Of a DNA stretch of 64,000 nt, positions 1 through 64,000 are shown piece by piece. Within the stretch, counting starts at the first letter, position 1; the number at the start of each line of letters is the position of its first letter. Where the stretch lies: the IMG/VR virus record IMGVR_UViG_3300037067_012588, one strand, 5' to 3'. The position numbers and the translations under genes were made by a program. The notes under the pieces are model-generated. The model was not told where the DNA came from. It worked only from the letters and a program-made list of their open reading frames with translations, and ran no database searches. This stretch comes from a virus (taxonomy: Duplodnaviria; Caudoviricetes).

Positions 1-62
1 CAGGTAAAATACCCGAATCATTATCTATACGTTTTACTGAAAATAACATTTCTTCCCTCTCG

Positions 63-353
63 TCATTTAGAACTGATATTCGGAAGACTGATGTGTCGCA
101 AAACACGATATATCTTTGCCTCTTTTGTCAGAGACCTTATCGAATCGTCAGAACCCTTGACCTCTTCAGTATCTTTGAACCAATCAGCATCAACAGCATA
201 GACAGTATATTCACCCAACTGATTCGTCGCTTCGAGGTAACAGTAGGCACCCTTGTAAAAACGCCACACTGAGCCTCCTATTCCTTTCTTGGCACCTCCT
301 GGATTATCGATATACTGCTCATATCCTGCCGTCCTCCCGACCGTGAATATCAT
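63..353 (-). CDS. hypothetical phage protein
   Basis: 96-aa ORF with AAGGAG SD upstream; no recognised motif. Confidence 0.6.
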   Translation of the reverse strand: MIFTVGRTAGYEQYIDNPGGAKKGIGGSVWRFYKGAYCYLEATNQLGEYTVYAVDADWFKDTEEVKGSDDSIRSLTKEAKIYRVLRHISLPNISSK

Positions 354-1662
354 GTTTTCTCCTTAACCATCGATGCTCTATGGCAGCGGACATACACAAC
401 TCTTGAGCCTGTGCTGCAGTGACAGGAAAAAGATGCCCAAGATTATCGACAAACGTCTTTCTCTCACACTCATCCCAATCGTAAAGAATATTTTTCGCCA
501 AAAACTCAACACCTTCACGACCAATACGTTCACACTTGATAACATGATCAATACGACCTGGACGAAGGATTATACTGTCTTCACCCCTGTAATCCACCAA
601 GGCCTTATCAAGCTTCTCTGGATAATTTGTTGTGATAACCATGAAGATTCCGTTACGATGGTCAACACCATCAATGGTGTTCAAAAAAGAGTCGAAAGTC
701 ATTCCGATATTTGTTTGAGTTTTGCATCGAAACTCACGACCATCAAAAACAGCATCGAAGTCTTCTATTAGACAAATAATACCATCAGAGTCTCCATGCC
801 AAGTCTCTAAAAACAACTTATTGTCAAAGTTCTCAAGATGGAAAACTCTCACGGGTATATCGAGACGTCTCGATATATTGTAAACCATAGAGGTCTTGCC
901 TGTTCCTGGTTCTCCATATAACAACGCACCACGCTTCCATTGGATACAAGTTTTTTCATACCAATTCTTTGATTCAAGCCAAAATTCAATGTCCTTATAA
1001 AGACTTTCCTCTGCTTTCGTTTCATAATGACTCGGAGAAGAAAATCCGTTTTTCTCAACAAAACCCAAACTGTTTCGATTTTCACAGTGAATAATATTAT
1101 TTATTCCGTAATAATTTGACCGAAATCCATTTGACCAATAACTAGAACCAGTAGAAGAGCAAATAGGCTCATCTTCGTTTTTAGATTTTACTGGGCCTTC
1201 TTTGCTATAATCGTTTCCCCATCGATGACTAATATACCATCGATTTTCTTCGTTGTTTTTTTCTTCTACAGCCATACATTCTTTGAAAAAAGAATGTGGA
1301 TTAAATAACCAACGAACATATGTAAATGAAACTTTCGAATCTTGAATCGAAAGAACAACTGGACAAAGCCATCTATAAAGCCAAAATATATTCCCGTAAA
1401 TATTCTGCTCACAAACGACATTTTGTGAGGAAGACCCGTCCTTGTTTGTCCAACGACAGAGACAAAGATATTTACCTCCAAGACGAAAATATCTTTTTCC
1501 TTCCATTATTTTTTTGCACAACTTGAATACGAAATCTCCGTAATCACATTCAACAGAAGCCGTGATAACAACAAGATTTCTCAAATATGAAACCATCGAC
1601 CGCAGGTGTTCCCAACCTGCGGCGATGATTCCTCCACCAATCCCAACAGCCGCCAAATTCAT
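319..1662 (-). CDS. AAA+ ATPase (BCS1-like architecture, hydrophobic N-terminus)
   Basis: Walker A GEPGTGKTS, Walker B ICLIEDFD, sensor ITTNYPEKLDKAL, SRH RPGRID. Confidence 0.9.
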   Translation of the reverse strand: MNLAAVGIGGGIIAAGWEHLRSMVSYLRNLVVITASVECDYGDFVFKLCKKIMEGKRYFRLGGKYLCLCRWTNKDGSSSQNVVCEQNIYGNIFWLYRWLCPVVLSIQDSKVSFTYVRWLFNPHSFFKECMAVEEKNNEENRWYISHRWGNDYSKEGPVKSKNEDEPICSSTGSSYWSNGFRSNYYGINNIIHCENRNSLGFVEKNGFSSPSHYETKAEESLYKDIEFWLESKNWYEKTCIQWKRGALLYGEPGTGKTSMVYNISRRLDIPVRVFHLENFDNKLFLETWHGDSDGIICLIEDFDAVFDGREFRCKTQTNIGMTFDSFLNTIDGVDHRNGIFMVITTNYPEKLDKALVDYRGEDSIILRPGRIDHVIKCERIGREGVEFLAKNILYDWDECERKTFVDNLGHLFPVTAAQAQELCMSAAIEHRWLRRKHDIHGREDGRI

Positions 1663-1701
1663 AACACGTTCCTTTCGACGAATTCACGCCAGAATAATAA
1701 A

Positions 1702-1923
1702 TCAAAACGGCGGAAGCTCAGGGTTTTCTTGGCAAACCAAACGGTCAAGCTCACAACGCAATTTCGAAAGCGACGCAACAACACAATTCACATATCTTGA
1801 CGCCTTCGAACATGAACCGTAAGCCTTTCCAGCCTTCAATTTAAGAAGCTCATCGTGAATGTCGGCAAGTTTCTTTGAAACAACATTGTGCTCTTCAATG
1901 GAAAATCCTTTCTTTTTCTTCAT
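1702..1923 (-). CDS. hypothetical protein
   Basis: 73-aa ORF, ATGA overlap with the upstream MazG stop. Confidence 0.6.
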   Translation of the reverse strand: MKKKKGFSIEEHNVVSKKLADIHDELLKLKAGKAYGSCSKASRYVNCVVASLSKLRCELDRLVCQENPELPPF

Positions 1924-2264
1924 CGATTGTCTCCGTTCCCCTGCAATACCCCACGCTGCTGACGAGACAACAGCTTCTGGATATTCGTATCAGCAATGTC
2001 ACTCATCGACAAACCAACCTCGGCAGCAACATTCGCTACATACCAAAGAACGTCCCCGAGCTCCTTCTTGATCTCTTCCTGAAACTCAGGCGTAACAACG
2101 CCATCCTTGTCCCGAATGAGTTTTTTGAACTTCTCGGCAACCTCACCAGCCTCACCAGACAATCCAAGAACTGGGTAAACGTAATTCGACCCAATCGATG
2201 GATAAATCGCCGTGCTGCGTGCAGCAGCTTGATATTCATCCATTCCAACAATCTTCTTTTCCAT
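1920..2264 (-). CDS. MazG-like NTP pyrophosphohydrolase
   Basis: GLSGEAGEVAEKFKK and ELGDVLWYVA motifs, NIQKL..R C-terminus; start re-chosen at MEKKIV. Confidence 0.9.
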   Translation of the reverse strand: MEKKIVGMDEYQAAARSTAIYPSIGSNYVYPVLGLSGEAGEVAEKFKKLIRDKDGVVTPEFQEEIKKELGDVLWYVANVAAEVGLSMSDIADTNIQKLLSRQQRGVLQGNGDNR

Positions 2265-2311
2265 AACAATCCCTTTCAAAAAACAATCGAAAACCAAATC
2301 TACCTGACTAT

Positions 2312-2345
2312 ATTATACGATAACCTCCATACTCATCAGTATAAT
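2312..2345. promoter_or_regulatory. divergent -10-like boxes
   Basis: CGTATAAT on minus (2312-2319) and GTATAAT on plus (2339-2345) between divergent genes. Confidence 0.45.
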
Positions 2346-2373
2346 ATCATCGGATATTTTACGGAGAAAAAGA

Positions 2374-3018
2374 ATGTTTGAAGTCATTTCATGTGACAAA
2401 TCAACCTGTGATAAATGGGTAAGCACAAAACACTACAGCAGAAGACCTTCCATTTTCTGGAATGGATTCTGTTTGGTCATCGATGGGAAAATTGAAGGCG
2501 TCATTGTCTATGGCCAGCCAAGCGCACCAATACAAAAACATGCCTTCGCTGACAGAGACTTCAGGCTTTATGAACTTACAAGACTTGTTGTCCAGACCAA
2601 AGAAAAGAACGCTGCAAGCTATCTGATAAGCCACAGCCTTAAGATGCTCGAACGACCATGTGCCGTTGTGAGCTACGCCGATACAGCCCACGGACATTGT
2701 GGTATTGTTTACCAAGCAACGAACTGGATATACACTGGCGCAACAATATCACACGATAAACTGTACATGGTTGACGGAAAGCTTCTTCACCCCATGACAC
2801 TGCGAGACCGTGGAATTACATCTCCAATGAAATGGGCTAAAGAAAACAACATCGAGGTTGTGAAGCCAAAAGAAAAACACAGATATTTCTATCTCTGTGG
2901 AAGCAAGGTCCAATGCAAGTCCATGACACGAAAGCTGAAATACGGAGTTGTCGAGAAATACCCCAAGCTGGAAAAGACACTCTACGATGATGGAGAAAAC
3001 ATCTGCGATTATGTCTGA
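2374..3018 (+). CDS. Mom-family (GNAT-fold) adenine-modification protein
   Basis: HYSRR, YELTRLVV, ASYLISHSLKML, VVSYAD.AHGH.G.VYQATNWIYTG, KHRY motifs typical of Mu Mom homologues. Confidence 0.8.
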   Translation: MFEVISCDKSTCDKWVSTKHYSRRPSIFWNGFCLVIDGKIEGVIVYGQPSAPIQKHAFADRDFRLYELTRLVVQTKEKNAASYLISHSLKMLERPCAVVSYADTAHGHCGIVYQATNWIYTGATISHDKLYMVDGKLLHPMTLRDRGITSPMKWAKENNIEVVKPKEKHRYFYLCGSKVQCKSMTRKLKYGVVEKYPKLEKTLYDDGENICDYV

Positions 3019-3026
3019 TACCTATG

Positions 3027-3057
3027 AAAAAAAGAGCCGCTCAATTGAGCGGCTCTT
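3027..3057. terminator. terminator between convergent genes
   Basis: perfect 26-bp palindrome aagagccgctcaattgagcggctctt (3032-3057) followed by a T-run on the minus strand. Confidence 0.8.
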
Positions 3058-3084
3058 CTCATTTGGTCGTTTGCGAGACAAACA

Positions 3085-4188
3085 TCAAGCAGGAACTTCC
3101 CAATCCTCAACCTCGTACAGAAGCCGAGTATTCGCAACAAGCTTCCTGTTTGAGGACGTCGACTGGACAAACACATAGAAATTTTCCAAATCGACAGGAC
3201 GAAGCTTCACATCTTCACGTTCCTCGTCCTTCTTGCCTGCTTGTGGCGGCAACCCAAGCAGCGCACGAACTTCACCACCGTTGAAGATATCACCAGACAA
3301 CTTGTCAACCAAGACAATCTCTTTGTATCCCTGAATCTTCTCAGGTTTTGTGAGCTCGTAGAACCCACGACCCTTCTTGAATGACGCACCCTGCGAACGC
3401 ACGAAGTCCGCAATACCTTCTTCGTGGTCAACCATCAGCGTCTGGAAGCGCCCAGCAGGAACCGCATTCAACCCACCCGCAGCAGAAGCGATATGAACAG
3501 GCTTGCGACCAAGGAGGGTGGACATCACCGTTGACATGTGCCTCGTCATACGCCCAGAGGAAGCCAACTCTTTTTCAAACGTCTCAAGCTTCTCGGAGCT
3601 TTCCTGCTTGAAGCAACAGGCGAGAATCAAATCGGTAACAGCACCGAACTGATCAAGAGTCAGGTAGAAACCGCCCGTCTTTTTGGCAATCTCCTCATAA
3701 AACATCTTCGAGTGCCTACGGCAACCAGGCATGGCATGGACACCGTACACGTTCACACCCATCTCGCAAAGCAACTCCATCTCGTTTCGCCAATCGATTT
3801 TTTCACGATTCATCTTGTAATCAATCCCGTGCGGAACATCATCACCGATAACGATGAGAACCTTGCTACGCCCTGATTGCCAATTCAAAGCACGGGCTTT
3901 CTTGAGAACAAGCTCGTAACATTCTGGAGCATCCCCGCCGTATGTCGGCAGGACACCCTCAACGAAACTGCAGATTTTCTTCTCATCGGAACTGAAATCG
4001 AGAATTTTTGTGACATAGGGGTTGTTTTCATCGCAGTAGTCACCGTGAGCGATGATTGACATCCTCAATCCAGAAACTTCTGAAAAAAGCCTCTTTGTCA
4101 TCGATGCTACCACACGCCGCACTTGTGTCAAACACGGATACATCGAGCCAGTTGTGTCGAACGACACACATACATCCACACTTTCCAT
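3085..4188 (-). CDS. vWA-domain protein
   Basis: MIDAS-like DTTGSM, HGDY, GGDAPECYE, VIGDDVPH. Confidence 0.85.
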   Translation of the reverse strand: MESVDVCVSFDTTGSMYPCLTQVRRVVASMTKRLFSEVSGLRMSIIAHGDYCDENNPYVTKILDFSSDEKKICSFVEGVLPTYGGDAPECYELVLKKARALNWQSGRSKVLIVIGDDVPHGIDYKMNREKIDWRNEMELLCEMGVNVYGVHAMPGCRRHSKMFYEEIAKKTGGFYLTLDQFGAVTDLILACCFKQESSEKLETFEKELASSGRMTRHMSTVMSTLLGRKPVHIASAAGGLNAVPAGRFQTLMVDHEEGIADFVRSQGASFKKGRGFYELTKPEKIQGYKEIVLVDKLSGDIFNGGEVRALLGLPPQAGKKDEEREDVKLRPVDLENFYVFVQSTSSNRKLVANTRLLYEVEDWEVPA

Positions 4189-4209
4189 TTTGTTCTCCTT
4201 CGTTTTCCT

Positions 4210-4557
4210 TCATTTTTCCTTCAATGGTTTTCTTGCAGACCACAAGTCTTCATAGAATTTGAGATTCTTTTTTATTATACGCTTGTTGATACTGATTTTG
4301 AAAAAGCTTTCACGGAGCAAATGCTTCGCAACCTTGTTCGAAACCATTGTCGTTTCACTCCGGTTCGGATCATCAATATACAAAGCGCACTTGACAGGCG
4401 AACTGGTGTATTGACTCGGCTCATCTCCGAACCGCACAACAACAGACCCATCATCGCAATTCGGACACAAATAAATGTCATATTTCAGATAGCGACCGAG
4501 AAACATACACCTGTCACAATCATGAACGAATTGAGGAGTACCTTTCATCGAAAACAT
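4210..4557 (-). CDS. hypothetical protein (HDCDRC...DIYLC)
   Basis: 115-aa ORF with GGAGG SD. Confidence 0.6.
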   Translation of the reverse strand: MFSMKGTPQFVHDCDRCMFLGRYLKYDIYLCPNCDDGSVVVRFGDEPSQYTSSPVKCALYIDDPNRSETTMVSNKVAKHLLRESFFKISINKRIIKKNLKFYEDLWSARKPLKEK

Positions 4558-4652
4558 TCACTCACCTCCAGAAATCATACGCTTCAGGTTCGACCAAAAA
4601 CCTTTCAACTCGCTCTTCGGCTCAGTAAGTGCCTCGAATGATGATTTCTTGT

Positions 4653-5780
4653 TCAGACATTCTCAACACCACCCTTGTCGAATTCGTTTTGTGTTGCCCA
4701 ATACATGAACGCTACCTGACTAAGCGCCATCACAAGCATAACCACAATCACTCCCCACCAAGGTGCTTCAACAGCGATATAGTCGAATTTCGACCAGTCC
4801 TTGATTTGATAGTTGGCTCGAATCTCTGCCTCCACCTTCGGGATAATCGTGTCATCGATTTTGTTTTCAAGAAGAATCGTCTCAAGATTCCGCTTGACCA
4901 ACATGGATTCTGTCCATCCAAACACATACGCCCAAGTTGTATTGGAGCGTGAACCTCCATAACACAGCACAAGGTCGTTCTTTTTTCCACCAATCCACTT
5001 AGCTTCCTGCAAATGAGCGATTGAGGAATCCTTTTCGCCAAAACCAATTAGGAACACATTCACCTTCTTGCTGGCTCCAAGGCGAGTATTCATCTGACCC
5101 CATCGAAAACCGTTCACAGACGCCGTAGCAGCCCCAAGGCAGCGTTTGGTAGCCATATTGCCATCATCCCCCACCCAATCGAACACAGGCGTTCCTACAG
5201 GCACATCTGCGAAGGAAAACACAGTCGGGGAACACTTCACTCGGTTCTCGAAGGAATGAACACTTGTTATTGGATAAATCTCGCCTTTTGTATTGTGGCA
5301 ATAGTAATCGTTTCGATCACCGCCGTCAAATCCATGACGACTTCCACGTTTTGGAACAATTACACCGCCTAAAAACTTGGCAATTCCATTGTATTGGTCT
5401 TCTGTAATGTCCCGTTCGACTTCATCAGTCCCACCATAACTCTCGAACGAAGACCAATGAGGATGGTGAGTTTTGTGTTCGGTTGTGTAATAGGTTTCCG
5501 TGTGAGCATTTTTTCCCGAACCAATTATCCTTGTGTGGCTCTCCTGATATTCCTCAATCCACTTTGGGTAGTGAACAACGTATTCCACCTTACCAGACCA
5601 AATCTCGTGGTCAGTTGTCATACCAGACACAATCAGGACATGAACAATGGCAGTGGTCATAAAGCCAAGCGCAGACGAGGCAAGCCACTCCCACCAAACA
5701 ACATTCTTGTTATTTATCCACATCGCCGCACCAACAGCAACAGGGATACAGGCAAGCAAATAATACATCCACATGGGCAC
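4653..5780 (-). CDS. membrane protein (two N-terminal and one C-terminal hydrophobic helices)
   Basis: hydrophobic segments flanking a large soluble domain; SD GAGGAG. Confidence 0.75.
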   Translation of the reverse strand: MPMWMYYLLACIPVAVGAAMWINNKNVVWWEWLASSALGFMTTAIVHVLIVSGMTTDHEIWSGKVEYVVHYPKWIEEYQESHTRIIGSGKNAHTETYYTTEHKTHHPHWSSFESYGGTDEVERDITEDQYNGIAKFLGGVIVPKRGSRHGFDGGDRNDYYCHNTKGEIYPITSVHSFENRVKCSPTVFSFADVPVGTPVFDWVGDDGNMATKRCLGAATASVNGFRWGQMNTRLGASKKVNVFLIGFGEKDSSIAHLQEAKWIGGKKNDLVLCYGGSRSNTTWAYVFGWTESMLVKRNLETILLENKIDDTIIPKVEAEIRANYQIKDWSKFDYIAVEAPWWGVIVVMLVMALSQVAFMYWATQNEFDKGGVENV

Positions 5781-5816
5781 TTCACTCCTCTTCTAGAGAC
5801 ACAAGAACATCGTCCG

Positions 5817-6371
5817 CTAGGCGAAAAAATGGTTGCTAATCTTTTTATCTTGAGAAACAACATGTTCGATGATGAACTTACAATCATGAGGAGGCGGGTC
5901 GAATATGTCGATTTTTGTATACCAGTTTCTGGTATCTTCTCCAAGCAAACAGCAATCGACCTTTCCAATCTCCCAGTCCGACTCGAACTCTTCCTTGTCC
6001 GATTCAATTGTTATATAATCGTTTTTGTGATGGACGTTGTTTTTGATTACGAGAAACCGCCACTTGCAATTCAGACAAACATCGTGACTCAGCTTAGGGG
6101 TCTCAAGATCAATCCGAATCTTTGTCAATCGTTTTGCCAACGCCAGACCAGCCTCCGACTTGTTAACCTGAACAAGCGCACACTGAAGAATCTTCAGCTC
6201 TTGTCGGCTCTTGATTTTGAAATCAACATCGACCTCGCCTTCTGAGTTGCGAAGCACAAAACACTTTTCAGAAGACATGCGTCTGGCTATGGCGTCTGGA
6301 TTTATCTTTTCATCCCACGAACCAATACGCTTCCACTCTTCAAGCATAGCCTTGGCTTCTTCAGGTGTCAT
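5817..6371 (-). CDS. Cys-module (CxxC...PxxC.F..EH) family protein
   Basis: VCLNC...DCC...PPHDCKFIIEHV. Confidence 0.65.
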   Translation of the reverse strand: MTPEEAKAMLEEWKRIGSWDEKINPDAIARRMSSEKCFVLRNSEGEVDVDFKIKSRQELKILQCALVQVNKSEAGLALAKRLTKIRIDLETPKLSHDVCLNCKWRFLVIKNNVHHKNDYITIESDKEEFESDWEIGKVDCCLLGEDTRNWYTKIDIFDPPPHDCKFIIEHVVSQDKKISNHFFA

Positions 6372-6374
6372 CGT

Positions 6375-6620
6375 TCACTCCGGACGCATAAACGAGTCAC
6401 CAAGTCCGATACAATTGGTGGCGTTGGCAGCGTCTTCCTTTTTCATTTCTTCCGCTTCATCCGTCTTGGAAAACTCAGCAGCAAGACGAGCAATCGATTC
6501 ACCACGAGGCTCATCCATACCAAACCGCTTGGAGTATTCCATCAGAGCGTTGAAGATAATGGATTTGTCATCAGCCGTCAATCCATACACGTTATAGACG
6601 GCTGTCCTTGTAATCTTCAT
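6375..6620 (-). CDS. hypothetical protein
   Basis: start re-chosen at MKITRT to remove the overlap with 6626..7183. Confidence 0.55.
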   Translation of the reverse strand: MKITRTAVYNVYGLTADDKSIIFNALMEYSKRFGMDEPRGESIARLAAEFSKTDEAEEMKKEDAANATNCIGLGDSFMRPE

Positions 6621-6625
6621 AAGAG

Positions 6626-7183
6626 TCAATCCTTGTTGAACAGGCTTGTATCGTTGTCCTGACCCGTCTCGAAACTGCGTGCCGTCTTGGACGAGGTCAC
6701 AATGGTGATATCGATTTGCTGACGCCCGAGAATGCTGCAAATCAGGCTGGATGGGAAAACGGAAAGAAGGTTGTCGTGTTCACGCTTCAAGTCGACCAGT
6801 TCCTTCTGGCGCTGTGTCCACGAATCACGGGACGCAACGATGATGTTTTGAAGGTTCTCATACGTCTTGACATCGACATTCGGGATGGATTCCTGAACCA
6901 TCTTCATCAGACCGCCACCACCGCCATTACCCGTTCGTGCCTCAGCATGAGCTGTGTATATTTCCTTCAGCTTCGTCATCTGGGCATCCGTACATTGGGC
7001 GACTTGCTGAACCTTCTTCCACATATTGTCGAATTCGCTCGTGTTGTCCTTCTGCTTGGCGGTAATCGTGTTGCGCAGTCGGGCTTCCGTATTCATCGTG
7101 CCGACAAACATGATGCCGAGAACGATAACGAACACCACACCGACACCAAACAAACCCAGAACAATCATCAACGTCTTGCTCAT
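6626..7183 (-). CDS. LemA-like single-pass membrane protein
   Basis: N-terminal TM helix, then a helical domain ending YENLQNII..SR...FPSSLI as in LemA-like proteins. Confidence 0.6.
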   Translation of the reverse strand: MSKTLMIVLGLFGVGVVFVIVLGIMFVGTMNTEARLRNTITAKQKDNTSEFDNMWKKVQQVAQCTDAQMTKLKEIYTAHAEARTGNGGGGGLMKMVQESIPNVDVKTYENLQNIIVASRDSWTQRQKELVDLKREHDNLLSVFPSSLICSILGRQQIDITIVTSSKTARSFETGQDNDTSLFNKD

Positions 7184-7220
7184 GTAAAAATCCTCTCTTT
7201 CTGAAGTGTTACGACGAAAA

Positions 7221-7421
7221 CTACTCGATAATCAAGTCAAGGGAGACAGACCCTGTCTTATGACGTTCTGCGTGGGTACTGGAACCAGTAAACACAAACC
7301 AAGAATGAACAAGAACTCCACCGTCCGGAGATAAAATCTTTCCTGTCGCCAAACAACCTTCAATCTTCTCGACAATGGCAGTCCTACCGCACATAACCTT
7401 GTATTCTCCGACAGTAACCAT
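7221..7421 (-). CDS. hypothetical protein
   Basis: 66-aa ORF with purine-rich SD. Confidence 0.55.
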   Translation of the reverse strand: MVTVGEYKVMCGRTAIVEKIEGCLATGKILSPDGGVLVHSWFVFTGSSTHAERHKTGSVSLDLIIE

Positions 7422-7459
7422 TCCATTCCCCTTTCTTAAGCCTTCAATAGTACATCGTC

Positions 7460-7493
7460 CAAGTCTGAATTTTCTAGTAGAAAATCAGACTTG
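7460..7493. promoter_or_regulatory. near-perfect intergenic inverted repeat (operator or terminator)
   Basis: CAAGTCTGA-A-TTTTCTA-G-TAGAAAA-TCAGACTTG, one bulged base. Confidence 0.5.
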
Positions 7494-7495
7494 TT

Positions 7496-7843
7496 TTATA
7501 CATCCTCCATCACAAGCTCCAACAGATACGGGCAGTTTATCTCACGATTCGTGTACCGAGTCAAATCAACATCGGCTGGATACTCAGAGAGAAAAACCTC
7601 ACCCTTTTGACACGGCGAAAAGGAATGATGGCTTCCTGAAATAATTTCGTCTTCTCTCTTAACATAATACGCATGGTTTTCAATCCGAACATCTTTTGCC
7701 AAACACATGCGGCAAATACGGCTCTTATGCCGAACGTTGATAAAGAAGTCCCCAAAAGGAATAACAACCGCAATAGGTATTTCCTCAATAGGCTCCCTTG
7801 GTTTGCGCTTGAAAATCCCACAAAAAGATTCGAAAAGACTCAT
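7496..7843 (-). CDS. Cys-module family protein
   Basis: ICRMC...PCQKG...NCPYLLELV. Confidence 0.65.
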   Translation of the reverse strand: MSLFESFCGIFKRKPREPIEEIPIAVVIPFGDFFINVRHKSRICRMCLAKDVRIENHAYYVKREDEIISGSHHSFSPCQKGEVFLSEYPADVDLTRYTNREINCPYLLELVMEDV

Positions 7844-8100
7844 ATCTCAAGTCCTCTTTTCAAAGCAGTATAACACATCGCCCAATATTCTTCGCAAACG
7901 AGATTCTCCCAGCTTTCCGAATCAGAACACACCACTTTCTTCAGGGCATTGCGACGAATCATGGCGATAGCAGCAATAAGGTGATGGTCATCCATGTCAC
8001 CGACAAGAATAACATCACCGTTTCTCATTTTCCACTCAACAAGCTCAAACCATTCCATTCTTTGCTCCCTTCGGATATTATACCATCGTCCGACAAGCAA
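7840..8100 (-). CDS. hypothetical protein
   Basis: W.MRNG...VGDMDDHHL..AI motif; start may be MEWFEL. Confidence 0.55.
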   Translation of the reverse strand: MLVGRWYNIRREQRMEWFELVEWKMRNGDVILVGDMDDHHLIAAIAMIRRNALKKVVCSDSESWENLVCEEYWAMCYTALKRGLEI

Positions 8101-8106
8101 AAAATT

Positions 8107-8391
8107 TTACTTTTTGAGCATTTTCTCAAGCGTCTCGGCCGACATTGGCCCGACATAGCCTTCAGTAGCCTCCACATACGGACAATCAGACGGCAATGCC
8201 CGTTGACGAATAGCATCTTCTGTCGACAAGCATCCTACGCCCTTTTCAAATCGCCTTGAGTATGCCTTACAGAGATTCGTACTTACGTCCAAAAACTGAC
8301 ACGGACGCCTTGTGAAGGCTGGTCCTATATCCGTAAGCACTTTGTAATAACAACAACGACCACAACGGCGGCAAACATCTTCATTGTCCAT
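8107..8391 (-). CDS. YkgJ/YcgN-like CxxCxxCC cysteine-cluster protein
   Basis: CRRCGRCC...CQFLD...LCKAYSRR...C...LPSDCPY. Confidence 0.8.
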   Translation of the reverse strand: MDNEDVCRRCGRCCYYKVLTDIGPAFTRRPCQFLDVSTNLCKAYSRRFEKGVGCLSTEDAIRQRALPSDCPYVEATEGYVGPMSAETLEKMLKK

Positions 8392-8402
8392 TCATTTACC
8401 CT

Positions 8403-9020
8403 TCAATAGAACGTAATATTTTCGCCATCTTTCGATGCGATTTTTCTCATCTTTGGAGAATCAACGATGCTACTCGGATAAATATTGATTGGCTCCACGC
8501 CCCAAAATGACCCAGAACGACTCGTCATCGTGTTTGCATATTCACATCCAGCAGCATACAGCTCTGAACAAACCCACTCAGAAGGTGATCCGTCCTTTGT
8601 TGGAACGGTTATTGAGAGTCCAAATTTCTTATTCAACCACTGTAGCGCAATCCGATACGCAATCGGAATGTATTCCAGATATCCATACTCTTCTTCAAGA
8701 TGTTGAACCATGAATGCTGCAATCAATTCTTGGTCCTCAACAACCCAACTATATGGTCGCATCACAACAAAATCTGCTTGAACTGAAGAAAGAGGAATCA
8801 AACGAACCTTTGAGAAAACACCAGCAAAAACTGGACCTGCTCCAACAAGAATAGATTTCCCAAACAACTCTCCTGCATAACATTCGACATGGGTATACGG
8901 CGAACCCGTAAAAAAGCGAATAGCAGCAGTTGGAAATCCTGCACTCTTCGTTACCAAGGCATCGCCTGGACGAAGGGTATCCATGAGCTTGTTAATATCA
9001 TCTGCTTTCACTTCTTTCAT
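8403..9020 (-). CDS. permuted papain-like (YaeF/YiiX, NlpC/P60) amidase
   Basis: LRPGDAL, SPYTHV (catalytic His) preceding VCSEL (catalytic Cys). Confidence 0.8.
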   Translation of the reverse strand: MKEVKADDINKLMDTLRPGDALVTKSAGFPTAAIRFFTGSPYTHVECYAGELFGKSILVGAGPVFAGVFSKVRLIPLSSVQADFVVMRPYSWVVEDQELIAAFMVQHLEEEYGYLEYIPIAYRIALQWLNKKFGLSITVPTKDGSPSEWVCSELYAAGCEYANTMTSRSGSFWGVEPINIYPSSIVDSPKMRKIASKDGENITFY

Positions 9021-9205
9021 TCGTCATCTTCCTCATCGTCATCAATCTCAAATGCTGGACTATCAACCAGCGCCTCAAGTTCATCTGCAGATTCTCGCAA
9101 CTCAAAAATCACCTCTTCAACCTCATCCGCCGAGACAGGACCATACTGTGGAAAGCTCTCCAGAATATTCATGATTCTTCTACGAAGCGTTTGGTATGTC
9201 ATCAC
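9017..9205 (-). CDS. small acidic hypothetical protein
   Basis: 62 aa, D/E-rich tail, ATGA coupling. Confidence 0.55.
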   Translation of the reverse strand: MMTYQTLRRRIMNILESFPQYGPVSADEVEEVIFELRESADELEALVDSPAFEIDDDEEDDE

Positions 9206-9261
9206 AAATCCCCCCTAAAAGTTCTTATACCATTAGAGGATTATCAAAAAAATGTTTCTTG

Positions 9262-9801
9262 TTATAACTCCTTGTCCGACATGAACTTTCCAACTTCTGA
9301 CAAAAGAAGGCTTGCAGATTCGTTGTCCTTGTTGAGAAGAGGAACAGACCTCTGCAAGAGAATACATGAACGCCGAAGAAGACTTGACAGAATGGTTATT
9401 CTTTTTTGAAGATTCTTGACAGCATTTTCAGCCTCTATGCTGACTTGCCGAATCTGTTGGGACTCTAACTGAAGAATCTCCAGTTGCTGAAAAGCTTTTT
9501 GAATGCTTGGAAATAAAGAAGCAAAAGGACTCTCGATTTCTTCTACAGCTTTTGGCATTGAACACTTACATGTCTTCCAAACAGGAGAAACTATTTCATC
9601 CTTTGCCATTCCTTCTGGATATGCAATAATCTTTCCACGACCACCACATATCTGACAATCACTGGCTCGAAACTGTCGCCCAATAATGACCTCACCAACA
9701 ATCTGGTCAACTTCATCATTCGACAAACTACTATTCGTTTTCCAAATCAGGTCCGCAAGAACTTTCGCTTGTTCTTTCATCACCATCTCTATCTTTCCCA
9801 T
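9262..9801 (-). CDS. hypothetical protein with CxxCxGxG zinc finger and coiled coil
   Basis: CQICGGRG...CKC; start re-chosen at MGKIEM after AGGAGG. Confidence 0.6.
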   Translation of the reverse strand: MGKIEMVMKEQAKVLADLIWKTNSSLSNDEVDQIVGEVIIGRQFRASDCQICGGRGKIIAYPEGMAKDEIVSPVWKTCKCSMPKAVEEIESPFASLFPSIQKAFQQLEILQLESQQIRQVSIEAENAVKNLQKRITILSSLLRRSCILLQRSVPLLNKDNESASLLLSEVGKFMSDKEL

Positions 9802-10168
9802 CTTGAACAACCTCCTGCATAAGATATCGCTTTTTGTTTGTCTGGCGTTCAGCAATGCGTTCTGCACATCGAACAATTTGAATCAGAACTTGCGAATATG
9901 GAATATGAAATCTTAATGAAATTTTTCGTGCAACAGAGACAACATCCATTCCGTCTCTCAACATCTCTCTGGCAATTTTTATCGGCAAAAAACATTGGCT
10001 ATCAAAACCAACCTCATTCCAATCGTCTGGCGGAATAGCTTTCGCCTTAGAATGCGCACGCAATTGAGACTCATCAGATATCCCACGCCCACCCTCACCC
10101 AAAGCCTTCTTTCTTCCACGAGGACATCTAGTTTGTGTTCTTGGAAGCTTTTTATACGTCCGTCCCAT
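9731..10168 (-). CDS. basic hypothetical protein
   Basis: AGGAGA SD, MGRTYKK start. Confidence 0.6.
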   Translation of the reverse strand: MGRTYKKLPRTQTRCPRGRKKALGEGGRGISDESQLRAHSKAKAIPPDDWNEVGFDSQCFLPIKIAREMLRDGMDVVSVARKISLRFHIPYSQVLIQIVRCAERIAERQTNKKRYLMQEVVQDGKDRDGDERTSESSCGPDLENE

Positions 10169-10209
10169 TTTTATCTCCTATACATAATCCGTATTATCTA
10201 AAAAAACAT

Positions 10210-10232
10210 AACACCGTGAAAATCACGGTGTT
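10210..10232 (-). terminator. rho-independent terminator-like hairpin
   Basis: aacaccgtga-aaa-tcacggtgtt followed by a T-rich tract on minus. Confidence 0.6.
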
Positions 10233-10262
10233 TCTTTATATTTCAATCTTGGTAATATTGCT

Positions 10263-10526
10263 TTACGTCTTTTGAGTTTTATGTTCTTCTTTGTGTTCAC
10301 AATGCTCAGGAGGACCATCTTTGAATCGAAAAGCCCTTGAACGACTTTCAGCAAATGGGCAATAAACTATTTTGTCTTCCCAAAAAGATGCATCAAAGAC
10401 AGTATGGTTCCATCGCCATTCTGGACGATTATTCACTACAGCCCAAGCATCGATACATTTCTGACAGACAATCAACTTCATCTTCTTCACCGGGAAATCC
10501 CAGACGGAGAATGTGTTGCAATCCAT
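10263..10526 (-). CDS. Cys-module family protein
   Basis: VCQKC...W...W..KIVYCP...PPEHCEHKEEH. Confidence 0.6.
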   Translation of the reverse strand: MDCNTFSVWDFPVKKMKLIVCQKCIDAWAVVNNRPEWRWNHTVFDASFWEDKIVYCPFAESRSRAFRFKDGPPEHCEHKEEHKTQKT

Positions 10527-10798
10527 TCCGCCTCATTCACAGCAAGAAGAAACTTCTGAGCAGTGACCCTTACAACATCTGGACATTGTTCATATTGAAT
10601 CTGAGTTCCATATTCACAAACAACATCAACGCCATCCTCTCGGATGCTTTCTGGCTCATATTCGAACTGTCCTTCATCAGAATCTTCACCATTTGTTGAA
10701 AACCCACTGTTGTTTGGAAATACCAAAACAAAATGCGAGTTTGCTTGTGTTGCTATGCCCTTGTCCCAACAACGTATATTTGAGATTGCGAAAGCCAT
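10487..10798 (-). CDS. hypothetical protein
   Basis: GGAGG SD, 103 aa. Confidence 0.6.
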   Translation of the reverse strand: MAFAISNIRCWDKGIATQANSHFVLVFPNNSGFSTNGEDSDEGQFEYEPESIREDGVDVVCEYGTQIQYEQCPDVVRVTAQKFLLAVNEAEWIATHSPSGISR

Positions 10799-10906
10799 GA
10801 TTGAATCCTCCCGAAAAGAAGATACCTACCTCATGGCTAATTATCAGTTTTTTGTGACTATGCCCAAAGATTTATTCTTGTACTTCTAAGGAAAGACGGT
10901 TGTTTG

Positions 10907-11335
10907 TCAAATGTTTTTTTGTAAAACCTGCTCCACAACAAAGGGACAATCATTGGGAACCTTACCGCCAGACAAATAAAACAGAAGACCACCACTTGTC
11001 TGTCCACTCATGATACCATCTCCAAGAATAACACGATTGGCTTCACAACGCTTTTTGCATAAACGACATATAGCTTCGGAAGCATGAATCAGAGAATCTT
11101 GGCGAGGACTCATTTTCATCTCTACGACAAATTGACAAATCTCTGCCCATATGGAAAGTTTGGTGATTGGAATCTTTTCTGAATTATTCTCCCATCTCGA
11201 TATTGTGCTTGCAGATACAAGCATCCGCTCAGCTAAAGACTTTTGAGAGAATCCAGCATTTTTTCGTCCATGTTTCAGTTTGAAAGATAGGTCTTTGAAA
11301 AAATCATTTTCCATACCATCATCCCAAAGTGACAA
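10907..11335 (-). CDS. XRE-family HTH protein fused to the Cys-module
   Basis: LKHGRKNAGFSQKSLAERMLVSASTISRWE HTH; ICRLC...VPNDCPFVVEQ. Confidence 0.8.
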   Translation of the reverse strand: MSLWDDGMENDFFKDLSFKLKHGRKNAGFSQKSLAERMLVSASTISRWENNSEKIPITKLSIWAEICQFVVEMKMSPRQDSLIHASEAICRLCKKRCEANRVILGDGIMSGQTSGGLLFYLSGGKVPNDCPFVVEQVLQKNI

Positions 11336-11807
11336 GAATAACCGAATCAGGGAAATCAGCTTCTTCTGTCATTTCTATACACTCTCGAACTGGTAATCCA
11401 CCACAACCAGCTCCAAATAACGGAAGCTTGACGACATCATCTGTATGCGAACCAACCCAATTCTTCAGTTGAACAAACGAATTACGAATCGTTGCCCGAT
11501 CTGATTTACCCTTCCATGATGCCCAGGGTTGACTCCTTACCAAAGCCTTCGATGGTGCGCAGATAATTTTGTTGTCACTGTCGACGTAAATTTCATCCTC
11601 ATATGTCTGACACCATCGACCATAATCCAACGGAAGCGACCGATACCGTGCTGATGCTAACTTTGCAAGTCCAGCACCCATTACGTTCCGACCATCTTCA
11701 CGCCATCCAACATTTGTTGGAATTACAATCCATCCATCTTTTGGCTCAACAACAAAAATATCACCAATCGCTCGTAACATATCAATCTCCATGTCTTTAC
11801 CACCCAT
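11319..11807 (-). CDS. macrodomain (ADP-ribose-processing) protein
   Basis: GDIF, VIPTN, VMGAGLAK, LPLFGAGCGGL motifs. Confidence 0.8.
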   Translation of the reverse strand: MGGKDMEIDMLRAIGDIFVVEPKDGWIVIPTNVGWREDGRNVMGAGLAKLASARYRSLPLDYGRWCQTYEDEIYVDSDNKIICAPSKALVRSQPWASWKGKSDRATIRNSFVQLKNWVGSHTDDVVKLPLFGAGCGGLPVRECIEMTEEADFPDSVILVTLG

Positions 11808-11827
11808 GAAGATTATACGTTTGGCGA

Positions 11828-12823
11828 CTAAATAAACGACTGGAAATTCTCCAATACTTCCTTAATAACATCACCATGACACATCTTTGGCGCACACCAA
11901 CACTGTAAACGAAGCTCGCCTGTTGCTTCGGCAATTCCCTTAAGTCTTTCCAACTCAACCAACACAGGCTCGTCCTTTTCCTTTATCTTCTCAATGAGCC
12001 ATGCTCGATACTTCGCAATCACAGCAGGACGATCCGATTCACACTCCAATTGAAATGGACTCCCAAGAGGAGATGGGCGTCCTATGTATTCCCCCTTGCC
12101 GCCAAGCTTTTTGTTTACAACCTTGACCTCAAACAAGGGCAAAGGTTCTAACCCAACAAGATATCGATAGGGCATACCAGCCTTACCAAAAACAATTCTG
12201 AATAATCCTTCACGTCCTTCTCGTAAGACCTTTGATATCCACCGTTGGTCTCGCAAATATACGCCTTGCTTGCTCAATAACTGTGCTCCAAACTCAGACT
12301 TTCTTTTGTAGAAATTCAACCAAAGTGTTTTTACTTTCTCATCTGCAAAACAACGATTCTTCGATTCGTTTCTGCTAATCTTCAAATCAGAATATAAATC
12401 CCAGTTGAACGAGCGAAGAAACTCATCAACAAGATCAAAAAAATGGATCTTGTGCCCAAAAAAACAATTTTCAATCGTAATCGGTTCGCCTGTTTCACGA
12501 CAACGAATAGCGTGAACCTCTCCAAGATCATCATCACAAAACGAATGCTGAATGAAGAATGTTCTACGAAATTCTATAGCTTCCCATGCAGCCACACGAA
12601 TGTTGTTGATATGTTGAACCCATCTCTTTGCCTCTAATTTTTCGACTGGCATTTTCTTGTGTTTATCTGCGTGCAAGCAATCTTGTGGAATCGCTTTTGT
12701 GGAAATCTTTCTTCGAATGTTTGGACAATTCAATTCTCCCATTGTCCACATTGTCTCTCGTGAACAGGACCATGTCGATGCAAAATCACCGACACATTCT
12801 CGGCAAACATCCTTAGATAGCAC
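11828..12823 (-). CDS. DUF4326-domain protein with N-terminal Cys-module
   Basis: C-terminal YIGRPSPLGSPF...LQCWCAPKMCHGDVI; N-terminal VCREC...NCP...IPQDCLH. Confidence 0.75.
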   Translation of the reverse strand: MLSKDVCRECVGDFASTWSCSRETMWTMGELNCPNIRRKISTKAIPQDCLHADKHKKMPVEKLEAKRWVQHINNIRVAAWEAIEFRRTFFIQHSFCDDDLGEVHAIRCRETGEPITIENCFFGHKIHFFDLVDEFLRSFNWDLYSDLKISRNESKNRCFADEKVKTLWLNFYKRKSEFGAQLLSKQGVYLRDQRWISKVLREGREGLFRIVFGKAGMPYRYLVGLEPLPLFEVKVVNKKLGGKGEYIGRPSPLGSPFQLECESDRPAVIAKYRAWLIEKIKEKDEPVLVELERLKGIAEATGELRLQCWCAPKMCHGDVIKEVLENFQSFI

Positions 12824-12835
12824 AAGAACCCTCCA

Positions 12836-13156
12836 TTACTCTTCTAGAAGAACAATATGCTCGACTGAATATGGACACCAAGATGGTATGTTTTTCGTAA
12901 TCTTTTCCATCTGATCAATACTTGCTTGTCCATTTCCTGTTGACAGTGAACAACGCTTGGCAATAAGACAACGTTTACAAGCAACATCCATAGGGTCATG
13001 TGCGCCAAAACAAACACCAGCAGGTTCGGCATCTCTCAGTTTTTCTGGACAAATCTTTGTGATGTCGCCTTTATTCCAAAGCTTATCAAGCGCCGACGTC
13101 CAACGCTCAACGCAATGCTGACAAATTATCTTCTGAAGACCATCACAAGCCACCAT
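12836..13156 (-). CDS. Cys-module family protein
   Basis: ICQHC...W..G...ICP...IPSWCPYSVEH. Confidence 0.7.
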   Translation of the reverse strand: MVACDGLQKIICQHCVERWTSALDKLWNKGDITKICPEKLRDAEPAGVCFGAHDPMDVACKRCLIAKRCSLSTGNGQASIDQMEKITKNIPSWCPYSVEHIVLLEE

Positions 13157-13242
13157 CGTCCCCTTTTATAACAACCATTCCATACTATACGATTAAGACA
13201 TGATTTCAAAACCATTTTATTGGAGAACGTAAACGGAACAAA

Positions 13243-13271
13243 ACGGGCTTACGCTTATTGGCGAAGCCCGT
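13243..13271 (-). terminator. hairpin, possible terminator
   Basis: acgggcttacgc-ttattg-gcgaagcccgt followed by TTTTGTT on minus. Confidence 0.5.
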
Positions 13272-13334
13272 GAAATTGACACATTGTTCCGACAACCCAT
13301 CTGGAAGTCTCAAGCCGTTTGCGCTTTTCTTTCC

Positions 13335-14051
13335 TCACTCGTTCTTTCCAGATTCTGCAACGGCATTATCAAAATTCAACCCAAGACGGAACGCCGTAAA
13401 CCGAACATCAACCAAGAGACCCTGAAGAGCTTCCTGATCCGTGCATTTCTCACGAGCAGCAATGCCGTGAATCAACAAGTCAATCGCATCAGAAAGCCTC
13501 GGTTTGGATGTCCGAACAACATCAGCCTTCATCTTCTTTTCAGGAACCTTCGAAACAGGCTTGTCGGTGGCGAACGTGATATTTGCCTCGACTTCCTTCC
13601 GCATCTTTGTGAAGTCATACTCAAACGAATCCAAGACGTCTTCCGACAACGGAGGCTTTTCGTTACCATATGCCTTGAATGTATCATGATTGAAGAGATT
13701 GCCACATTCAGGAATATATCCACAGAGACGCTTGCCGTTCCAATAGACAATGAAATACACAGGAACCTCGTGGTCACCTCCAGCATGAAGAACCAACACA
13801 GGAAGCATACCACCCAACAAGAGCCTTGGTCCACACCAGTCATCAGCAGTAGACGGTGTTGCTGAAACGTTCTTCCACTTGAAATCGACCCCTTTCAGGT
13901 CGGCAACAACTTCAGGGAAGATTTTGTCGAAATACTCAATCGCCTTGACAACGCCATCCTTGTATTGGCTAGAACGAATCCACTCAACAATCCTCTTGTT
14001 GAAGTAAGCCATCAAATCTGCCTCGCCAATGATCTGTGAAAACGTACCCAT
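13335..14051 (-). CDS. hypothetical phage protein
   Basis: AGGDHE.PVYFIVYW.G..L.GYIP..GN..N motif; start re-chosen at MGTFSQ. Confidence 0.65.
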   Translation of the reverse strand: MGTFSQIIGEADLMAYFNKRIVEWIRSSQYKDGVVKAIEYFDKIFPEVVADLKGVDFKWKNVSATPSTADDWCGPRLLLGGMLPVLVLHAGGDHEVPVYFIVYWNGKRLCGYIPECGNLFNHDTFKAYGNEKPPLSEDVLDSFEYDFTKMRKEVEANITFATDKPVSKVPEKKMKADVVRTSKPRLSDAIDLLIHGIAAREKCTDQEALQGLLVDVRFTAFRLGLNFDNAVAESGKNE

Positions 14052-14055
14052 GTTC

Positions 14056-14334
14056 TTATCCTTTCTTTCTGATAATCTTGCCATAACCCCATTCGATAAG
14101 AGAAACAACTGTCACAGTACCCCACTTGATCATGCTATCAAGCGATGATTTGTCCATCATATGCTGAACTCCGAAACCAGAAATCTCCTGCCTTCCACAA
14201 AGAGGACACTCAAACAAATCCGCATTTCTGACTGTATAGTTGCCGCCACCATAATGGTCGACAACAATAACGCCAGTCTCTTTTGTTTTCATTTCCCTCA
14301 CAGTGTTCTCGCCACAAATACAAACAGGACTCAT
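14056..14334 (-). CDS. zinc-ribbon hypothetical protein
   Basis: PVCICG...ADLFECPLCG..EISGFG; GGAGG SD. Confidence 0.65.
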   Translation of the reverse strand: MSPVCICGENTVREMKTKETGVIVVDHYGGGNYTVRNADLFECPLCGRQEISGFGVQHMMDKSSLDSMIKWGTVTVVSLIEWGYGKIIRKKG

Positions 14335-14355
14335 GATTTTCCTCCCACGACGAAT

Positions 14356-14868
14356 TCAATCATCGTTCTCGCTTGCATTACGAAAGCGAATCACTTCCTT
14401 GACGATTTCAAAAACACGATGATTCTTGATCTCGTCAACGTCTTCCCAAAGATTGTCAATCTGCTCGGCAGTCAACGAATAAAACCAATCATGTTCATTG
14501 ACCATCGAAGGAGCCAACTCAAGAATCAACCCACGAAGCTCATGGGTCTTGTTCTCAATTTCCTCCTTGAGGTGCTTGAACCGACGCTTCTTGACACCAA
14601 TCTCAATGCCCTTGTCGATTGCAGCCTTGGCTGGGTCAACAGCACGAGCAACAACGAAGAAGCCATTCAGTGATTCTTGAAGAAACTTGTCGATGTTCCA
14701 GAAGCCGTTCTTCGTTCTGTATTCCTTCCCGCCCTTCGAACAAGCAACGACATCATAGTGCGGCTTTTCGCACGAGATATACGCCTTCGTGATTTTCCAA
14801 TAGGAAATCCGAACTCCGTTTCGCACACCAAAAACAGTGCCTACTTGGAACTTGCAAACATTACTCAT
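14356..14868 (-). CDS. hypothetical protein
   Basis: start re-chosen at MSNVCK after GAGG. Confidence 0.6.
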   Translation of the reverse strand: MSNVCKFQVGTVFGVRNGVRISYWKITKAYISCEKPHYDVVACSKGGKEYRTKNGFWNIDKFLQESLNGFFVVARAVDPAKAAIDKGIEIGVKKRRFKHLKEEIENKTHELRGLILELAPSMVNEHDWFYSLTAEQIDNLWEDVDEIKNHRVFEIVKEVIRFRNASENDD

Positions 14869-15223
14869 TTTTTGACCTCTTTTCAATAAGAAGTTGTTCA
14901 AAACGCAACGCCGCAGTCCACGCACCATCAAAATGGGCATCACAGTCTTGAGTTGATCCACGAATAAGAGAGCCAATGTAAATCTCACGAGCCATTTTCT
15001 CTACCGAAACAATCGAAGGATTTTCTCCCCTCAAAGACAAGCCATTTTCTGCAAGCCTTTCTTGAATGTTTCGCAATGTGCCAACCCCAAGATTACGTAT
15101 TGAGCAAAGCGACGCAACAGACATAGAAACAAGTTCTTCAATCGTCTTTACTTTTGCATGATACAGTGCAGTCTTGGCTCTTGTTGAAATGTTCAAAAAA
15201 TCAACAGATAAAGACATATCCAT
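14861..15223 (-). CDS. stand-alone RNA polymerase alpha-CTD-like protein
   Basis: LNISTRAKTAL..AKVKTIEELV......L.SIRNLG..TL..I...L.E.GLSL matches the RpoA C-terminal domain; GGAGG SD. Confidence 0.85.
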   Translation of the reverse strand: MDMSLSVDFLNISTRAKTALYHAKVKTIEELVSMSVASLCSIRNLGVGTLRNIQERLAENGLSLRGENPSIVSVEKMAREIYIGSLIRGSTQDCDAHFDGAWTAALRFEQLLIEKRSKNE

Positions 15224-15236
15224 ACGAGCTACCTCC

Positions 15237-16127
15237 TCAATGGATTCCGTTACGAGACAAAACATCCCTGATTTCCATCAGTGTCTTCCTGTCCACATCG
15301 ACAGACGAAACCATGCTGCTCAGCGAGCCATAATGCTGCTCAAGAACATTCAACAGCAGACCTTTGATTTTCTCCTCATCAGGTCCATACGGCAACTTGC
15401 TTTCGTTGTACAGAACATCAAGCGACTTCTCCTTCTCCGAGAAATACTCCTTGATGCGTTCCTCCGTCCACTCGCCACGACGGATTGACTTCAAAATCTC
15501 ACTATTCCTGTCAAGCTCAAGGTCGCCCTCGGAAAGAATCTGCTCGCACTCAAGCATCAAACGAACAACGTGGTAGGCAAACTTCACGTCAAATCCGAAC
15601 TCCTGAACGTTGGCATGACGCTTGGAGCCTTCCTTCGGCTGCTTGATACTCATTTTGTGAATTTGTTGGTATGCGTACCCTCGGAATTTATGGAAACATC
15701 CCTTGTGGAGAAACAGTTTCCGATTCTCACGGAAAATCTCCGACAGACTCGTCGAATGAATAACGCAACGAGTCGGCACAAACAGAGAATCCAGCATGTT
15801 CGGGTTATTCTGCATCACAAGGTCAACAAACCGTGCGACACCGTAGACGGCGAAATCATACTGCTTGTCATGCTGCTTGTCGTCAACATGATGCTGCTGC
15901 CAGCAAGTGAAGTCTTGCGGCTCACGCCCGAACCCACGGATATGCCCAGCGAGATGCGGGAACAGATATTCCTTCGGCGGGATGCACCATCCGTACAGGT
16001 CCATATCCGAGCTTCCACCCGAACAGCCATAGGCAACACTACCCATTTGCACAAGGTAGTGCGTATTGGTCGGTAGGAACGATGGAGGGGAAATCAATCC
16101 CCGCTCTTTCAGATCAACAATCAGCAT
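15237..16127 (-). CDS. DNA pol beta superfamily nucleotidyltransferase (YcgL/RlaP-like)
   Basis: GSVAYG....SDMD, NNPNMLD.L, FRGYA..Q, FDVKFAYHVVRL, IRRG. Confidence 0.85.
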   Translation of the reverse strand: MLIVDLKERGLISPPSFLPTNTHYLVQMGSVAYGCSGGSSDMDLYGWCIPPKEYLFPHLAGHIRGFGREPQDFTCWQQHHVDDKQHDKQYDFAVYGVARFVDLVMQNNPNMLDSLFVPTRCVIHSTSLSEIFRENRKLFLHKGCFHKFRGYAYQQIHKMSIKQPKEGSKRHANVQEFGFDVKFAYHVVRLMLECEQILSEGDLELDRNSEILKSIRRGEWTEERIKEYFSEKEKSLDVLYNESKLPYGPDEEKIKGLLLNVLEQHYGSLSSMVSSVDVDRKTLMEIRDVLSRNGIH

Positions 16128-16194
16128 TTACTACTCCTTCAATAAGCCTTCGGTAGAACATCGTCTATTATGGAGATTTTTGGAATAATTTCCA

Positions 16195-16377
16195 CTATTC
16201 TTCTGAAATAGTTATCTCCACCTCGTATGGGCAGCGTGAAAGGTCGATATCCTTGAACTCCGAATACGAAGTCCCAATTGGACACATAACCTTTCCATCC
16301 TCCCACATGATGTTGTCTAGAGCATACCACTTGAACCCACGGTCAAAACAACACCTTTGGCATATTTCTTTTCGCAA
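16195..16377 (-). CDS. Cys-module family protein
   Basis: TTG start after AAGGAG; ICQRC...W..G.VMCP...CPYEVE. Confidence 0.65.
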   Translation of the reverse strand: MRKEICQRCCFDRGFKWYALDNIMWEDGKVMCPIGTSYSEFKDIDLSRCPYEVEITISEE

Positions 16378-16440
16378 ACTTATCTCCTTGGAATCACCTT
16401 GAAACTTATACAGCTCAAGTGAACATCCAAGGAATACAAA

Positions 16441-16740
16441 TTACGCCTTTAGTGAAATAAAGTGTTCAATCGAAAAAGGACAGTGTTCTGGTGGTTGTTT
16501 ATATGTCAACGCCAACATCGTCAGAGCATCTGACTCGCTCTGAGGAAGGCACCAAACACTGCCGTGCCTCCACTGATAGTCTTCTTCGATACCCCACTTC
16601 GGACGGCAGTAGTAAGCCCGCCATTTTTCATGACACCTTTTACAAATGAGCTTGACGAGAATCGGCTTACGCTTCTCGGTTGCGAACATACCCTTCTTAC
16701 GAAGTCCCTTGATTTTCCTTTTCTTCATTGTTTGTTTCAT
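16441..16740 (-). CDS. Cys-module family protein
   Basis: ICKRC...W..GSVWC...PPEHCPFSIEH. Confidence 0.7.
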   Translation of the reverse strand: MKQTMKKRKIKGLRKKGMFATEKRKPILVKLICKRCHEKWRAYYCRPKWGIEEDYQWRHGSVWCLPQSESDALTMLALTYKQPPEHCPFSIEHFISLKA

Positions 16741-16780
16741 ATACCAGTGGACTTTCGTCCACAGAAACCTTTACAAAAAG

Positions 16781-17002
16781 TCACTTGATGTTCTCCTGAT
16801 TGACCTCAGAACTCTCCGATAAAACATGCTCAACCAAGAAAGGGCAATCACTCGGAACTGTATCAGCGATGTCGGGAAACTCACTCTCCATCAACATAGA
16901 GGTGCATATCAGCCGTTCGTTTCCACAAGCTATAGATTCGGTCGCCAGAAAACAACAATCAGCATCCTCACAAATCCATCGGCTTATCTTTATCGCACTC
17001 AT
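16781..17002 (-). CDS. Cys-module family protein
   Basis: ICEDADC...IC...VPSDCPFLVEH. Confidence 0.7.
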   Translation of the reverse strand: MSAIKISRWICEDADCCFLATESIACGNERLICTSMLMESEFPDIADTVPSDCPFLVEHVLSESSEVNQENIK

Positions 17003-17189
17003 TCTCGCCCCCCGAGATAATGTGCTCCATCAGAAACGGACAACCTTGTGGAACACCGCCATCGTATTCCCCAAGAAATCTTAAATCTTCCACAAGAGTG
17101 CAAATGGTCGGACTACAAAACTCATTCGCCTCAAAGAGGCTATGGCATTTTCCTCTCTTGCAAATACCATAGTTGATTTCAGAAGTCAA
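16968..17189 (-). CDS. Cys-module family protein
   Basis: ICKRGKC...IC...VPQGCPFLMEH. Confidence 0.7.
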   Translation of the reverse strand: MTSEINYGICKRGKCHSLFEANEFCSPTICTLVEDLRFLGEYDGGVPQGCPFLMEHIISGGENECDKDKPMDL

Positions 17190-17958
17190 AACTTTGCCCT
17201 GCCTCTACAAATCCACAAAAACCATTGTCCTTGGCTGCCTGACGTACTGTCCCTGGCTGATAGTGATACAACCACATCTTCGAGCGGATATCATCACTGA
17301 GGGTTGTAAGGTCTGCAAAATTGGCATGAACACCACTCTTGAAAGGCGATGTTTCGCAGTCTTGGAAAATCACGTCACAGCTTCGATAAAAATCCATGAT
17401 TTGATTCGGAGCAAACTGCGTATCGCTCGTGAAAAACACTTTCGGCTTTTCAGATGAAACACCAATCTCCTGAATAATCAATCCATAGCTATACTTGATG
17501 TGATAGCCAGCCATAACGTGAACCGTCTGAACAGGAATAAACGTAATTCCCTCCCACACGAAGAACGAACTGTTCTCGACAGGGTGACAATCAAAATACT
17601 CAGTTAACGTCACAACCTTCCCCTGAATTGATTCCAGTCCTCCACGGAGAGCCTGCTCCCAAAGCTCGTGCATGAGTTGGGTATTGCAAAACAACCTCGG
17701 GCGTTCAGCGTTCGGATTGAAGTAAGTGCAAAACGCAAGCTCCTCAAGACCACCAACATGGTCAGCATGGAGGTGCGAGACATACACGGCATCAATGTCA
17801 GTGTATTTCAGCCCAAGACCAAGCTTGTCCGCTGTAGTCCAGCAAGTGCTTCCACAGTCAATCAATAACTTCTTGCCAGATGCCGCCGTGATAACAGCAT
17901 TGCTTTGACCATCAAGCTTGTTGAATGCCGACCCAGCTCCGATAAATTGAATCTTCAC
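17179..17958 (-). CDS. MBL-fold metallo-hydrolase, Apyc1 (anti-Pycsar)-like
   Basis: GAGSAF, LLIDCG, HLHADHVGGLEELAF, FTSDT, QDC, VHA, LYHY. Confidence 0.8.
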   Translation of the reverse strand: MKIQFIGAGSAFNKLDGQSNAVITAASGKKLLIDCGSTCWTTADKLGLGLKYTDIDAVYVSHLHADHVGGLEELAFCTYFNPNAERPRLFCNTQLMHELWEQALRGGLESIQGKVVTLTEYFDCHPVENSSFFVWEGITFIPVQTVHVMAGYHIKYSYGLIIQEIGVSSEKPKVFFTSDTQFAPNQIMDFYRSCDVIFQDCETSPFKSGVHANFADLTTLSDDIRSKMWLYHYQPGTVRQAAKDNGFCGFVEAGQSFDF

Positions 17959-18236
17959 TTGTTTTCTCCCGGCTTGACATTGGAAAGAATCTTCGAAATC
18001 TCTTCGTATGTCCGACAGGTGATGATGATAGCGTGCTCACGAGAAAAACCACGAGCCTCAAGGGAAAGAATAGCATCCGCACGCATGTTGACGCTCGAAA
18101 CGAAAATAGCATTAAGCATCTCTTTCAGGTCGGGTCCAAACTCTTTGGCGACAGTCTTGATTCCGTCAACAACAGGACGGAACTCGGAAGCCATACTCAT
18201 TATTTCAGCAATAGCCTTCAGTGAAGAAGTATCCAT
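17955..18236 (-). CDS. hypothetical protein
   Basis: 93 aa, GFSREHA motif, coupled to the downstream gene. Confidence 0.6.
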   Translation of the reverse strand: MDTSSLKAIAEIMSMASEFRPVVDGIKTVAKEFGPDLKEMLNAIFVSSVNMRADAILSLEARGFSREHAIIITCRTYEEISKILSNVKPGENK

Positions 18237-18260
18237 TCAAAACCCCTTTCTTGAAATTCT

Positions 18261-18944
18261 TTATTTCCTCAACCTCACAAACGGATGGAGCGGACGAACC
18301 GACTCCATAATCTCTTCAAGGTCTTCATCAGAATACTGAAACGTTCCAGCCTTTTCAGCGGAAAGCAAAGGAATATCAGCGATATACTGCTGCAATATCC
18401 AAGACCCATCTCCATCCAACTGTTTGGCCATCTCAACAATGTTTTCCTTCGAGATAGTTGCTGGACAAAGCGTTGTTCTGTATTCTCGCTCAATACCGCT
18501 TCGCTTGACAATATCAAACGTCCTCGGAATAGACTTAGCATCCAAGCCAAACGCACCAACTGAATCAAGTTGCGAGTGAAGCGTCTTGTAGTCTACACAG
18601 ATGCAATCGAGAAGGCTATTGTTAAGCAATGAAAGAACAACATCTGGTCTTGTCCCATTGGTAGACAGTTTGATGTGATGTCCGAAGTTTCTCAAAACCC
18701 TTATGAAATCTTCCAGCCCATCCTGAAGTGTTGCCTCGCCACCACTCAAAACAACACCATTAACTCCAGACAGTTTTCCAATCGCCGCAACAACACTCAA
18801 GGAATCCAACCGCTCCTCTTTCTCAAGTCCAGAGTTGTGGCAATATGGACACAGCAAATTACACCCGCCAAAAAACACAATGGATGAAATGTGCCCCGGC
18901 CACTCATTCAATGAGTTTGGAATGAACCCACGAATGTCAATCAT
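18261..18944 (-). CDS. nrdG: anaerobic ribonucleotide reductase activating radical-SAM protein
   Basis: SLNEWPG, FFGGCNLLCPYCHN (CxxxCxxC), LSGGEATL, STNGTRP, EYRTT. Confidence 0.9.
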   Translation of the reverse strand: MIDIRGFIPNSLNEWPGHISSIVFFGGCNLLCPYCHNSGLEKEERLDSLSVVAAIGKLSGVNGVVLSGGEATLQDGLEDFIRVLRNFGHHIKLSTNGTRPDVVLSLLNNSLLDCICVDYKTLHSQLDSVGAFGLDAKSIPRTFDIVKRSGIEREYRTTLCPATISKENIVEMAKQLDGDGSWILQQYIADIPLLSAEKAGTFQYSDEDLEEIMESVRPLHPFVRLRK

Positions 18945-19246
18945 GCCGTCTCCACATCACTTTCCCTTCCAGAGTAATCCGTAAACGCCATGAGAACCGA
19001 TTCGTCTTCATCATACACCTCAACCGAAGAATTCTCTTCGTAATAAAAACAGAATTTTGTTCCAATATCTTCGCTGTTTATCTTCTCGACAATGATGCTA
19101 TGGTTTTGACGAGAAGCATCAATCACCCGAACAAAAATAACATCTCTCTCGGAAAGATCATACTTGCTTTTACCATCACAGGCAACAGCAATAGCGATAT
19201 ACTTTCCGACCTCTTTTTCGAGATCATCTGCACTTATGTTTTTCAC
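18941..19246 (-). CDS. hypothetical protein
   Basis: GTG start after AAGGAG; coupled on both sides. Confidence 0.6.
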   Translation of the reverse strand: MKNISADDLEKEVGKYIAIAVACDGKSKYDLSERDVIFVRVIDASRQNHSIIVEKINSEDIGTKFCFYYEENSSVEVYDEDESVLMAFTDYSGRESDVETA

Positions 19247-20049
19247 TGTTCAATCTCCTTATGTTGGAGTGAAAACCCTCCATCGAAAACATCCTGAAGA
19301 TTCTTCGCTCTTCCTTCAAGCCAAGAATCCAAAACAAAACCCATCGGTCCAATTGGCCAGGCATCCCAGAACCAATTGTTTGTAGGGCGCTCTACGACCC
19401 TCGGCATACAAAATGCTTGGGATAGGGCATATGGCATCGTCGAAGTGCCAACATAAGCCCTACAGCCCCTCAAAAACACCATCAAATCAAGCATTGTTGG
19501 GAAAACACCAAAGTCCAACCTGACAACATCGAATCCTTTCAGAAACTCAGCATAGAACTCGTCAGAATACCGACGCCCAAGATGATTCGTCAGCGCACAA
19601 GCAACCTTGTCGTTTCCAATAATGGGTATATTCTCAACAGGACACTCACAGGCGTCCACCTTCACTCCAAGCATGTAAGCATATCGGTTAATCCAATGAA
19701 ATGCCTCATGAGTTTGGTTTGTCTGGCAGCCCCAAGCCTTACACAGCTCACGTTTTGCTCCCCAATACCAAGCGTTATCCAGAATCAACCAATCTGGATG
19801 CTTTGGGTCTTGACGACAAAACAGCTTCTCACCAACATTGTTGTGGAAAGCCTCGTCAAGATAGACGTTCTCAAAGCCACGAATATATGACTGCCTTTCC
19901 AGAAAAGAACGACAGAACTCTGTATACTCTGGCTTCCACAACGAACCAGGCGAACAATTGAAATAGAGATACGCATCCCCGACTTTGCGAATCGTCCATA
20001 GAGCGAGAATCAAGTCGCCAAGCTTTCCGCCGTGCATGAACTTATTCAT
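19243..20049 (-). CDS. putative glycosyltransferase (GT9-like)
   Basis: HGGKLGDLILAL N-terminal motif and a late YVGTSTMP..L..A segment resembling the GT9 G-x-D-S-G-P region. Confidence 0.5.
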   Translation of the reverse strand: MNKFMHGGKLGDLILALWTIRKVGDAYLYFNCSPGSLWKPEYTEFCRSFLERQSYIRGFENVYLDEAFHNNVGEKLFCRQDPKHPDWLILDNAWYWGAKRELCKAWGCQTNQTHEAFHWINRYAYMLGVKVDACECPVENIPIIGNDKVACALTNHLGRRYSDEFYAEFLKGFDVVRLDFGVFPTMLDLMVFLRGCRAYVGTSTMPYALSQAFCMPRVVERPTNNWFWDAWPIGPMGFVLDSWLEGRAKNLQDVFDGGFSLQHKEIEQ

Positions 20050-20276
20050 TCTGGACTCTCAGAAACAAAATGTTCAAGAACCATCGGGCACTCATCTGGA
20101 ACAGGCATTCGCTTTACTTCTTGAAATGCTCCTGAAATCTCATACTCGTTCGATGTTCCAGCCATCACCTTAAACAAAGACACTTTAATTATTGGTTTAC
20201 CCTCAATCTTGCAGATGTTCCCATTCCTTTGGAAATGATGGCAGCAAAGGCATATTGTCTTACTTACTTCAGTCAT
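20046..20276 (-). CDS. Cys-module family protein
   Basis: start MTEVSK after GGAGG; ICLCC...ICK...VPDECPMVLEH. Confidence 0.7.
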   Translation of the reverse strand: MTEVSKTICLCCHHFQRNGNICKIEGKPIIKVSLFKVMAGTSNEYEISGAFQEVKRMPVPDECPMVLEHFVSESPE

Positions 20277-20505
20277 GCTTGCCTCCAAAAGGAATAGACG
20301 GGTCTCGGATAATAGGAACCTCATAAAAAAGATGCTCAACAGCGTAAGGACAACCCTCTGGAACGATTCCCTCAGTGCTAAGATCGCTTTGTATGTGACA
20401 GCGAACAAAAGTATCATAGTAGTCAATAAATGTCGCAAGCCTTGGATTAAATCCACGGTTTTTATAACACAGACGACAAAGGTCAAGATTCAGTTTGTTT
20501 TTCAT
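20269..20505 (-). CDS. Cys-module family protein
   Basis: start MKNKLN; LCRLC...VRC...VPEGCPYAVEH. Confidence 0.7.
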   Translation of the reverse strand: MKNKLNLDLCRLCYKNRGFNPRLATFIDYYDTFVRCHIQSDLSTEGIVPEGCPYAVEHLFYEVPIIRDPSIPFGGKHD

Positions 20506-20743
20506 CTTCTGGCCCCCAAAAACTTCCATTGGCATTCTGCCCACTAAGAGCAATTGTATGTTCGACAACGAAAGGACACCACTTCGGAGGCTCTTCCCTG
20601 AAAAAACGTACAACAATGTCGCTCAAGCCTTCATTCAAACAGGTCACACTTGGAAACACTACTATATTACTGTCTGAATCGTACTCCGGGTCAGATATTT
20701 CATAAACAAACTGACACTTCCTGCAAATCTGTTGGCAAATCAT
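20483..20743 (-). CDS. Cys-module family protein
   Basis: start MICQQ; ICRKC...VTC...PPKWCPFVVEH. Confidence 0.7.
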   Translation of the reverse strand: MICQQICRKCQFVYEISDPEYDSDSNIVVFPSVTCLNEGLSDIVVRFFREEPPKWCPFVVEHTIALSGQNANGSFWGPEDEKQTES

Positions 20744-20781
20744 AGCAATATCCCAAAAAAACCACAAAGTTATCCACAAAC

Positions 20782-21069
20782 TCAAAAATCATCCCTCATA
20801 GTATCATCGTACATGAGGAGATTTTCTGGGAACTTCTTCACATCAATTTTCTCATCGCAACCAGCAATCTCCTGCTCTAGTTGAAAACCACACCATTCAG
20901 GGGCAAAATTTCGTTCTCTTGTGATAGTCACAAAGTTTGAACGCTTCAAGAACTTATGCTTCGGAATGACTCCACTTGGCGTATAATAAACTTCTTTCGC
21001 ACAAAGCCAATGGTCTTCAGAACAAGATTCAGAAAAACGAGAGCAGCCTTCACAAATGCAACGATTCAT
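20782..21069 (-). CDS. Cys-module family protein
   Basis: start MNRCI; ICEGC...WLC...APEWCGFQLEQ. Confidence 0.65.
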   Translation of the reverse strand: MNRCICEGCSRFSESCSEDHWLCAKEVYYTPSGVIPKHKFLKRSNFVTITRERNFAPEWCGFQLEQEIAGCDEKIDVKKFPENLLMYDDTMRDDF

Positions 21070-21079
21070 TTCACAATCC

Positions 21080-21253
21080 TTAATCTTCGTCCTTTTGGTC
21101 GCCAATAATATGCTCAATCGCTAAAGGGCATTCCTCTGGTGGGTGTCCTCCGTACAAAACACGACCACAAATGGTTGCATTCCATTTCTTGCAGTTTCGG
21201 CAAAACTTGGCGTGTAAAGCTAAACGTTCTGTCTCTGTCATGAATTCGTTCAC
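21080..21253 (-). CDS. Cys-module family protein (57 aa, absent from the ORF track)
   Basis: hand translation: MNEFMTETERLALHAKFCRNCKKWNATICGRVLYGGHPPEECPLAIEHIIGDQKDED*; GTG overlaps the upstream TGA. Confidence 0.75.
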   Translation of the reverse strand: MNEFMTETERLALHAKFCRNCKKWNATICGRVLYGGHPPEECPLAIEHIIGDQKDED

Positions 21254-21636
21254 TTCTGTCCCTTCGGTTTAGCCTTGTTCAGTTGCGCTGCAACCATTGA
21301 GCGCAAATACTGCTGAGCCATCTGGTTGATTGATCCATCTGGATAAATCAACCGCAAACCCTTCATCCTCGTCAAGATAGGCTTGATATCTTGTCCCTTC
21401 AATCCAGCAACGATACCAAAAGTAATCGAGTCAAACTCGACCTTGGACCACAGCCATTCCCACTTGGAAACTTCATCCTGTTGTTCAGAGCAATCCCCAA
21501 TGTTCTCCACAAACGTAATCCTGACAGACGGCCATGCCACAAGAGCCTGCCGAAGCAAGACATCCTCCATCAAAGGAACTATCGCCTCTGGATGCTCACT
21601 CTTCTTAAAATACCCAAGAGTCTCGCCAAAAGTCAT
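21250..21636 (-). CDS. hypothetical protein
   Basis: start re-chosen at MTFGET (TAATG overlap). Confidence 0.65.
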   Translation of the reverse strand: MTFGETLGYFKKSEHPEAIVPLMEDVLLRQALVAWPSVRITFVENIGDCSEQQDEVSKWEWLWSKVEFDSITFGIVAGLKGQDIKPILTRMKGLRLIYPDGSINQMAQQYLRSMVAAQLNKAKPKGQK

Positions 21637-21860
21637 TATTTTTTCCTCAAATTGTTCCAAAACCTCGTAATTTTTTGCAAAATGTTCTCTTTTACAGTGT
21701 AATGCTTCTTGATGTTTGGACAATACGATGGTGCTTCATCTGAGATAAAAATGCGCCTTGGTGAACCGTCCCCAGAACAAACAAATCGACTATCCCATGT
21801 CCAAAGAACATTGTAAACATAAACGCAATGCTTGCACTTACGACAAATCCAGATGTTCAT
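21636..21860 (-). CDS. Cys-module family protein
   Basis: ICRKC...FVC...APSYCPNIKKH. Confidence 0.6.
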   Translation of the reverse strand: MNIWICRKCKHCVYVYNVLWTWDSRFVCSGDGSPRRIFISDEAPSYCPNIKKHYTVKENILQKITRFWNNLRKK

Positions 21861-21861
21861 T

Positions 21862-23190
21862 TCAGTTTTCTAAAGGCTTGAAAAAAGGACTGGCTATGCC
21901 AGGACTCATCACTGGAACAGTTATCTGAGTCTCTTTGAACACTTCGTCAATCATTTTCGTATCGCCTTTGTAAAACACCAAAATGTTTTGATGCGACTTT
22001 CCAAGACGCCTATATGTTCCAAACTGGCGACGAATACGCATCGGCAACGAACCACCTGCCGTCACAAGCACTGACTCATTATACAGGCGAGCGCCGTATT
22101 CCGAAAAAGCATCTATCGTTTCAGTAACGAGATTCCTATAAAACCCTGAATCATCTCGAACATCTCCAACAACAAAACATGCAAACCTGTTTTCCTTCAA
22201 CCTATCCAAACCCTTCCTGATTACCTCACGATAGGCATTTTTAAAGGAATCCCACCCCATGTTTGTCACATCTTCCTCAAGCGTACTGTAAATCTCCAAG
22301 TCGAAATATGGAGGACATGTGAAGAAGAAATCTGCATCAACATCCTTGGCAATAATATCGAGATCAACACTGTCCCCAATAACCCACTTCGGTTTTGGAT
22401 TACATTCCAATTTATCACCCTGACAAATGTTTGTGGTAATCTGCTCAGGTCGGATATCAATTCCAAAATAACCCCGATTGAGAGCACAGGCAACAATACC
22501 ACGAACAGAGCTCCCACAGAATGGGTCAAGAACAAGACCACCTTCTGGACAATATAGTCTATAAAGCGTCTCACAAAGAACAGGATCAAAAGAACTTCCG
22601 ACCTTTCCTCCACGGATGTTGACATCTTTGTCTTTTGATGTTGAACCCATTCCAAATCCGCCGTCAACGCCGCTCGAAATCCACGCATCCTTTCGACGCT
22701 TCCACTCTGGAAGTCTCGCATCAAACAAAGACGAACCATGATATATTGCTGGCTCCTCAAGAACGCTTTTCTCAGATTTCCCTCGCAAAACTGACTGCTC
22801 AACAACCTGTTGAAGATCATCAAACAAAAGCATATTCGTCAAATCGCTATCAACAGCACGAACATGTTCCATCAAATCGATAACCTCTTCAGTCCAAGCT
22901 CCTTCAATTTTTGGATTATTCAACGCAACATTGAGAGTCTTCTCCATCGAGTCATCAAGGTCAACCTCAATGACATCAAGCTCTTTCTTTCCAGCCGCTT
23001 GCATGACTTTTAGTCGTTGATGTCCTCCAACGACATTCCCAGTTCTCTTATTCCAAATGATAGGTTCAACTAATCCAAATCGAGAAATAGAAGCCTCAAG
23101 ACCAGCAAGGGCTCGCTCAGATATTTTCCTCGGATTATAACCTGCAGGATTCAACGCCTCAATCGGAACCCGAACCATCTTGACAAACAT
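21862..23190 (-). CDS. ParB-N + amino-DNA methyltransferase (motif I before motif IV)
   Basis: YNPR...FGLVEPIIWN...GGHQR; VLDPFCGS; TCPPYFDLE; start MFVKMV. Confidence 0.85.
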   Translation of the reverse strand: MFVKMVRVPIEALNPAGYNPRKISERALAGLEASISRFGLVEPIIWNKRTGNVVGGHQRLKVMQAAGKKELDVIEVDLDDSMEKTLNVALNNPKIEGAWTEEVIDLMEHVRAVDSDLTNMLLFDDLQQVVEQSVLRGKSEKSVLEEPAIYHGSSLFDARLPEWKRRKDAWISSGVDGGFGMGSTSKDKDVNIRGGKVGSSFDPVLCETLYRLYCPEGGLVLDPFCGSSVRGIVACALNRGYFGIDIRPEQITTNICQGDKLECNPKPKWVIGDSVDLDIIAKDVDADFFFTCPPYFDLEIYSTLEEDVTNMGWDSFKNAYREVIRKGLDRLKENRFACFVVGDVRDDSGFYRNLVTETIDAFSEYGARLYNESVLVTAGGSLPMRIRRQFGTYRRLGKSHQNILVFYKGDTKMIDEVFKETQITVPVMSPGIASPFFKPLEN

Positions 23191-23200
23191 AACGCCCTCA

Positions 23201-25210
23201 CTATTCCAATTCAACCAACTCCAAAGTCTCTGTCGGGTCAGCAACAAGTGTCTGCTCCAAACCAGAAAGGTCCATCGCACCAAACTCTGACTTTATTGTT
23301 TTCGGTTCGCCCTTGAAAAAAACCAAAAGACTCTTGTGAACACAAATTCCTTTTCTTCCAAGTTTTCCCTTTATCCATGGCTTATCTTGCAAGAAAATAG
23401 CCTCATTGTAAAGCCTCATACCTTGACTCTCAAATGCCTTGATTATCTTTCCAGAAAGACAAGACGAGAAGCCATCCTCATTCTCTACATCCTCAAAAAG
23501 AACACAAGCCATTCTCCCATCTTTGAGGTTTTTTACAGCAGCTTCTATCTTTCCGTAAATCTCTTCCGTGAATACGTTTACCTTCGGGACAACCATGACA
23601 ACCATATCTGACGCTTCCTCTGGAATCTCTGTCTTCCATAGAGGGGTCTGCGTTTCTTTTTCATTACGAACAACAACTTCTTCATTTCGGAGCCCAACAA
23701 CCCAAAGCAAATCACCGTAATCAAGATATGGCAAACACTTCGCCTCATACGACGAATCTAAAAGAATGTCCCCAATCATATTGCACTCTGCTTTGTCAGC
23801 AGAACATTTTACCAACGTCACCATCTCACGCCATCCAGCAGGCGCATACTGGTTTAACCTCTCATCAGGGTCAACCCCAACAACAACTCCCAAAACAGGA
23901 ATTTCTCTCCCGCTGTCTTTTAACCCATGAAGAATACCAGCCAAAGACATACCAGAACCAACAGGCACAACAATACGACTAACATCAGGAATATTTATTA
24001 CTTGCTCTGCCATCTGTCGTATAAATACATCACTCTCAAGATTAGCAGGAATTTCTGTCCATCCTCTTGCCGCAGCATCCTCTTTGGCTTTCGCAATAGC
24101 ATCAGTAATGAAATCTGTCTGGTGTTGAATGATTTCTGCCCCATGGTTCTTTGCATCCAAAAGCTCAGACGTCATATCACCCTTGTTGGTGTGAACACGA
24201 CAAGGAACTCCCAGACGACCAGCAATACGTGCGACAATGCCACTCAGGGGCGATGTAAGCCCCACAGCAGCGACGACACCACAAGAACCACTGCAAAGCT
24301 CTACACAGGCTCTAGCCTTCGCTCCACGGGCATTTGCTACGCAATACAAGTCATCTCGCTTCACAATGAACTCATCAACCATCTGAATCGGAGTAATGTC
24401 TTCTGTGTTGTCACTCAAATACCGTTTTGTCTTGACAGAAGCAAACACATCGATATTTCTCTTCGACTGTTTCTCGCTTGTCGTTATTCCAATATATTTT
24501 CCACCAGAAATTCCCGTCGCTATACCCCAAGACGGATCATCACCATACAAGTCAAGAACCGTTCCACCAGAAGGACAAAACCACTCAAGCAACAAAGAAG
24601 GAAGAACTGGATCATTGTCTCCACAAATACCATTCCGAACCATTTCTGCACGACGTTCTCTCCAATATGGCTTCCTCTGGTCAAGAGTTGTAAGTGGAGG
24701 AACTGAAAGTAATTCGTTTTCCGTGTCGGGATGAGTCTCTTCTTCTTCATTTTCTTCTGGCGGCGTATCTCCATCTCCACCTTCTTCACTCGCATCTTTC
24801 TTTTTCTCTTCTCCTCCGAGGGATTTCAAGAGATCATCAATACGAACAGCCTGAAACATCTCCGGCAATTCATCACCAATCTCCTGCAAAAGACTTCGAG
24901 TCGAATCATCCCAATCACCCCTTACGGCAGGACTATTCAACGTTATATTGAGAGCAATCTCATGAGTCTCGTCCATATCAACCTCAACAACATCTGTTTC
25001 AACAACACCCATCTCATTAAGAACTTTACATCTCTGATGCCCACCAACAACATTTCCAGTCCTCTTATTCCATACAATAGGCTCAACGAAACCGAACTTC
25101 GTAATTGACTCACGAAGTCCTGCAAAAGAGTTTGCATCGATTGTTCTTGGATTATAGTCGGAAGGCAAAAGGTCTTTGACAAACTTCCTAACCAAAACAA
25201 TATCTTTCAT
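23201..25210 (-). CDS. ParB-N + degenerate MTase with inserted fold-type-II PLP-enzyme domain
   Basis: ParB-N motifs; IVKRDDL...GAKAR, PVGSGMSLAG, LDSSYEAK PLP motifs; MTase-like flanks lacking FxGxG and PPY. Confidence 0.75.
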   Translation of the reverse strand: MKDIVLVRKFVKDLLPSDYNPRTIDANSFAGLRESITKFGFVEPIVWNKRTGNVVGGHQRCKVLNEMGVVETDVVEVDMDETHEIALNITLNSPAVRGDWDDSTRSLLQEIGDELPEMFQAVRIDDLLKSLGGEEKKKDASEEGGDGDTPPEENEEEETHPDTENELLSVPPLTTLDQRKPYWRERRAEMVRNGICGDNDPVLPSLLLEWFCPSGGTVLDLYGDDPSWGIATGISGGKYIGITTSEKQSKRNIDVFASVKTKRYLSDNTEDITPIQMVDEFIVKRDDLYCVANARGAKARACVELCSGSCGVVAAVGLTSPLSGIVARIAGRLGVPCRVHTNKGDMTSELLDAKNHGAEIIQHQTDFITDAIAKAKEDAAARGWTEIPANLESDVFIRQMAEQVINIPDVSRIVVPVGSGMSLAGILHGLKDSGREIPVLGVVVGVDPDERLNQYAPAGWREMVTLVKCSADKAECNMIGDILLDSSYEAKCLPYLDYGDLLWVVGLRNEEVVVRNEKETQTPLWKTEIPEEASDMVVMVVPKVNVFTEEIYGKIEAAVKNLKDGRMACVLFEDVENEDGFSSCLSGKIIKAFESQGMRLYNEAIFLQDKPWIKGKLGRKGICVHKSLLVFFKGEPKTIKSEFGAMDLSGLEQTLVADPTETLELVELE

Positions 25211-25302
25211 TCCGTTGCTCCAACAATCGGAGTCAACTGCTGCCAGTCGCACCCCTCACCATGAACATACTCAGCCCAACGTTTTCGAATCACATCACAA
25301 TA
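25197..25302. repeat. 106-bp direct repeat, copy A (MTase 3' end plus next start)
   Basis: matches 26531..26636 with 5 mismatches by hand alignment. Confidence 0.9.
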
Positions 25303-26544
25303 CTTCGTACTCAACTCCATTCCTCTGCCAAGTCGACCAGTAATCTCTGCGGCCATAATCGTTGTTCCCGACCCACAAAAACTATCAAATACAACATCAC
25401 CCTCATTTGAACTATTCTTCATTTGCTGTGTGAATAATTCTACGGGTTTTGTTGTAGGGTGATCTGCACTTCTTGCTGGTTTTTTGTAATCAAAAACGGT
25501 GGTCATTTTTCGTCCACCATTCCAACAATGTGCAGCCCCTTCTTTCCAACCATAAAGACAAGGATCATATTCAGGTTCATATCCTTTCTTCGACTTGTCT
25601 TGCTCTGGAACTTGTGACTCATCAGCAACCTTGTCTCCGTTCCATGTCACTTCTCCACCAAGCTTATGACCATATAAGCAAGGCTCATGTTTCTGTTGAT
25701 AATTCGACCAACCCAGAACCATAGTGTTTTTATTCCAAATTAATACCTGTCTGTTGTCCCAACCACAAGACTTCATAGCTAAAAAGAAATTCAAAGTCTC
25801 TGAATCACTATACCAAATATAATACACAGCACCAGGCTTCATGACACTGTCCGCAGCTTTATATGCCGAAGTAAGGAACTGCAAAAAATCATCATCGCTC
25901 ATTTTATCATTGGCAATCTTCAGGGCATCCTTTGTTTTTCCGACATAGGCAACATTGTACGGAGGGTCGGTCAACCAAAGACTAACGAGTTCTCCATTCA
26001 TAAGCTTTTTGACATCATCTTCCTTTGTCGATGAACCACACATTAACCTGTGATCCCCTAAACGATAAACTTCGCCCTCTTTGCTCTCTGGAGTCTTTGG
26101 AACTACTGGTATTGCGTCTGGATCAGTATGTCCCTTCTTGTCCTCACCAGGAAACATCTTCCCCAAATCATTCAACATAACCGACTTGTAAAGTTCTGGA
26201 AGCTCTCCTTCTACTCTCTCAAGTAAGTCGCCAATATTATCTGTCCAGTCTCCTTGAATAGCTGGGTTGTTTAACGTGACATTCAAAGCAATCTCTTCAT
26301 TCTCAGGCATGTCAACAACAACAACCGTTGTCTCTTCGACACCCTGCGCTGTTAAGACCTTGAACCTCTGATGCCCACCAACAATGTTTCCTGTCTGTTT
26401 GTTCCAGACAATAGGCTCAACTAAACCGAACCTCGTAATCGAAGAGGTCAAACCTGCAAGAGCTTCCTTTGATATAGACCTCGGGTTATAAGAAGCTGGC
26501 GTGATATCCGCCAGCTTCTTTGTTTCCCATACAATATCTTTCAT
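25207..26544 (-). CDS. ParB-N + beta-class N6A/N4C DNA methyltransferase
   Basis: TDPPYN, HPTTKP, VFDSFCGSGTT; start MKDIVW by ATGA overlap. Confidence 0.9.
   Translation of the reverse strand: MKDIVWETKKLADITPASYNPRSISKEALAGLTSSITRFGLVEPIVWNKQTGNIVGGHQRFKVLTAQGVEETTVVVVDMPENEEIALNVTLNNPAIQGDWTDNIGDLLERVEGELPELYKSVMLNDLGKMFPGEDKKGHTDPDAIPVVPKTPESKEGEVYRLGDHRLMCGSSTKEDDVKKLMNGELVSLWLTDPPYNVAYVGKTKDALKIANDKMSDDDFLQFLTSAYKAADSVMKPGAVYYIWYSDSETLNFFLAMKSCGWDNRQVLIWNKNTMVLGWSNYQQKHEPCLYGHKLGGEVTWNGDKVADESQVPEQDKSKKGYEPEYDPCLYGWKEGAAHCWNGGRKMTTVFDYKKPARSADHPTTKPVELFTQQMKNSSNEGDVVFDSFCGSGTTIMAAEITGRLGRGMELSTKYCDVIRKRWAEYVHGEGCDWQQLTPIVGATE
26401..26529. repeat. 129-bp direct repeat, copy A (ParB 5' region)
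   Basis: matches 27561..27689 with 5 mismatches by hand alignment. Confidence 0.9.
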
Positions 26545-26636
26545 TCTGTTGCTCCAATAATCGGGGTCAACTGCTGCCAGTCGCACCCCTCACCATGAAC
26601 ATATTCAGCCCAACGTTTTCGAATCACATCGCAATA
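26531..26636. repeat. 106-bp direct repeat, copy B
   Basis: matches 25197..25302. Confidence 0.9.
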
Positions 26637-27719
26637 GGATGTATTTAGCTCTATAGCACAACATTTTCTTTCAAGTTTTTCACAAGCTATCAATGTAGAA
26701 CCAGAACCGCAAAATGGTTCGAATACCAAACCACTTGTCCAGCCAACAACTTCTTCCATTAGCGATACTGGTTTCTCTGTAGGATGGAGATTGTTTCCAC
26801 TCCTATCATGTAGCACCAAGTCCGAAGGACGCTTACCCGTCCAAAAATGATTCTTACCCAAATAGAACAGACATACTTCAGTCTGCCTTCCATGTTCATG
26901 CTCCAAGTCACCCATAGACCAATTATTTTTTGCCCATGTAATGAGACTTTTAGGCATTGGCACATCTACCAAGTTATTCCAACGACACCACAGATATTTG
27001 GAATGTTCAGCTTCCAATCCTGTTGCCCAAACCAAAAGCTTGGCGTCTTCATCCCCTGCAATCTTTTCATGTTTCGCTGTTCCCTTACGATGTCCACTCT
27101 GGAACGCCATCCCATAAGGAGGGTCTGATACAACTGACCCTATAACTTGCCCGTCCAAAACTCTCTTCATATTTTCAGGACTTGAGCAATCACCACACAA
27201 AAGACGATGATCACCCAATTGGTACATTTCACCAACCTGACTTATCACGTCTTTTTGTGGCTCAGGTATGTCATCCTCGTTTTTCTTAGATTTTCTTGCG
27301 CTCGTATGCCCAAGAGCCTTCTCAAGGTCATCCAGTTTTACAGAATTGAAAAGGTCTGGAAGTTCCTCATTAATCATTTTTAGAAGATCACCAGTTCCTT
27401 CTGTCCAATCTCCCTGAATAGCTGGATTGTTTAACGTGATGTTGAGGGCAATTTCTTCGTTCTCAGGCATGTCAATTACGACAACCGTTGTCTCATCAAT
27501 ACCTTGTTCTGACAACACCTTGAATCGTTGATGTCCACCGACGATATTACCAGTTCTCTTGTTCCAGACAATAGGCTCAACTAAGCCAAACCTCGTAATC
27601 GAAGAGGTCAAACCTGCAAGGGCTTCCTTTGATATAGACCTTGGGTTATAAGAAGCTGGCGTGATATCTGCCAGCTTCTTTGTTTCCCACACCAAATCAC
27701 CAATAGTTTTTTTCGACAC
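26541..27719 (-). CDS. ParB-N + beta-class N6A/N4C DNA methyltransferase
   Basis: SDPPYG, HPTEKP, VFEPFCGSGST; AGGAG SD. Confidence 0.9.
   Translation of the reverse strand: MSKKTIGDLVWETKKLADITPASYNPRSISKEALAGLTSSITRFGLVEPIVWNKRTGNIVGGHQRFKVLSEQGIDETTVVVIDMPENEEIALNITLNNPAIQGDWTEGTGDLLKMINEELPDLFNSVKLDDLEKALGHTSARKSKKNEDDIPEPQKDVISQVGEMYQLGDHRLLCGDCSSPENMKRVLDGQVIGSVVSDPPYGMAFQSGHRKGTAKHEKIAGDEDAKLLVWATGLEAEHSKYLWCRWNNLVDVPMPKSLITWAKNNWSMGDLEHEHGRQTEVCLFYLGKNHFWTGKRPSDLVLHDRSGNNLHPTEKPVSLMEEVVGWTSGLVFEPFCGSGSTLIACEKLERKCCAIELNTSYCDVIRKRWAEYVHGEGCDWQQLTPIIGATE
27561..27689. repeat. 129-bp direct repeat, copy B
   Basis: matches 26401..26529. Confidence 0.9.
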
Positions 27720-27732
27720 AAAACATCTCCTC

Positions 27733-27960
27733 TTACTTCAGCGATGAAACATCAAAAGGTCCACCGTCAACAAACACCAACGGCGTAGCGTAATTCTGAG
27801 CAGCAAGATGCTTCAAAGCCGCAGGATTGAACTCATCACCGTTTGTCAATCCTGCCGCAGGACGCTCCTCAATTTCAAAACCATTGGAAATAAGAGTCTT
27901 CTTCACATCTTCACACTTCGGGCATTTATCACCAGCCCACATAATCGCAACCTTACCCAC
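27733..27960 (-). CDS. glutaredoxin/NrdH-like protein
   Basis: CPKC, TPLVFVDG; directly downstream of nrdD. Confidence 0.8.
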   Translation of the reverse strand: MGKVAIMWAGDKCPKCEDVKKTLISNGFEIEERPAAGLTNGDEFNPAALKHLAAQNYATPLVFVDGGPFDVSSLK

Positions 27961-27971
27961 GACTCACCTCC

Positions 27972-30182
27972 TCAAATTGTATACTGTCCACTATGACGAT
28001 CCTGACCTTCACGCTTCTTGCTGACGTTCCAATTGTCTACCTTCGAGTAATACCCAACGACACGGGTAATACGGTCAACATCTTTGTTGCCACACTTCGG
28101 ACAAGTCTCTTTCAACCCAGGAAACCGTCCGCACTTTTGGCAAACCGTAAACTCTGGAGATACAACCAATTGAGCGCAATTCGTTTCGTGAAAGACTTTC
28201 TCAAGCAAAGTGAAAAGCGATGAAGGCTCAGGCATATTCTCTCCACAAAACATATGAACGATAGCCCCCGATTCAATCATGTTGTGGAATTCAGACTGCT
28301 TGAAGACACGCTCGACAAAAGGAATGTCGGCATCTGGACGGAAGTGAATCGAATTGGTATAGTAGACATTGTCATCTTCAAGCGAACCGTTGACAAACTT
28401 CTTAGCAATCTCATATTTACCAACATCACAACGAGCGAGACGCCGAGCCGTACTCTCAGCAGGACTCTCTTCCAATGTGAACTTCAACCCAGTTTCCTTC
28501 TTGAACTTACCAAGAACAGCAAGCATATACGCAACAACATCCTTGCCCTTCTCAAACGCACCATCAGAATCGTGCATCTCCTGACCGACCATGAACTTCA
28601 AGGCTTCATTCAGCCCAATCATGCCAATGATATAGGTACAAGACGGAAGATGAACATACGGCTTTCCATCGAAATATGGAGCGCCACAGAGGTCATACAT
28701 CGGGTCGCCAGGATTCTGGCTGATTGACTCGATGAACTTCTTCTTCTGAAGATGAGCCTTCTTCGCCAGCTCCATTGCTGTCATCACTTCCTTCTCAAAC
28801 GCCTTCCAGTCACCATTGCTGCGATAGGCACACTGAGGCAGATTGATGGTCACGTTCATGAACCCACAGAAACGCAAACGCTCTGGCTCTTCGAGAATCT
28901 TCGGGTCCTCAATCTTCGTGCGCAACCTGCAACACGCCGCAACGGTAATACTATCGTGGTCAAAAATGAAATACGGAGAACCATTTTCACCAGCAATCTC
29001 GCAAGCCTGCATCACGATGTCTTTGTTCTCGGTAAAGTCCTTCTCAGAGAGGTGGAAATCCATCTTCGGAAAAGCAAACGGAGCTCCGTTCGAATCTCCA
29101 GCCCGCCAAACCTCCATCATCGACTTCAAGAACTTCTTCGATACCTCTTCATAATCAGCATAAGTCTTCTTGACAACAACCAAGCCATTACGACCTTCCT
29201 TAGCGGCAAGCTCGATATCTTCCCACGTATCCATATCGTCAAAGAACTTGTTGAAGTTTTCTCTGGTAATCTCAACATCGCCTTTGACAATCTTCGTCAG
29301 CATCTTCCCACCAGGACCAACAGCCTGAACCTTCTTAAGCCAATCAGGAATACTGATGTGGACATTGAAATCCGTGAAGAGAACCTGCCCACCACGACTG
29401 AACGCAGATTGGCTGAGCGAGAAAATCAGATACTGGGCAACCTGTTTCATCTCTTGAGCCGACATCTTCTCGACATACGGAGCAAAATAGATGTTCACAA
29501 AATCAAGCCCAAGAGCACCAGCATAATACGTCGCAGCACTGCAAAGGAATGTATTGATATGCCCGACAAGAACCTGAGCGTGTTTGGCCGGAGAAGAACG
29601 AACATCAAATTTCAGGAACTGCCCCAACCCGTGCATTGCAATAGCACGAACAGAATGAGCACTGCAATAAACTTTCGTGATACACCCCATGTCATGGAGG
29701 TGGATAAGACCTTCAAGGTGAGCACGCTCAACATCACCAGCAAAGACTTTCTTCAATGCGTACTTCTTAAACGTATTCTCGGCAACAATGAGAGCAATAG
29801 CTTCTGGATTGTTTCTTGAGATATTGCTGTTCTCTGAGGACTTCTCACGAATAAGATTGTCAAGGTCGTACAGTGACATACCGACCGAAACCTGACCAGA
29901 CAGCTTTGCACCATTGAATCCGTTTTTCAGCAAGTGGTAATTGACAATCATCTTGAGCGTCTGAATGTCAATTTCTGTTTTTCCCATCGCAACAAGCTCT
30001 TCGTAAACCGTATTCGCAATCTTTTCAGCATCGCCCTTCGTCAACTTACACTCTTCACGAAGAGCAGCAACAACCTTTGCGGAATCCCACTCATGGATAT
30101 CATAATTGGACAACGACTTTACCTGCAAATGAACGTCAGTCGAATTATCGTGACGCTCTTTCAACACCTTTACCTTTGTCAT
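27972..30182 (-). CDS. nrdD: class III anaerobic ribonucleoside-triphosphate reductase with ATP cone
   Basis: IHLHD, YCSAH, AACCRL, VTINLP, EESPAES, YYTNS, CxxC zinc ribbon, RVVGYY glycyl-radical loop. Confidence 0.95.
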   Translation of the reverse strand: MTKVKVLKERHDNSTDVHLQVKSLSNYDIHEWDSAKVVAALREECKLTKGDAEKIANTVYEELVAMGKTEIDIQTLKMIVNYHLLKNGFNGAKLSGQVSVGMSLYDLDNLIREKSSENSNISRNNPEAIALIVAENTFKKYALKKVFAGDVERAHLEGLIHLHDMGCITKVYCSAHSVRAIAMHGLGQFLKFDVRSSPAKHAQVLVGHINTFLCSAATYYAGALGLDFVNIYFAPYVEKMSAQEMKQVAQYLIFSLSQSAFSRGGQVLFTDFNVHISIPDWLKKVQAVGPGGKMLTKIVKGDVEITRENFNKFFDDMDTWEDIELAAKEGRNGLVVVKKTYADYEEVSKKFLKSMMEVWRAGDSNGAPFAFPKMDFHLSEKDFTENKDIVMQACEIAGENGSPYFIFDHDSITVAACCRLRTKIEDPKILEEPERLRFCGFMNVTINLPQCAYRSNGDWKAFEKEVMTAMELAKKAHLQKKKFIESISQNPGDPMYDLCGAPYFDGKPYVHLPSCTYIIGMIGLNEALKFMVGQEMHDSDGAFEKGKDVVAYMLAVLGKFKKETGLKFTLEESPAESTARRLARCDVGKYEIAKKFVNGSLEDDNVYYTNSIHFRPDADIPFVERVFKQSEFHNMIESGAIVHMFCGENMPEPSSLFTLLEKVFHETNCAQLVVSPEFTVCQKCGRFPGLKETCPKCGNKDVDRITRVVGYYSKVDNWNVSKKREGQDRHSGQYTI

Positions 30183-30262
30183 TTGAATCTCCTATTTCTC
30201 TGACCGACAAACAGCCCGACGCTACACAGCGGCAGCAAACCACAAGCTATAAGGTTTTTATA

Positions 30263-31750
30263 TTATCTCGCCAATCGCCGATTAGGGTCTGCCCAAGGCG
30301 AAACCGAATTGGGAACAAAAACCTCCCGATTTTTATTCTTAAGCCTTAGATTCCGAACGTCGCAAATCATACAATCATCAATCGTAACAGACCCACCATG
30401 TTTTCCAGCACCACACTCATACGTTGTCACCGTCTTCACTTTCCCACCGCAACAAATTTTTTCTTCAACCGAAATCACATTTCCTCGATATTCACATCCC
30501 TCCAAAACGTAAGGACACATGAAATTTTCTTGCAGTCCCCACCGAGCAGAAACCTGTCCACGAAATGAAACTCCAGCAGAATCTTCCGAACGGCACGAAG
30601 CACAAAATTGCCCCGACCTGCACACCTCCGACTCAAAGAATGGGTTCTCTATAAAAGAAATTGTTGTCGGTGGCGTAACTCCCCTATCAACAACATTTTG
30701 GACAGACCTCTTTCCAACCAGATTGTCGACCTTCACCGCTGCAATCTTATGCGCAGAATTTACAGCATCAATATCACCACGCACTGGAGCAGCAGAATCA
30801 AACCATTTACACGACAAACATGCAGCAGCATCTATCTCTTTTTGGAGCTTTGTACAATACCAACGACTCCGCATTTTCCAATGGCATCTCTGCTCAAGAC
30901 CCGCTGGCTTCTCATGAAAAGTCTGACTATCAACCTTAACTCTATCACCATTATCTGCAACACAAATGGGTGATCGTGTTCCTTCCATCGGGTTAATCAC
31001 AAACTCATCCGACCATTCAAGATATCGATCATCCATATCGCTTCCATTACGAATCGCATATGCTATCAAGCGACTATCGTAAACACATGGCTTATAAACA
31101 CTCTCTCCCTCAACCTCAACAACCCCCAAAAGCTTCCGAACCTTCAGATCATATGCTATCGTAATGATGTCACGTTTGTCATCAGACATCTGTCCGCAAA
31201 TATAAAGCTTGGAATCGTCCATCGGATCAGTTGAAACTCTATAGACCCAGACGAAAGGATTCTGTATTGCAAATACTTGTCCAGTTTCAAAAGCGAGGAC
31301 ATGAACCTCTCCAGAAGACGAAAGATTCGAATCCAATGTTCCACCTACAACTCGATAAGAACTATTCTCGCAAAACGTCCAAGGACGCAACCCAAGAGGA
31401 TTGATTCTCTCAGGTGTCGTCAAGTAACGAACAGAAGGACCAATCGCCTGATAAAGATGATATCTGTCTTCCTCCCGCCCAGAAACAAACGACAAAACGA
31501 GATTACCATCCTCCCGTTTATATATAGATGGATTGCATTTGTTGTGATTGATGGGCAACTCCAACTGAAGAACTTCTGCCTTATCAACATCAACGCCAGA
31601 TTCAAAATCGAACGGCGAAAATACCATCTCCCAAACAGACGGCTCAATAATGTTTTTCCTTGAGAAAAACAAATAGAGTCCCTCTCCAAAATCGAAGAGA
31701 AACGGCATATGTGTTCGCCATGTTGATTGAACTTTATGAACAGCCATCAT
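30263..31750 (-). CDS. hypothetical protein, propeller-like N-terminus and Cys-rich C-terminus
   Basis: 495 aa; C-terminal Cys module shared with 33735..34244. Confidence 0.7.
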   Translation of the reverse strand: MMAVHKVQSTWRTHMPFLFDFGEGLYLFFSRKNIIEPSVWEMVFSPFDFESGVDVDKAEVLQLELPINHNKCNPSIYKREDGNLVLSFVSGREEDRYHLYQAIGPSVRYLTTPERINPLGLRPWTFCENSSYRVVGGTLDSNLSSSGEVHVLAFETGQVFAIQNPFVWVYRVSTDPMDDSKLYICGQMSDDKRDIITIAYDLKVRKLLGVVEVEGESVYKPCVYDSRLIAYAIRNGSDMDDRYLEWSDEFVINPMEGTRSPICVADNGDRVKVDSQTFHEKPAGLEQRCHWKMRSRWYCTKLQKEIDAAACLSCKWFDSAAPVRGDIDAVNSAHKIAAVKVDNLVGKRSVQNVVDRGVTPPTTISFIENPFFESEVCRSGQFCASCRSEDSAGVSFRGQVSARWGLQENFMCPYVLEGCEYRGNVISVEEKICCGGKVKTVTTYECGAGKHGGSVTIDDCMICDVRNLRLKNKNREVFVPNSVSPWADPNRRLAR

Positions 31751-32256
31751 TTCTTCTTTGACGTGACAGAAATGGAATCTTTCTGATGCTTTTCAGCTTT
31801 CTCTTTTTCTTTCTGCTTCTTAATTTCAGCAATACGTTGCGGACGACGAGCCCACGCATCCTCAAGCCATTTCTTTTGTTTGGCTCTGGACTTCTCTGCG
31901 TTCTTTCCCGCCGTTTCCTGCATCTCATCCTTGATTTGCGAACCACGACGAACGATATCATCATACACCGACTCAAACGTTGTTGGCCCCTGAGAAGTTG
32001 GAATTAATGCAACTTCTTCCACCCCATATCTCTCTTTGAGGTCACACTTTAAATCACCTTGCCTTAAAGACTTTTCACTGTTTTTATTTTGGACCAACGT
32101 CTTTCCGAAATGAAACGCACACGCAGACATCACCCTTGAAGCAGGCTTTCCACAATCCTCGCAAGGACGAATCACTTGTCCTTCGGATACTGGCAATAGC
32201 TGCTCAAATCTTGCTCCACAACTTGAACATTCAAACTCATACATCGGCATTTCCAT
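31747..32256 (-). CDS. FmdB-family zinc-ribbon protein
   Basis: MPMYEFECSSCG.RFE...CEDCG...RVMS. Confidence 0.85.
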   Translation of the reverse strand: MEMPMYEFECSSCGARFEQLLPVSEGQVIRPCEDCGKPASRVMSACAFHFGKTLVQNKNSEKSLRQGDLKCDLKERYGVEEVALIPTSQGPTTFESVYDDIVRRGSQIKDEMQETAGKNAEKSRAKQKKWLEDAWARRPQRIAEIKKQKEKEKAEKHQKDSISVTSKKK

Positions 32257-32294
32257 ACCCCTCTTTATATTGTCCCGCACAGCGGGGAACTAAC

Positions 32295-33401
32295 TCAAAG
32301 ACTTGACATGGCAATACGATCAATCATCGCTTGACGATTCTTTCTTGAACGAATCTCCTCAACCATGGCATGTGGACGAAGATATTCACCAGATGTAATA
32401 GAATCCTTGATGCTTTCAGCACTAAGAACATAGCTGGCAAGAATCTTTCTTGCTGTCGACATTGCAACTCTCTCGACAACCATATTGAAATCTTCTGACG
32501 AACAAACAACCTTTTTCTGGTCATTCGTCATCAGAACATCGTTATCGGAAAACAACTTTGTGAAGAACGAACAAACATGAGGGCGCATCTTATCCCACAC
32601 GGCACGCCAGAACTCTTCATTTCCCTGATTCGGAGCTTCACGAGGCAAATCCATCAGGATGCCATTGAATTTCTTCTTTCCTTCTGCGGAAAAATAATCA
32701 TTATCGATGATGGCTTCGAGAAGCCAACCAAAAAGCTTGCGCTCTTCAGGGTTCTTTGCTTTCTGAAGAATTGTACGCTTAAGCCCACTAAGTTCTTCCT
32801 CAAAACTAAGCTCTTCAATAGGCTGATGATTATCATGCAAACCACTGTAGCTTTCTTCATCATTAACGAAATTCCTTTTTTGATGAATAAACTCGTTATC
32901 GGAAATACCATCTTTATATTTTTTTCGACCACTTCCAGTTGCCCGACGAATAACAAGAACAACAAGACCCCTTGAGAAATTAAACCAATATTTCTGAATA
33001 TCTATCCACGAAATCATGAGGTCTGGATTCTGCTTCAACACTGCGTTTGGAAGCAACTCTACGGCAGGACCTCTTCCCTCTCCAACAAGAAGAGCTATAT
33101 TGAAATCCGAAAGAATCTCTTCGAAGTCATAAGAAGAAAATTGTTTCGCATATCCAAGAATCGGCTCAACCCAAGAAAATGTCTTGAGCTTTGACTCAAT
33201 ACCATCTGCCAGCAAACTCAACTTATCTGCTTCAGGGGTGTTCCCAAGAGAAATCACCTTTTCCCTTTGTGGAATAACTATCTTTTTCATTATCGCTTTC
33301 GTAAAAGCTTTCTTCGCCTCGATATCATACTCACGAATCATTTGCCGAACATCTCCATAGTCTGCAATCAGAAAACGAAGAGTTGCAAAAACGTTTTTCA
33401 T
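32295..33401 (-). CDS. hypothetical protein
   Basis: 368 aa, AGGAG SD; RVAMS and RIAMS near the C-terminus. Confidence 0.7.
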   Translation of the reverse strand: MKNVFATLRFLIADYGDVRQMIREYDIEAKKAFTKAIMKKIVIPQREKVISLGNTPEADKLSLLADGIESKLKTFSWVEPILGYAKQFSSYDFEEILSDFNIALLVGEGRGPAVELLPNAVLKQNPDLMISWIDIQKYWFNFSRGLVVLVIRRATGSGRKKYKDGISDNEFIHQKRNFVNDEESYSGLHDNHQPIEELSFEEELSGLKRTILQKAKNPEERKLFGWLLEAIIDNDYFSAEGKKKFNGILMDLPREAPNQGNEEFWRAVWDKMRPHVCSFFTKLFSDNDVLMTNDQKKVVCSSEDFNMVVERVAMSTARKILASYVLSAESIKDSITSGEYLRPHAMVEEIRSRKNRQAMIDRIAMSSL

Positions 33402-33456
33402 TTCTCATTCTCCTAAAAATGTGGTCATATCCTATTAACACTCAATCATAAAAAAA

Positions 33457-33738
33457 CTATACCTTAAGCATTCCTGCCCTTCCAAGGTGAGCCAAAATGT
33501 GCTCGACAGCATCAACTATAAACCCTTCTGCTGTCAACAATACTGGCGTAAAATGACCCTGCAGCTCATACTTGTCCAGCAAGTCCCGACAGGCTGTGTT
33601 GGAGAACGTATGATATACCAAGAGTTGTCTTCCATCTTGTCCACGAAAATCATCCGAGAAAATCGCATCTGGATTCAACAGAGACTTAATCTCTGCACAT
33701 TCTGGACAATTCCACATGATGAAAAGCCTATCCATCAT
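33457..33738 (-). CDS. thioredoxin/glutaredoxin-fold protein
   Basis: NCPEC and FTPVL; ATGA coupling. Confidence 0.7.
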   Translation of the reverse strand: MMDRLFIMWNCPECAEIKSLLNPDAIFSDDFRGQDGRQLLVYHTFSNTACRDLLDKYELQGHFTPVLLTAEGFIVDAVEHILAHLGRAGMLKV

Positions 33739-34244
33739 TGCTCCTTCGCTCGATAAAACCCACAAGAGTTGCACACTTCCCGTGATACTTTTCCACCCTG
33801 AACACCAACAGCACAGTGAAAAACTTCAATCAATCGTACACGCCCACCACAACACTTCTTTTCCTCCGTTCCAAGAGAATCTCCCATACTCTCACAAGGA
33901 AGACCTCGATAGTTGACCATTCCAGACTGCTCATGAACGGTACTGATTGCTTCAACAGACAATGGCGGAGGTTGTGGAGGTATAAATTCTTTTGATTCCT
34001 GTTTTGGCATCTCGATTTCTTGAACAACAATCTTTTGTTGAACGATAACCTCACGAGGTCTTTCTTTGACCTCTGGAATGTAACCCCAATCAAAACCAAA
34101 AGGACACTCGAAGTTTTCTCCTCCTGATACCTCCCAAACCTTCGAGGTGCGCTCACGCCACACAATGCCAATTTGAGACAGTGAACGACATGTTCGACAA
34201 TGAGTTCTGCTCGTGCAAGCAAAAGAATCATAAAATGAATGCAT
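33735..34244 (-). CDS. Cys-rich protein
   Basis: C.S..HC..CRS...ENF.CP and EEK.CCGG.V...C.....GG.V....C..C. Confidence 0.7.
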   Translation of the reverse strand: MHSFYDSFACTSRTHCRTCRSLSQIGIVWRERTSKVWEVSGGENFECPFGFDWGYIPEVKERPREVIVQQKIVVQEIEMPKQESKEFIPPQPPPLSVEAISTVHEQSGMVNYRGLPCESMGDSLGTEEKKCCGGRVRLIEVFHCAVGVQGGKVSREVCNSCGFYRAKEQ

Positions 34245-34256
34245 GTTCGTCCCCCA

Positions 34257-34322
34257 TCATATGCAACGATTATCAGAATCACACCAAACCCAAACCTCTA
34301 AGTAAAAAGTGTACCCCTTCAT
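34257..34322. repeat. 66-bp direct repeat (duplicated 3' end of gene 35039..35407)
   Basis: 65/66 identical to 35039..35104. Confidence 0.95.
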
Positions 34323-34975
34323 GGCTTGGCGTTCTTAAGATACTGATCTACCATCTGTCCAAGATTTTCACCATGCCCACCAGAAACATATTTCTCTACT
34401 ATGCCAACCATGCGATTGCAAAGGTCGTGAACAATTCCACGGATTTTATTGGTAACGTGGTCATGGTCAACTGGTGGCCATTTGTTATCACCACCACCCT
34501 CTACCAAAGGCAAACCACAAACAGCACACAACCCATGTTGTTGCTCCCAAAGACACTCGTAACCTGATATTGTCAATCCATACTTTGTTTTCAAATTCCA
34601 TTCCCGAACAGACTTTAAGCGTTTTTCCCTGTGTTTTCGATAATCCAAACGCCTCTGTTCGTTTTTCTTTGCAGGCTTGTCAACATAATGCTCCTTCACC
34701 CTCTTTGCCTCACAAGCCTTGCATGTATACGTTCTTCCGTACTTACAAGAAGGACCTCTCTTGAAATCAAGCAACGGTTTTGTCTCTCCACAAACTTTGC
34801 ACACTCGAACCATATCAGTGGTTATCAACTCGGCAGGACGATTCTTCCTCATTTCGTTATAACACAGCGTACATTGAGACTTCTTTCCATACAGACCACC
34901 AGTTTGATCGTAAAACTCACTCAAGTCCTTATCAACACCACAAACACTGCATGTTTTTTTTCTAACCTCTTCCAT
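34319..34975 (-). mobile_element. free-standing endonuclease VII-type (His-Me) homing endonuclease gene
   Basis: two CxxCG..K.L..F...G....CxxC zinc fingers; KYGLT, CAVCG, VDHDH..NKIRG....CN; AAAGGAGG SD; flanked by 66-bp repeats. Confidence 0.85.
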
Positions 34976-35038
34976 AACACACCTCCTTTTAATAAAAGAT
35001 GTATTATAAAAGATTTATACACTTTTATCATAAGTCCT

Positions 35039-35104
35039 TCATATACAACGATTATCAGAATCACACCAAACCCAAACCTCTAAGTAAAAAGTGTACCCCT
35101 TCAT
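35039..35104. repeat. 66-bp direct repeat, second copy
   Basis: see 34257..34322. Confidence 0.95.
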
Positions 35105-35407
35105 CGAGGTATGGAAATTTGGGTAAGGAGTAGTACAATCATTCTCATAATATTGACTTCCAATGAGTTTTCCTTGTGCCCACAAGTGATTGTGATAATT
35201 TGGCTCATAAATTGCCCAATCTGAACAACCATATGGAGTAATTCCAGACAAAGAATTCAAAACCAAAGCTGGAGAATCATCCTTCATCACAAAAGAATAA
35301 ATCATTGTCGGATTCTCGCAATCTGCGCATCCACATTTGCACGAAGTTATCCTTATAAAATCGACAACCTCTTGGTCGAAACAATCTGTCAAAATATTGT
35401 TGGACAT
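35039..35407 (-). CDS. Cys-rich hypothetical protein at the end of the tail operon
   Basis: 122 aa, GAGG SD. Confidence 0.7.
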   Translation of the reverse strand: MSNNILTDCFDQEVVDFIRITSCKCGCADCENPTMIYSFVMKDDSPALVLNSLSGITPYGCSDWAIYEPNYHNHLWAQGKLIGSQYYENDCTTPYPNFHTSMKGYTFYLEVWVWCDSDNRCI

Positions 35408-35424
35408 TACTCATCCTCAGACAT

Positions 35425-38400
35425 TCAAGCGAGACAATTGCTTTTGATTGTATTCATTAGCGTATTGTATAGGTCAATCTTAGCCTCAGCTTCAGCCTTA
35501 CAATCGCAAGTCAGAATGGCTGGAAGTTGTTTTGCCTGACAAACAAAAGACCTATCAGCACACATAGCCGCACACGAAATCACCATCGACCTCAATGCGT
35601 TAAATTTTGTGAAACATTCATGAAGCAAAAGATGCTGACCTCTAGTCACCGAAACAGAAGCACTCGAAACCGTTGTCCCAATCGTTCTTGAAAACTTACC
35701 ACTCTCACCAGATACCTGAACAACAGATAAGCCACCACTTGTTGCCCACGCATAGTCTCCCTCGTCAGCACCACAACAAGGATACCAAACACTCCCCTCG
35801 TTATACCCCGTAACTTCAAAATTTATATATTCCCCCAACCTTGACATATTTGGTCCATAAATGCTGATGTATTGAGTGTTGTGTGATTCTTCAATGTAAT
35901 ACGAATCACAAGCTCTCCAACTCGACACACCGCTGCTACTCCATGAAGACGTCCAAAGACTTGAAGAATACTGATAGGGGTAATAAATAGTCCAAGATGA
36001 AGAATACATTGAAGATTTAGACGACCAAGAGCACGAAGAGTCTCCTGTGTCAGAATCTTCTGAGCATGAAGATGATGACGTCCATGTTGCCCACGATGAT
36101 GAGAACACCGATGACGAGGACGACATCCAACATGCTGGAACAGATGTCGACCCAACAGCCACCCAAGACGATGACCCTGTACCTCCCCGCAAATATTCTC
36201 GCATATAAGACTGCGAAACAAACTCAACTCTAACATTCCAAGACGATGATTTTTTTGTAGACCTCCCGATGGCAGTTATTACAGCCGATCCACAAACATG
36301 CCCAGTAACAACTCCAGTTGAAGATACGGTAGCCCGACAATGGTCTGATGAATACCAATCATAAATCTCCGTCGTGCAATAAGACGATACAAGAAACTGC
36401 TTCGATTCACCTTCTGTAATGTTCGACCATCCAGTAATCGTAATATAACTGTCGTATACCGTAATACTCACAACCGACCGCATATTCGAAGTCACACCCT
36501 GTACGGTAATGCTACAAGTTCCTGCGTTACCAGCGGTAACAACACCTGACGAATCAACCGTCGCTACCCATTCATTTGATGATGCCCAAACATATGTCTC
36601 GGTAATCGGAATAAGAGACTGCACAGAAAATGTGTAAGTGTTCGGCTGAACCATCTTGTTTTGATACGAGACACAAAGAGGCGTGTTGTAAGATGGGACA
36701 TAAATAGTCACCGACCGAGTCATTGTTGGATCGAAAAGATTCTCATATGTGATTGTCGCAAACCCGCCAATATCTCCTGGTGTCACATCACACAAATTAT
36801 CATTACCTGATACTGTTGCAGCCAAATCGTTAGAGGTTGACCAAATACCAAATGATAGCCCAGGAGGGTTCTCGTTGAAAATCGAACAAGAGAATGTCTC
36901 AGTTTGACCCGGTATCAAAACAGACCTATACGAAATAATCGGAACATTCTCTGTCGATGGATCAATAACCTCGATGTTAATGGTTTTTTCCATCAACGTT
37001 GTAGCGCCAACAATTCGAATCGTTCCTGTCCCTGCTGCAAGCGCCGAAACAGTCATTCCTGTAACACCAAGAATCGTTGGCGAATCAGAAGAAATCGTAA
37101 ACGATGCCTCTGGAAAGTTCTTTCCTTGAGCTATATTCAGATTAATCGTATCGCCAATAACCATATGACTGACAGCATTAGTCACACAGAAAAAGTATTC
37201 CTGAATTTCAACTGGAATACCTGAGAACGTTTTCGTCTTTATTGAATCTCCAACAATCTCTGCAACTCGAATCTCTGTCGACCCAGATGCCAAAGCATGA
37301 ATATACCCAGTGCTTCCATAATACTCAGGGTCTTCCTTTGTGTAATCCTCTTGTAGCGTCACCAAATCTCCCGTAGAACCCCAGAAGTATTCACCAACAG
37401 TATCCCCACACGGCAACACAGCTTCAAATATACATTTCTCATTAACGCCAAGAATTGTCTTCCCGCTCAGAAACAAATTCGGAGATGGCATACCAACAAC
37501 ACCAACAGCAACACTTGCCGCAGGACATGTTCCAGAACGTCCAATATGTTCGTCTCCAAATACAGACTCCCTAAACACTATCTTAATCACAGCCGTTGCA
37601 GAAGCACCAGTATCGTTTCCAACAGCTTTGATTGTGACAGTACCTTCCCTTGTAGGATAAAACACTCCATCTCTGAATTGCCCAACAGGGTCTGTCTCAA
37701 GAACAGACCATGTATATGAAGCATCCGTTCCGTTGATGGTTGTAGCAACAAATGTCACGGGAGTCAGGTCAAAAATCACACTGTCAGACTCAATCGATAC
37801 AAACACGCCCTGTTTGGGATAAACAAGGAAAGGCTGAACAATCTTCTCGGCATCAAAATTGTGTGCCCGAATGTCAACCCCACCTGTTCCTTCTTTCACA
37901 GGATGAACCGTGTTTGTTTCGATAATAGCAGATTCATCAACAGTGGCAACTTTGCGATTAATAGATCGCCATTCATATTCTGGAACAACATCATCTTCAT
38001 TTGATTTGCACATAATTTCTGTCGATATGGCAGTATCTGTCTGCAACTCAAATGCACTTTGTCCAAGATATTGAAGCATGGATTTTTCTTCGGACGGCGG
38101 TGTCACGGTAATCGTGAATACTTCAGTTACCCCATTCGCATAGGCAACGAGAGAACATGTACCAACTGCAAGACCAACAACAACGCCAGAATATCGACCA
38201 ACAGAAGCAATTAATGGGCTTGAAGAGGTCCACACTGTAAAAGATGCCGAAAAGTTACGATATGTCGCCTGATATGTTTCTGAGTTTCCAACACCAATGC
38301 TCGATGGACCACCGATGGAAATGAACTGATCTCCATAAGCCCGAACATTTGTTGTAAATGTTGATTGCTGACTAGAAAGATCACTTGTCGCAGTAACCGT

Positions 38401-39375
38401 ACCAGAACCAACTGATGCTCCAGTATATGTTCCATCTGCTCCAACAAGCGAACCAGAACTCAACGCCCATGACCATGTTGTTGCCTTATTACAAGTTTCT
38501 TTTGGAACATAGGTTATGTTCTCACCAACTTCGATGGAAGACAATCCTCTTAGCGTCACTCTCGGATCAACAACTCCAACAATTTGCATATCGAAAGAAC
38601 CAGATGCTAAAGACGTTTGACCCTGAGCACTGATTTTAACAGAGCCTTTCTTCACAGCAGTTACAATACCAGTCAGCAAACCAACTGTAGCAACCGAAGT
38701 GTCCGAGCTATACCATTTATAGGTCTCTGTGACAGATTTTGTTGTTGCAGTAAGTGTTGTAGTTCCTCCCCATGGAAGTCTTGCCTGACCTGTAATGTAA
38801 ATATATTGAGGCATTTCATCTGGGTCGTAAACGTTTATCGTCCATGTGGCAATACGAAGAGAAACGGTATCCCGCCACTCAGGAACAGGCTCGGAAGGTT
38901 CACATCCATCTGGGTAATACTGTGTGGATGAAATCCATTGTGCGCAAGAAACTCCAGATGAACTTCCAGAACTCCACGAAGCAGAAGAAAGACAACTCCA
39001 ACTCGAATTTACAGATGAAGAAGAGCAACCATTGCATCCGCAGTTTCTATCACAATACCAATGGGAATATCCCTGACAAGTAACAACAGCAGAACCGTGT
39101 TTTATTGCCGTAACAAGTGTCGTATCGTTCGGCCCTTCTTCAACTGTCAATACAGTTGGGTCTGATGAATACCATTTCCTTCTGTTGATGGTGCAACCAT
39201 CAGCATCCGTATCAATATCATTACAACAATTCGCCCCTTCGGAACCACAGGTACAATTGTTCTTGAGAACGTCTTTTCCGTCCATCATTGCATTCGTTAG
39301 TGTCTGTGTCGTTCCAATTTGCATGGACGATTGTCCATGAATAAAAAGAACTCTCTGGCAATCACTCATTAGCAA
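35425..39375 (-). CDS. multi-Ig (Big_2-like) virion surface or tail-fibre protein
   Basis: repeated W.SS...VATV...G.VT....G...I.. units; Ser/Trp-rich tracts near both ends. Confidence 0.85.
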   Translation of the reverse strand: MLMSDCQRVLFIHGQSSMQIGTTQTLTNAMMDGKDVLKNNCTCGSEGANCCNDIDTDADGCTINRRKWYSSDPTVLTVEEGPNDTTLVTAIKHGSAVVTCQGYSHWYCDRNCGCNGCSSSSVNSSWSCLSSASWSSGSSSGVSCAQWISSTQYYPDGCEPSEPVPEWRDTVSLRIATWTINVYDPDEMPQYIYITGQARLPWGGTTTLTATTKSVTETYKWYSSDTSVATVGLLTGIVTAVKKGSVKISAQGQTSLASGSFDMQIVGVVDPRVTLRGLSSIEVGENITYVPKETCNKATTWSWALSSGSLVGADGTYTGASVGSGTVTATSDLSSQQSTFTTNVRAYGDQFISIGGPSSIGVGNSETYQATYRNFSASFTVWTSSSPLIASVGRYSGVVVGLAVGTCSLVAYANGVTEVFTITVTPPSEEKSMLQYLGQSAFELQTDTAISTEIMCKSNEDDVVPEYEWRSINRKVATVDESAIIETNTVHPVKEGTGGVDIRAHNFDAEKIVQPFLVYPKQGVFVSIESDSVIFDLTPVTFVATTINGTDASYTWSVLETDPVGQFRDGVFYPTREGTVTIKAVGNDTGASATAVIKIVFRESVFGDEHIGRSGTCPAASVAVGVVGMPSPNLFLSGKTILGVNEKCIFEAVLPCGDTVGEYFWGSTGDLVTLQEDYTKEDPEYYGSTGYIHALASGSTEIRVAEIVGDSIKTKTFSGIPVEIQEYFFCVTNAVSHMVIGDTINLNIAQGKNFPEASFTISSDSPTILGVTGMTVSALAAGTGTIRIVGATTLMEKTINIEVIDPSTENVPIISYRSVLIPGQTETFSCSIFNENPPGLSFGIWSTSNDLAATVSGNDNLCDVTPGDIGGFATITYENLFDPTMTRSVTIYVPSYNTPLCVSYQNKMVQPNTYTFSVQSLIPITETYVWASSNEWVATVDSSGVVTAGNAGTCSITVQGVTSNMRSVVSITVYDSYITITGWSNITEGESKQFLVSSYCTTEIYDWYSSDHCRATVSSTGVVTGHVCGSAVITAIGRSTKKSSSWNVRVEFVSQSYMREYLRGGTGSSSWVAVGSTSVPACWMSSSSSVFSSSWATWTSSSSCSEDSDTGDSSCSWSSKSSMYSSSWTIYYPYQYSSSLWTSSWSSSGVSSWRACDSYYIEESHNTQYISIYGPNMSRLGEYINFEVTGYNEGSVWYPCCGADEGDYAWATSGGLSVVQVSGESGKFSRTIGTTVSSASVSVTRGQHLLLHECFTKFNALRSMVISCAAMCADRSFVCQAKQLPAILTCDCKAEAEAKIDLYNTLMNTIKSNCLA

Positions 39376-40505
39376 TCCTTCGGACGGTCAATTTCAGCCT
39401 CACGCTCTTCACTGATCTTCACGAGCATTCCACACGAATCATATGTGAAATCCTGAACCCACATCTTCAATGCACCCGCTGGATTATAAGACAACCCAAC
39501 ACAAACTGTCACAATAACTCCTTCAAAATTAGGTGGAGCATCTGCCGAATTTGTTCTGTCCCATGTTGCCAAGGTTCCTCTTGTTGTATCTGTATGAACT
39601 CCTGGATATGTCAGGTCTTTCGGCGTTTCATAAGCCCCAACACAACCTCCACCTCCGCCACCACCTGCCCCACGAATGAAATCAAGAATTGGCACTCTTC
39701 CATTGTTGTAAAGATTTCCATCCTGATCCAAATCTGCTTGCCAAATTGGCCAACATCCAATCGCTGTCGGACGATTAAAAAGCGGAAACATGTCGGAATT
39801 TCGAAGTCGAACAGACGAACCCGAAGAATCCATTGGCGGACGAAGACTTTCAGCAAAATATGTCAACTGCTCTGCATATCCACCTTCACTATCCATATGA
39901 TGAACTCGACCAAAAGCACAACACAACGTCCGATAACAAGTCTTGTATACATCACTCGTTAGAGTAAAATCGTCTTCGTTGATTTTAACAATCTTTGTCG
40001 GGTCAAGAACTGTCCCAGGAGCAATATATTCCTTGTAATTTGTCCAATATAAAAGAGTTAGCGAATTCGATTTTGAGTCATATGTGATTTTTGGACTAAT
40101 CACTTCTCGGAGAAGTGCAAGATTCACTACCCCTCCACCAGTCACATCTGGGCTATCCGAATTGATGTAATAAACGAATCTTGGATTGCTCTTCAGTTCT
40201 CCCTGCTGAGAAAGCCGATACCACATCAAAACACGCTCTCCACGCTTCGGATACTCTGTTTCGTCTGGGCAAATATAAGCCCAATCAGGGTCGTCATAGC
40301 GCCATGATAGCCCCAGAAGCTCATCATCAAGCAAAGTCCTATCTCCACCGCACCCAGAAGAATCATTGGCAGAAGTGCTTGATGTGGCATAAGAATAACA
40401 ACCAACAGTATCAGGAACAAAGACAAGAATATCTCTGTCCGAAAGACAAACAATTTCAGGAGACCTTCCAATATGAATTACAGGAGGCAACGCATCTGAA
40501 GACAT
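39369..40505 (-). CDS. putative tail-tip protein
   Basis: position in the tail operon; poly-Gly linker. Confidence 0.55.
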   Translation of the reverse strand: MSSDALPPVIHIGRSPEIVCLSDRDILVFVPDTVGCYSYATSSTSANDSSGCGGDRTLLDDELLGLSWRYDDPDWAYICPDETEYPKRGERVLMWYRLSQQGELKSNPRFVYYINSDSPDVTGGGVVNLALLREVISPKITYDSKSNSLTLLYWTNYKEYIAPGTVLDPTKIVKINEDDFTLTSDVYKTCYRTLCCAFGRVHHMDSEGGYAEQLTYFAESLRPPMDSSGSSVRLRNSDMFPLFNRPTAIGCWPIWQADLDQDGNLYNNGRVPILDFIRGAGGGGGGGCVGAYETPKDLTYPGVHTDTTRGTLATWDRTNSADAPPNFEGVIVTVCVGLSYNPAGALKMWVQDFTYDSCGMLVKISEEREAEIDRPKDC

Positions 40506-40508
40506 TTT

Positions 40509-41531
40509 TCACCTATACAAAACGGTGGCACGAAAGCGCCCCCCGATTCCGCCAGTATTATATACTCGAAAAGTATCAGCCCTTGGGACATCTACATCTT
40601 GCTGAAAATACCCAACACAAACATCGCCAACACCACTATCAGGTATACCACCCTTCTCTGCCATCACAAAAACAGAGTCGATCTCCAAAGCCCCTACAAC
40701 CTCCACGGTAATCCCCGTCACCCCTGCAAACACAGCCGACACAGCCTTGATCTTGTTTCTATCACAAAGCTCATTGATTGCACCAACGAGTGATGTTTCT
40801 TCTGTTTTCAGCTCTGGATTGTTGATATCCGAAAGAGCAACGCTCATACGAACATCCTTCAATACCATCTCACCTTTTGTCTCAATCGAAGGCTCAGACC
40901 CTCCTCTCGTATCATCAATCTGGATAGCCCCACCCTTGACATTCACATCAGAAACAACAGCACGAAGCTGCTTGCGAACAACCAACTCATCCTGAGTCAA
41001 AACAGGCGAGTGAGGATTCGTTGTATCGTTGATATGTGAAGTAAAATCCTTTGCGTAAAGTTTTCCATCAGGGTTTGAATCGATAACAGGAACCTCTCCT
41101 GTCAAATCTAGCGTCGCCAAAAGAAGATTGGTTTCAAGCTGTGCTTGTTTTGACGTATAAGATGTAACAGCAAATGATTCCTCGTTTGTGAACTGAGTAT
41201 TCGTCCACTCCGCATAAAGATAATAGAAAAAACCTTCATTAAGATTTGCCCATTTTACCGTCGAAAACGTTTGAGCAAGTCCACGATTGATAACACCGAG
41301 CAATGCTGGCTTCCCACCATAAGACGAACAGCGGACGACATAAAACCCATCAGAACCCTTCAGTGCCGTATATTCACCGTCTTCGTAAACACAACAATAC
41401 GCACCACGAGAAGCAGCTATCAACTGGTTCTCTATCAGGTTCGCCTTATCCATCTCTGTCTCAGAGTTGATTCTGTCACCAGAACCAGGAACAGGAATAC
41501 CAAAAAATGATGTTCTTCTTTTGTAAGGCAT
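40509..41531 (-). CDS. putative tail/fibre-attachment protein
   Basis: start re-chosen at MPYKRR; HINDTTNPH and L.T...SLVGAINEL motifs typical of fibre proteins. Confidence 0.65.
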   Translation of the reverse strand: MPYKRRTSFFGIPVPGSGDRINSETEMDKANLIENQLIAASRGAYCCVYEDGEYTALKGSDGFYVVRCSSYGGKPALLGVINRGLAQTFSTVKWANLNEGFFYYLYAEWTNTQFTNEESFAVTSYTSKQAQLETNLLLATLDLTGEVPVIDSNPDGKLYAKDFTSHINDTTNPHSPVLTQDELVVRKQLRAVVSDVNVKGGAIQIDDTRGGSEPSIETKGEMVLKDVRMSVALSDINNPELKTEETSLVGAINELCDRNKIKAVSAVFAGVTGITVEVVGALEIDSVFVMAEKGGIPDSGVGDVCVGYFQQDVDVPRADTFRVYNTGGIGGRFRATVLYR

Positions 41532-41535
41532 GAGT

Positions 41536-41745
41536 TCACTCCACAACACAATCGCCGTCAACATCCGACGAGCCACATATGAAAAACTTCCTACCTTCCT
41601 TGTCCTGACCTTTCGATACACCAGCCATGCCATTCGCAGGCGTTGTAAACGCAACAACATTGGCTCCATACACAGCAGGATTCGATGCAGCAGCTATAGC
41701 CCGTTGCAAGAAAAAAGAACCAGGTGTGTTTCCGTTCGCAGCCAT
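41536..41745 (-). CDS. small virion-associated protein
   Basis: AGGAGG SD, 69 aa. Confidence 0.6.
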   Translation of the reverse strand: MAANGNTPGSFFLQRAIAAASNPAVYGANVVAFTTPANGMAGVSKGQDKEGRKFFICGSSDVDGDCVVE

Positions 41746-41757
41746 AATATCCTCCTA

Positions 41758-44481
41758 TCAATGTCCAGACTTTGAAAATTCCAAGTCGGTCGTCCATGTC
41801 TTAGATGCAAAATCAATATTATGTGAAACCGATGAAACAACAACACCTGTTCCCCATTGGGAATATGGCCATATTCTTGCGTCTCCCGTAATCTGCGTTC
41901 GACCAATAACTTCATACTTTGAAGATGAAGCCTTCAAACGATTGATAGCAATCGTCAATTCATCGTCCGACAAAATACCCTGAAATGGCTTAAACATCAT
42001 TCTCGACCAAGGAATCTGTGGCGTTATATCTCTGTTCGAAACAGGACGCAAAAATGGCATTACTGGCGCAGAGTCTGGCAACATCCCTGTTGATGATTCA
42101 ATTTGTCGCAGAGCCGACACCACAATCTCATTACGCAAATCTTCAAAATCTGGAGTCTCCTCCAACGTTGTAATCGAAGCATACGGATAATCTGCCGAAT
42201 AATCATCGTGAGGAACTTTTGGTAAACCCGTTGTCTCGTCCAGTGAATACAAATACATCTTTCCATCGGGCTGACAAACCCATGTTACCAAAGAATCATT
42301 CATCGTTGAGTTCAGAGCATCAAGAATCGATGTTCCTGCTGAAAAATTATACTTCGGAGCATCTGGACGTGAAGAGCCCCCAAGATTGACATTGTGCTGA
42401 TCTGGAGAACCAAAATTGTCAAACTTCCTATATACTCCTCCATATCGACACAAAAATTTCGTGCAATCATTCACAGTCATACCGTCAAAAAACGGAGGAA
42501 GAACGAGAATGATTTCCGATAATTTCTTCTCAAGCCCATAGCACTGAATAGTCCAAGTATTACTGTCTGGGCTATTCGAAGACCCGACACCATAAGCCAA
42601 TCCAGAAAACACCCTGCCTCCTCTTCCAGAGAACGGACCACCACTCATGTCGATAGTAATAGCTCCAATCTTCTGAACAGCAGTTGCATCCCAACCAGCA
42701 CAACCATATTTGTCCACCACAATACTTGCCGATGATCCGTCCAATCCTTGTGAAATGCTGATACTCTGAATATAGTCTTGCCAAGAACCCGTATAATCTG
42801 GGTCGCCATGCGTTCCTCCAGTCCATGTCACATTGAACGGGTCACCAGGAACAGAGTTTGGATTGTCTATTTTTCCTGTATCATCAGTTTGAGTATATCG
42901 TACATAAAAACCAAGAAGCTCAGGAGCATATCGGCTATATGTGTTTGCAGTATCCTCGCCCATATCTATCTCAACAGTGAGACACCTATACTCCATCGAT
43001 TCGCCAGAGTCGGGATATTCTATAGGACCACCAAGAGATGCAGGGAGAGGTTTTGCAATCCAATCTGTAGGGTCTGTTGATCCATTTATCTTCAAAATAG
43101 CATCACCATTCCCACCCTTCGTCCAGATAGGATAGAACCTCTGAACATACTGTATCTCTCCAACATCCCCAGTCTTGTTTCCAACAAAAATCAAATCGAA
43201 CTTCACCGTCTTTGAAAAGAAACACGGGTCATATAACCAATCCAATCTACAATTTTTCGTCTCAAGTAGAATATCTGTTCCAAGATTTACAATGACTTCT
43301 GGTTGTCCTGAGTATTTTATCTCGACAATATCAACGGGATTCTGAGGATCGAACGCAGGATCGACATACGGGGGCTTCATCGAATAAGCTCCCTGTGTTT
43401 TTGGACAAAAAGTTGCCCCTGTTTGTGAAATTCCCTTTCCACCATCCCCATCCATGACGCCACTCGATACAACTATCCCGTTCCAAACAGGATAGATAGT
43501 GACCATATACGGAGTCCCATCCGAAGGTGAAACGTTTTGCGGAGGACGATCTGCTCCAGCAACATTAACCAATTGGACTTTTGTCGTTGTTGGATTCGAT
43601 GTTCCAATCGTCACCATTAAAGCCCCACTCTCAACAAGTGTCATTGAGACTTCTCCAAAGGTGATTTTCACTTCGGACTTTGCTTTCTCCATTTGCTCTG
43701 GCCTATTCCTTGAGAAACGAATTGGAATTGGCTTAAGCAACAAACTAAAAGCTCCACCAAGAACAAGCTCACGAGGTTTCCATCTTGTCGCCCCATCAAG
43801 GATAGGGTTTGGTCCATTTGTCCCCAACTGATTCAACCTCAAAAATGTCTGAGATAATGCGGGAGTAACTGTCGTCCCTTCAGGATAAGGGTCGTTTTTG
43901 TCTTTCGTAGAAGGAAACCTCATTCCTGGACTTCCTGTCCATTCCAATGACTTACTCACAGCAATGGGGTCTGTTATCTCTGGATGAAGTCCAGCAATAT
44001 CATTCTCTAGAAGCTTCCAATTGAACAACTTACTAACAGCAGAACCATCTTTCGTTATGGCATTCCAATTCTGAACAGCAAAAACTCCATTATCGGTCAT
44101 GTAATTCGTTGCTGGAAACAATTTCGGCATAATACTATTGTTGCCAGAAACCATTCCGCACTGAACATTTCGATAATATCCCTTACTTATTTCTGAACCC
44201 CACAGCCCAGAAGAAATAAATATTGGACAATCTGTAACAGCAGTTCCTGCTATATCCTCAAATCGATAAAAATAGATTGCCCTTCTTCCTTCTGGATAAT
44301 CATTTGTCGATGTAGAAAACGGAGGCGTTGTTGGCTGCCCTGCATTATAACACCTATTCGTCTCATTGGCCAACAAGACCAACTCCCAACGATGATTCTC
44401 TGCAACATCTAACTCAATGCTTGGAATGTCAAATCCAAGAGTTGCAACAGGATTCGGAATCGTTGCTGGATCAATCGCCAT
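41758..44481 (-). CDS. baseplate hub / tail-tip protein
   Basis: directly after the tape measure; hub-like C-terminus (IQSISIS, CQPDG.M, V.SVSHNID...WTT.LE). Confidence 0.65.
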   Translation of the reverse strand: MAIDPATIPNPVATLGFDIPSIELDVAENHRWELVLLANETNRCYNAGQPTTPPFSTSTNDYPEGRRAIYFYRFEDIAGTAVTDCPIFISSGLWGSEISKGYYRNVQCGMVSGNNSIMPKLFPATNYMTDNGVFAVQNWNAITKDGSAVSKLFNWKLLENDIAGLHPEITDPIAVSKSLEWTGSPGMRFPSTKDKNDPYPEGTTVTPALSQTFLRLNQLGTNGPNPILDGATRWKPRELVLGGAFSLLLKPIPIRFSRNRPEQMEKAKSEVKITFGEVSMTLVESGALMVTIGTSNPTTTKVQLVNVAGADRPPQNVSPSDGTPYMVTIYPVWNGIVVSSGVMDGDGGKGISQTGATFCPKTQGAYSMKPPYVDPAFDPQNPVDIVEIKYSGQPEVIVNLGTDILLETKNCRLDWLYDPCFFSKTVKFDLIFVGNKTGDVGEIQYVQRFYPIWTKGGNGDAILKINGSTDPTDWIAKPLPASLGGPIEYPDSGESMEYRCLTVEIDMGEDTANTYSRYAPELLGFYVRYTQTDDTGKIDNPNSVPGDPFNVTWTGGTHGDPDYTGSWQDYIQSISISQGLDGSSASIVVDKYGCAGWDATAVQKIGAITIDMSGGPFSGRGGRVFSGLAYGVGSSNSPDSNTWTIQCYGLEKKLSEIILVLPPFFDGMTVNDCTKFLCRYGGVYRKFDNFGSPDQHNVNLGGSSRPDAPKYNFSAGTSILDALNSTMNDSLVTWVCQPDGKMYLYSLDETTGLPKVPHDDYSADYPYASITTLEETPDFEDLRNEIVVSALRQIESSTGMLPDSAPVMPFLRPVSNRDITPQIPWSRMMFKPFQGILSDDELTIAINRLKASSSKYEVIGRTQITGDARIWPYSQWGTGVVVSSVSHNIDFASKTWTTDLEFSKSGH

Positions 44482-47400
44482 TTATTGCCCCTTCGCAGGA
44501 TATCGCTGATCAAATGCAGTCGTCAATGCACCTGTTTGACCAAGCTCTCTCGAAACAATATCAACAACAGCCGACTTAAACATGTTGTTGTTGAACTCAA
44601 TCGTGACTCTACCATCAACAGCAACATCCATTCTTTGCGGCGTCAAAGCACTTTCAGACAACTTCGCAAGAATAGCTGCATAGTTCTCGCTCGGATACTG
44701 AGGACCCTGTGTTGCTTCATTACCAGTCTTAGACCTCGCAAAATCAATTCCATCCTTCAATTCCCTAAACAATGAATCCATTGTATTCCCAAGGTCCAAC
44801 TTGGCAGCTACAAAATCAAGCCCATCACGAAGGTCCTTTATGGCAATACCAACCTTATCCGTGATTGTGTTCGACATTTCTTCAAGAGCAGATTTGAAAT
44901 CACTTCCACTTTCTGGTTTTTCCGATGGAGAAACTCTTGTTACTGTCTCAGCAGATGCAAGGTCTATACCGCTGATTAAATCCCTCACAAGACCCTCAAC
45001 AGCATCCAATGGAGAAGTGATTTCTGTCACAGGTTTTTCTTTTCCAGACAACTTTGAATCGAACAACTCAATACCATCTTTCAATTCCTTGATTGAAATA
45101 GCGACTTCCTTCAGTCCAGCGTCAATCTTCGACTCCTTCATCGTCGTATTGAAAATCTCAATACCAGCCCTCAAATCACGGATAGACTCAACGATTCCAG
45201 CTTGATTCACTACAGCATCAGAACTTGTTGTCTCTGGTGCTGCTTTTTCAACAGGATTGATTCCTGTTGTCGAAGACATTAACCCAACCATCTTTGCCTG
45301 CGAACTTGCAATACTCCCAAGAGAACCAGCAGCACGACGCTGAACGTCCAGCAATGACCCTATGCCGTCAGCCATAGGTTTCATTCCTTCCTTGACGTCA
45401 TTACCCGTTTGACGTGTGCCTTCAGTCAACGCAGGAGTAACAGCAGACATACCTTGTTTTGTCCCATTGGCAATATCTATCGCCGTCTGATTTTTGTTCC
45501 CATTAAGTGCTGCATTGACAACATTCACGGAAAGCTCACGAGAAGCAACCTCTTGTCCAGTTTTTCTTGGAGCCTCCATCGCAAGCTTCTGTCCAATCTC
45601 AAGCTTTTGAGCCTCAAGAGTCTTCGCTTTGCCCTGCAAGTAAAGTCCACCCGATGTTTGAACCTTTCCTCGTCCAACAAATCGTGCCTCCTGATCCATC
45701 AGTTTTCTTGCACCACGAGATGAACGGATAGCTCCGAAAGCCATACCAACCATCTTCTCGTAAGCATCACGCTGTGCTGTCATGGAATCTTTCTGGAGTT
45801 TGTTCTGAGCTTTCTGGAGGTCAACACGAGCCTGCATAAGGTCCATCTCGACATTCACACCCTGAGCCTTCAAAGCCTCTATACGGGCAACATTCTCCTG
45901 TTCACTCTTTACCCTTTGAGATTGAAGAGCAATCTCTTTCGACTTCAGGGCAAAGATTTCCTCATAGCTCCCTCCGATATCCTCAAGGAATGAAACCTGA
46001 TCCTGAATGGATTCAGAAGCAATCTCGACACTCTTATTTTGAGCCTCTACAACCTGTCTTGAAGCAGCAACAGTATCACGGAGACCCTTAAGCTTAATGC
46101 TTTCTTCTTGAGCTGTAATATCGGCCATTGTCTTGATATATTGAAGTCGAGTTGCCTCAAGAGCAACAGCCGCCTCAGGACCACCATCCTTCTTGATTTT
46201 ATCCCTCTTTGCTGAAAAATCTTTCTCTGCATTATCACGAGCATCTTTCAGATTCTTCAACATATCCTCAACACCTGCAGTAATAGCCATAGAAGCCGCT
46301 GTAAAGGCTTCTCCTGCCTTCGCTCCGTCTCCATAGGCAATAGCCAGCTCAATCTGCGCAGAAGCGGCTTCTTGGGCAGCCTTGGCGGTTCTCTGCATCT
46401 CCGTGCTTCCAAGACTAGATATAAAATCATCCCACTTATGTCCGATTTCCTGTAGTTCTTTTGTAAACTTGTTCTTTGACGTCAACAGTTGAGTCTTGGC
46501 CTTTTCAACCCCACCGGCCAAACCAATCGTAACAGTTTGAACACTATCAAATTGTGCTTCGATAGCAGATGTGTCCATTTCTTTACCTGTGTTCTTTTTG
46601 TATATCGCTTTCATGGCGTTCAGTGTTTCATTGAAAGCAGAACGCTTCGCTCTGATTTCTTCAGCAGCAGCTTTTTGCTGATCTTTGTTTCCATCCTTCG
46701 ATGCCGCTCGGAGCTTCGAATAGGACTCCTTCATTCCATCGATTTGTGAGTCAAGAGCATCTGAAAAACTAACCTCTTCCTCCACCATCTTCCCAGAATT
46801 ATCGGTTCTCTTTATCTTTGTTTTTGTAAGCCCAACCTTAGACTCATCGTTTCCAGACATAAATATTTCATGAAGTGATTTTTTTGCTGTCTCATATGTC
46901 CCGCCTATATTTTCGAGGGCTTTGTTCATCGTATCGCCACCCTTCGAAACTTCATCAAGAAGCGCAATACTCCTATCCGCAATAGAAATCTGCTTGCGAA
47001 TTGTATCCGTTTCGCTTTGAAGTCCAGCAGCAAATTCTGCCGCACCTTTTCCATTCAACATGGCAAGTTCAGATTTCTGCTTCAAGAGTTCTGTTTCTCT
47101 CTTCATATAAACAATTGTCGGATCATTCTCAACACCAGCAACCAGACTATCAAGAGAAGCCAGGACCGACTTTATAGAACTCACCATAGACTCGACGCTC
47201 TTTTTCTCAAGCATCAATAAGTCATTCTGTGCTTTTTGAAGCGCAGAAGCTTTTTCTGCAGAATCTTTTATAGACTTCAAAGCTTCAATACGTCTTTGGA
47301 TGGCAACACGTTCTTTCGATACGCTTCCCAAATGACGTTTTGACAAGTTAACGATTCTTGTCTCTATCTTATCAATCTCTTCCTTTTTTGCATTCGATTT

Positions 47401-50400
47401 TTTTGCATTCTTCAAATCGTTCTCTGCCAACTCGATTTCTTTTTTTGCTGATGAACTGCTGCTTTTTGCCAAGCTAACCATTGATTCAAAAAGATTAACC
47501 CTTTCTTTAGCTAACCTTTCTTCCTCTACAGCAACATTTGCAAGCTCGTTCTGGGCAGTAATGGCCTCTGAGTTTCGTTTGTTAATGTTTGTTCCAATAG
47601 ATGATTTTGAAGCAATCGCTTCATCAATCTTCTTTTTACGTTCAAAGTTTGGATTTGCAAATTTTGACGTATCCCCTGCAGCTTGGAATTCTGCCTCATT
47701 TAAAGCATCAGCGGCATCTCGTGATTTTTCAGAAGCCTGTTCTTTGCTTTGTTTAGCAATTTCCCATTCTTTTGATACTTTCGAGAACGATGTGACAAGT
47801 TCGTCAGGAGAGATATCTCCAATACTCTTCTGAAGCTTATCGATTTTTGACTGAGCTTTTGATGCAATTTCTGCACCAATCCCTTCTTTACCTTCTTTAA
47901 ACTTAACCTCTCCAAGATCAATCGACAAGGAGTCTGTCAAAGAAGCAGCCAAAGAAGCTTCATCTGGTGTTGCTTTTTTCAATATGTTTGTTGCATCCTT
48001 TATTGCGGCAGCCATTTCCTCTGCTTTTTCAGGAGAACTCTTTTGAGCTTCAAGAATAGCGCTCTGAGCACGAGCCAAATCTGGACCAATTTGTGATGAA
48101 ATATCTGCTGCCGCTGCAAATGACGATTGGACATTTGCAATATTCCTCTCGAAAGCAGAACCATCAAACAAATCAGAACCAACCTCTGTCTCAAGTCCAG
48201 ACATGGAATTCCGTATTCCTGCTTTAAGTTCAGCTTGCGCAACAGACGGTATATCCTTGAAGTTTCCCGTCATTTTCAACATGCCATCCATGAATGTCGC
48301 AGCAGCCTCCATTTCAGCCTTGTGAAGCTTCGCCAACGCAGCAGCACGCATTTCAGGCTGCATGTCTGCGTCTTTTATTATCATATCTCGGGCACGCTTC
48401 AGTGCCCGCATTTGTTGTCCGTATCCAGCAGTAACTGCATCGGCCCCACTCTGAACAGCCTGTGCAAAATCAGTTGCTGTTCCACCAATAATTGAAAGAT
48501 TCTCAAGCTTCAGATTAGCAACATCAGCATTCATTTTCGCAAGCTGTGTAGAGGCTGAGTTCGCAGCAGAATCAATCAGCTTAAGAGCCTTTTCCATATG
48601 AAGGGCAGATTGTTGTGTCTTTCTCAAAGACACCATAAGATCACGTTCTGCCAAAGCAGCATCAAGAGTCGCTTGTGCTTTTTCACTTTCAGCTTTTAGG
48701 GTAGAATTTGACGTAACGAAATCAGAAAGTTTCGAGGTCATCTTCGACCAAACACCAGACCAAGCCTTACCAGCTTGCGATAGTTGATTTCCCCAAAACT
48801 TTAAATAACCAGATGCGTTGAACAATCCTAACGAAAACACCCGAACTGTTCCATTTATAACATTCCCAATCGATGAGTCATTGATATATTTAGCGGTATC
48901 TTTTAAAGATTCTCCAACAGTCTCTCCATATTTCCCAACAAGGACAAATGGCGAAATAGCAGCCGTCGCAACACCAGCAACAGCCCCGAGACCAACAGCA
49001 GCAGGTCCAACAACTCTCGTTAGAGCTCCAAAACCTTTAACAAGAGAACCTGTAACTCCTCCCAATCCAGCACCAACTTCAGAAATTGAACCACCTGCGG
49101 ATTTGACACCGCTCATCGTTGCCCGAACAAAACCTGATCCAGCTTCTTTTGACTTTCCATATCCCCCTAAAAATGAACGAGAAGCTGTCGATTTTATCAA
49201 CGAAGCTTTGTCACGAATACTTACACCAGTTCCTTTTGTTTTTCCACCAACAGGACCTATTCCACTTTTACTTGCAATCTCTTCATTGACCTTAAGAATC
49301 TGTTGCAAAAGCTTTATTTGCGCTTTTGCCGCAATCCACACTCCAAAAACTCCACCGCCAACCTTCAATGTAGACCCAGCTATCTGTCCGAGCTTGAGAA
49401 CAGTCGGAGGAAATGACGAAGCAATTGCGTTTTGAATATCTGTCTCAATACGCTGAGCTTCGTCAAGTTTCTTCAGAATTTCCTTGTCACCTTCTGGTAT
49501 CCCTTCTTTTCCCTCTTTCTTTTCACCTCCAAGAAGTCCAGCCATCTGAAGCTCTATAGCCTGAGAAACCTTACCCTTTTCTGCCAATGCAAACCATGCT
49601 GCTGTTTGATCGTCCAACGAAGCTGTTATAGAAATATCCGTATCGAGAGTCGGAATCTCTTTGAGAAGGTCTATGAAATTCTGAAGGTTTCTGGTCGGAT
49701 CATCACCAAAAGCCTCACGCAATGATTCGCCAGCCTCAACCAAATCATCAAAAGAAGCAAGTCCGTTCGATACTCCTTCCTTGACAACATTGAAGAAATC
49801 AACACCCTCATTTTTTGTCAGTGCAAGTTCATTGCGAAGCTCTTCAAGCTCTTCGTAATCTCCGACAAGAGAAGTGTTGGACAAATTTCTCGTCGCAATG
49901 TCAAATTTGGCAAACTCCTTCGCCGTCTCTGCGACTCGCTCCGACAACTCATTAATCTTCGATGCAGCAAACACAACGGCAATACCAGCAGCCAATGCTC
50001 CTGTTGCTGTCCCGCCAAGACCAGCAGCAAAGTTCTTCGCCTCAGAAGATGCCTCATGGTTGGCGTGTCCAAAAAATGTTGTGTTCTTTTCTGCCTCTTC
50101 AATCTCCTTTGAATAACTCTCAAGAGAATCAACAACCTCATCAATTGTCTTGACCGTGACCTGATAACTCTCAATTGTATCATTAAGAGTATCATTGTAA
50201 GCCTTCTGCTTAGCCTCTTCTATTTTTATCGAACTTACAGCTTTTCCGCTGGCAGTAGCAGAAGCCATTAATTTCATAGCCACATCATTTGCAGCATTTT
50301 GTGCCCGAGTTAAATCTTCAACCGTAATCAACTGATTTTTCAGAACATTGAGATATTCCTCTTCAGCTTTTTTCTTTCCAAGCCCTTCAGCATTCGCCTT

Positions 50401-50559
50401 AGCCCTTGCAGCTTGAGCATCGGATGTCGCCTTGAGAACCTTAGCATATGTCTCTTCAACTTGAATAGCCGACAAAACCCCTTTCATCTGCTTTGAAATT
50501 GCAGACGAAGCTTCATTAACATTTTTGATTTTCAGTTGGTCGTTAATGTCAAGCGGCAT
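44482..50559 (-). CDS. tail tape measure protein
   Basis: 2025 aa, Ala/Lys/Glu-rich helical, Gly-rich hydrophobic segments, follows the chaperone-like genes. Confidence 0.85.
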   Translation of the reverse strand: MPLDINDQLKIKNVNEASSAISKQMKGVLSAIQVEETYAKVLKATSDAQAARAKANAEGLGKKKAEEEYLNVLKNQLITVEDLTRAQNAANDVAMKLMASATASGKAVSSIKIEEAKQKAYNDTLNDTIESYQVTVKTIDEVVDSLESYSKEIEEAEKNTTFFGHANHEASSEAKNFAAGLGGTATGALAAGIAVVFAASKINELSERVAETAKEFAKFDIATRNLSNTSLVGDYEELEELRNELALTKNEGVDFFNVVKEGVSNGLASFDDLVEAGESLREAFGDDPTRNLQNFIDLLKEIPTLDTDISITASLDDQTAAWFALAEKGKVSQAIELQMAGLLGGEKKEGKEGIPEGDKEILKKLDEAQRIETDIQNAIASSFPPTVLKLGQIAGSTLKVGGGVFGVWIAAKAQIKLLQQILKVNEEIASKSGIGPVGGKTKGTGVSIRDKASLIKSTASRSFLGGYGKSKEAGSGFVRATMSGVKSAGGSISEVGAGLGGVTGSLVKGFGALTRVVGPAAVGLGAVAGVATAAISPFVLVGKYGETVGESLKDTAKYINDSSIGNVINGTVRVFSLGLFNASGYLKFWGNQLSQAGKAWSGVWSKMTSKLSDFVTSNSTLKAESEKAQATLDAALAERDLMVSLRKTQQSALHMEKALKLIDSAANSASTQLAKMNADVANLKLENLSIIGGTATDFAQAVQSGADAVTAGYGQQMRALKRARDMIIKDADMQPEMRAAALAKLHKAEMEAAATFMDGMLKMTGNFKDIPSVAQAELKAGIRNSMSGLETEVGSDLFDGSAFERNIANVQSSFAAAADISSQIGPDLARAQSAILEAQKSSPEKAEEMAAAIKDATNILKKATPDEASLAASLTDSLSIDLGEVKFKEGKEGIGAEIASKAQSKIDKLQKSIGDISPDELVTSFSKVSKEWEIAKQSKEQASEKSRDAADALNEAEFQAAGDTSKFANPNFERKKKIDEAIASKSSIGTNINKRNSEAITAQNELANVAVEEERLAKERVNLFESMVSLAKSSSSSAKKEIELAENDLKNAKKSNAKKEEIDKIETRIVNLSKRHLGSVSKERVAIQRRIEALKSIKDSAEKASALQKAQNDLLMLEKKSVESMVSSIKSVLASLDSLVAGVENDPTIVYMKRETELLKQKSELAMLNGKGAAEFAAGLQSETDTIRKQISIADRSIALLDEVSKGGDTMNKALENIGGTYETAKKSLHEIFMSGNDESKVGLTKTKIKRTDNSGKMVEEEVSFSDALDSQIDGMKESYSKLRAASKDGNKDQQKAAAEEIRAKRSAFNETLNAMKAIYKKNTGKEMDTSAIEAQFDSVQTVTIGLAGGVEKAKTQLLTSKNKFTKELQEIGHKWDDFISSLGSTEMQRTAKAAQEAASAQIELAIAYGDGAKAGEAFTAASMAITAGVEDMLKNLKDARDNAEKDFSAKRDKIKKDGGPEAAVALEATRLQYIKTMADITAQEESIKLKGLRDTVAASRQVVEAQNKSVEIASESIQDQVSFLEDIGGSYEEIFALKSKEIALQSQRVKSEQENVARIEALKAQGVNVEMDLMQARVDLQKAQNKLQKDSMTAQRDAYEKMVGMAFGAIRSSRGARKLMDQEARFVGRGKVQTSGGLYLQGKAKTLEAQKLEIGQKLAMEAPRKTGQEVASRELSVNVVNAALNGNKNQTAIDIANGTKQGMSAVTPALTEGTRQTGNDVKEGMKPMADGIGSLLDVQRRAAGSLGSIASSQAKMVGLMSSTTGINPVEKAAPETTSSDAVVNQAGIVESIRDLRAGIEIFNTTMKESKIDAGLKEVAISIKELKDGIELFDSKLSGKEKPVTEITSPLDAVEGLVRDLISGIDLASAETVTRVSPSEKPESGSDFKSALEEMSNTITDKVGIAIKDLRDGLDFVAAKLDLGNTMDSLFRELKDGIDFARSKTGNEATQGPQYPSENYAAILAKLSESALTPQRMDVAVDGRVTIEFNNNMFKSAVVDIVSRELGQTGALTTAFDQRYPAKGQ

Positions 50560-50577
50560 AATTCAGGTCCCCCAATG

Positions 50578-51171
50578 TTACTGCAAAAGAATCTCTGTCT
50601 CAAACCTTGAGAGGACAATATCCAAAATCGTCGGATGCAACTTGTCGATGAACTTAACAGACTCATCATCAAGAGCTCCACGATCATTGAATTCCAAAAC
50701 AATCGGCTGTCCATCATCTCCACGAACACTCCATCTCTTCAAATGGAAGATTATAAGGAAATTACGCATCCTTACAGGGTCGACCAACATACGACCAAGA
50801 TTCTTGTCGAAAATCATCGACTTCTGACGATACGATGAAATTTCGTCATACGAAGGACGACTAAACTCAAACCATTCTTCTGTTCCACTAAGAAATGCCA
50901 ACTTAGACAAATCGATATTGAATTCCTTCAGAGCGATATTGACAATCTCCCCTGAACGCTTATTGAACAAAACAACAATCTCAACCTTGACTCGATCATC
51001 AGACTTGATGAAAAACTTCGGACGAGCAATAACATCAGGAACTCCCTGATCCTCTTCTTCTTTCTTAGATTCAACAACAGCAATCACATTCTGAGCACTC
51101 ACCTTATTCCCAGACATACGCTCCTGCGTTGTGTTCTGATTCTCAACAACTTCTTTATCTTCAGACATCAT
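50578..51171 (-). CDS. tail assembly chaperone-like protein (paralog C)
   Basis: WFEFSRPSYDE...FHLKRWSV...LHP.I; immediately before the TMP. Confidence 0.65.
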   Translation of the reverse strand: MMSEDKEVVENQNTTQERMSGNKVSAQNVIAVVESKKEEEDQGVPDVIARPKFFIKSDDRVKVEIVVLFNKRSGEIVNIALKEFNIDLSKLAFLSGTEEWFEFSRPSYDEISSYRQKSMIFDKNLGRMLVDPVRMRNFLIIFHLKRWSVRGDDGQPIVLEFNDRGALDDESVKFIDKLHPTILDIVLSRFETEILLQ

Positions 51172-51179
51172 AACTCTCC

Positions 51180-52010
51180 TCAAGCAAAAGTAATAATATC
51201 ACCAACCGACCCACCAGAGGGTGGCAGTGCAGACACAAAAGTATGAGTATATGTCGCCAACTCAGTTGGCGATGTGCTAAACCCATTAGAACCAGTTGTT
51301 CCAGATGTAATCGTTGCAGTCGCAGTCTTAATTGCAACAACCTCCAATTTTTGAATAGCAAGATATGTCGAGACTGTCAATGAAACATCCATCGTTCCAA
51401 TTCTCATATACAACGGTAGAAGTCCAGAAACATTTCCATACATGGGCGTTACTGTTTGGTTTATACTCAATGACCAATCCTTCAAATCATTGATCGAAGC
51501 CGAACCAGTATACCAATACGCCATTGGTGGTTCATAAGTTGCTGAAGATGGGTCTCCATGAGTTGGAGTAAACCCTGCACCATCAACCCAATCATTCTTC
51601 GAATTAAACGACAACGAACCACTCACAAGACCACCTGTTGAACCAGCAAGTGAAGCTGTCGTCATATAACAGTCTCGCATCAACAGCCCACCCTCTCCAG
51701 CATCTATACGAACTTCAAAACGAACACCTCGTTTTGAAAATATGGCAATCATGGCATCCAAAGCACTATCAGTACAATCGAAAGAGAATGAACCAGAAGA
51801 AGAAAGGATTCCGTCCGCATAGGCAAATTTCGACCGAACAGCAGCACCAGAACCACTTGTTGGCGGAGGCATGTCAATACCGACAAGTGTTGGGGTTGTC
51901 TTATCCACTTGAAAAGAAGCACTTGTTGCCAAAATCTGCACAGGAGTGCCATCATTGACAACAATCTGTACCGCACCTTCATATCCAAGTTTTTTGACAT
52001 CAGCCGACAT
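51180..52010 (-). CDS. tail tube-like protein (paralog 3)
   Basis: LGYEG N-terminus, SLAGSTGGLVSGSL, P.AYW.T, DWSLSINQ. Confidence 0.6.
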   Translation of the reverse strand: MSADVKKLGYEGAVQIVVNDGTPVQILATSASFQVDKTTPTLVGIDMPPPTSGSGAAVRSKFAYADGILSSSGSFSFDCTDSALDAMIAIFSKRGVRFEVRIDAGEGGLLMRDCYMTTASLAGSTGGLVSGSLSFNSKNDWVDGAGFTPTHGDPSSATYEPPMAYWYTGSASINDLKDWSLSINQTVTPMYGNVSGLLPLYMRIGTMDVSLTVSTYLAIQKLEVVAIKTATATITSGTTGSNGFSTSPTELATYTHTFVSALPPSGGSVGDIITFA

Positions 52011-52011
52011 A

Positions 52012-52701
52012 TTACTTTCCCTTGCTCTTCTTCTTCGCAGACCGCATCTTTGCCGACATCACGGAGTTCTCTCGATGTACCATCATCCTCAATCTCAAAA
52101 ACTCCCTATACGGAAGCTCTCGCAAATCTTTCCTGTTCAATCCAAACTTGTCCCAAAAATTTGACGAAACACAATACAAAGCTATCGTCTCGCAAGGTTC
52201 TGCCACACCGCTTGAATGTTCCGAGAACAACATCGCACACTGCTTCTCAATTTCAAGTTGATCGCCCTCGTCTGGAAAAATATCTGTCTCGTATTTCGCA
52301 GCCAAACTCATCATCAGCGGACCAGACAATGAACATACTTCTTCAAAACATTCATCCGTCAACCAACCAGTTTCATTATCAAAAGAAAGCACAACATCCA
52401 AATTCCAAGAGCGAAGAAATCGCCTCACAAACTGTCTTCTTAACTCATATATATCAACATACGAAGTTACGTCCCTCCCGCCGCCCAGCTCCACTCGAAT
52501 AGTAAGTTCACTCTCCAATCCCCAATATTCCTCACATGATGCCCTCGAAAACTTAGCCTGAACGGTTCCAAGCCCTTCAGGACAAGGAAGACAGACCCCA
52601 TTATGGAATACGGCAGGGATAGATATACAGACACTCTTGGGAGCCATTAGCGCCCGCCATTCACGCCCTATAGCTTCACTCACCACATTCGAGGACTGCA
52701 T
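52012..52701 (-). CDS. tail assembly chaperone-like protein (paralog B)
   Basis: AKFSRASCEE...FLRSWNL; C-terminal LRELPY.EF; start uncertain. Confidence 0.6.
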   Translation of the reverse strand: MQSSNVVSEAIGREWRALMAPKSVCISIPAVFHNGVCLPCPEGLGTVQAKFSRASCEEYWGLESELTIRVELGGGRDVTSYVDIYELRRQFVRRFLRSWNLDVVLSFDNETGWLTDECFEEVCSLSGPLMMSLAAKYETDIFPDEGDQLEIEKQCAMLFSEHSSGVAEPCETIALYCVSSNFWDKFGLNRKDLRELPYREFLRLRMMVHRENSVMSAKMRSAKKKSKGK

Positions 52702-53167
52702 TCATAGACTCCAAGACAAACCGAATAATACTCGGAAACAAACTCGTAAACGCTTTCCACCCTTCGTCAGCAAGGACACCATTCACATGAAGAAGCTTCA
52801 ACTTGTCGTTCGCTTTGTCAAATGACCAACTCAACATCAACCGCTGTACCTTCAACCGATTCAGATAGTCATTGTCAACAATATGAATCTTCTTGAGCGG
52901 GTCGAAAATCGTCGCCATCTTCCGAAGCTCAACCTCCTCGTTGAATGTCCAAATCCTGAACTCAACCCAGTGGTCTTCTCCTCCAGACTCAGGCTTAATC
53001 ACAACCCATCGCCCTTCTCGCTCCACGAGTCCGAAGCGAACCTTGAATGTCTTGTCCTTTGTTACAACATATTTTCCAGGACCTTGAAGCTTCTCGTCCA
53101 GACGCTCTCCAACAACATTGAACTTTTCACCTTTTTCTTCTGGCTTCTTTGACGACTCAATTTTCAT
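52676..53167 (-). CDS. tail assembly chaperone-like protein (paralog A)
   Basis: WVEFRIWTFNEE...LMLSWSF...LFPSI. Confidence 0.6.
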   Translation of the reverse strand: MKIESSKKPEEKGEKFNVVGERLDEKLQGPGKYVVTKDKTFKVRFGLVEREGRWVVIKPESGGEDHWVEFRIWTFNEEVELRKMATIFDPLKKIHIVDNDYLNRLKVQRLMLSWSFDKANDKLKLLHVNGVLADEGWKAFTSLFPSIIRFVLESMNAVLECGE

Positions 53168-53287
53168 ATCTTACCCCCAAATGAAACAGCACAGCACCCA
53201 TATGGAAAATGGGCAACGCTGTGCCGAGAATAGGTTCATCAGATTTTATTTTATATTGCCGCATTTCTGCGAACCACAAGGCACAAC

Positions 53288-54106
53288 TCAAGCAGTCGTA
53301 AATCCATACAACTGGAACTGCATTGGGAAACTCAAAATGTCGCTTGACGATTTCAATGGCTGATTGGTATTGTTCAACTCAGCATCTGGGAACGTCATAA
53401 CTGTTCCACCAATTGTCACAGCGGGCGACATCATATCATCTGGCGTTGCAACATTCAAAAGACTCTCCACAGACAAATCACCAGTCAGCGGACCAACAGC
53501 AATATACTTTGGAGCAGCAGCCTCTATTGTACTTCCGCTTCCCTGACATGTGAAAACCTTTACAACATCTTGATTGAAGTTTATCGACCAGTTGATACAG
53601 TCTCCAAGAGATACTGTTGTCTTCCAATACGGCAACGGCTTCAACTCAAAAACAACTGGTGTCACCACGCCACCTGCAGACGGAGGAGTCGGATAAACTA
53701 CACCGTTTACAATCGTCGCTGTCAAACCTGTCGCAGATAGTGAACCAGTCACTAACGAACCAACGGAACCAGACAAACTTATCGATGACCAATATGCATG
53801 GGAAAATATACCCGATGCTCCCGTACTGGGATAAACAGCGAATGGAAGAGAGGTATTACGTCCAGTAATCCAACCCAAAAGAATCCCAAGAAGTGTTCCA
53901 CTTTCATCCAGCTCAAAATCCAAGGAACCCTCATAGTTTGGATAGTCATACTGATGAGGAACACCCATACCAACAGAACCACCAGAGGCTGTTTGACCAC
54001 CAAACGAAGCCCCCGAGTCCATCCGGTTGCGGGTCTTTGTGACCCCGCCTCCGGTGAACAAGAAGGTTGTCGTCCCAATCGTTGCGTGTCCAAGATATCC
54101 GAGCAT
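53288..54106 (-). CDS. tail tube-like protein (paralog 2)
   Basis: LGYLG, YEGSL.FE, SLSGSVGSLVTGSL, PLPYWKT, NWSINFNQ. Confidence 0.65.
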   Translation of the reverse strand: MLGYLGHATIGTTTFLFTGGGVTKTRNRMDSGASFGGQTASGGSVGMGVPHQYDYPNYEGSLDFELDESGTLLGILLGWITGRNTSLPFAVYPSTGASGIFSHAYWSSISLSGSVGSLVTGSLSATGLTATIVNGVVYPTPPSAGGVVTPVVFELKPLPYWKTTVSLGDCINWSINFNQDVVKVFTCQGSGSTIEAAAPKYIAVGPLTGDLSVESLLNVATPDDMMSPAVTIGGTVMTFPDAELNNTNQPLKSSSDILSFPMQFQLYGFTTA

Positions 54107-54124
54107 GGATATTTGCCCCTTTTC

Positions 54125-55520
54125 TTATGCGTACACAATGTCCGGGTCACTCATGATGTGCGGCGGCATCAACGTGCCAGTCGAAGTCGTACAACGACCA
54201 CCGAGACCCTTGATTGTAAACGCACGGGTCGTCGGTTCGCTCTGACCCTTCAAACCGAAATCTTCCGACTCAACAACAACAGCAGGCAGCTCAACATAAT
54301 ACATGTTCGGCGTCACACCGTCCGCACGAACGCCCTGAATCGCAACACGGAACACAGTGTTCTGCGCATACAGGAAAGGATTGTCAGGTGTTCCAGTGCC
54401 AGGAGGATTCGGACCAATGATCGGGTCAAGAACACCTGTCGGGTTGAACAGCGTTACGTTACCAGAAGCACTGATAGCACCCATCAGAACAGCTTTTGCC
54501 TCACGAGAACCACCACAAGTATACATGATGTTGTGATTGTTATTACGTTCAACACTCCAATCCATAACAGAAAGGTCACTTTGAATCGTTGTCCCACCAA
54601 TAAACGGCTCATACGTTGACGTGAAACCCGTCAAAAGCTGTGCATTGGTACGCCAGAACGGAATCGGGTCAGTGTTACGACCCGAAGGATTCAACGGGAA
54701 CGTCTCAGCCAACTCAGCACATGTCGTCACACCCGTAATCTGTTCGATATATGGCTTTCCAGCAGAAACGTCTTCTTCACGAGTCAATGCAACCACCCCA
54801 ATATCACCCGTCACCAAACTACCTGGCGAGGTCGACATCGAGACACTTGTACAGAATGCACCACGGTTGTCAAAAGCTTGCGGCGAGCCACCTGTCGCCC
54901 AATAGTGATAGACTCTGTTACCATCAACAGAAATATCACAAGAACGAGCATAAGCACGGTTGTATACGCCCCACTGACGAATCGTTTCCCAAAGATTCGC
55001 ATTACCCTGCCACTCAACACTCACAGAACCTTCGTACCGAATAGCTCCATCAGCATAGTGAGCGGCTTCTGGTGCATTGAACCAACCAGCACCCCAGACT
55101 GCGCTGGAATACAGCGGTTCAAGCGTCAAATTCACGCTACCTCCTGTTGCCAGCAACAAAACAGGGTCACTCGGAGGAACGGGGGTTCCTGCGAACGGCG
55201 TTCCAAGTGTCCGGAACACTTTTATGAAGCCCATGTCACTCTGTTACTTCAGCCTTTCGGCTTACTAACCACCTTTCGATGGCGGAGAGAACACTTCGAT
55301 TCTCTCTCTCCCCTTTATAAAAACAGGTATGGGGGAGTTCAGACTGTCGCATACACCAACTCAGATACTTGACTCGTCTAAGCCTTTTCCCTGAGTTGTG
55401 CCTCCGGCACTCAGTCGTTCACGCTGCACGGTTTCCCTGCTTGCGCCCTGTCGCCCGCTGTTCGGGCTTCCAAGTCAATCAGCCGAAGTTGAGATGGGCC
55501 ATCATCTAGCCCATAGACAT
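54125..55520 (-). CDS. major tail tube-like protein, spliced: join(55508..55520, 54125..55236), 374 aa
   Basis: AGGAGG SD before ATG at 55520; spliced start MSMGYMGFIK restores the GYxG motif of the paralogs; YEGSVSVE, SMSTSPGSLVT, PIPFWRT, DWSVE. Confidence 0.8.
55237..55507 (-). ncRNA. ORF-less group I intron (271 nt)
   Basis: P1 AUGGGCU/GGCCCAU with U.G at the 5' splice site; P3 CUUCGGC/GCCGGAG; P7 GACUG/CAGUC; P8 CAACUCAG/CUGAGUUG; two GAAA-tetraloop P9 hairpins; terminal G. Confidence 0.9.
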
Positions 55521-55534
55521 AATAAAATATCCTC

Positions 55535-56324
55535 CTATTTCATCATCCGAAAGTATTCGTCGAAAACATTTTTCTTTCTTCGGAGGCAAATTCCTCCCAC
55601 ACCATACGCAATGTTATAAAACTTTTTTGTACTCTCGATACTCGAACACTCAATGTTTCCGCAAGTGTTCCGAACCTTGAACGCACTCCAACCAAAATAC
55701 ATCCCAAATTTCTCCCAGAACGTGTTTTGAATTTGTCCAAGAGGGTCGATATGCCCAGTTATTCTAACTCGTAAACGTCCATTGTGAATGTCAACACACC
55801 CATCACCGTCAAAAAAACCACGAATGAAATGGCAATATGTGTTCTCTCCCATCAATGGTATCCTGAATCCATCTCTTCCTTTTCTGCGACAAAGCCCACA
55901 GGATTCGAACTTCTTCTTGATTCTTGCTGGAATTGTTATACGGAGATTATCTCCTATGTTTCCCAACAGAGATACCACAAATTCCTGCTATTTCACAAAC
56001 AAGGTCTCCATCTTTAAGTTCCAACAACAGATTTCCACCAAGACTTCCATCAGCACAACAAAGACCAAAAAGATAAGACTCAAAATCAGACAAACCTATA
56101 GAGCTGTTATTATCAACAACACAATTAGCCCTTAAAAACGTCTTTTTTCGACAACGAGTTTGAGCTATCTTTTTTGCACCATCAATTTGGCATGACGAAT
56201 AATAACGATACCTACCAATAACCTTCTGAGGAACAAAAATTCCTTTCAAATGCCAATATCGAACAACCGTTGTTGTTACTCCAACTGAAGATGCAAAATC
56301 TCCAATCTTCAATTCTGCATTCAT
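55535..56324 (-). pseudogene. MerR-type HTH + two-motif LAGLIDADG homing endonuclease, frameshifted near 55950-55975
   Basis: IGDFA...GVT...VRYW HTH; YLFGLCCADG in one frame and FIRGFFDGDG in the +1 frame; LRRK C-terminus. Confidence 0.8.
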
Positions 56325-56325
56325 A

Positions 56326-56856
56326 TTAGCCCTCAAGAAGCTTCGCAATACGAACAAGCTCTTTCGCAACTTTGCTGTTCACGAAAATCCGTCCTGGCGC
56401 ACGCTTCACAATCGACGGGTCTTGACCAAGCTGCTCCTCACGATTGTATTCACCCCTATCATGAACAAGATTTTCCATTTCTGGTGTCAATTTGAACCCA
56501 GCCCTTGTAATCGGGTTCGAAAGCTCTGTCTCCAGCTTGTCCTTGACCTTTTGATTCGTCCTCTTGAAGAGCTGAATCGCATACTTTGGAAGCAACTTCT
56601 TCAACGTTCCCTTATCCGTGTTGCTCATCACACCAAGCAAATAACGAACAATAATATCCGCAACAGCTCTCGCATCTGGCTTGTTGAACCCACTCATGTT
56701 TTTGTAAATCGTTGTGCGGATAGACTTTTCATCATTCGTCTGTCTTTCGTAAAGCATTCGCATTGCGATTTCGAGCCAATAATCATCATGCTCAAGTTTA
56801 TGACGCATGAATTCGACAAGAACTTTGTCTTTTCCGCTAAAAGCAACGATATTCAT
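56326..56856 (-). CDS. hypothetical protein with C-terminal AKELVRIAKLL motif
   Basis: LYERQTNDE...N.SGF...DA...KYAIQL core. Confidence 0.7.
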   Translation of the reverse strand: MNIVAFSGKDKVLVEFMRHKLEHDDYWLEIAMRMLYERQTNDEKSIRTTIYKNMSGFNKPDARAVADIIVRYLLGVMSNTDKGTLKKLLPKYAIQLFKRTNQKVKDKLETELSNPITRAGFKLTPEMENLVHDRGEYNREEQLGQDPSIVKRAPGRIFVNSKVAKELVRIAKLLEG

Positions 56857-57638
56857 AGCGCCACAATCCTTTCCTTGATATTATGAACCTCAACCTTATC
56901 ACCAGTCGTCCCAGTGAATCCAGAAGAGGCAAATCCAATCCCTATCACGTCCATAAACCTATCAGTGCTTGCCCCAATAGGAATAGCTGTCCCAGCAATA
57001 GTCCCAGCAGGAATGTTGACTTCTCGAACAACAGGGTCGCCTGCCCAATTTTTCATAGTAACAGCAATGTCAAGGCTTTCAGAACCTATCGTTGTTACCG
57101 CCCTGACCTCCAATTGAGCTGCAGCAAAGTTTCCACCATCAGCTCGCAGATTCGGATTCATGCCCGGCCCAAAATCAGCACCGTCCGTGAAATCGATAGC
57201 CGGTCCGTCTGCAACTTCGGCTGTTCCCATTACCAAATCATCTTCACAAAAAACGTTTGTCGCCAACAAAGGCGTGCTTTTTGTGATTTTGTAGACCTGA
57301 TTGAAGTAATCACTGACTCTACATGCCTGAGTCGAAAGATAACCATCCCATCCACCTACAGAGCCAACTGCATTGAAATGAACCTCCATGCCTGAGATAA
57401 CCGTTGGAAGGTTCCCAGCCAATTGAATCCATCGCTTCGCAATGAATCCTTGATCTACCGTGTAATATGGTCGAAGCAAAGCAATCTGAACATCAACATC
57501 GCCAGTCGCATTGACACGCTCGTAATACAAACCACCGCCTGTTTGGTTCACAACAACAAAAGCGTCAGATATGACTTTGTATTGTGCCGCAACACGGTCT
57601 GAAATACCAAGAAGAGCGGAAGAGGAAATTAGAGGCAT
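56853..57638 (-). CDS. putative virion structural protein
   Basis: 261 aa, beta-rich and Gly/Ala-rich, in the neck-tail operon. Confidence 0.6.
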   Translation of the reverse strand: MPLISSSALLGISDRVAAQYKVISDAFVVVNQTGGGLYYERVNATGDVDVQIALLRPYYTVDQGFIAKRWIQLAGNLPTVISGMEVHFNAVGSVGGWDGYLSTQACRVSDYFNQVYKITKSTPLLATNVFCEDDLVMGTAEVADGPAIDFTDGADFGPGMNPNLRADGGNFAAAQLEVRAVTTIGSESLDIAVTMKNWAGDPVVREVNIPAGTIAGTAIPIGASTDRFMDVIGIGFASSGFTGTTGDKVEVHNIKERIVAL

Positions 57639-57886
57639 TTTACTTTAGCCCTTTTCTTGAAATCAACCAACTTGGAACGCATTCCCAAAACCAAATCGAG
57701 AATATATCCTGCACGAACTTCAATAGCTTTAGCATGCTCAGAAAACTTTTCTTCAGTTTTCGAAGAACGCAACGCATTAAGATGTAAACGCAGATAGGCA
57801 TATTGCTGTGCTGACAACTTGAGGTCAGACAGCAACTGAAGATTCATATAATCAGGACATTTTTTAGCGACAAGACCTCGCCGCAT
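57629..57886 (-). CDS. hypothetical protein
   Basis: GGAGG SD. Confidence 0.5.
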   Translation of the reverse strand: MRRGLVAKKCPDYMNLQLLSDLKLSAQQYAYLRLHLNALRSSKTEEKFSEHAKAIEVRAGYILDLVLGMRSKLVDFKKRAKVKCL

Positions 57887-58076
57887 CTCGAACCCTCCGA
57901 ATTTTATTTGCCCACATCTCCAAGTTGTAAATCATTTCATCGACAGTATCTAGGCCTTCCGATGCGTCTTCAGAAAATGTAAAAGACAACCTTGCATCTT
58001 TGTTTTCATCATAAACAGATTCCGCTGAACGAATAGAGTCTGTTATAGCTTTCGAAATATCATCAACACAAGACAT
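57864..58076 (-). CDS. hypothetical protein
   Basis: AGGAGG SD. Confidence 0.6.
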   Translation of the reverse strand: MSCVDDISKAITDSIRSAESVYDENKDARLSFTFSEDASEGLDTVDEMIYNLEMWANKIRRVRDAARSCR

Positions 58077-58123
58077 ACGTTCCTCCTCTCGTCATTGGAA
58101 CGATATAAAAAAATAATACCATA

Positions 58124-58717
58124 TTACGGAATCGGAACAAAAGGTCGCACAATTACAGGCTGAGTCAGGCTGCCTGAAATATCAACCTCACCTCCTCCAT
58201 AGGCAAACTTACTATCTGGAAACGGCTCATGAATCAAGGCAAACCAATCAAATTCTGCCGTTCGAACTGTCCCTTCCTTGTTTGCGTTATAGGTAACACT
58301 TTCAACAAAGCTATCCATGATATATGTTGCAACCAAACCACTATTTGGGTCCCATTTTGATTCGTTCAACACACGCATCTGAAGGTTTTGCGGGTCAGTC
58401 ATCAACTCTGTCAGAATCGAAACGATAGTTGTAATATATTCCACACCAAAAGACTCGTTGTCGTTCCGCACTGTTAACGTACACTGAAAACTGTAACGAG
58501 GACGTTGTGCCCTCGTTACAGCCCATTCATTTGCACCTGTCGTTGGTTCAATTTCAAAACAGGGAAAGGCATCCACAGGAAGAGTCCTGCGCATGCCTTC
58601 GAGAACTGTTAATCCCTTACCTGGTTCATATACCTGAATCACACGATTGATAGAATCCGCATTAGACTCAAGCATACGAATCAACGTAAAAATTATGTTA
58701 TGCGGATTTGTGTACAT
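58124..58717 (-). CDS. putative tail terminator/completion protein
   Basis: size, position and DAFPCFEIEP motif typical of tail terminators. Confidence 0.55.
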   Translation of the reverse strand: MYTNPHNIIFTLIRMLESNADSINRVIQVYEPGKGLTVLEGMRRTLPVDAFPCFEIEPTTGANEWAVTRAQRPRYSFQCTLTVRNDNESFGVEYITTIVSILTELMTDPQNLQMRVLNESKWDPNSGLVATYIMDSFVESVTYNANKEGTVRTAEFDWFALIHEPFPDSKFAYGGGEVDISGSLTQPVIVRPFVPIP

Positions 58718-58728
58718 CGAATCTCCGA

Positions 58729-59760
58729 TTACTTCGCCAAACTCTTGAACTTCGCACGTTCTCCAGAATAATCGAGAGAACCTTCTTTCTCGAATTTGAG
58801 CCCAAGTGGGTTCTTTCCACGCTCAAGAATCTTCCACCCAGAACTACTTTTTGCAGAATACACGTCTTGAGAATGGTCGTCGTATTCAACAAGACAATAA
58901 TCCCAATCGTCAGCAGCACTGCTTTTTGGGTCAGACTTAAACAACTCACTCGTTTCCATCCGACTCGGAAAGAAGATAAAATACTGAGCCTTGACGACTT
59001 TCTTGTCTTCTTTCTCAGCCTTCTTCACCGATGCCTTCACCTCTTTGTAAGCATCAGCCTGTGTCGTCTTCTTCTTGATATACGCATCCACAAGCTTCTT
59101 GGCTTCCTTCTCACCAGCCGCCCCATTCCCAACCACACCCCAATTCTGATAGAGCTTCGGCTGGTTGTTGTCACCAAGACGACCACCAGCAACACCTACC
59201 CCAAACTTTCCATCCTTGTCGCTGAATGCAAAGACACAAAGATGCTTGTTGCTATTACGCTTGCAGTCCTCCCCTGAGCACTCTTTGTGTTCCTGATAGA
59301 CCATGAAACGCTGGAACTCAAGCTTCTCGCCCTTCATTCCTTCTTTCTTCAATCCTTCCAAAACAACCTTCTTCGCCTTGTCAATATCACCAGCAGACGG
59401 CGGGACAATCTTCAAATCCCAAAAAGAAACCAACAGCTTGGCAATGCGAAGCAACTCCGAGGCAATCACCTGACGGTTCATCGAACTCCTCCTTGAAAAA
59501 CAATTACCAACACACTTTCCCGAATCAACGGATACAATCTCGACCATTCCACAATTTTTACACCACACTGGAACACGGTCGGCTTTCAGAGCCATCTCCA
59601 GCATCTTTTTTTTGTCCTTGGTTCGGAAGAACTTTTCAAGGGCTTCCTCGTACTCATCAGGGAGAACACCCATGCCATACTTCTCAAGCTCCTGATCAAA
59701 ATTGACCCGATGCCCACAGCAATCGACATTCGTCATCCAAGGAATAGCCGTTCGATTCAT
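58729..59760 (-). CDS. leader-motif protein with WGR-like region; internal start at 59481
   Basis: AGGAGG-ATG at 59481 gives MNRQVIASELLRIAKLLVS; SNKH...GGRLG...EKEAKKLV..YIKK resembles WGR. Confidence 0.65.
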   Translation of the reverse strand: MNRTAIPWMTNVDCCGHRVNFDQELEKYGMGVLPDEYEEALEKFFRTKDKKKMLEMALKADRVPVWCKNCGMVEIVSVDSGKCVGNCFSRRSSMNRQVIASELLRIAKLLVSFWDLKIVPPSAGDIDKAKKVVLEGLKKEGMKGEKLEFQRFMVYQEHKECSGEDCKRNSNKHLCVFAFSDKDGKFGVGVAGGRLGDNNQPKLYQNWGVVGNGAAGEKEAKKLVDAYIKKKTTQADAYKEVKASVKKAEKEDKKVVKAQYFIFFPSRMETSELFKSDPKSSAADDWDYCLVEYDDHSQDVYSAKSSSGWKILERGKNPLGLKFEKEGSLDYSGERAKFKSLAK

Positions 59761-59783
59761 CGCTCAGCTCCAGAAAACCACTC

Positions 59784-60188
59784 TCAACCGAAGACGGAAA
59801 CAACTATGTCAACAACCTTCCCCAGTGGGAAAAAATTATCAAATTTCTCGTAAAGCCTATCGCTTCTTCCATAAGGGCTTGTATCCGCTATGGACACTGC
59901 ATGGTAGTCTCCCGAAAAATCAAGAATCACATCACACTTGGCAGCTATATCAGAACGGCTATATCCTTCAGCCGTTATAATAAAAAAGTGCCGAGTCCCT
60001 CGGTTTGTGAACCGAACATCAACACTCTCAACGCCATGAATCTTTTTCAACCTCTGCTCGACGATACTCACAACCTTCTTGTGTGCAACCAAGTACAAGT
60101 CAAGCAGGTTAACAATCTCAGAAGACACCTTAGAGGACCCCGTCAACTCATGAGCCATCCCTATTAGTTCTCTGGCGACACGCCTCAT
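59784..60188 (-). CDS. leader-motif protein
   Basis: AAGGAG SD; MRRVARELIGMAHELTG. Confidence 0.7.
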   Translation of the reverse strand: MRRVARELIGMAHELTGSSKVSSEIVNLLDLYLVAHKKVVSIVEQRLKKIHGVESVDVRFTNRGTRHFFIITAEGYSRSDIAAKCDVILDFSGDYHAVSIADTSPYGRSDRLYEKFDNFFPLGKVVDIVVSVFG

Positions 60189-60222
60189 TTTATGTCTCCT
60201 TCTTGGACAAAACTGAACCCAC

Positions 60223-60984
60223 TCAATACGTATTCTGGTTGAAAATACGATAGACGACAGTATCAATAGGGGCATCGAAAAGATTCCGAACTGCCTTGTA
60301 ATCCTCAATGTCGATATTGTATTTCTTGGAAATCTCTTCTTCGATTTTCTTCCGTACCGCCTGACTCATTTCCCTTTGAGTGTCCACGTATTTTACCTGC
60401 GGCAACTCGTTGTTCACGTTTGAATACTCATACAAGTCCCGCATCCCATCGAAGTGGCCAGACTGATAATCCTTGGCTACATCGTCCACATCCTTAGTCG
60501 TTGGACCATCAACCCACCTCACATTAACAGCATTGCCTCCAGCGAAAGACTCAGAACGAACTGAAAATTTGATGGACGGGAACTTCTTCTTCAGAACTGC
60601 CCTGACAGCCTTTGCCGCATCCGCATGGCGAGAAGCAGCCGTCATTGATTTTGCAATACGAGCCACTCTTTCCTCAATGTCTTCAGGTGTCTCTGAGTTA
60701 TCCATATCATCGTTTGCTTCTTGAATGCCTTCAAGAAAAAGTTCATCCTCATCGCCAGTCAAATAGTTCAACACGGCATGAAGTTCTCCAACATGAACAC
60801 GCTCCTCATCAGCAATACTGTGAAGAACGGTCTGAACCTTTGAGTCATCTGTTGACTCAGCAATTGTCTCATAGAGGCTTGTAGCCTCTTCCTCTGCAGC
60901 CAACGCCTGACGAATGGCACGAATAACAGCACCATGCGACATACGTGTTGGAAGAACAGCTTTTGGGTCAACAAATTGAGCCAT
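60223..60984 (-). CDS. ferritin-like domain fused to an LPD29-like domain
   Basis: AEEEA..LY...IADEERVH.GEL diiron motifs; AKAVR..LKKKFP..KFSVRS...V.W.DGP...FDGM.D.Y. Confidence 0.75.
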   Translation of the reverse strand: MAQFVDPKAVLPTRMSHGAVIRAIRQALAAEEEATSLYETIAESTDDSKVQTVLHSIADEERVHVGELHAVLNYLTGDEDELFLEGIQEANDDMDNSETPEDIEERVARIAKSMTAASRHADAAKAVRAVLKKKFPSIKFSVRSESFAGGNAVNVRWVDGPTTKDVDDVAKDYQSGHFDGMRDLYEYSNVNNELPQVKYVDTQREMSQAVRKKIEEEISKKYNIDIEDYKAVRNLFDAPIDTVVYRIFNQNTY

Positions 60985-60997
60985 GACAAACTCTCCT

Positions 60998-61441
60998 TTA
61001 TTTCTTCTTATTCGCAGCCCAAGCTGCCTCAAAACCGCCAGCACCAAAATGCTTGTCGAAAGCTTTTTTGAAAATCAACTTCATGGAAATCTTTCTCGAT
61101 GCAATGTTGTTAAAACGAACACTTATCGAAGGATAAGTCTTTCCAAGATATTTCTTTGAAATCTCTTCTCCGATGTTGTAATCCAAAGACCCAAGAAAAA
61201 TTGCCCTTGGATCTTGATTCTTGCCTCGCTTCAAATAATCAACAATATACTCGACATAATCTGCCTCGAAATCTCTCCTCAACAAATCAACCGCTTTGAC
61301 AATATCATGAATCTGTTCAGGATTGCGAGTATCCACAGACAAATACTGTTCACTCAACGCAGCAAACTGCTTGAACGCAGAATCACCAGCGATCAACTCC
61401 TTAGATATTCTCATCAACTCATCGGCAACACGCTTCATCAT
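60998..61441 (-). CDS. leader-motif protein
   Basis: AAGGAG SD; MMKRVADELMRISKELIAG. Confidence 0.7.
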   Translation of the reverse strand: MMKRVADELMRISKELIAGDSAFKQFAALSEQYLSVDTRNPEQIHDIVKAVDLLRRDFEADYVEYIVDYLKRGKNQDPRAIFLGSLDYNIGEEISKKYLGKTYPSISVRFNNIASRKISMKLIFKKAFDKHFGAGGFEAAWAANKKK

Positions 61442-61449
61442 AATCTCCT

Positions 61450-61938
61450 TTACCAATCCTGTTCTGGAGCAACAGGAGGCATCATCGTAGGAGGCATAGT
61501 ATGACCCATATGACCCGACTTCATACGTTGTCCTGGAAGACGATGTTGCATCCGTCGCATCTTGAAAACTTCCTTGCGACTATCCTCAATAAACGAAGCA
61601 GCCGACTCATTCGTATTCGGGTCAACACCTTGAAACTGAACCTGCAACATCAGTCCAGCCGTCCAATATCTCGCCAAACGTGTCAAAGCTCCAGGAAAAA
61701 TGGACTTCGTTGTTCCATCTGGTTGATATTGGTTAATTTGAACAAGAGGAACCCAATACATATCCTCAAGCATACCGTCGATTTCTCTATCGACCATTTC
61801 TTGGAATCGATTCACGGTCTGCTGATTGATAGAAGCAATCTTACCCTCGCCGATGTTCAAAACACGACATAGGTCACGGATGTCGCTCCATGATCCTGAA
61901 TAATATGGTTTTCCGGTAACAACTGAGATGTCAGGCAC
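61450..61938 (-). CDS. head-tail adaptor (Mu gp36/DUF1320-like)
   Basis: VDREIDGML...Y.VPL...L..LA.Y..A pattern. Confidence 0.65.
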   Translation of the reverse strand: MPDISVVTGKPYYSGSWSDIRDLCRVLNIGEGKIASINQQTVNRFQEMVDREIDGMLEDMYWVPLVQINQYQPDGTTKSIFPGALTRLARYWTAGLMLQVQFQGVDPNTNESAASFIEDSRKEVFKMRRMQHRLPGQRMKSGHMGHTMPPTMMPPVAPEQDW

Positions 61939-61940
61939 TG

Positions 61941-62324
61941 TTATCTCCTAGAGACAAACGCCCACTTCGGTGTAATCTTGGTATATTCTGGGAGACGCTT
62001 TCCATAACCAGCCTCAATCACATCAACAGCCCTAGACTCCATTTCATTCCAGTTAACGCCAAGCTTTTCCATCTCGGCAACAACCTTCTTGGCATCAAAT
62101 GAATCCATCTTGATTGTACGGATTCGCTTTTCACTTGTGGTCATCTCAGCAGCAATGGCATCGTTCTTTGCGGCAGCGTCTTCAATAACCTTCTTCTGCT
62201 GTTCCTGAAGCGAAGCAATCTTGCCAACAAGATCAATCATCTCAGCGGTGTTGTCATTTGACGCTGAGACAAGACTATTGGAAATACGAATCAATTCTTT
62301 TGCAATGGCTTTCTTGTTCATCAC
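61941..62324 (-). CDS. leader-motif protein
   Basis: MNKKAIAKELIRISNSLVSA; AGGAG SD. Confidence 0.7.
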   Translation of the reverse strand: MMNKKAIAKELIRISNSLVSASNDNTAEMIDLVGKIASLQEQQKKVIEDAAAKNDAIAAEMTTSEKRIRTIKMDSFDAKKVVAEMEKLGVNWNEMESRAVDVIEAGYGKRLPEYTKITPKWAFVSRR

Positions 62325-62334
62325 AATCTCCTAT

Positions 62335-62817
62335 TCAACGAAGTCTTGATTCAATGTGGTTTCGTGTATCTTCATCAAGGTCTTCCCATTTAATTTGTTT
62401 CCCGAGATGTTTACCCTCTTTCCCACTGGTAAACTGGGAAACACCACGCCCGCCCTCACTCAACGCCAACATTGGAACTTGTCCACTACTTACAGAATCT
62501 TTCCAATCATCTCCATCAATAACGACAGAATACCTGTCGATGGAGTCTCCGCCATTATCGTAAACACGAACCGATGTATCGTTGTCAATTTTGTGCGTGT
62601 TTTTCTTCATAGTAGACGGATTCGGCGCAGTCTGCTTTGGAGCTGTTTCTTTCGGCGCAGTCTGCTTCGGCCCGTTCTTTTTCAACGTCAACCTCGTGCC
62701 TGGCTTGACATTGTGATTCTTCTTGTAATCATCAAGCTCCTTCTTGGTATCGAACTCCATACCAACAAGAAGACTTGCAATATAAACCAGTTCCTTTGCA
62801 ACCGTTCGATGACTCAT
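62335..62817 (-). CDS. leader-motif protein
   Basis: MSHRTVAKELVYIASLLVGMEFD; PKQTAPKETAPKQTAP repeats; VYDNGG...DRYSV domain. Confidence 0.75.
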   Translation of the reverse strand: MSHRTVAKELVYIASLLVGMEFDTKKELDDYKKNHNVKPGTRLTLKKNGPKQTAPKETAPKQTAPNPSTMKKNTHKIDNDTSVRVYDNGGDSIDRYSVVIDGDDWKDSVSSGQVPMLALSEGGRGVSQFTSGKEGKHLGKQIKWEDLDEDTRNHIESRLR

Positions 62818-63527
62818 GACTTTCCTCCCTTGAGAATACCTTCCATCAACTTCTTCGCTTTCGAAAGTTGAGCAATGTCAGATTTCTTCCATTCATCACG
62901 AGGATTGGCGATGTAACCCTTGACCTTACTAAGAGCCTTCTCCATAACATCACGGTCTACCTCATGGCCGCCACCAGAACTCGATGAAACCTGATAGATA
63001 GGGTCACTACCCGAGTCGTGCCACTGACCAAGAAGCTCAGCCAAATCCTTATGCGTTTTCACCTTTTTCGGGGCAGTTTCTTCTTTCTGTTCTTCTTTTT
63101 TCTGTCCACCAATATGTTCTTCAAGAAGCTTTTTTGCCTTAGAGAGTTTATCCAACTCATCCTTTGGCCATTCTGGTGCCGGGTTTTTCAGATAACCATC
63201 AATCACACCAACAGCCTCTTTCATGCGCTCACGCCCAAGAGCAAAGCCACTCTTTGAGTAATTCGAAACATCGGAAATCGAATCAAATCCTCCACTGGTC
63301 CACTTCCTCAGAAGCTTGCCAAGCTCTTCATGCGGAACAACCTTTCCATCATCCTTCTTTTCTGGAGAACTCTTCTCACCATCTTTCTTTTTGACCGTAT
63401 GGTTGCTCTTTTCTGCTCCAGGATGGTCTTTAAGATATTTCTTCAGTGCAGCATCAGAGTCAAACTCCATGCCCAACAAATCTTTAGCACAAAGAAGCAA
63501 TTCAGAAGCAATAGCTTTCTTATTCAT
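62814..63527 (-). CDS. leader-motif protein with an internal tandem domain duplication
   Basis: MNKKAIASELLLCAKDLLGMEFD; two copies of H..L..LL..W..G.D.I..VS...EW.K.....LSKAKKL. Confidence 0.75.
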   Translation of the reverse strand: MNKKAIASELLLCAKDLLGMEFDSDAALKKYLKDHPGAEKSNHTVKKKDGEKSSPEKKDDGKVVPHEELGKLLRKWTSGGFDSISDVSNYSKSGFALGRERMKEAVGVIDGYLKNPAPEWPKDELDKLSKAKKLLEEHIGGQKKEEQKEETAPKKVKTHKDLAELLGQWHDSGSDPIYQVSSSSGGGHEVDRDVMEKALSKVKGYIANPRDEWKKSDIAQLSKAKKLMEGILKGGKS

Positions 63528-63528
63528 C

Positions 63529-63852
63529 TCAAACTCTCCTCGATCCACGTCTAGAACCTTTAACACCAAGAACCCCATCCAAACCAATTCGAGAAACTTC
63601 TGAATCTGGTAAGGCTGCCTGAATTCGACGTGAAAGATTTGAAATATCGTTCTCCGTCTTTCCAGAAGCAATCACAACAACATCATATCCAGAACCACCA
63701 GCAACACGAGACTGGGCATGTTCTCCATCCATTACCATCGCCTTGGAGTCTTTGAATGCCAAGCGAACTTCACGACGAACGGACTCCATAACAAAAGCGG
63801 AGCCAATCAGTCGACGAATTTCTTTGAGTTCTGCTCCAAGGTCTATCTTCAC
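63529..63852 (-). CDS. hypothetical protein with a divergent leader motif
   Basis: MKIDLGAELKEIRRLIG. Confidence 0.6.
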   Translation of the reverse strand: MKIDLGAELKEIRRLIGSAFVMESVRREVRLAFKDSKAMVMDGEHAQSRVAGGSGYDVVVIASGKTENDISNLSRRIQAALPDSEVSRIGLDGVLGVKGSRRGSRRV

Positions 63853-63854
63853 GT

Positions 63855-64000
63855 TTATTCCTCATCGTCATTGACAGCAGCAAGCACTTTACCAAAATCT
63901 GACACAGGCATATCTTGAATACGTTTCTTTGCACGATTGAACTCTTCAGGAGAATCGTAATTTCCAGGCTTCATGTTTTTCAAAAAAGCAGCTTTCAATT
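63855..64000 (-). CDS. partial CDS (3' end, runs off the window)
   Basis: hand translation ...LKAAFLKNMKPGNYDSPEEFNRAKKRIQDMPVSDFGKVLAAVNDDEE*. Confidence 0.55.
   Translation of the reverse strand, partial: LKAAFLKNMKPGNYDSPEEFNRAKKRIQDMPVSDFGKVLAAVNDDEE

Follow-up and report, generated by a model that had tools for sequence, protein, structure and literature searches.

A family of diverged four-cysteine mini-domains in jumbo phages as a possible repertoire of host-directed binders

Strong selection for economy is generally assumed to act on phage genomes. In large eukaryotic DNA viruses such as ASFV and poxviruses, the MGF110/360 and ankyrin families, which are thought to be host-directed, consist of tens of diverged paralogues located in variable parts of the genome, with a copy number that shifts between relatives, traits that recall the phage family described here, although the domain of life of the host, the fold and the protein size (65 aa in the phage family) are different. 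The WhiB-like (Wbl) proteins, known from actinobacteria and from phages that infect them, which have a C-x(14-22)-C-x2-C-x5-C spacing, a G[VI]WGG turn and a 4Fe-4S cluster, offer an analogy only, as they too are small, helical, four-Cys, phage-encoded proteins and they bind a host protein (sigma factor); our family has neither their spacing nor the GxWGG turn and a WhiB-like identity was rejected. Rubredoxins, zinc ribbons and treble clefs are Cys4 mini-domains that share with the family four Cys ligands, a length of 50-70 residues and aromatic residues or Pro beside the ligands (W-C-P), whereas the present module has one CxxC pair and its other two putative ligands are single Cys in separate elements. 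In Bacillus phage G, a lineage-specific zinc-ribbon expansion of ~35 copies has been described and nucleic-acid binding was proposed for it (Iyer et al. 2021, PMC7824862). As in our case, that expansion concerns a jumbo phage and dozens of diverged, small, Cys-based and (here putatively) metal-binding copies of untested function, but the ribbon has two knuckles, while our family is predicted to fold as helix-helix-hairpin-helix, its putative ligands being one CxxC and a lone Cys-Pro at each of two further sites, and its copy number is higher (~90 in 49 kb). Profile A2, which represents the uncurated MLxKxIC-x2-C ... CP[YF]xLE[HQ] family (1,279 clusters at 50% identity, almost all metagenomic), found nothing up to E 1 in the 497.5-kb phage G genome (JN638751), and the same query gave 90 matches in fragment G001.

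The window analysed here is a stretch of 64,000 nucleotides from the 345-kb genome of an uncultured phage, in which an earlier note had recognised about 16 proteins with a common Cys module. An HMM built from 37 homologues outside the window and searched against the 1,195 six-frame ORFs of the window placed exactly the 16 named ORFs at ranks 1-16 (E 6.5e-18 to 0.044), with E = 1 for the best non-member (rank 17) and the lowest scores for the members at 21636 (0.044), 7496 (0.0076) and 20046 (0.0014). All 16 were confirmed at the following coordinates, all on the minus strand (E values are from this HMM unless another source is named):

5817-6371, minus strand: 184 aa; N-terminal part without recognised domain and C-terminal Cys module, CxxC at residues 99/102, closing C-K-F-I-I-E-H (E 1.8e-10; Cys map)
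7496-7843, minus strand: divergent, 115 aa; closing CPYLLEL (E 7.6e-3; four Cys align)
10263-10526, minus strand: 87 aa; canonical W...W core, closing C-E-H-K-E-E-H (E 8.4e-11)
10907-11335, minus strand: 142 aa; XRE-type HTH at residues 21-67 (Pfam HTH_3, E 1.5e-9) and C-terminal Cys module, CPFVVEQ (E 2.3e-4)
11828-12823, minus strand: 331 aa; N-terminal Cys module (E 1.6e-7) and C-terminal DUF4326 (Pfam, E 1.7e-18)
12836-13156, minus strand: 106 aa; variable loop 2 with four additional Cys (E 3.3e-13; Cys map)
16195-16377, minus strand: minimal, 60 aa; closing CPYEVEI; TTG start preceded by AAGGAG (E 1.7e-12)
16441-16740, minus strand: 99 aa; basic N-terminal extension; core used as input of the structure model (E 6.5e-18; AlphaFold pLDDT 91.9)
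16781-17002, minus strand: 73 aa; C-x4-CC replaces CxxC; closing CPFLVEH (E 5.9e-7)
16968-17189, minus strand: 73 aa; C-x4-C; closing CPFLMEH (E 1.4e-4)
20046-20276, minus strand: 76 aa; C-x-CC; closing CPMVLEH (E 1.4e-3; strict motif)
20269-20505, minus strand: 78 aa; closing CPYAVEH (E 1.5e-6); identical to database protein P0012
20483-20743, minus strand: 86 aa; closing CPFVVEH (E 1.5e-8); syntenic orthologue in the related phage G002 (36% over 89 aa, E 7e-21)
20782-21069, minus strand: ~95 aa; closing CGFQLEQ (E 2.8e-4); G002 syntenic orthologue (43% over 88 aa, E 2e-23)
21080-21253, minus strand: minimal, 57 aa; closing CPLAIEH (E 6.9e-5); G002 syntenic orthologue (47%, E 4e-17)
21636-21860, minus strand: weakest member, 74 aa; closing CPNIKKH (E 0.044, rank 16 of 1,195; four Cys align)

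The four Cys (two from CxxC, one in the middle and one from P-x2-C-P) are invariant in the aligned core modules of all 16 members, and the Cys map shows the CxxC varied to C-x4-C and to C-x4-CC in one copy each. The strict closing motif CP[FYLM]xxEH is present eight times in the window, always on the minus strand, while 100 shuffles gave a mean of 0.03. Between 5.9 and 21.1 kb, the minus strand also has 12 occurrences of the looser P-x2-C-x4-E-[HQLKI], compared with an expectation of ~1 for the whole window. No direct DNA repeats of at least 25 nt were detected within 5000-23000, and the closing motif uses all Pro codons and both codons of Cys, Phe, Glu and His. Therefore, the conservation of the family is at the protein level only, as the earlier note had argued from the differing codons of the motif. 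The same note regarded W...W-x2-G-x-V-x-C as the mark of a subgroup, but it is actually the canonical core (W 83%, W 95%, G 70% and V 75% across 194 modules) and the copies without it are the derived ones. The four-Cys family is real and large, and the 16 ORFs (of ~38 genes here) are only the window's share of a much bigger family.

Each of the four Cys is conserved in 97-100% of the 194 modules, Glu (position 60) in 100% and His/Gln (position 61) in 99%, and the other conserved polar residues are Lys4 (88%) and an acidic pair, Asp/Glu at positions 23-24. The consensus of the frame reads M-L-[NS]-K-x-[IV]-C-x2-C, W, W-x2-G-x-V-x-C-P and P-P-x2-C-P-[YF]-x-L-E-[HQ], with a Cys spacing of C-x2-C-x(20-50)-C-x(17-50)-C in the family; loop positions carry less than 0.7 bits, and insertions of up to 28-29 residues occur at exactly two places. 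AlphaFold, run with a 46-sequence alignment, gave a helix-helix-hairpin-helix fold with pLDDT 91.9 and pTM 0.78, and a second run on 21 two-module proteins without window sequences returned the same arrangement for module 2 (pLDDT ~90). The two independent runs agree on one predicted fold and, together with the sequence logo, they bear out the four-Cys scaffold, in which the frame is conserved while the two loops differ in sequence and length. Judging from the conservation of the Cys and their positions in the secondary structure of the model, one metal ion, most likely Zn(II), would be held by the four Cys and would link three parts of the domain. His as a metal ligand is argued against by its substitution with Gln in 15% of modules, and the invariant Glu and the His/Gln may equally well have a second-shell structural role or form a binding surface. 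In the 12836 member, the extra Cys of loop 2 may form a second metal site.

No relative of the family was found in Pfam, NCBIfam, PHROG, PADLOC or PDB, which agrees with the lack of a named family in the original description; in 46 members, no Pfam model reached threshold for the Cys module and none recurred in more than two. The predicted fold appears to be previously unmatched by solved structures, the best Foldseek match having E 3.6 and the best VIA match Z 3.6, and neither zinc ribbon nor treble clef is among the listed Foldseek or VIA matches, though for a 72-residue model this absence does not exclude the fold. Among the candidates tried, a YkgJ-like protein (PF03692, CxxCxxCC, a putative zinc- or iron-chelating domain) encoded at 8107-8391 resembles the family in being Cys-rich, in its L-P-x-D-C-P-Y end and in co-occurring with it in two phages, but it was rejected, as no member has a Pfam match to this domain and hhalign against two phage YkgJ-like proteins gave a probability of 8.9%, with no more than 12 columns aligned. 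A rubredoxin-like domain was rejected since the second CxxC(G) knuckle is replaced by a single Cys followed by P-[YF] and only one of 46 members gives a sub-threshold match. An HNH or beta-beta-alpha-metal nuclease was also rejected, because strand 1 ends in V-x-C-P and has no conserved His or Asn there.

Outside fragments of ~300-350 kb phages the family was not found, and its nearest ESM Atlas clusters are viral. One 48.9-kb fragment has ~90 copies, with family-matching ORFs covering ~27.7 kb of it, against 9 copies found in 253 kb of G002. The paralogues are old: identity to the nearest one is typically 35%, nearest paralogues do not sit side by side, and the 77 modules include a single recent duplicate pair (75%). 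Three window members (20483, 20782 and 21080) have syntenic orthologues in G002 with 36-47% identity over the whole length (E 4e-17 to 2e-23), whereas paralogues compared within the window never match better than E 1e-7, and the orthologues preserve copy-specific loop and tail features across phages. Individual copies are maintained as orthologues in a related phage. The 16195 gene also has a likely positional counterpart in G002, between NrdG and RlaP, which is not its best BLAST match but in pairwise alignment shares with it the rare CPYxVEI, with Ile for His. Some window copies had no orthologue in the syntenic G002 stretches that were compared.

The module behaves as a portable unit, joined at its N- or C-terminal side to other domains, including HTH_3, DUF4326, Methyltransf_24 and CoaE, and tandem proteins with 2-3 modules also occur. 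The HTH fusion of the 10907 gene is kept in two phages, with the same architecture in fragment G001 at 27% identity. Genes interleaved with the copies code for an Apyc1-like anti-Pycsar nuclease, ParB-methyltransferases, RlaP, an RNAP alpha-CTD and a DUF4326 protein. For DUF4326, a role in the processing of ADP-ribose derivatives during conflicts between virus and host has been suggested (PMC9503650). A BCS1-like AAA+ ATPase at 319-1662 adjoins the arrays.

The explanation we tentatively prefer, while granting it somewhat less than an even chance, is that the copies form a repertoire of binders directed against the host, built on a metal-stapled scaffold with two hypervariable loops. Each gene would give a self-contained domain of ~65 residues (helix, helix, beta-hairpin, helix), in which the CxxC opening helix 1, a Cys-Pro after strand 1 and a Cys-Pro ahead of the last helix would act as metal ligands and join three parts of the domain. 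With the frame held constant, the loop that follows helix 1 and the one within the hairpin, which together would be the binding surface, could vary in sequence, length and charge, and the phage would keep a large repertoire of such domains in its accessory/anti-defence region. Stand-alone members would be recognition proteins with loops of their own, most probably bound to different host macromolecules during takeover or counter-defence, and a domain fused to an enzyme or HTH would serve as a targeting or assembly module. Net charge ranges from -11 to +10 across modules and the pI values spread over acidic, neutral and basic, a diversity more in keeping with many distinct targets than with DNA or a single common ligand. 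The constant frame and common predicted fold, the retention of individual copies in G002, the fusions, the neighbouring genes and the limitation to jumbo phages also speak for this reading. To our knowledge, the sets of anti-defence or takeover proteins of phages are all far smaller than the up to ~90 deeply diverged copies of this family, a point against a repertoire.

The earlier note had read the family as an adaptor or inhibitor library with a constant docking helix that may bind one common partner. As an adaptor library with one hub, the family would have a constant face, made of the N-terminal helix and the CP[YF]xLE[HQ] helix, that docks on a shared phage or host machine, and the loops would bring clients. 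Glu60 and His/Gln61 are indeed conserved like the Cys ligands, Lys4 and the acidic residues at 23-24 are polar as well, and the module is found on unrelated enzymes in the manner of an address label. These conserved residues fit a shared site or common partner and count against the repertoire reading, which has no need of such conservation; however, they are explicable as second-shell or helix-capping residues of a metal site, and 79 other large-phage loci with the AAA+ ATPase have no family member within 10 kb of it. The four-Cys scaffold, the variable loops and the absence of a named family are kept from that interpretation, the ATPase neighbour shows no specific link to the family, and a common hub seems decidedly unlikely. 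A repertoire of sequence-specific nucleic-acid binders, either transcription factors or structural DNA/RNA-binding proteins, is unlikely too, if less so, as it has the jumbo-phage precedent (PMC7824862), a helix 1 rich in Lys/Arg after the CxxC (positions 8, 9 and 13) and fusion partners that act on DNA or nucleotides (HTH_3, CoaE-type kinase, methyltransferase). The fusions, counting the phosphatase-like DUF4326 with HTH, kinase and methyltransferase, fit a nucleic-acid- or nucleotide-binding role as well as the repertoire, and to that extent count against the latter. On the other hand, pI is below 6 in 99 of 245 modules, net charge falls as low as the -11 given above, the frame carries conserved acidic residues, the region has no repeated DNA motifs, and fusion to an HTH suggests that DNA binding is not what the module itself contributes.

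A redox reading, in which the copies are small iron-sulfur or rubredoxin-like proteins that donate electrons or sense redox state, for instance for the many radical-SAM enzymes of the phage, would fit the aromatic residues flanking the four Cys (W-C-P-Y) and the presence of NrdG-like and other radical-SAM enzymes. A single member has a sub-threshold rubredoxin-like match (E 0.0012), rubredoxin and ferredoxin models touching no other of the 46; rubredoxin's second knuckle is missing, no Fe-S protein fold matches above noise and electron transfer needs no such number of hypervariable copies, so that we regard this reading as improbable. An expansion that is mostly functionless or selfish, with duplication and drift tolerated in a very large genome, fits the copy-number differences (~90 in 48.9 kb versus 9 in 253 kb of G002) and the window copies lacking an orthologue in the compared stretches. 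Such an origin is scarcely credible, given that every copy retains an open frame, the four Cys and the conserved residues of the module in spite of only ~35% identity to the nearest paralogue, that orthologues keep copy-specific loops across phages, that recent duplicates are limited to the one pair in 77 modules and nearest paralogues are not neighbours, and that nuclease or transposase features are absent.

A large share of tens of kilobases is given to one tiny domain whose copies are kept across species, despite the economy expected of phages. If the copies are binders, as in the preferred repertoire reading, they would amount to a ready-made collection of tiny, metal-stabilised scaffolds from nature, each with two loops open to design, and would give a new route to host factors important in infection. 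If they were DNA readers or redox proteins instead, the fold would still be new and the gene family among the largest in phages, and either way the family deserves a curated model, which would give a name to thousands of 'hypothetical' metagenomic proteins. The broadest form of the idea, that a clade of ~300-350 kb phages has a germline-encoded library of 70-90 or more zinc-stapled mini-binders of unseen fold, each with its own loop pair and host target, and reuses the scaffold as an address module on enzymes, is doubtful; if true, it would give viruses their equivalent of an innate receptor or nanobody-like library, and no larger single-domain gene family would be known from a phage.

At the level of gene starts, a purine-rich Shine-Dalgarno-like stretch lies ahead of the start codon in most window copies. 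The likely true start codons of the 20046, 20269, 20483 and 20782 genes are at 20276, 20505, 20743 and 21069, respectively, and a GTG start in the 11828 gene yields M-L-S-K-D-V-C.

All 16 open reading frames (ORFs) that the earlier note had placed in one Cys-module family between 5817 and 21860 are present, and in an alignment of their cores the four Cys are invariant. Of the closing motif said to unite them, the strict form, CP[FYLM]xxEH, occurs eight times and on the minus strand only, against 0.03 in shuffled sequences, and a looser form occurs 12 times at 5.9-21.1 kb, against about one occurrence to be expected in the whole window. When the window was searched with a profile built from 37 metagenomic homologues from outside it, exactly the same 16 ORFs took the first 16 places among 1,195 six-frame ORFs, the next match having an E-value of 1. 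Conservation lies at the level of protein and not of a DNA repeat, as had been proposed, since repeats of at least 25 nt are absent and synonymous codons are used throughout the motif. Most copies are preceded by a Shine-Dalgarno-like stretch, and by our own count the family makes up about 16 of the 38 minus-strand genes at 5.8-21.9 kb.

The family reaches far beyond this phage. Searched with a profile, 1.84 billion representative proteins yielded 1,279 clusters at E <=1e-3, the best 150 all below 2.5e-7, and a word-index search gave 12 relatives. Most members are stand-alone proteins of 62-90 aa, with 2-3 tandem modules in about one fifth of the best matches. The signature from 194 full modules runs from M-L-[NS]-K-x-[IV]-C-x2-C through variable loop 1 to W-x3-[DE][ED]-x2-W-x2-G-x-V-x-C-P, and through variable loop 2 to P-P-x2-C-P-[YF]-x-L-E-[HQ]-[LIV]-[VML]. 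The W...W-x2-G-x-V-x-C pattern that had been read as the mark of a subgroup is therefore real but belongs to the canonical core. In these 194 modules each Cys is conserved at 97-100%, Glu at 100% and His at 84%, with Gln in 15%, and insertions of up to 28-29 residues fall at exactly two sites. Net charge varies between modules, from -11 to +10. In multi-module proteins every later module reopens with L-x-K-x-[IV]-C, and so the conserved N-terminus is part of the fold rather than a terminal signal. Neither Pfam, NCBIfam, PHROGs nor PADLOC had a match at threshold, which agrees with the earlier failure to recognise a named family; in the ESM Atlas the clusters closest to the family consist of viral 'hypothetical proteins', and our literature search found nothing specific on such a family. 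In the window member at 12836-13156 (minus strand), variable loop 2 contains an insert with four additional Cys (C-x10-C-x2-C-x5-C), which shows how much this loop tolerates and may represent a nested second metal site.

AlphaFold2 modelled the module with high confidence from a 46-row alignment (pLDDT 91.9, pTM 0.78). In the model, helix 3-17 bears the CxxC, helix 24-31 bears the Trp, strands 34-37 and 48-51 follow, with the third Cys closing strand 1, and helix 63-71, which bears the Glu-His, starts right after the fourth Cys-Pro; this topology would bring the four Cys together in one cluster. When 21 two-module proteins from outside the window were modelled in the same way, module 2 showed the same order of elements (pLDDT ~90). 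Both models thus converge on one fold, and the failure to converge that would have counted against the earlier note did not arise in these two; module 1 was less certain, and the pTM of 0.55 does not fix how the modules pack. Co-prediction of two module copies with Zn scored 0.00, which bears neither way on self-association. Foldseek against the PDB had a best E of 3.6, with nothing found on a second look at the matches, VIA-align against 48,161 chains a best Z of 3.6 and the BFVD predicted viral structures a best E of ~1, while the PDB sequence profile search returned only yippee-like 5 at a not meaningful E of 0.36. Among the structures searched the predicted domain thus has no match, and it is too small for this absence to prove a new fold.

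Degenerate DNA patterns modelled on the closing motif picked up IMG/VR fragments, whose whole records were then searched with the profile. Members are carried by fragments G001, G002, G003, G010, G014, G015, G021, G022 and G023, for every one of which the full genome is estimated, via CheckV completeness, at ~300-360 kb, like the 344,634-bp tailed-phage contig of which the window is part. The 48.9-kb G001 has ~90 matches on one strand (92 ORFs covering 27.7 kb stop-to-stop), and fragments of 9-11 kb have 10-11 copies. Small phages with complete genomes that the patterns hit by chance contain either no member or a single marginal match at best (E ~2e-4 or weaker). Among 185,579 species genomes the pattern gave only two real matches: a partial copy at a contig end in a Lentisphaera MAG and, as the only clear occurrence in a cellular genome, a two-module gene among ORFans in a Victivallis MAG (protein P0008; 183-kb contig L126, 9994-10464, minus strand). 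The latter could be what is left of a prophage, or else a lead to the host, and the two matches point weakly to Lentisphaerota as hosts. The Victivallis gene adjoins genes for a Sel1-repeat protein and an AAA_14/DUF4143 ATPase.

All genes across the window lie on the minus strand (G+C ~44%), and the setting of the family includes the following:

319-1662, minus strand: BCS1-like AAA+ ATPase, 447 aa
8107-8391, minus strand: YkgJ-like CxxCxxCC protein, 94 aa (weak PF03692 match)
10907-11335, minus strand: XRE-type HTH with C-terminal module
11828-12823, minus strand: N-terminal module with DUF4326
14861-15265, minus strand: stand-alone RNAP alpha-CTD (E 3e-12)
15237-16127, minus strand: RlaP-type nucleotidyltransferase (E 1e-19)
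17179-17958, minus strand: Apyc1-like metallo-beta-lactamase nuclease (anti-Pycsar Apyc1 family match, E 1.3e-33)
18261-18944, minus strand: NrdG-like radical-SAM activase
21862-27719, minus strand: three ParB-methyltransferase fusions and a ParB-like protein with a PLP-enzyme domain
27972-30182, minus strand: NrdD

Ig-like and tail-tube-like structural proteins are encoded farther along. GenBank phages contained neither DNA-level relatives of the window (megablast, 10 kb) nor a tblastn match to a typical family member.

The copies are old. In G001 the nearest paralogue has a median identity of 35.5%, one pair only reaches 75%, and nearest paralogues map no closer together than random pairs, which rejects a recent 'gene accordion'; within the window no pair is better than E 1e-7. 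Comparison with G002, which is syntenic with the window phage (identities of 84% for NrdD, 67% for ParB-methyltransferase, 70% for RlaP and 48% for NrdG), shows that copies are nevertheless individually conserved between phages. For members 21080, 20782 and 20483 (named by lower coordinate), G002 has positional orthologues with identities of 47%, 43% and 36% and with copy-specific loop and tail residues in common. Member 16195 and its likely positional counterpart, between NrdG and RlaP, both have the rare CPYxVEI, the G002 ORF not being the best BLAST match. The syntenic G002 stretches fetched offer no clear counterpart for 20269, 20046, 16968 and 16781, so turnover has occurred besides retention.

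Taking these results together, we tentatively favour a metal-stapled recognition scaffold diversified in its loops: the constant frame would build the fold round a single Cys4 site, the two loops would confer on each copy a specificity of its own, and the phage would maintain the resulting repertoire of binders in an accessory region so as to take over the host or counter its defences. On general grounds the metal is more likely Zn than Fe-S, and the substitution of Gln for His in 15% of modules speaks against a ligand role for this residue. A role in Fe-S or redox chemistry fits the data poorly and is quite improbable, and an expansion without function, which fits them no better than poorly, is highly improbable. 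A set of adaptors that dock on one common hub, as the earlier note had suggested, is unlikely in our view but draws some support from the conserved polar residues, the invariant Glu among them.

A repertoire of nucleic-acid readers, which we also consider unlikely, though slightly less so, draws on the precedent of Bacillus phage G and on the fusion partners of the module. The HTH-module architecture recurs in G001 at 27% identity, and elsewhere the module precedes a Methyltransf_24 domain (G003) or follows a CoaE-type kinase (G002). XRE proteins usually have their oligomerisation or sensing domain at the C-terminal end, and for this reason a protein- or ligand-binding module is likelier than a DNA-binding one. 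DUF4326 has been placed in the rhodanese-phosphatase superfamily, with a proposed part in processing ADP-ribose derivatives in virus-host conflicts (PMC9503650; PMC7824862). The zinc-ribbon expansion of phage G, ~35 copies described in one sentence (PMC7824862), is the closest phenomenon described. Both are lineage-specific expansions within a jumbo phage, each of a small domain that binds metal, here by prediction. However, our profile finds nothing in the phage G genome, so kinship is rejected and the families differ; the present one is higher in copy number and has another predicted fold. Expansion as a phenomenon is thus already known, whereas the present domain is undescribed.

The best solved relatives of the ATPase at 319-1662 are mitochondrial BCS1 (PDB 6sh3, E 8e-20) and Bacillus YjoB, and it has an N-terminal hydrophobic helix as in BCS1. 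Large phages have relatives of it, on 116 IMG/VR stretches, and homologues sit within the G001 and G002 arrays. As a specific partner, that is, a translocase or unfoldase of folded mini-proteins, it was dropped, because among 80 IMG/VR loci with this ATPase the family lies within 10 kb only at the G001 locus and at none of the other 79.

Several neighbouring features were also recorded. A scan of 5-23 kb for promoters and terminators gave counts equal to those of shuffled sequence; a hairpin with a perfect 10-bp stem and T-runs on both strands, resembling a bidirectional terminator, lies at 10210-10232, just downstream of member 10263. The 162-aa protein at 11319-11807 (minus strand), directly downstream of the module-DUF4326 fusion, has by eye a Macro-like I-P-T-N ... 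G-A-G-L-A and neither a Pfam nor a PDB sequence match. The YkgJ-like protein has a 40%-identical homologue in G001 (stretch L022, 1415-1762), and its kinship with the family was rejected (hhalign 8.9%). The RNAP alpha-CTD adjoins RlaP, both within the zone of family copies, and the Apyc1-like gene is flanked by family members and has a 29%-identical homologue within the G001 array. By eye, that array is interspersed with YbiA/NADAR-like, SLOG-like and Nudix-like proteins and dTDP-sugar enzymes (e.g. 10643-11089, 1722-2075, 46223-46669), a set of genes that resembles the toolkit for NAD/ADP-ribose conflicts known from descriptions of jumbo phages.

What the first reader, a model, noticed from the sequence alone, without database searches (positions are those of the whole stretch)
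23201..25210. PLP-enzyme domain inserted into a catalytically degenerate ParB-MTase: candidate new DNA hypermodification enzyme
Seen: the flanks align by eye with the neighbouring MTase (LDQRKPYWRERR vs FDARLPEWKRRK; FCPSGGTVLD vs YCPEGGLVLD; RLYNEAI vs RLYNESV; HKSLLVFFKG vs HQNILVFYKG), but FxGxG and PPY are lost. Between them is a ~240-aa domain with KRDDL, the putative PLP lysine in GAKAR, the GSG phosphate loop and LDSSYEAK. Established: these motifs mark fold-type-II PLP enzymes (D-cysteine desulfhydrase/ACC deaminase), and PLP enzymes take part in some phage base hypermodifications. Inference: the dead MTase scaffold delivers a PLP reaction to DNA or works with the adjacent active MTase.
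Basis: partly seen in the sequence, partly recalled or inferred. Interest (0 to 1): 0.75.

Follow-up and report, generated by a model that had tools for sequence, protein, structure and literature searches.

The report
Dead methylase scaffold carrying PLP enzyme
A giant uncultured phage encodes a DNA-binding protein whose methyltransferase part has lost its catalytic motifs but still carries a nested vitamin-B6 (PLP) enzyme related to enzymes that trim amino acids attached to phage DNA. It is the most eroded member of a widespread, untested phage family and probably works with the intact methyltransferase gene next to it.

Summary
ORF 23201-25210 (-) encodes 669 aa: a ParB_N domain, a split methyltransferase fold, and a ~250-aa fold-type-II PLP domain nested inside that fold. 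SAM motifs I-III and catalytic motif IV are lost. The PLP domain hits Pfam PALP at 1.5e-13, and the best solved folds are D-cysteine desulfhydrase and ACC deaminase.

It is not a one-off. The PLP module defines a phage family of 487 representative clusters at E<=1e-30. It is joined to this one methyltransferase clade as a nested insert, as a C- or N-terminal fusion, or as a separate gene. Nearly all members keep intact methyltransferase motifs. This scan had already flagged the intact family on other DNA.

The nearest characterised relatives are Salmonella phage ViI gp226 and Pseudomonas phage M6 gp52. Both are PLP decarboxylases that act on amino acids attached to thymine in DNA. K298 aligns with their proposed PLP lysines.

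The window copy and one relative in a 253-kb phage form a dead-methyltransferase subclade. In both phages an intact ParB-methyltransferase of the same clade follows directly (67% identical between the phages).

The window copy is also the most eroded in the PLP lobe, keeping 73 of 96 family-conserved positions. That makes it a conserved scaffold or partner protein whose own catalysis is uncertain, not an autonomous new enzyme. The chemistry is unknown.

The parts
24821..25210 (-). ParB_N domain (residues 1-130), the presumed DNA tether
   Evidence: Pfam ParB_N is weak (E 0.024), but PHROG ParB families score 1e-26 to 1e-27. The domain is close to the ParB_N of the three neighbouring genes, e.g. 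FGFVEPIVWNKRTGNVVGGHQR. pLDDT is 84-96.
24695..24814 (-). Acidic low-complexity linker (residues 133-172)
   Evidence: pLDDT is below 50 for residues 133-172. The sequence is rich in E and D.
24425..24694 (-). N-terminal half of the methyltransferase fold (residues 173-262) with eroded SAM motifs X, I and II
   Evidence: It aligns with the family's PPFSVLD...DPVL...DPFAGGSVRG...GIDLRxEQ block but reads DLYGDDPSWG and GITTSEKQ. It keeps 19 of 33 family-conserved columns, against a minimum of 27 in other members. pLDDT is about 90.
23675..24424 (-). Nested fold-type-II PLP (PALP) domain, residues 263-512
   Evidence: Pfam PALP E 1.5e-13. phrog_3650 (the ViI gp226 family) E 9.2e-21. 298 bits against a family profile built without this sequence. 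Foldseek top hits are 7ysk and 4d8t. It keeps 73 of 96 conserved columns.
24317..24319 (-). Codon of K298, the putative PLP Schiff-base lysine (GAKAR)
   Evidence: K298 is invariant in 70 family members. It aligns with the GGNK lysine of D-Cys desulfhydrase and ACC deaminase. It also aligns with K36 of M6 gp52 and K92 of ViI gp226, the lysines proposed in PMC8989533.
23945..23959 (-). GSGMS glycine-rich loop (residues 418-422), the putative PLP phosphate-binding loop
   Evidence: The loop is nearly invariant in the family: S419, G420 and M421 are invariant, G418 and S422 are conserved in at least 90%. It aligns with GSAGT of 4d8t and with the loop of 1f2d.
23738..23749 (-). YEAK motif (residues 488-491), equivalent to the Tyr-Glu of ACC deaminase (DPVYEGK)
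   Evidence: Y488, E489 and K491 are invariant. The motif aligns with LDPVYTGK of 4d8t and DPVYEGK of 1f2d.
23276..23674 (-). C-terminal half of the methyltransferase fold (residues 513-645), lacking motifs III and IV
   Evidence: The family's GDS and F(S/T)CPPYxDLExYSD are absent. It keeps 18 of 40 conserved columns, against a minimum of 31 in other members. Strands and helices are predicted with mostly high pLDDT.
23201..23275 (-). Conserved acidic C-terminal tail (MDLSGLEQTLVADPTETLELVELE) plus the stop codon
   Evidence: The tail is nearly identical in the only close relative, P0002, and absent from other family members. pLDDT is low. It may be an interaction peptide; this is inference.
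21862..23190 (-). Adjacent intact ParB-methyltransferase of the same clade, without the PLP insert; the proposed partner
   Evidence: Pfam ParB_N and N6_N4_Mtase hits; phrog_12517 at 4e-84. Motifs DPFCGSSVRG, FTCPPYFDLE and HQNILVFYKGD are intact. It starts 10 nt after the PALP gene's stop. Its orthologue holds the same position in L094 at 67% identity.
25207..26544 (-). Upstream ParB + beta-class N6/N4 methyltransferase, translationally coupled to the PALP gene
   Evidence: Pfam N6_N4_Mtase E 1.9e-30 and ParB_N. Its stop overlaps the PALP gene's start as ATGA.
26541..27719 (-). First gene of the four-gene array: ParB + beta-class methyltransferase
   Evidence: Pfam N6_N4_Mtase E 1.6e-14 and ParB_N.

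Best explanation
The gene encodes a divergent, methylation-dead member of a phage protein family in which a short PLP enzyme is joined to one clade of ParB-tethered DNA methyltransferases.

Most likely mechanism:
- The ParB_N domain holds the protein on phage DNA.
- The two methyltransferase half-folds survive only as a scaffold. This part is shown: SAM motifs I-III and catalytic motif IV are gone, while the fold is still confidently predicted.
- The nested PLP domain still binds PLP through K298. This is inferred.
- The protein works in trans with the intact ParB-methyltransferase encoded directly downstream, so the pair replaces the single bifunctional enzyme of other phages.

By homology with ViI gp226 and M6 gp52, the ancestral job of the PLP module is to process (for example decarboxylate) an amino-acid-like group attached to a DNA base. 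Both the chemistry and whether this eroded copy still catalyses it are unproven.
For: Family size. The PLP-domain profile finds 487 representative proteins at E<=1e-30.

Architectures. Among 254 sequences, 139 are nested, 60 are MTase-then-PALP, 5 are PALP-then-MTase and 12 are stand-alone. Separate adjacent or nearby genes occur in L021 and L022. Repeated independent joining argues for a functional link.

Characterised relatives.
- The window PLP domain hits phrog_3650 at 9.2e-21, and ViI gp226 hits the same family at 2.5e-241.
- hhalign of the family profile against gp226 gives prob 97.4, E 1.2e-11, with shared SPQ, GYN and QVANIP motifs.
- Against M6 gp52 it gives prob 94.8, E 5.3e-8, over 228 columns.
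- Both proteins are experimentally shown PLP decarboxylases of O-serinyl- and C-alpha-glycinyl-thymidine in DNA (PMC8989533).
- K298 aligns with their proposed K92 and K36.

Conserved pairing. In the 253-kb phage contig L094 the order NrdD, ParB-MTase, ParB-deadMTase-PALP, intact ParB-MTase, radical SAM is kept. The downstream partner is 67% identical to the window's, and the PALP proteins are 51% identical along their whole length, including the dead lobes and the tail.

Operon. The genes are tightly packed and translationally coupled.
Against: - The window copy keeps only 73 of 96 family-conserved PLP-lobe positions. Its sister keeps 89, and every other member keeps at least 81.
- It has lost four motif clusters: TAGSR, SPQVN, AGYN and FGMEC. 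Two of them (SPQ, GYN) are shared with gp226, so the PLP lobe may be inactive or retargeted.
- Methyltransferases with and without the PLP module are interleaved on the tree and show no discriminating core positions. The methyltransferase may therefore simply methylate, with the PLP module an unrelated helper.
- No thymidine-hypermodification genes (5-hmdU kinase, aGPT-Pplase) turned up among the 24 window ORFs scanned, which is only part of the window.
- No physical interaction, cofactor binding or modified base has been shown.
Confidence: 0.42

Rival explanations
1. Double pseudoenzyme. Both the methyltransferase and the PLP lobes are catalytically inert. The protein survives as a ParB-anchored structural or regulatory partner of the neighbouring methyltransferases, much as METTL14 supports METTL3. 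It might dimerise with them or guide them on DNA.
For: - All SAM and catalytic motifs are lost.
- PLP-lobe erosion is the worst in the family and hits motifs conserved out to gp226.
- The methyltransferase core sits on a long branch: tip 1.31 against a median of 0.45.
- The ParB domain and the overall fold stay well conserved and confidently predicted.
- The protein is paired with an intact paralogue in two phages.
Against: - The PLP lysine, the phosphate loop and Tyr-Glu are all retained.
- The sister protein P0002 keeps 89 of 96 PLP-lobe positions although its methyltransferase is equally dead. The PLP lobe was therefore the selected part, at least until recently.
- M6 gp52 is active without the SPQ and GYN motifs.
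Confidence: 0.27
2. The PLP module acts on a free small molecule rather than on DNA. Candidates are SAM, SAH, ACC, D-cysteine or a related amino acid. It would serve as a metabolic helper to methylation or as a counter-defence enzyme, and fusion to the methyltransferase would only ensure co-expression or co-localisation.
For: - The best solved folds and motif pattern (K, S, Y-E) are those of ACC deaminase and D-Cys desulfhydrase, which act on free amino acids.
- Methyltransferases with and without the PLP module have indistinguishable cores and are interleaved on the tree.
- Stand-alone copies exist.
Against: - The nearest characterised homologues act on DNA-borne amino acids.
- The fusion partners found are all DNA enzymes or GNAT: this methyltransferase clade, ParB, one DNA polymerase A, and GNAT.
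- NCBIfam ACC-deaminase and D-Cys-desulfhydrase models score 20-37 bits against cut-offs of 289 or more.
- The domain is about 85 residues shorter than those enzymes.
Confidence: 0.16
3. One reading: this single protein is by itself a new DNA hypermodification enzyme. Its dead methyltransferase flips a base and its PLP site modifies that base directly.
For: The ParB tether, the retained methyltransferase fold and the retained PLP core residues.
Against: - Motif IV, which forms the pocket for the flipped base, is deleted.
- PLP chemistry needs a primary aliphatic amine, which unmodified DNA bases lack (established PLP chemistry; also stated in PMC8989533).
- The gene always sits next to an intact paralogue.
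Confidence: 0.08

Closest known systems
Salmonella phage ViI gp226 (phrog_3650) and Pseudomonas phage M6 gp52 (phrog_7093): PLP-dependent decarboxylases of amino-acid:thymine conjugates in DNA (Lee et al., NAR 2021, PMC8989533)
   Same: Both are short fold-type-II PLP domains. The Schiff-base lysines align (K298 with K92 and K36). The Gly-rich loop and the Y-(E/D)-x-K motif align. The window domain hits phrog_3650 at 9.2e-21, and the family profile gives hhalign prob 97.4 and 94.8. All are phage proteins tied to DNA modification.
   Different: gp226 and gp52 are free-standing proteins in 5-hmdU kinase / aGPT-Pplase gene clusters and act on thymidine adducts. Here the domain is nested in a dead methyltransferase fold behind a ParB domain, and no kinase or transferase genes turned up among the window ORFs scanned. 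Identity is only about 19%. The window copy lacks the SPQ and GYN motifs that its family shares with gp226.
The uncharacterised phage family of ParB-methyltransferases with a nested or fused PLP domain, e.g. Pseudanabaena phage Pam4 gp70 (UQS95213.1, annotated 'pyridoxal-phosphate dependent enzyme')
   Same: The domain order is the same and so is the insertion point, between the helix after motif II and motif III. The PLP-domain family is the same: 298 bits against the family profile.
   Different: Canonical members keep DPFAGGSVRG and (S/T)CPPY; 139 of 254 are nested with both motifs present. The window protein and P0002 have lost both. The window copy is also the lowest scorer in the PLP lobe.
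ACC deaminase / D-cysteine desulfhydrase (PDB 1f2d, 1rqx, 1j0a, 4d8t, 7ysk)
   Same: These are the best solved-structure matches (Foldseek E ~1e-11). The KRDD...GxK lysine motif, Ser78, the Gly-rich loop and DPVY(E/T)GK all align.
   Different: The domain is about 245 aa against about 330. The Asn79 equivalent is Pro. NCBIfam family models fall far below their cut-offs. The domain is embedded in a DNA-enzyme scaffold.
ParB-methyltransferase fusions of phage 'ParB-Tls' loci (Iyer et al. 2013, as cited in PMC6536676); Listeria phage B054 gp77; Enterococcus phage phiFL3A gp36
   Same: The ParB_N domain is the same, and so is the circularly permuted methyltransferase fold with motif I before motif IV.
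   Different: Those proteins lack the PLP insert and keep their catalytic motifs. This gene lies in a jumbo phage next to nrdD, not next to a terminase gene.
METTL3-METTL14-type pairing of an active methyltransferase with a catalytically dead paralogue
   Same: A dead paralogue encoded beside an active one and conserved as a pair. This is an analogy only.
   Different: There is no homology beyond the class I fold, no evidence of a heterodimer here, and the dead partner carries an extra enzyme domain.

Membership tests
N6/N4 DNA methyltransferase (Pfam PF01555), active enzyme | SAM-binding motif I (FxGxG type; DPFAGGS in this clade) | tested here: not met
   The protein reads DLYGDDPSWG. P221L, F222Y, A223G, G224D and G225D are all changed from the family consensus.
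N6/N4 DNA methyltransferase (Pfam PF01555), active enzyme | Catalytic motif IV, (D/N/S)PPY; (S/T)CPPY in this clade | tested here: not met
   The CPPYxDLExYSD block is replaced or deleted (MVVMVVPKVNVF).
N6/N4 DNA methyltransferase (Pfam PF01555), active enzyme | Significant match to the family model | tested here: not met
   There is no PF01555 hit at E<=0.1, while the three neighbouring genes score 5e-14 to 2e-30. The flanks still match phrog_498 and phrog_12517 and align with the clade.
N6/N4 DNA methyltransferase (Pfam PF01555), active enzyme | Class I methyltransferase fold retained | tested here: met
   The AlphaFold2 model has alternating strands and helices with pLDDT of about 90 in both halves. 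BFVD matches include phage DNA methylases at E 7e-17 and 7e-14.
Fold-type-II PLP enzyme (Pfam PF00291 PALP) | Match above Pfam's gathering score, and the fold | tested here: met
   51.2 bits against a cut-off of 35. Foldseek prob 1.00 to 7ysk, 4d8t and 1j0a.
Fold-type-II PLP enzyme (Pfam PF00291 PALP) | Schiff-base lysine and phosphate-binding Gly-rich loop | tested here: met
   K298 and GSGMS 418-422 align with the corresponding residues of 4d8t and 1f2d, and are invariant or nearly invariant in the family.
Fold-type-II PLP enzyme (Pfam PF00291 PALP) | Actual PLP binding | not testable with these tools
   This needs the absorbance spectrum of the purified protein and of a K298A mutant.
ACC deaminase / D-cysteine desulfhydrase (NCBIfam TIGR01274, TIGR01275, PRK03910) | Score above the curated family cut-off | tested here: not met
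   The window protein has no hit to these models at E<=0.001. Canonical family members score 21-37 bits against cut-offs of 289-610.
ACC deaminase / D-cysteine desulfhydrase (NCBIfam TIGR01274, TIGR01275, PRK03910) | Signature residues Lys51, Ser78, Asn79, Tyr294, Glu295 (numbering recalled from the literature) | tested here: inconclusive
   The Lys, Ser, Tyr and Glu equivalents are present (K298, S320, Y488, E489). The Asn79 equivalent is Pro321 in the whole family.
DNA-adduct PLP decarboxylases (ViI gp226 / M6 gp52; phrog_3650 / phrog_7093) | Sequence homology to the characterised proteins | tested here: met
   phrog_3650 at E 9.2e-21 for the window domain. hhalign of the family profile gives prob 97.4 to gp226 and 94.8 to gp52.
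DNA-adduct PLP decarboxylases (ViI gp226 / M6 gp52; phrog_3650 / phrog_7093) | Genomic association with 5-hmdU DNA kinase and aGPT-Pplase (amino-acid:DNA transferase) genes | tested here: not met
   None turned up among the 24 window ORFs scanned with Pfam or PHROGs. That is only part of the window's ORFs, and only 64 kb of a ~345-kb genome is visible.
DNA-adduct PLP decarboxylases (ViI gp226 / M6 gp52; phrog_3650 / phrog_7093) | Decarboxylation of an amino acid attached to a DNA base | not testable with these tools
   This needs in-vitro assays and nucleoside LC-MS.
Phage methyltransferase-PLP fusion family (unnamed; Pam4 gp70 type) | Family-specific PLP domain placed between motif II and motif III of this methyltransferase clade | tested here: met
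   298 bits against a profile built without this sequence. The insertion point is the same in the 70-sequence alignment.
Phage methyltransferase-PLP fusion family (unnamed; Pam4 gp70 type) | Intact methyltransferase motifs alongside the PLP domain | tested here: not met
   The motifs are lost here and in P0002 only. 139 of 254 sequences are nested with motifs I and IV both present.

The most novel reading that the evidence does not exclude
The pair (21862-23190 plus 23201-25210) is a split two-protein form of an undescribed DNA hypermodification pathway. In this reading the intact methyltransferase-like enzyme transfers the amino-acid end of SAM (3-amino-3-carboxypropyl) or another amine-bearing group to a base. 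The dead-methyltransferase scaffold then reads or flips the adduct into its PLP site, which trims it, for example by decarboxylation to an aminopropyl group. That would be a SAM-derived, non-thymidine hypermodification, and this locus would be a natural separation-of-function variant of it.
Probability: 0.12. Interest if true: 0.85.

Novelty: new variant of a known kind. Interest (0 to 1): 0.5.

Why it matters
Known PLP steps in phage DNA hypermodification all belong to thymidine pathways that start from 5-hmdU. Here a homologous PLP module is welded again and again to a ParB-tethered methyltransferase clade, across hundreds of phage lineages. That hints at a second, unexplored route to modified DNA, or at an unknown helper function for methylation.

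This locus adds a natural experiment. In two jumbo phages the methyltransferase half of the fusion has died while the PLP-bearing scaffold and an intact paralogue next door are kept. This suggests the PLP module does not need methyltransferase chemistry in the same polypeptide, and it offers a ready-made two-component system for testing the family.

The copy itself is eroded, so it is a weaker choice for first biochemical work than intact members such as Pam4 gp70.

Tried and rejected
Contexts came from the search for related loci instead.
- No whole genome is held for this window. The other ~280 kb of the phage could not be searched for a second PLP gene, 5-hmdU kinases or amino-acid:DNA transferases.
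- megablast of the four-gene array against GenBank phages found nothing.
- Neighbourhood clustering of 29 viral loci found no partner gene conserved across lineages. The only recurring extra is a GNAT acetyltransferase, adjacent in L021 and fused in P0173.
- NCBIfam has no model for the family.
- Seven literature searches found no characterisation of a methyltransferase-PLP fusion. The library holds open-access papers only. The Pam4 genome paper does not mention the gene.
- I looked for residues that separate methyltransferase cores with and without the PLP module, as a sign of changed chemistry, and found none.
- The tree cannot place the dead pair reliably because its branch is long. I therefore do not claim that the dead copy and its neighbour are tandem duplicates.
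- Scans for further dead-type relatives found only the one 253-kb contig.
- I rejected the idea that the gene is a decaying pseudogene. The frame is intact, translation is coupled to its neighbours, the sister protein is 51% identical along its whole length, and the fold is predicted with confidence.
- Model coordinates are not exposed. The distance from the PLP lysine to the former SAM pocket could not be measured.
Full report
**The observation**

The minus-strand ORF 23201-25210 encodes 669 aa. It is the third gene of a tightly packed four-gene array. Its ATG overlaps the TGA of the upstream gene as ATGA. The next gene starts 10 nt after its TAG, behind a GAGG.

Pfam finds PALP (PF00291) at E 1.5e-13, 51.2 bits against a cut-off of 35, plus a weak ParB_N hit. 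It finds no N6_N4_Mtase hit, although the three neighbouring genes all have one. PHROGs recognises three parts: the ParB part, the flanks (phrog_498, phrog_12517) and the insert (phrog_3650).

An AlphaFold2 model built on a 70-sequence alignment has mean pLDDT 84. The insert is at about 95, both methyltransferase halves are at about 90, and the acidic linker (residues 133-172) is disordered. Foldseek against the PDB gives D-cysteine desulfhydrase (7ysk, 4d8t; E ~1e-11, prob 1.00) and ACC-deaminase homologues (1j0a, 1rqx, 1f2d) as the best matches.

**The family**

The protein is not a singleton. A search restricted to residues 190-669 returned 279 homologues, nearly all carrying both PF00291 and PF01555. 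A profile of the PLP domain alone finds 487 representative proteins (50%-identity clusters) at E<=1e-30 among 1.84 billion.

I tallied the architectures of 254 retrieved sequences:

| Architecture | Count |
|---|---|
| PLP domain nested between motif I and motif IV | 139 |
| Complete methyltransferase followed by the PLP domain | 60 |
| PLP domain followed by the methyltransferase | 5 |
| Stand-alone, ~250-280 aa | 12 |

In viral contigs L021 and L022 a stand-alone copy lies next to, or 4 kb from, a methyltransferase of the same clade. Odd partners are a GNAT acetyltransferase (fused in P0173, adjacent in L021) and one DNA polymerase A.

No other partner gene is conserved across lineages. The family is overwhelmingly viral. 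It occurs in many IMG/VR contigs, but only 12 loci were found among 185,579 representative cellular genomes, using one exact pattern. A cultured phage, Pseudanabaena phage Pam4, has an intact nested member, gp70, annotated only as 'pyridoxal-phosphate dependent enzyme'. NCBIfam has no model for the family. Seven literature searches found no characterisation.

Earlier notes of this scan had already flagged the intact nested family on other DNA.

**How this copy differs**

In the 70-sequence alignment the family consensus keeps these methyltransferase motifs:
- motif X: FDPVL
- motif I: DPFAGGSVRG
- motif II: GIDLRxEQ
- motif III: GDS
- motif IV: F(S/T)CPPYxDLExYSD
- the C-terminal HQNVLVFxKGD block

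The window protein reads DLYGDDPSWG at motif I and GITTSEKQ at motif II, and it lacks motifs III and IV.

Counting columns conserved in at least 90% of the other members gives the following:

| Lobe | Conserved columns | Window protein | P0002 (sister) | Minimum in other members |
|---|---|---|---|---|
| N-terminal methyltransferase half | 33 | 19 | 20 | 27 |
| C-terminal methyltransferase half | 40 | 18 | 21 | 31 |
| PLP lobe | 96 | 73 | 89 | 81 |

P0002, at 49-51% identity, is the only close relative. It is equally dead in the methyltransferase halves but keeps its PLP lobe.

The window's PLP-lobe losses fall in four motif clusters:
- TAGSR reads AVGLT.
- SPQVN reads SPLSG.
- AGYNxVI reads TDFITDA.
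- IPFGMEC reads IPANLES.

The PLP lysine K298, Ser320, the GSGMS loop and Tyr488-Glu489-x-Lys491 are retained. Against a family profile built without it, the window domain scores 298 bits. The median of the retrieved set is 373, and P0002 scores 395.

On a tree of the methyltransferase core, the two dead proteins form a 100%-supported pair on a very long branch (stem 1.58; tips 1.31 and 0.68; median tip 0.45).

**Nearest characterised relatives**

Lee et al. (NAR 2021, PMC8989533) purified both proteins. They showed that both carry PLP and decarboxylate O-serinyl-thymidine (gp226) and C-alpha-glycinyl-thymidine (gp52) within DNA. They proposed K92 and K36 as the Schiff-base lysines, and gp226 was modelled on 1j0a.

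I fetched both genes. The results are:
- gp226 is the archetype of phrog_3650 (E 2.5e-241).
- The window PLP domain hits phrog_3650 at 9.2e-21.
- A canonical family member hits phrog_3650 at 2.6e-38, and also hits gp52's phrog_7093 at 3.2e-13.
- hhalign of the family profile gives prob 97.4, E 1.2e-11, to gp226, with shared SPQ, GYN and QVANIP motifs.
- hhalign gives prob 94.8, E 5.3e-8, over 228 columns to the 278-aa gp52.
- K298 aligns with K92 and K36 in those alignments.

The closest proteins of known function are therefore PLP enzymes that work on amino acids hanging from DNA bases. The closest solved structures are ACC deaminase and D-Cys desulfhydrase, which share the K...S...GxG...Y(E/T)GK pattern.

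**Conserved pairing**

The one close relative lies on a 253-kb viral contig (L094, the same contig as L176). Its gene order mirrors the window: NrdD, a ParB-methyltransferase, the ParB-deadMTase-PLP gene, then an intact ParB-methyltransferase of the CPPY clade, with a radical-SAM gene further on.

The downstream intact methyltransferase is 67% identical to window 21862-23190. The PLP proteins are 51% identical along their whole length, including the dead lobes and a distinctive acidic tail (DLSGLExTLVxDPxETxExVELE).

The dead scaffold has therefore been kept under selection, always beside an intact paralogue.

**Interpretation**

Shown:
- the domain anatomy;
- loss of all methyltransferase motifs;
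- retention of the core PLP residues;
- family membership;
- homology to DNA-adduct decarboxylases;
- conserved pairing with an intact methyltransferase.

Inferred:
- ParB tethers the protein to DNA.
- The methyltransferase halves act as a scaffold.
- The PLP lobe binds PLP.
- The protein acts in trans with its neighbour, so the pair replaces the single bifunctional enzyme of other phages.

Speculative:
- The methyltransferase-like partner installs an amine-bearing group, for example the aminocarboxypropyl end of SAM, which the PLP lobe then trims.

**Evidence against the hypermodification reading**

- Methyltransferases with and without the PLP module are interleaved on the tree, with at least 4-5 changes forced by well-supported branches.
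- They show no discriminating core residues.
- Complete phage genomes such as B054 and phiFL3A carry the methyltransferase with no PLP gene detectable.
- The clade may therefore simply methylate, with the PLP module a helper of unknown role.
- The window copy's loss of SPQ and GYN raises the chance that it is a double pseudoenzyme. Against that, M6 gp52 is active without those motifs.

**Verdict**

But the protein is a degenerate member of a known-to-exist, untested phage family, not a new autonomous enzyme.

Its particular value is as a natural split variant: the PLP scaffold in one gene and the intact methyltransferase in the next. The window also holds a Mom-family gene, so this phage invests heavily in DNA modification.

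- No whole genome is held for this window.
- Model coordinates are not exposed.

Noticed in passing
window 2374-3018 (+): A Mom-family protein (Pfam PF25680, E 1.5e-31), on the opposite strand to most genes. Together with the four ParB-methyltransferase-type genes, it suggests this phage also modifies adenine N6.
   Followed up: partly
window 17179-17958 (-): A homologue of anti-Pycsar protein Apyc1 (PF23023, E 1.3e-33; metallo-beta-lactamase fold). It is a likely counter-defence nuclease against cyclic-nucleotide signals.
   Followed up: no
window 27972-30182 (-), 27733-27960 (-) and 18261-18944 (-): An anaerobic ribonucleotide reductase NrdD (E 6e-125), a small ORF just downstream of it that looks glutaredoxin-like (not scanned against any library), and a radical-SAM activase-like gene 9 kb away. 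In the related phage L094 the NrdD gene carries LAGLIDADG and intein domains.
   Followed up: partly
window 15237-16127 (-): An RlaP-type nucleotidyltransferase (PF10127, E 1e-19), a family linked to RNA repair.
   Followed up: no
P0146 (1049 aa) and P0173 (418 aa): The same PLP domain is fused to a family-A DNA polymerase in P0146 and to a GNAT acetyltransferase in P0173. In viral contig L021 a GNAT gene overlaps the start of a stand-alone PLP gene, and a methyltransferase gene follows.
   Followed up: partly
P0111, P0056, P0031, P0042, P0047, P0053: Some family members also carry a DUF3109 (PF11307) cysteine-rich domain between the methyltransferase and the PLP domain.
   Followed up: no
window 23201-23275 (-); L094 C-terminus of 6001-8166: The acidic tail MDLSGLEQTLVADPTETLELVELE is conserved almost letter for letter between the two dead-methyltransferase PLP proteins and is absent from the rest of the family. 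It may be a docking peptide.
   Followed up: partly
window 25207-25260 and 26541-26590 (-): The 3' ends of the two beta-class methyltransferase genes encode the same ...GEGCDWQQLTPI(V/I)GATE. Each runs into the next gene's MKDIV... start, so the gene junctions are near-duplicates, consistent with tandem duplication or recombination.
   Followed up: no
L001 (Pseudanabaena phage Pam4, ON014756) 5020-7509: gp70 of a cultured cyanophage is an intact nested methyltransferase-PLP enzyme. Motif I is at residue 348, CPPY at 686, KRDD at 418 and YEAK at 626. Its 330-aa N-terminal region has no Pfam match. It is a tractable system for testing the family.
   Followed up: partly

Follow-up and report, generated by a model that had tools for sequence, protein, structure and literature searches.

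The tail-tube gene of an uncultured phage is interrupted in its fifth codon by what is very probably a functional, compact group I intron without an open reading frame (ORF), as judged by comparing its sequence with those of relatives. The intron lies at 55507-55237 on the minus strand of the 64,000-nt stretch analysed here (the window), which belongs to a contig of 344,634 bp (about 345 kb), and within these 64 kb we found no second copy of its family. A preliminary description of the locus had proposed a Shine-Dalgarno sequence, a 13-nt first exon, a 271-nt element and a second exon at positions that all proved exact on the minus strand (Table 1). Read without splicing, the frame that opens at the exon-1 ATG runs into a stop at once, as had been described: it gives MSMG and then TAG, the bases after exon 1 being AG. 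Beyond the 271-nt insert, exon 2 begins with ACATGGGCTTC (AC ATG GGC TTC ATA AAA; also given as ACATGGGCTTCATAAAA), and the 369-codon ORF that follows the intron occupies 54125-55234 of the minus strand; the spliced product would have 374 residues. At its 3′ end the intron reads AACAGAGUG, followed by the AC of exon 2. Only G55237 keeps the frame and fits the junction seen in the intronless relative L044 described below, and the last intron nucleotide is thus a G; throughout the intron family the tail is AACAG followed by 4-7 nt, the last of them a G. The Shine-Dalgarno sequence overlaps the TAG stop of an endonuclease ORF upstream, and L044 carries GGAGGG in the equivalent position ahead of its uninterrupted tube gene.

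Table 1. Features of the tail-tube intron locus, in window coordinates
Feature	Position	Strand	Remarks
Free-standing gene with MerR-type HTH and double LAGLIDADG homing endonuclease	55535..56369	-	Pfam MerR_1, LAGLIDADG_3
Shine-Dalgarno sequence AGGAGG	55531..55536	-	10 nt before the exon-1 ATG; read directly
Exon 1 of the tail-tube gene	55508..55520	-	13 nt, ATG TCT ATG GGC T (ATGTCTATGGGCT); M S M G and the first base of Tyr-5
Intron, ORF-less, 271 nt	55237..55507	-	boundaries from the L044 empty site; ends in GUAACAGAGUG, terminal G 55237
Exon 2 of the tail-tube gene	54125..55236	-	AC completes Tyr-5, then MGFIKV... to the stop; from the ORF listing
P1	55494..55514	-	exon AUGGGCU 55514-55508 with guide GGCCCAU 55500-55494; U55508.G55500 wobble at the 5′ splice site
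P3	55488-55482 with 55408-55402	-	CUUCGGC with GCCGGAG; 6/7 pairs compensatory
J3/4 UGAUUGA	inside the P3 span 55402..55488	-	7 nt
P4	55474-55471 with 55450-55447	-	4 bp; one CUUA/UAAG variant
P5	55467-55463 with 55457-55453	-	4/5 pairs compensatory
P6/P6a	55446-55421	-	6/7 pairs compensatory
J6/7 GAAC, then P7 5′ strand GACUG	P7 strand 55416-55412	-	
P8, extended	55400-55391 with 55364-55354	-	stem pairs covary
J8/7 UAUGCGA	55353-55347	-	
P7 3′ strand CAGUC	55346-55342	-	pairs with 55416-55412; P7 crosses P3, giving a pseudoknot
P9	55337-55332 with 55313-55308	-	5/5 pairs covary
P9a, conserved CGAAG loop	55306-55299 with 55292-55285	-	8/8 pairs covary
Two GAAA-capped hairpins	55282-55269 and 55262-55251	-	
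3′ domain with conserved tail GUAACAG-AGUG	55237..55337	-	P9b covaries in 3/5 pairs; GUAACAG invariant in alignment A3

The boundaries of the intron are defined by an empty site. L044, a locus from a 253-kb contig, encodes a tube protein 90% identical to that of the window, and at the corresponding position its DNA reads ATGTCTATGGGCTATATGGG, translated as MSMGYMGFIKV, without an insert. The sequence (ATGTCTATGGGCT-ATATGGGTTTTATC, given also as ggagggtattttacc-ATGTCTATGGGCTATATGGGTTTTATCAAG) opens an uninterrupted ORF of 373 residues at L044:2486-3607, whose first 13 nt are identical to exon 1 of the window. Because deletion of exactly 55507-55237 recreates this arrangement, with GGCT/AC in the window and GGCTAT in L044, both read as Gly-Tyr, both intron boundaries are fixed.

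The N-termini of the homologues point the same way. Most of 120 tube homologues start M-x-MGY[QM]GF (M-[GAS]-M-G-Y-[QM]-G-[FY]), as in MAMGYMGFAKFY, MSLGYMGYCKLF and MSMGYQGYAKIV, the DNA of the relatives having been taken from IMG/VR loci. The spliced N-terminus put forward in the preliminary description, MSMGYMGF, fits this consensus, and its Gly-Tyr, which would be lost without splicing, is conserved in both paralogues of the gene within the window. It had also been anticipated that automated annotation would miss the true start, and indeed the protein database holds a truncated form of 369 amino acids (P0001) that begins MGFIKV. Because gene callers pick up again at the first ATG beyond the intron, the database entry and many homologues are truncated at the N-terminus. 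The same intron accounts for at least some of the truncated homologues; L034, for instance, encodes QGFVRMYQDGPAVGP after its intron. Many database homologues start at an internal Met (P0017, P0023, P0030, P0048, P0072 and others), with starts such as MYQDGP..., MVLATGASVN... and MNLVLEP...

The identity of the host gene was examined on a predicted structure. An AlphaFold model of the 369-residue product, built from 20 homologues, had a mean pLDDT of 64.6 and a pTM of 0.67, and Foldseek matched it to the tail tube of P74-26 (PDB-code: 8ed0) at an E-value of 2.4e-9 and to the T5 tail tube (PDB-codes: 9iny and 5ngj), in line with a tandem tail-tube fold. PF18906 matches 10 of 20 family members, the window protein falling below the cutoff. 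On this model the gene is one for a double-domain tail-tube protein of the T5 pb6 or P74-26 type, in keeping with the identity assigned to it in the preliminary description. A tblastn search with the tube protein found no homologue among 50,697 phage records, and a profile search of PDB sequences returned nothing meaningful. Two paralogous tube-like genes lie downstream (53288-54106 and 51180-52010).

A related element is present at the start of four other tube genes (L034, L046, L035 and L043), inserted at the position of the window intron or offset from it by 1 nt. Exon 1 has 13 nt both in L034 (ATGGGAATGGGGT) and in L046 (ATGGGAATGGGAT), and exon 2 of these two begins AT CAA GGC; in L035 and L043 the intron begins 1 nt sooner, which leaves a 12-nt exon 1, ATGGG[T/A]ATGGGT, ahead of an exon 2 that starts TAT/TAC CAA GG. 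Removal of the intron restores MGMGYQGF in all four. Our model R1 scores these introns at 160-175 bits, and none of them is in its seed. Thirteen other tube loci are intronless, and this distribution of presence and absence across the tube loci is the pattern expected of a mobile intron. The guide, moreover, follows the exon: exon and guide read GGGCU/GGCCC in the window, GGGGU/GCCCC in L034 and GGGAU/GUCCC in L046, so the wobble base of Gly-4 forms a C-G, a G-C and an A-U pair, respectively, with the splice-site U always opposite G. Changes at the third base of Gly-4 are synonymous, and the guide changes in step with them.

An extended P8 bearing the same insert (GAAAAGGCUU...GUCAAGUA; window 55390-55365, minus strand, L034:2305-2350 and L046:2340-2385) is present in the introns of the window, L034 and L046. 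This insert marks a sub-lineage because it has no counterpart in the short-P8 tube introns of L035 and L043 or in the coat-gene copies described below. Long tblastn spans in L033 and L035 had raised the possibility of a second insertion, which was rejected since the spans correspond to the adjacent paralogue.

The secondary structure of the window intron (Table 1) contains all of the elements previously named for it, that is P1 with its U.G pair, P3, P7, P8, P9 and the terminal G. The U.G wobble of P1 falls on the 5′ boundary that the L044 empty site fixes, and 5 nt separate P1 from P3. The minimum-free-energy fold of this copy has a z-score of -5.09 against shuffles and recovers P1, P4, P5, P6, P9, P9a and P9b, and R1 scores the intron at 165.6 bits. 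Of the 75 alignment columns conserved at 95% or more among the other sequences, this copy keeps 73, and every one of the 50 modelled pairs can form in it; on the strength of these counts and of its fold, it looks intact. For P10 we found no convincing candidate in the window intron. An extension of P3 by ACUU/AAGU and a P4 made of GCGC...GCGU were considered and rejected, as covariation and the CUUA/UAAG variant favour CUUG/CARG as P4 and GNNN/NNNU as P6.

How far does this intron extend beyond tube genes? A blastn search of the element against 50,697 phage records gave a single match, MW202674.1, in which a P22-type coat gene is in two pieces with a homologous element between them. The coat junction GAU/ACA is fixed by the uninterrupted gene of L009 (CAC GTT GAT ACC CAG TTC); this copy has an 8-bp P1 (AUGUGGAU with GUCCACAU) with U.G at the 5′ site and ends in G, and the U.G rule for P1 holds at two coat-gene sites. 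GenBank lists the coat gene of L001 (MW202674.1 16569-18084) as a pair of CDSs, each named ‘P22 coat protein’, and annotates a spurious 120-nt ‘hypothetical protein’ CDS within the 268-nt intron (L001:2938-3205).

Further members were retrieved with two short core motifs, which yielded 28 IMG/VR contigs at first and then at least 120. Among the matches listed, R1 finds 148 copies at E-values up to 0.001 in 100 loci, so that at least 150 copies of the family are detectable in all, and single loci among these 100 contain as many as five or six. L088, L089, L095, L057 and L065 hold three to six copies each within a few kb; in L057 three copies occupy 1.5 kb of a P22-type coat gene, and in L088 the family matches are at 5487, 5806, 6301, 6520 and 7113. 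The host is a P22-type coat gene in 55 of 95 instances among the matches listed, the others including genes for portal, an SU10-like capsid protein and tube; an RNR-like host gene appears only once in the 95.

Alignment A3, which comprises 66 distinct cores, was used to evaluate a hand-derived structure of ten helices and 50 pairs. Pairing is possible in 96.3% of cells, compared to 74.3% in shuffled alignments and 39-44% when the 3′ partners are slid, and 37 of the 50 pairs show compensatory changes on both sides in the 66 sequences. P3 (columns 6-12 with 124-130) crosses P7 (columns 116-120 with 194-198), as in a group I core. P7 itself covaries, being GACUA/UAGUC in 59 sequences and GACUG/CAGUC in 7, and P4 is supported by U-A/U.G variation and by the one CUUA/UAAG variant. 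The helices follow in the order P3, J3/4, P4 (CUUG with CARG), P5, P6/P6a (GNNN-AA-hairpin-A-NNNU), J6/7 GAAC, P7 5′ strand GACUR, J7/3 AGU, P3′, P8, J8/7 AUGCGA, P7 3′ strand YAGUC, P9, P9a, GAAA-capped hairpins and finally GUAACAG plus 4-7 nt ending in G, which is the canonical group I order; most members are without P2. The segments GAACGACUA/G...AGU and GCGAYAGUCUGAAC are invariant in A3. In 70 distinct upstream contexts, a P1 helix of at least 6 bp ending in U.G was found in 84%, compared to 22% of shuffles.

The Infernal check proposed in the preliminary description did not bear the assignment out when run with the Rfam group I model: neither at the gathering score nor with E-values allowed up to 10 did RF00028 match the window, L001 or any of 13 loci that together contain about 25 copies. 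This negative result weighs little, because the T4 td and nrdB introns (L164, AF158101 134000-148000), taken as controls, also miss the gathering score; in a permissive search they reach 40.3 and 35.7 bits, respectively, against a cutoff of 50. The comparison places the family at a greater distance from the Rfam seed than the T4 introns, and the missing match is no argument against group I identity. Scans that rely on the RF00028 gathering score can thus miss phage introns. A 2025 survey likewise describes RF00028 as incomplete (PMC11878797).

With td and nrdB, as aligned to RF00028, the family shares the R and S elements AACGACUA (J6/7-P7) and AUAGUCUG (J8/7-P7′), for which the consensus of RF00028 reads UCAaAGACUA and GAUAUAGUC, and it has the same order P3-P4/P6-P7-P3′-P8-P7′-P9-terminal G. 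The P7 of the family (GACUA with UAGUC) and its 3-nt J7/3 match the Tetrahymena intron as well. The T4 introns, annotated as group IA in AF158101, differ in that they contain endonuclease ORFs, possess additional helices between P7 and P3′ and reside in nucleotide-metabolism genes, whereas the present family is usually without P2, has a 7-nt J3/4 (UGAUUGA) and a 95-nt multi-hairpin 3′ domain, and gives no match to RF00028. In the opposite direction, R1 run on td and nrdB with filters off produced only noise-level partial matches. With no model score to bridge the two, what ties the family to canonical group I introns is its architecture together with short core motifs.

The intronless L044 allele, the restored N-terminus, the same-site introns and the covarying core together support the initial reading of the element as an ORF-less group I intron, and we infer from them that the RNA is catalytic and spliced in vivo. 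In the pre-mRNA, AUGGGCU of the exon would pair with the guide GGCCCAU of the intron to form P1, and free guanosine bound in P7 would attack after U55508 at the U.G wobble. The freed 3′-OH of exon 1 would then attack after the terminal G55237, joining GGCU to ACAUGG and restoring the frame MSMGYMGFIKV...; the predicted junction 24-mer is ATGTCTATGGGCTACATGGGCTTC (GGCT/ACAT). Full-length tube protein appears to require this reaction, because the ATG led by the Shine-Dalgarno sequence meets a stop after four codons in unspliced RNA, because the ATG at 55234 lacks a ribosome-binding site and stands at the foot of the ribozyme, and because the Gly-Tyr otherwise lost is conserved in the homologues and in both paralogues.

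These same points bear on the possibility that the RNA is never spliced out but forms a structured leader, a cis-regulator or an otherwise processed RNA, with MSMG as a short upstream ORF ending at TAG and the tube protein starting at 55234. That ATG does sit 2 nt past the proposed 3′ splice site, and gene callers did choose the 369-residue P0001. A start there, however, would have no Shine-Dalgarno sequence, would adjoin the end of a structured RNA and would forfeit a Gly-Tyr present in nearly all homologues and both paralogues. Members of the same RNA family also break the reading frames of coat and portal genes partway through, where they cannot serve as leaders, and a leader does not explain why the guide tracks a synonymous exon base; we consider this reading very unlikely. 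Translational bypassing in the manner of T4 gene 60, with take-off at the GGC before UAG and landing at a downstream GGC some 280 nt away, has next to no chance of being right, even though a Gly codon followed by UAG resembles the gene 60 take-off and a matching GGC exists at 55231-55229. Known translational bypasses cover some 50 nt, the conserved Y-M-G would be missing from the product MSMG-FIKV, the junction in L035 and L043 shifts by 1 nt as a splice site would and a codon-matched landing would not, and the RNA holds a full group I core.

A further possibility is that the intron is a decayed relic incapable of splicing, and that the first tube paralogue is non-functional or truncated, its work being done by the two tube-like genes downstream. 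The existence of these paralogues is compatible with that view, and the frameshift in the adjacent endonuclease gene points to decay of a mobile cassette. The intron itself, however, retains 73 of 75 conserved columns and every modelled pair, P1 and P7 included, and the 1.1-kb exon 2 is an intact ORF that is 85-90% identical to relatives. A dead relic is very unlikely, and an active group I intron is the better account of the locus.

In the endonuclease gene just upstream of this intron, a frameshift separates the two LAGLIDADG motifs, LFGLCCADGS and FFDGDGCV, which therefore lie on two overlapping ORFs in different frames (55947-56369 and 55535-55978). These align to residues 4-117 and 127-251 of an intact 271-residue ORF in L046 (1453-2268), which occupies the slot equivalent to the window's and whose 3′ end extends across the start of the tube gene into the intron. 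Because this intact relative has both motifs in one ORF, the window gene is probably broken, unless a sequencing error produced the frameshift. Upstream of the tube gene of L043 is a different LAGLIDADG-like ORF (1538-2218), and in L044 only about 55 nt, in the stretch 2392-2485, resemble the 3′ end of the endonuclease gene. LAGLIDADG genes are found upstream in 3 of 5 intron-bearing tube loci and in none of the 13 intronless ones, and the stop codon of the window's endonuclease is 15 nt from the exon-1 ATG. This association suggests that endonuclease and intron may travel together as a two-part homing cassette. Reportedly, the psbA gene of cyanophage S-PM2 and the endonuclease F-CphI form such a system of collaborative homing, in which an ORF-less intron is paired with a neighbouring free-standing endonuclease. 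As there, an ORF-less group I intron adjoins a free-standing endonuclease gene; the enzyme here differs in being a LAGLIDADG protein with a MerR-like HTH, frameshifted in the window. The endonuclease gene and a 261-residue gene are separated by a 176-residue ORF (56326-56856, minus strand; phrog_21015), which is missing from L044, where the 261-residue gene directly precedes the tube gene.

Phage structural genes with group I introns have been described before. Twort orf142 was later recognised as a tail-tube gene (PMC11878797). The self-splicing Twort introns resemble the present one, whose splicing is predicted, in residing in a late, highly expressed phage tail-tube gene; Twort is a cultured staphylococcal myovirus with three introns in this single gene, whereas here there is one, in codon 5 of a T5/P74-26-like double-domain tube gene. 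Among Cluster J mycobacteriophages, BAKA has a 265-bp ORF-less intron in a minor-tail gene and LittleE an intron in its capsid gene, and the capsid gene of Tuc2009 also has a group I intron (PMC3706429). The Cluster J introns are likewise small, reside in virion genes and were found via intronless relatives, with exon 1 ending in U and the intron in G, and that of BAKA is similarly without an endonuclease gene and of about 265-270 nt. They differ in being internal to their genes, whereas ours begins 13 nt from the start codon, and in that their splicing was shown by RT-PCR and N-terminal sequencing whereas that of ours is predicted from the DNA. In the search of 50,697 phage records, blastn detected no similarity between the element and the Twort or Cluster J introns.

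What is new is a first exon of 12-13 nt that recurs in five tube genes, a large intron family that has gone unnoticed by Rfam and annotators, and the dominance of virion genes as its hosts among the matches listed. In the open-access literature we found no paper that describes the family. Alignment A3 and model R1 provide a ready seed alignment and model for finding further copies, and the 12-13-nt first exon is a natural minimal 5′ exon for ribozyme work. For the phage, the intron means that the true start of a major virion protein has been hidden from annotation, and for the family, its virion-gene hosts go against the usual picture of phage group I introns as residents of DNA-metabolism genes.

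P1 is made up of codons 3-5, and a ribosome starting at the ATG led by the Shine-Dalgarno sequence would have this helix inside its footprint; we therefore speculate that splicing and initiation on the pre-mRNA should compete. A wider reading, which we think unlikely, would make the placement functional: the ribozyme would gate tube synthesis, the two-part homing cassette would be aimed at the first tube codons, and the family would prefer virion genes. If this were true, initiation and P1 would exclude each other and only transcripts spliced before ribosome loading would yield tube protein, and compact ORF-less group I introns would preferentially colonise virion genes in uncultured phages.
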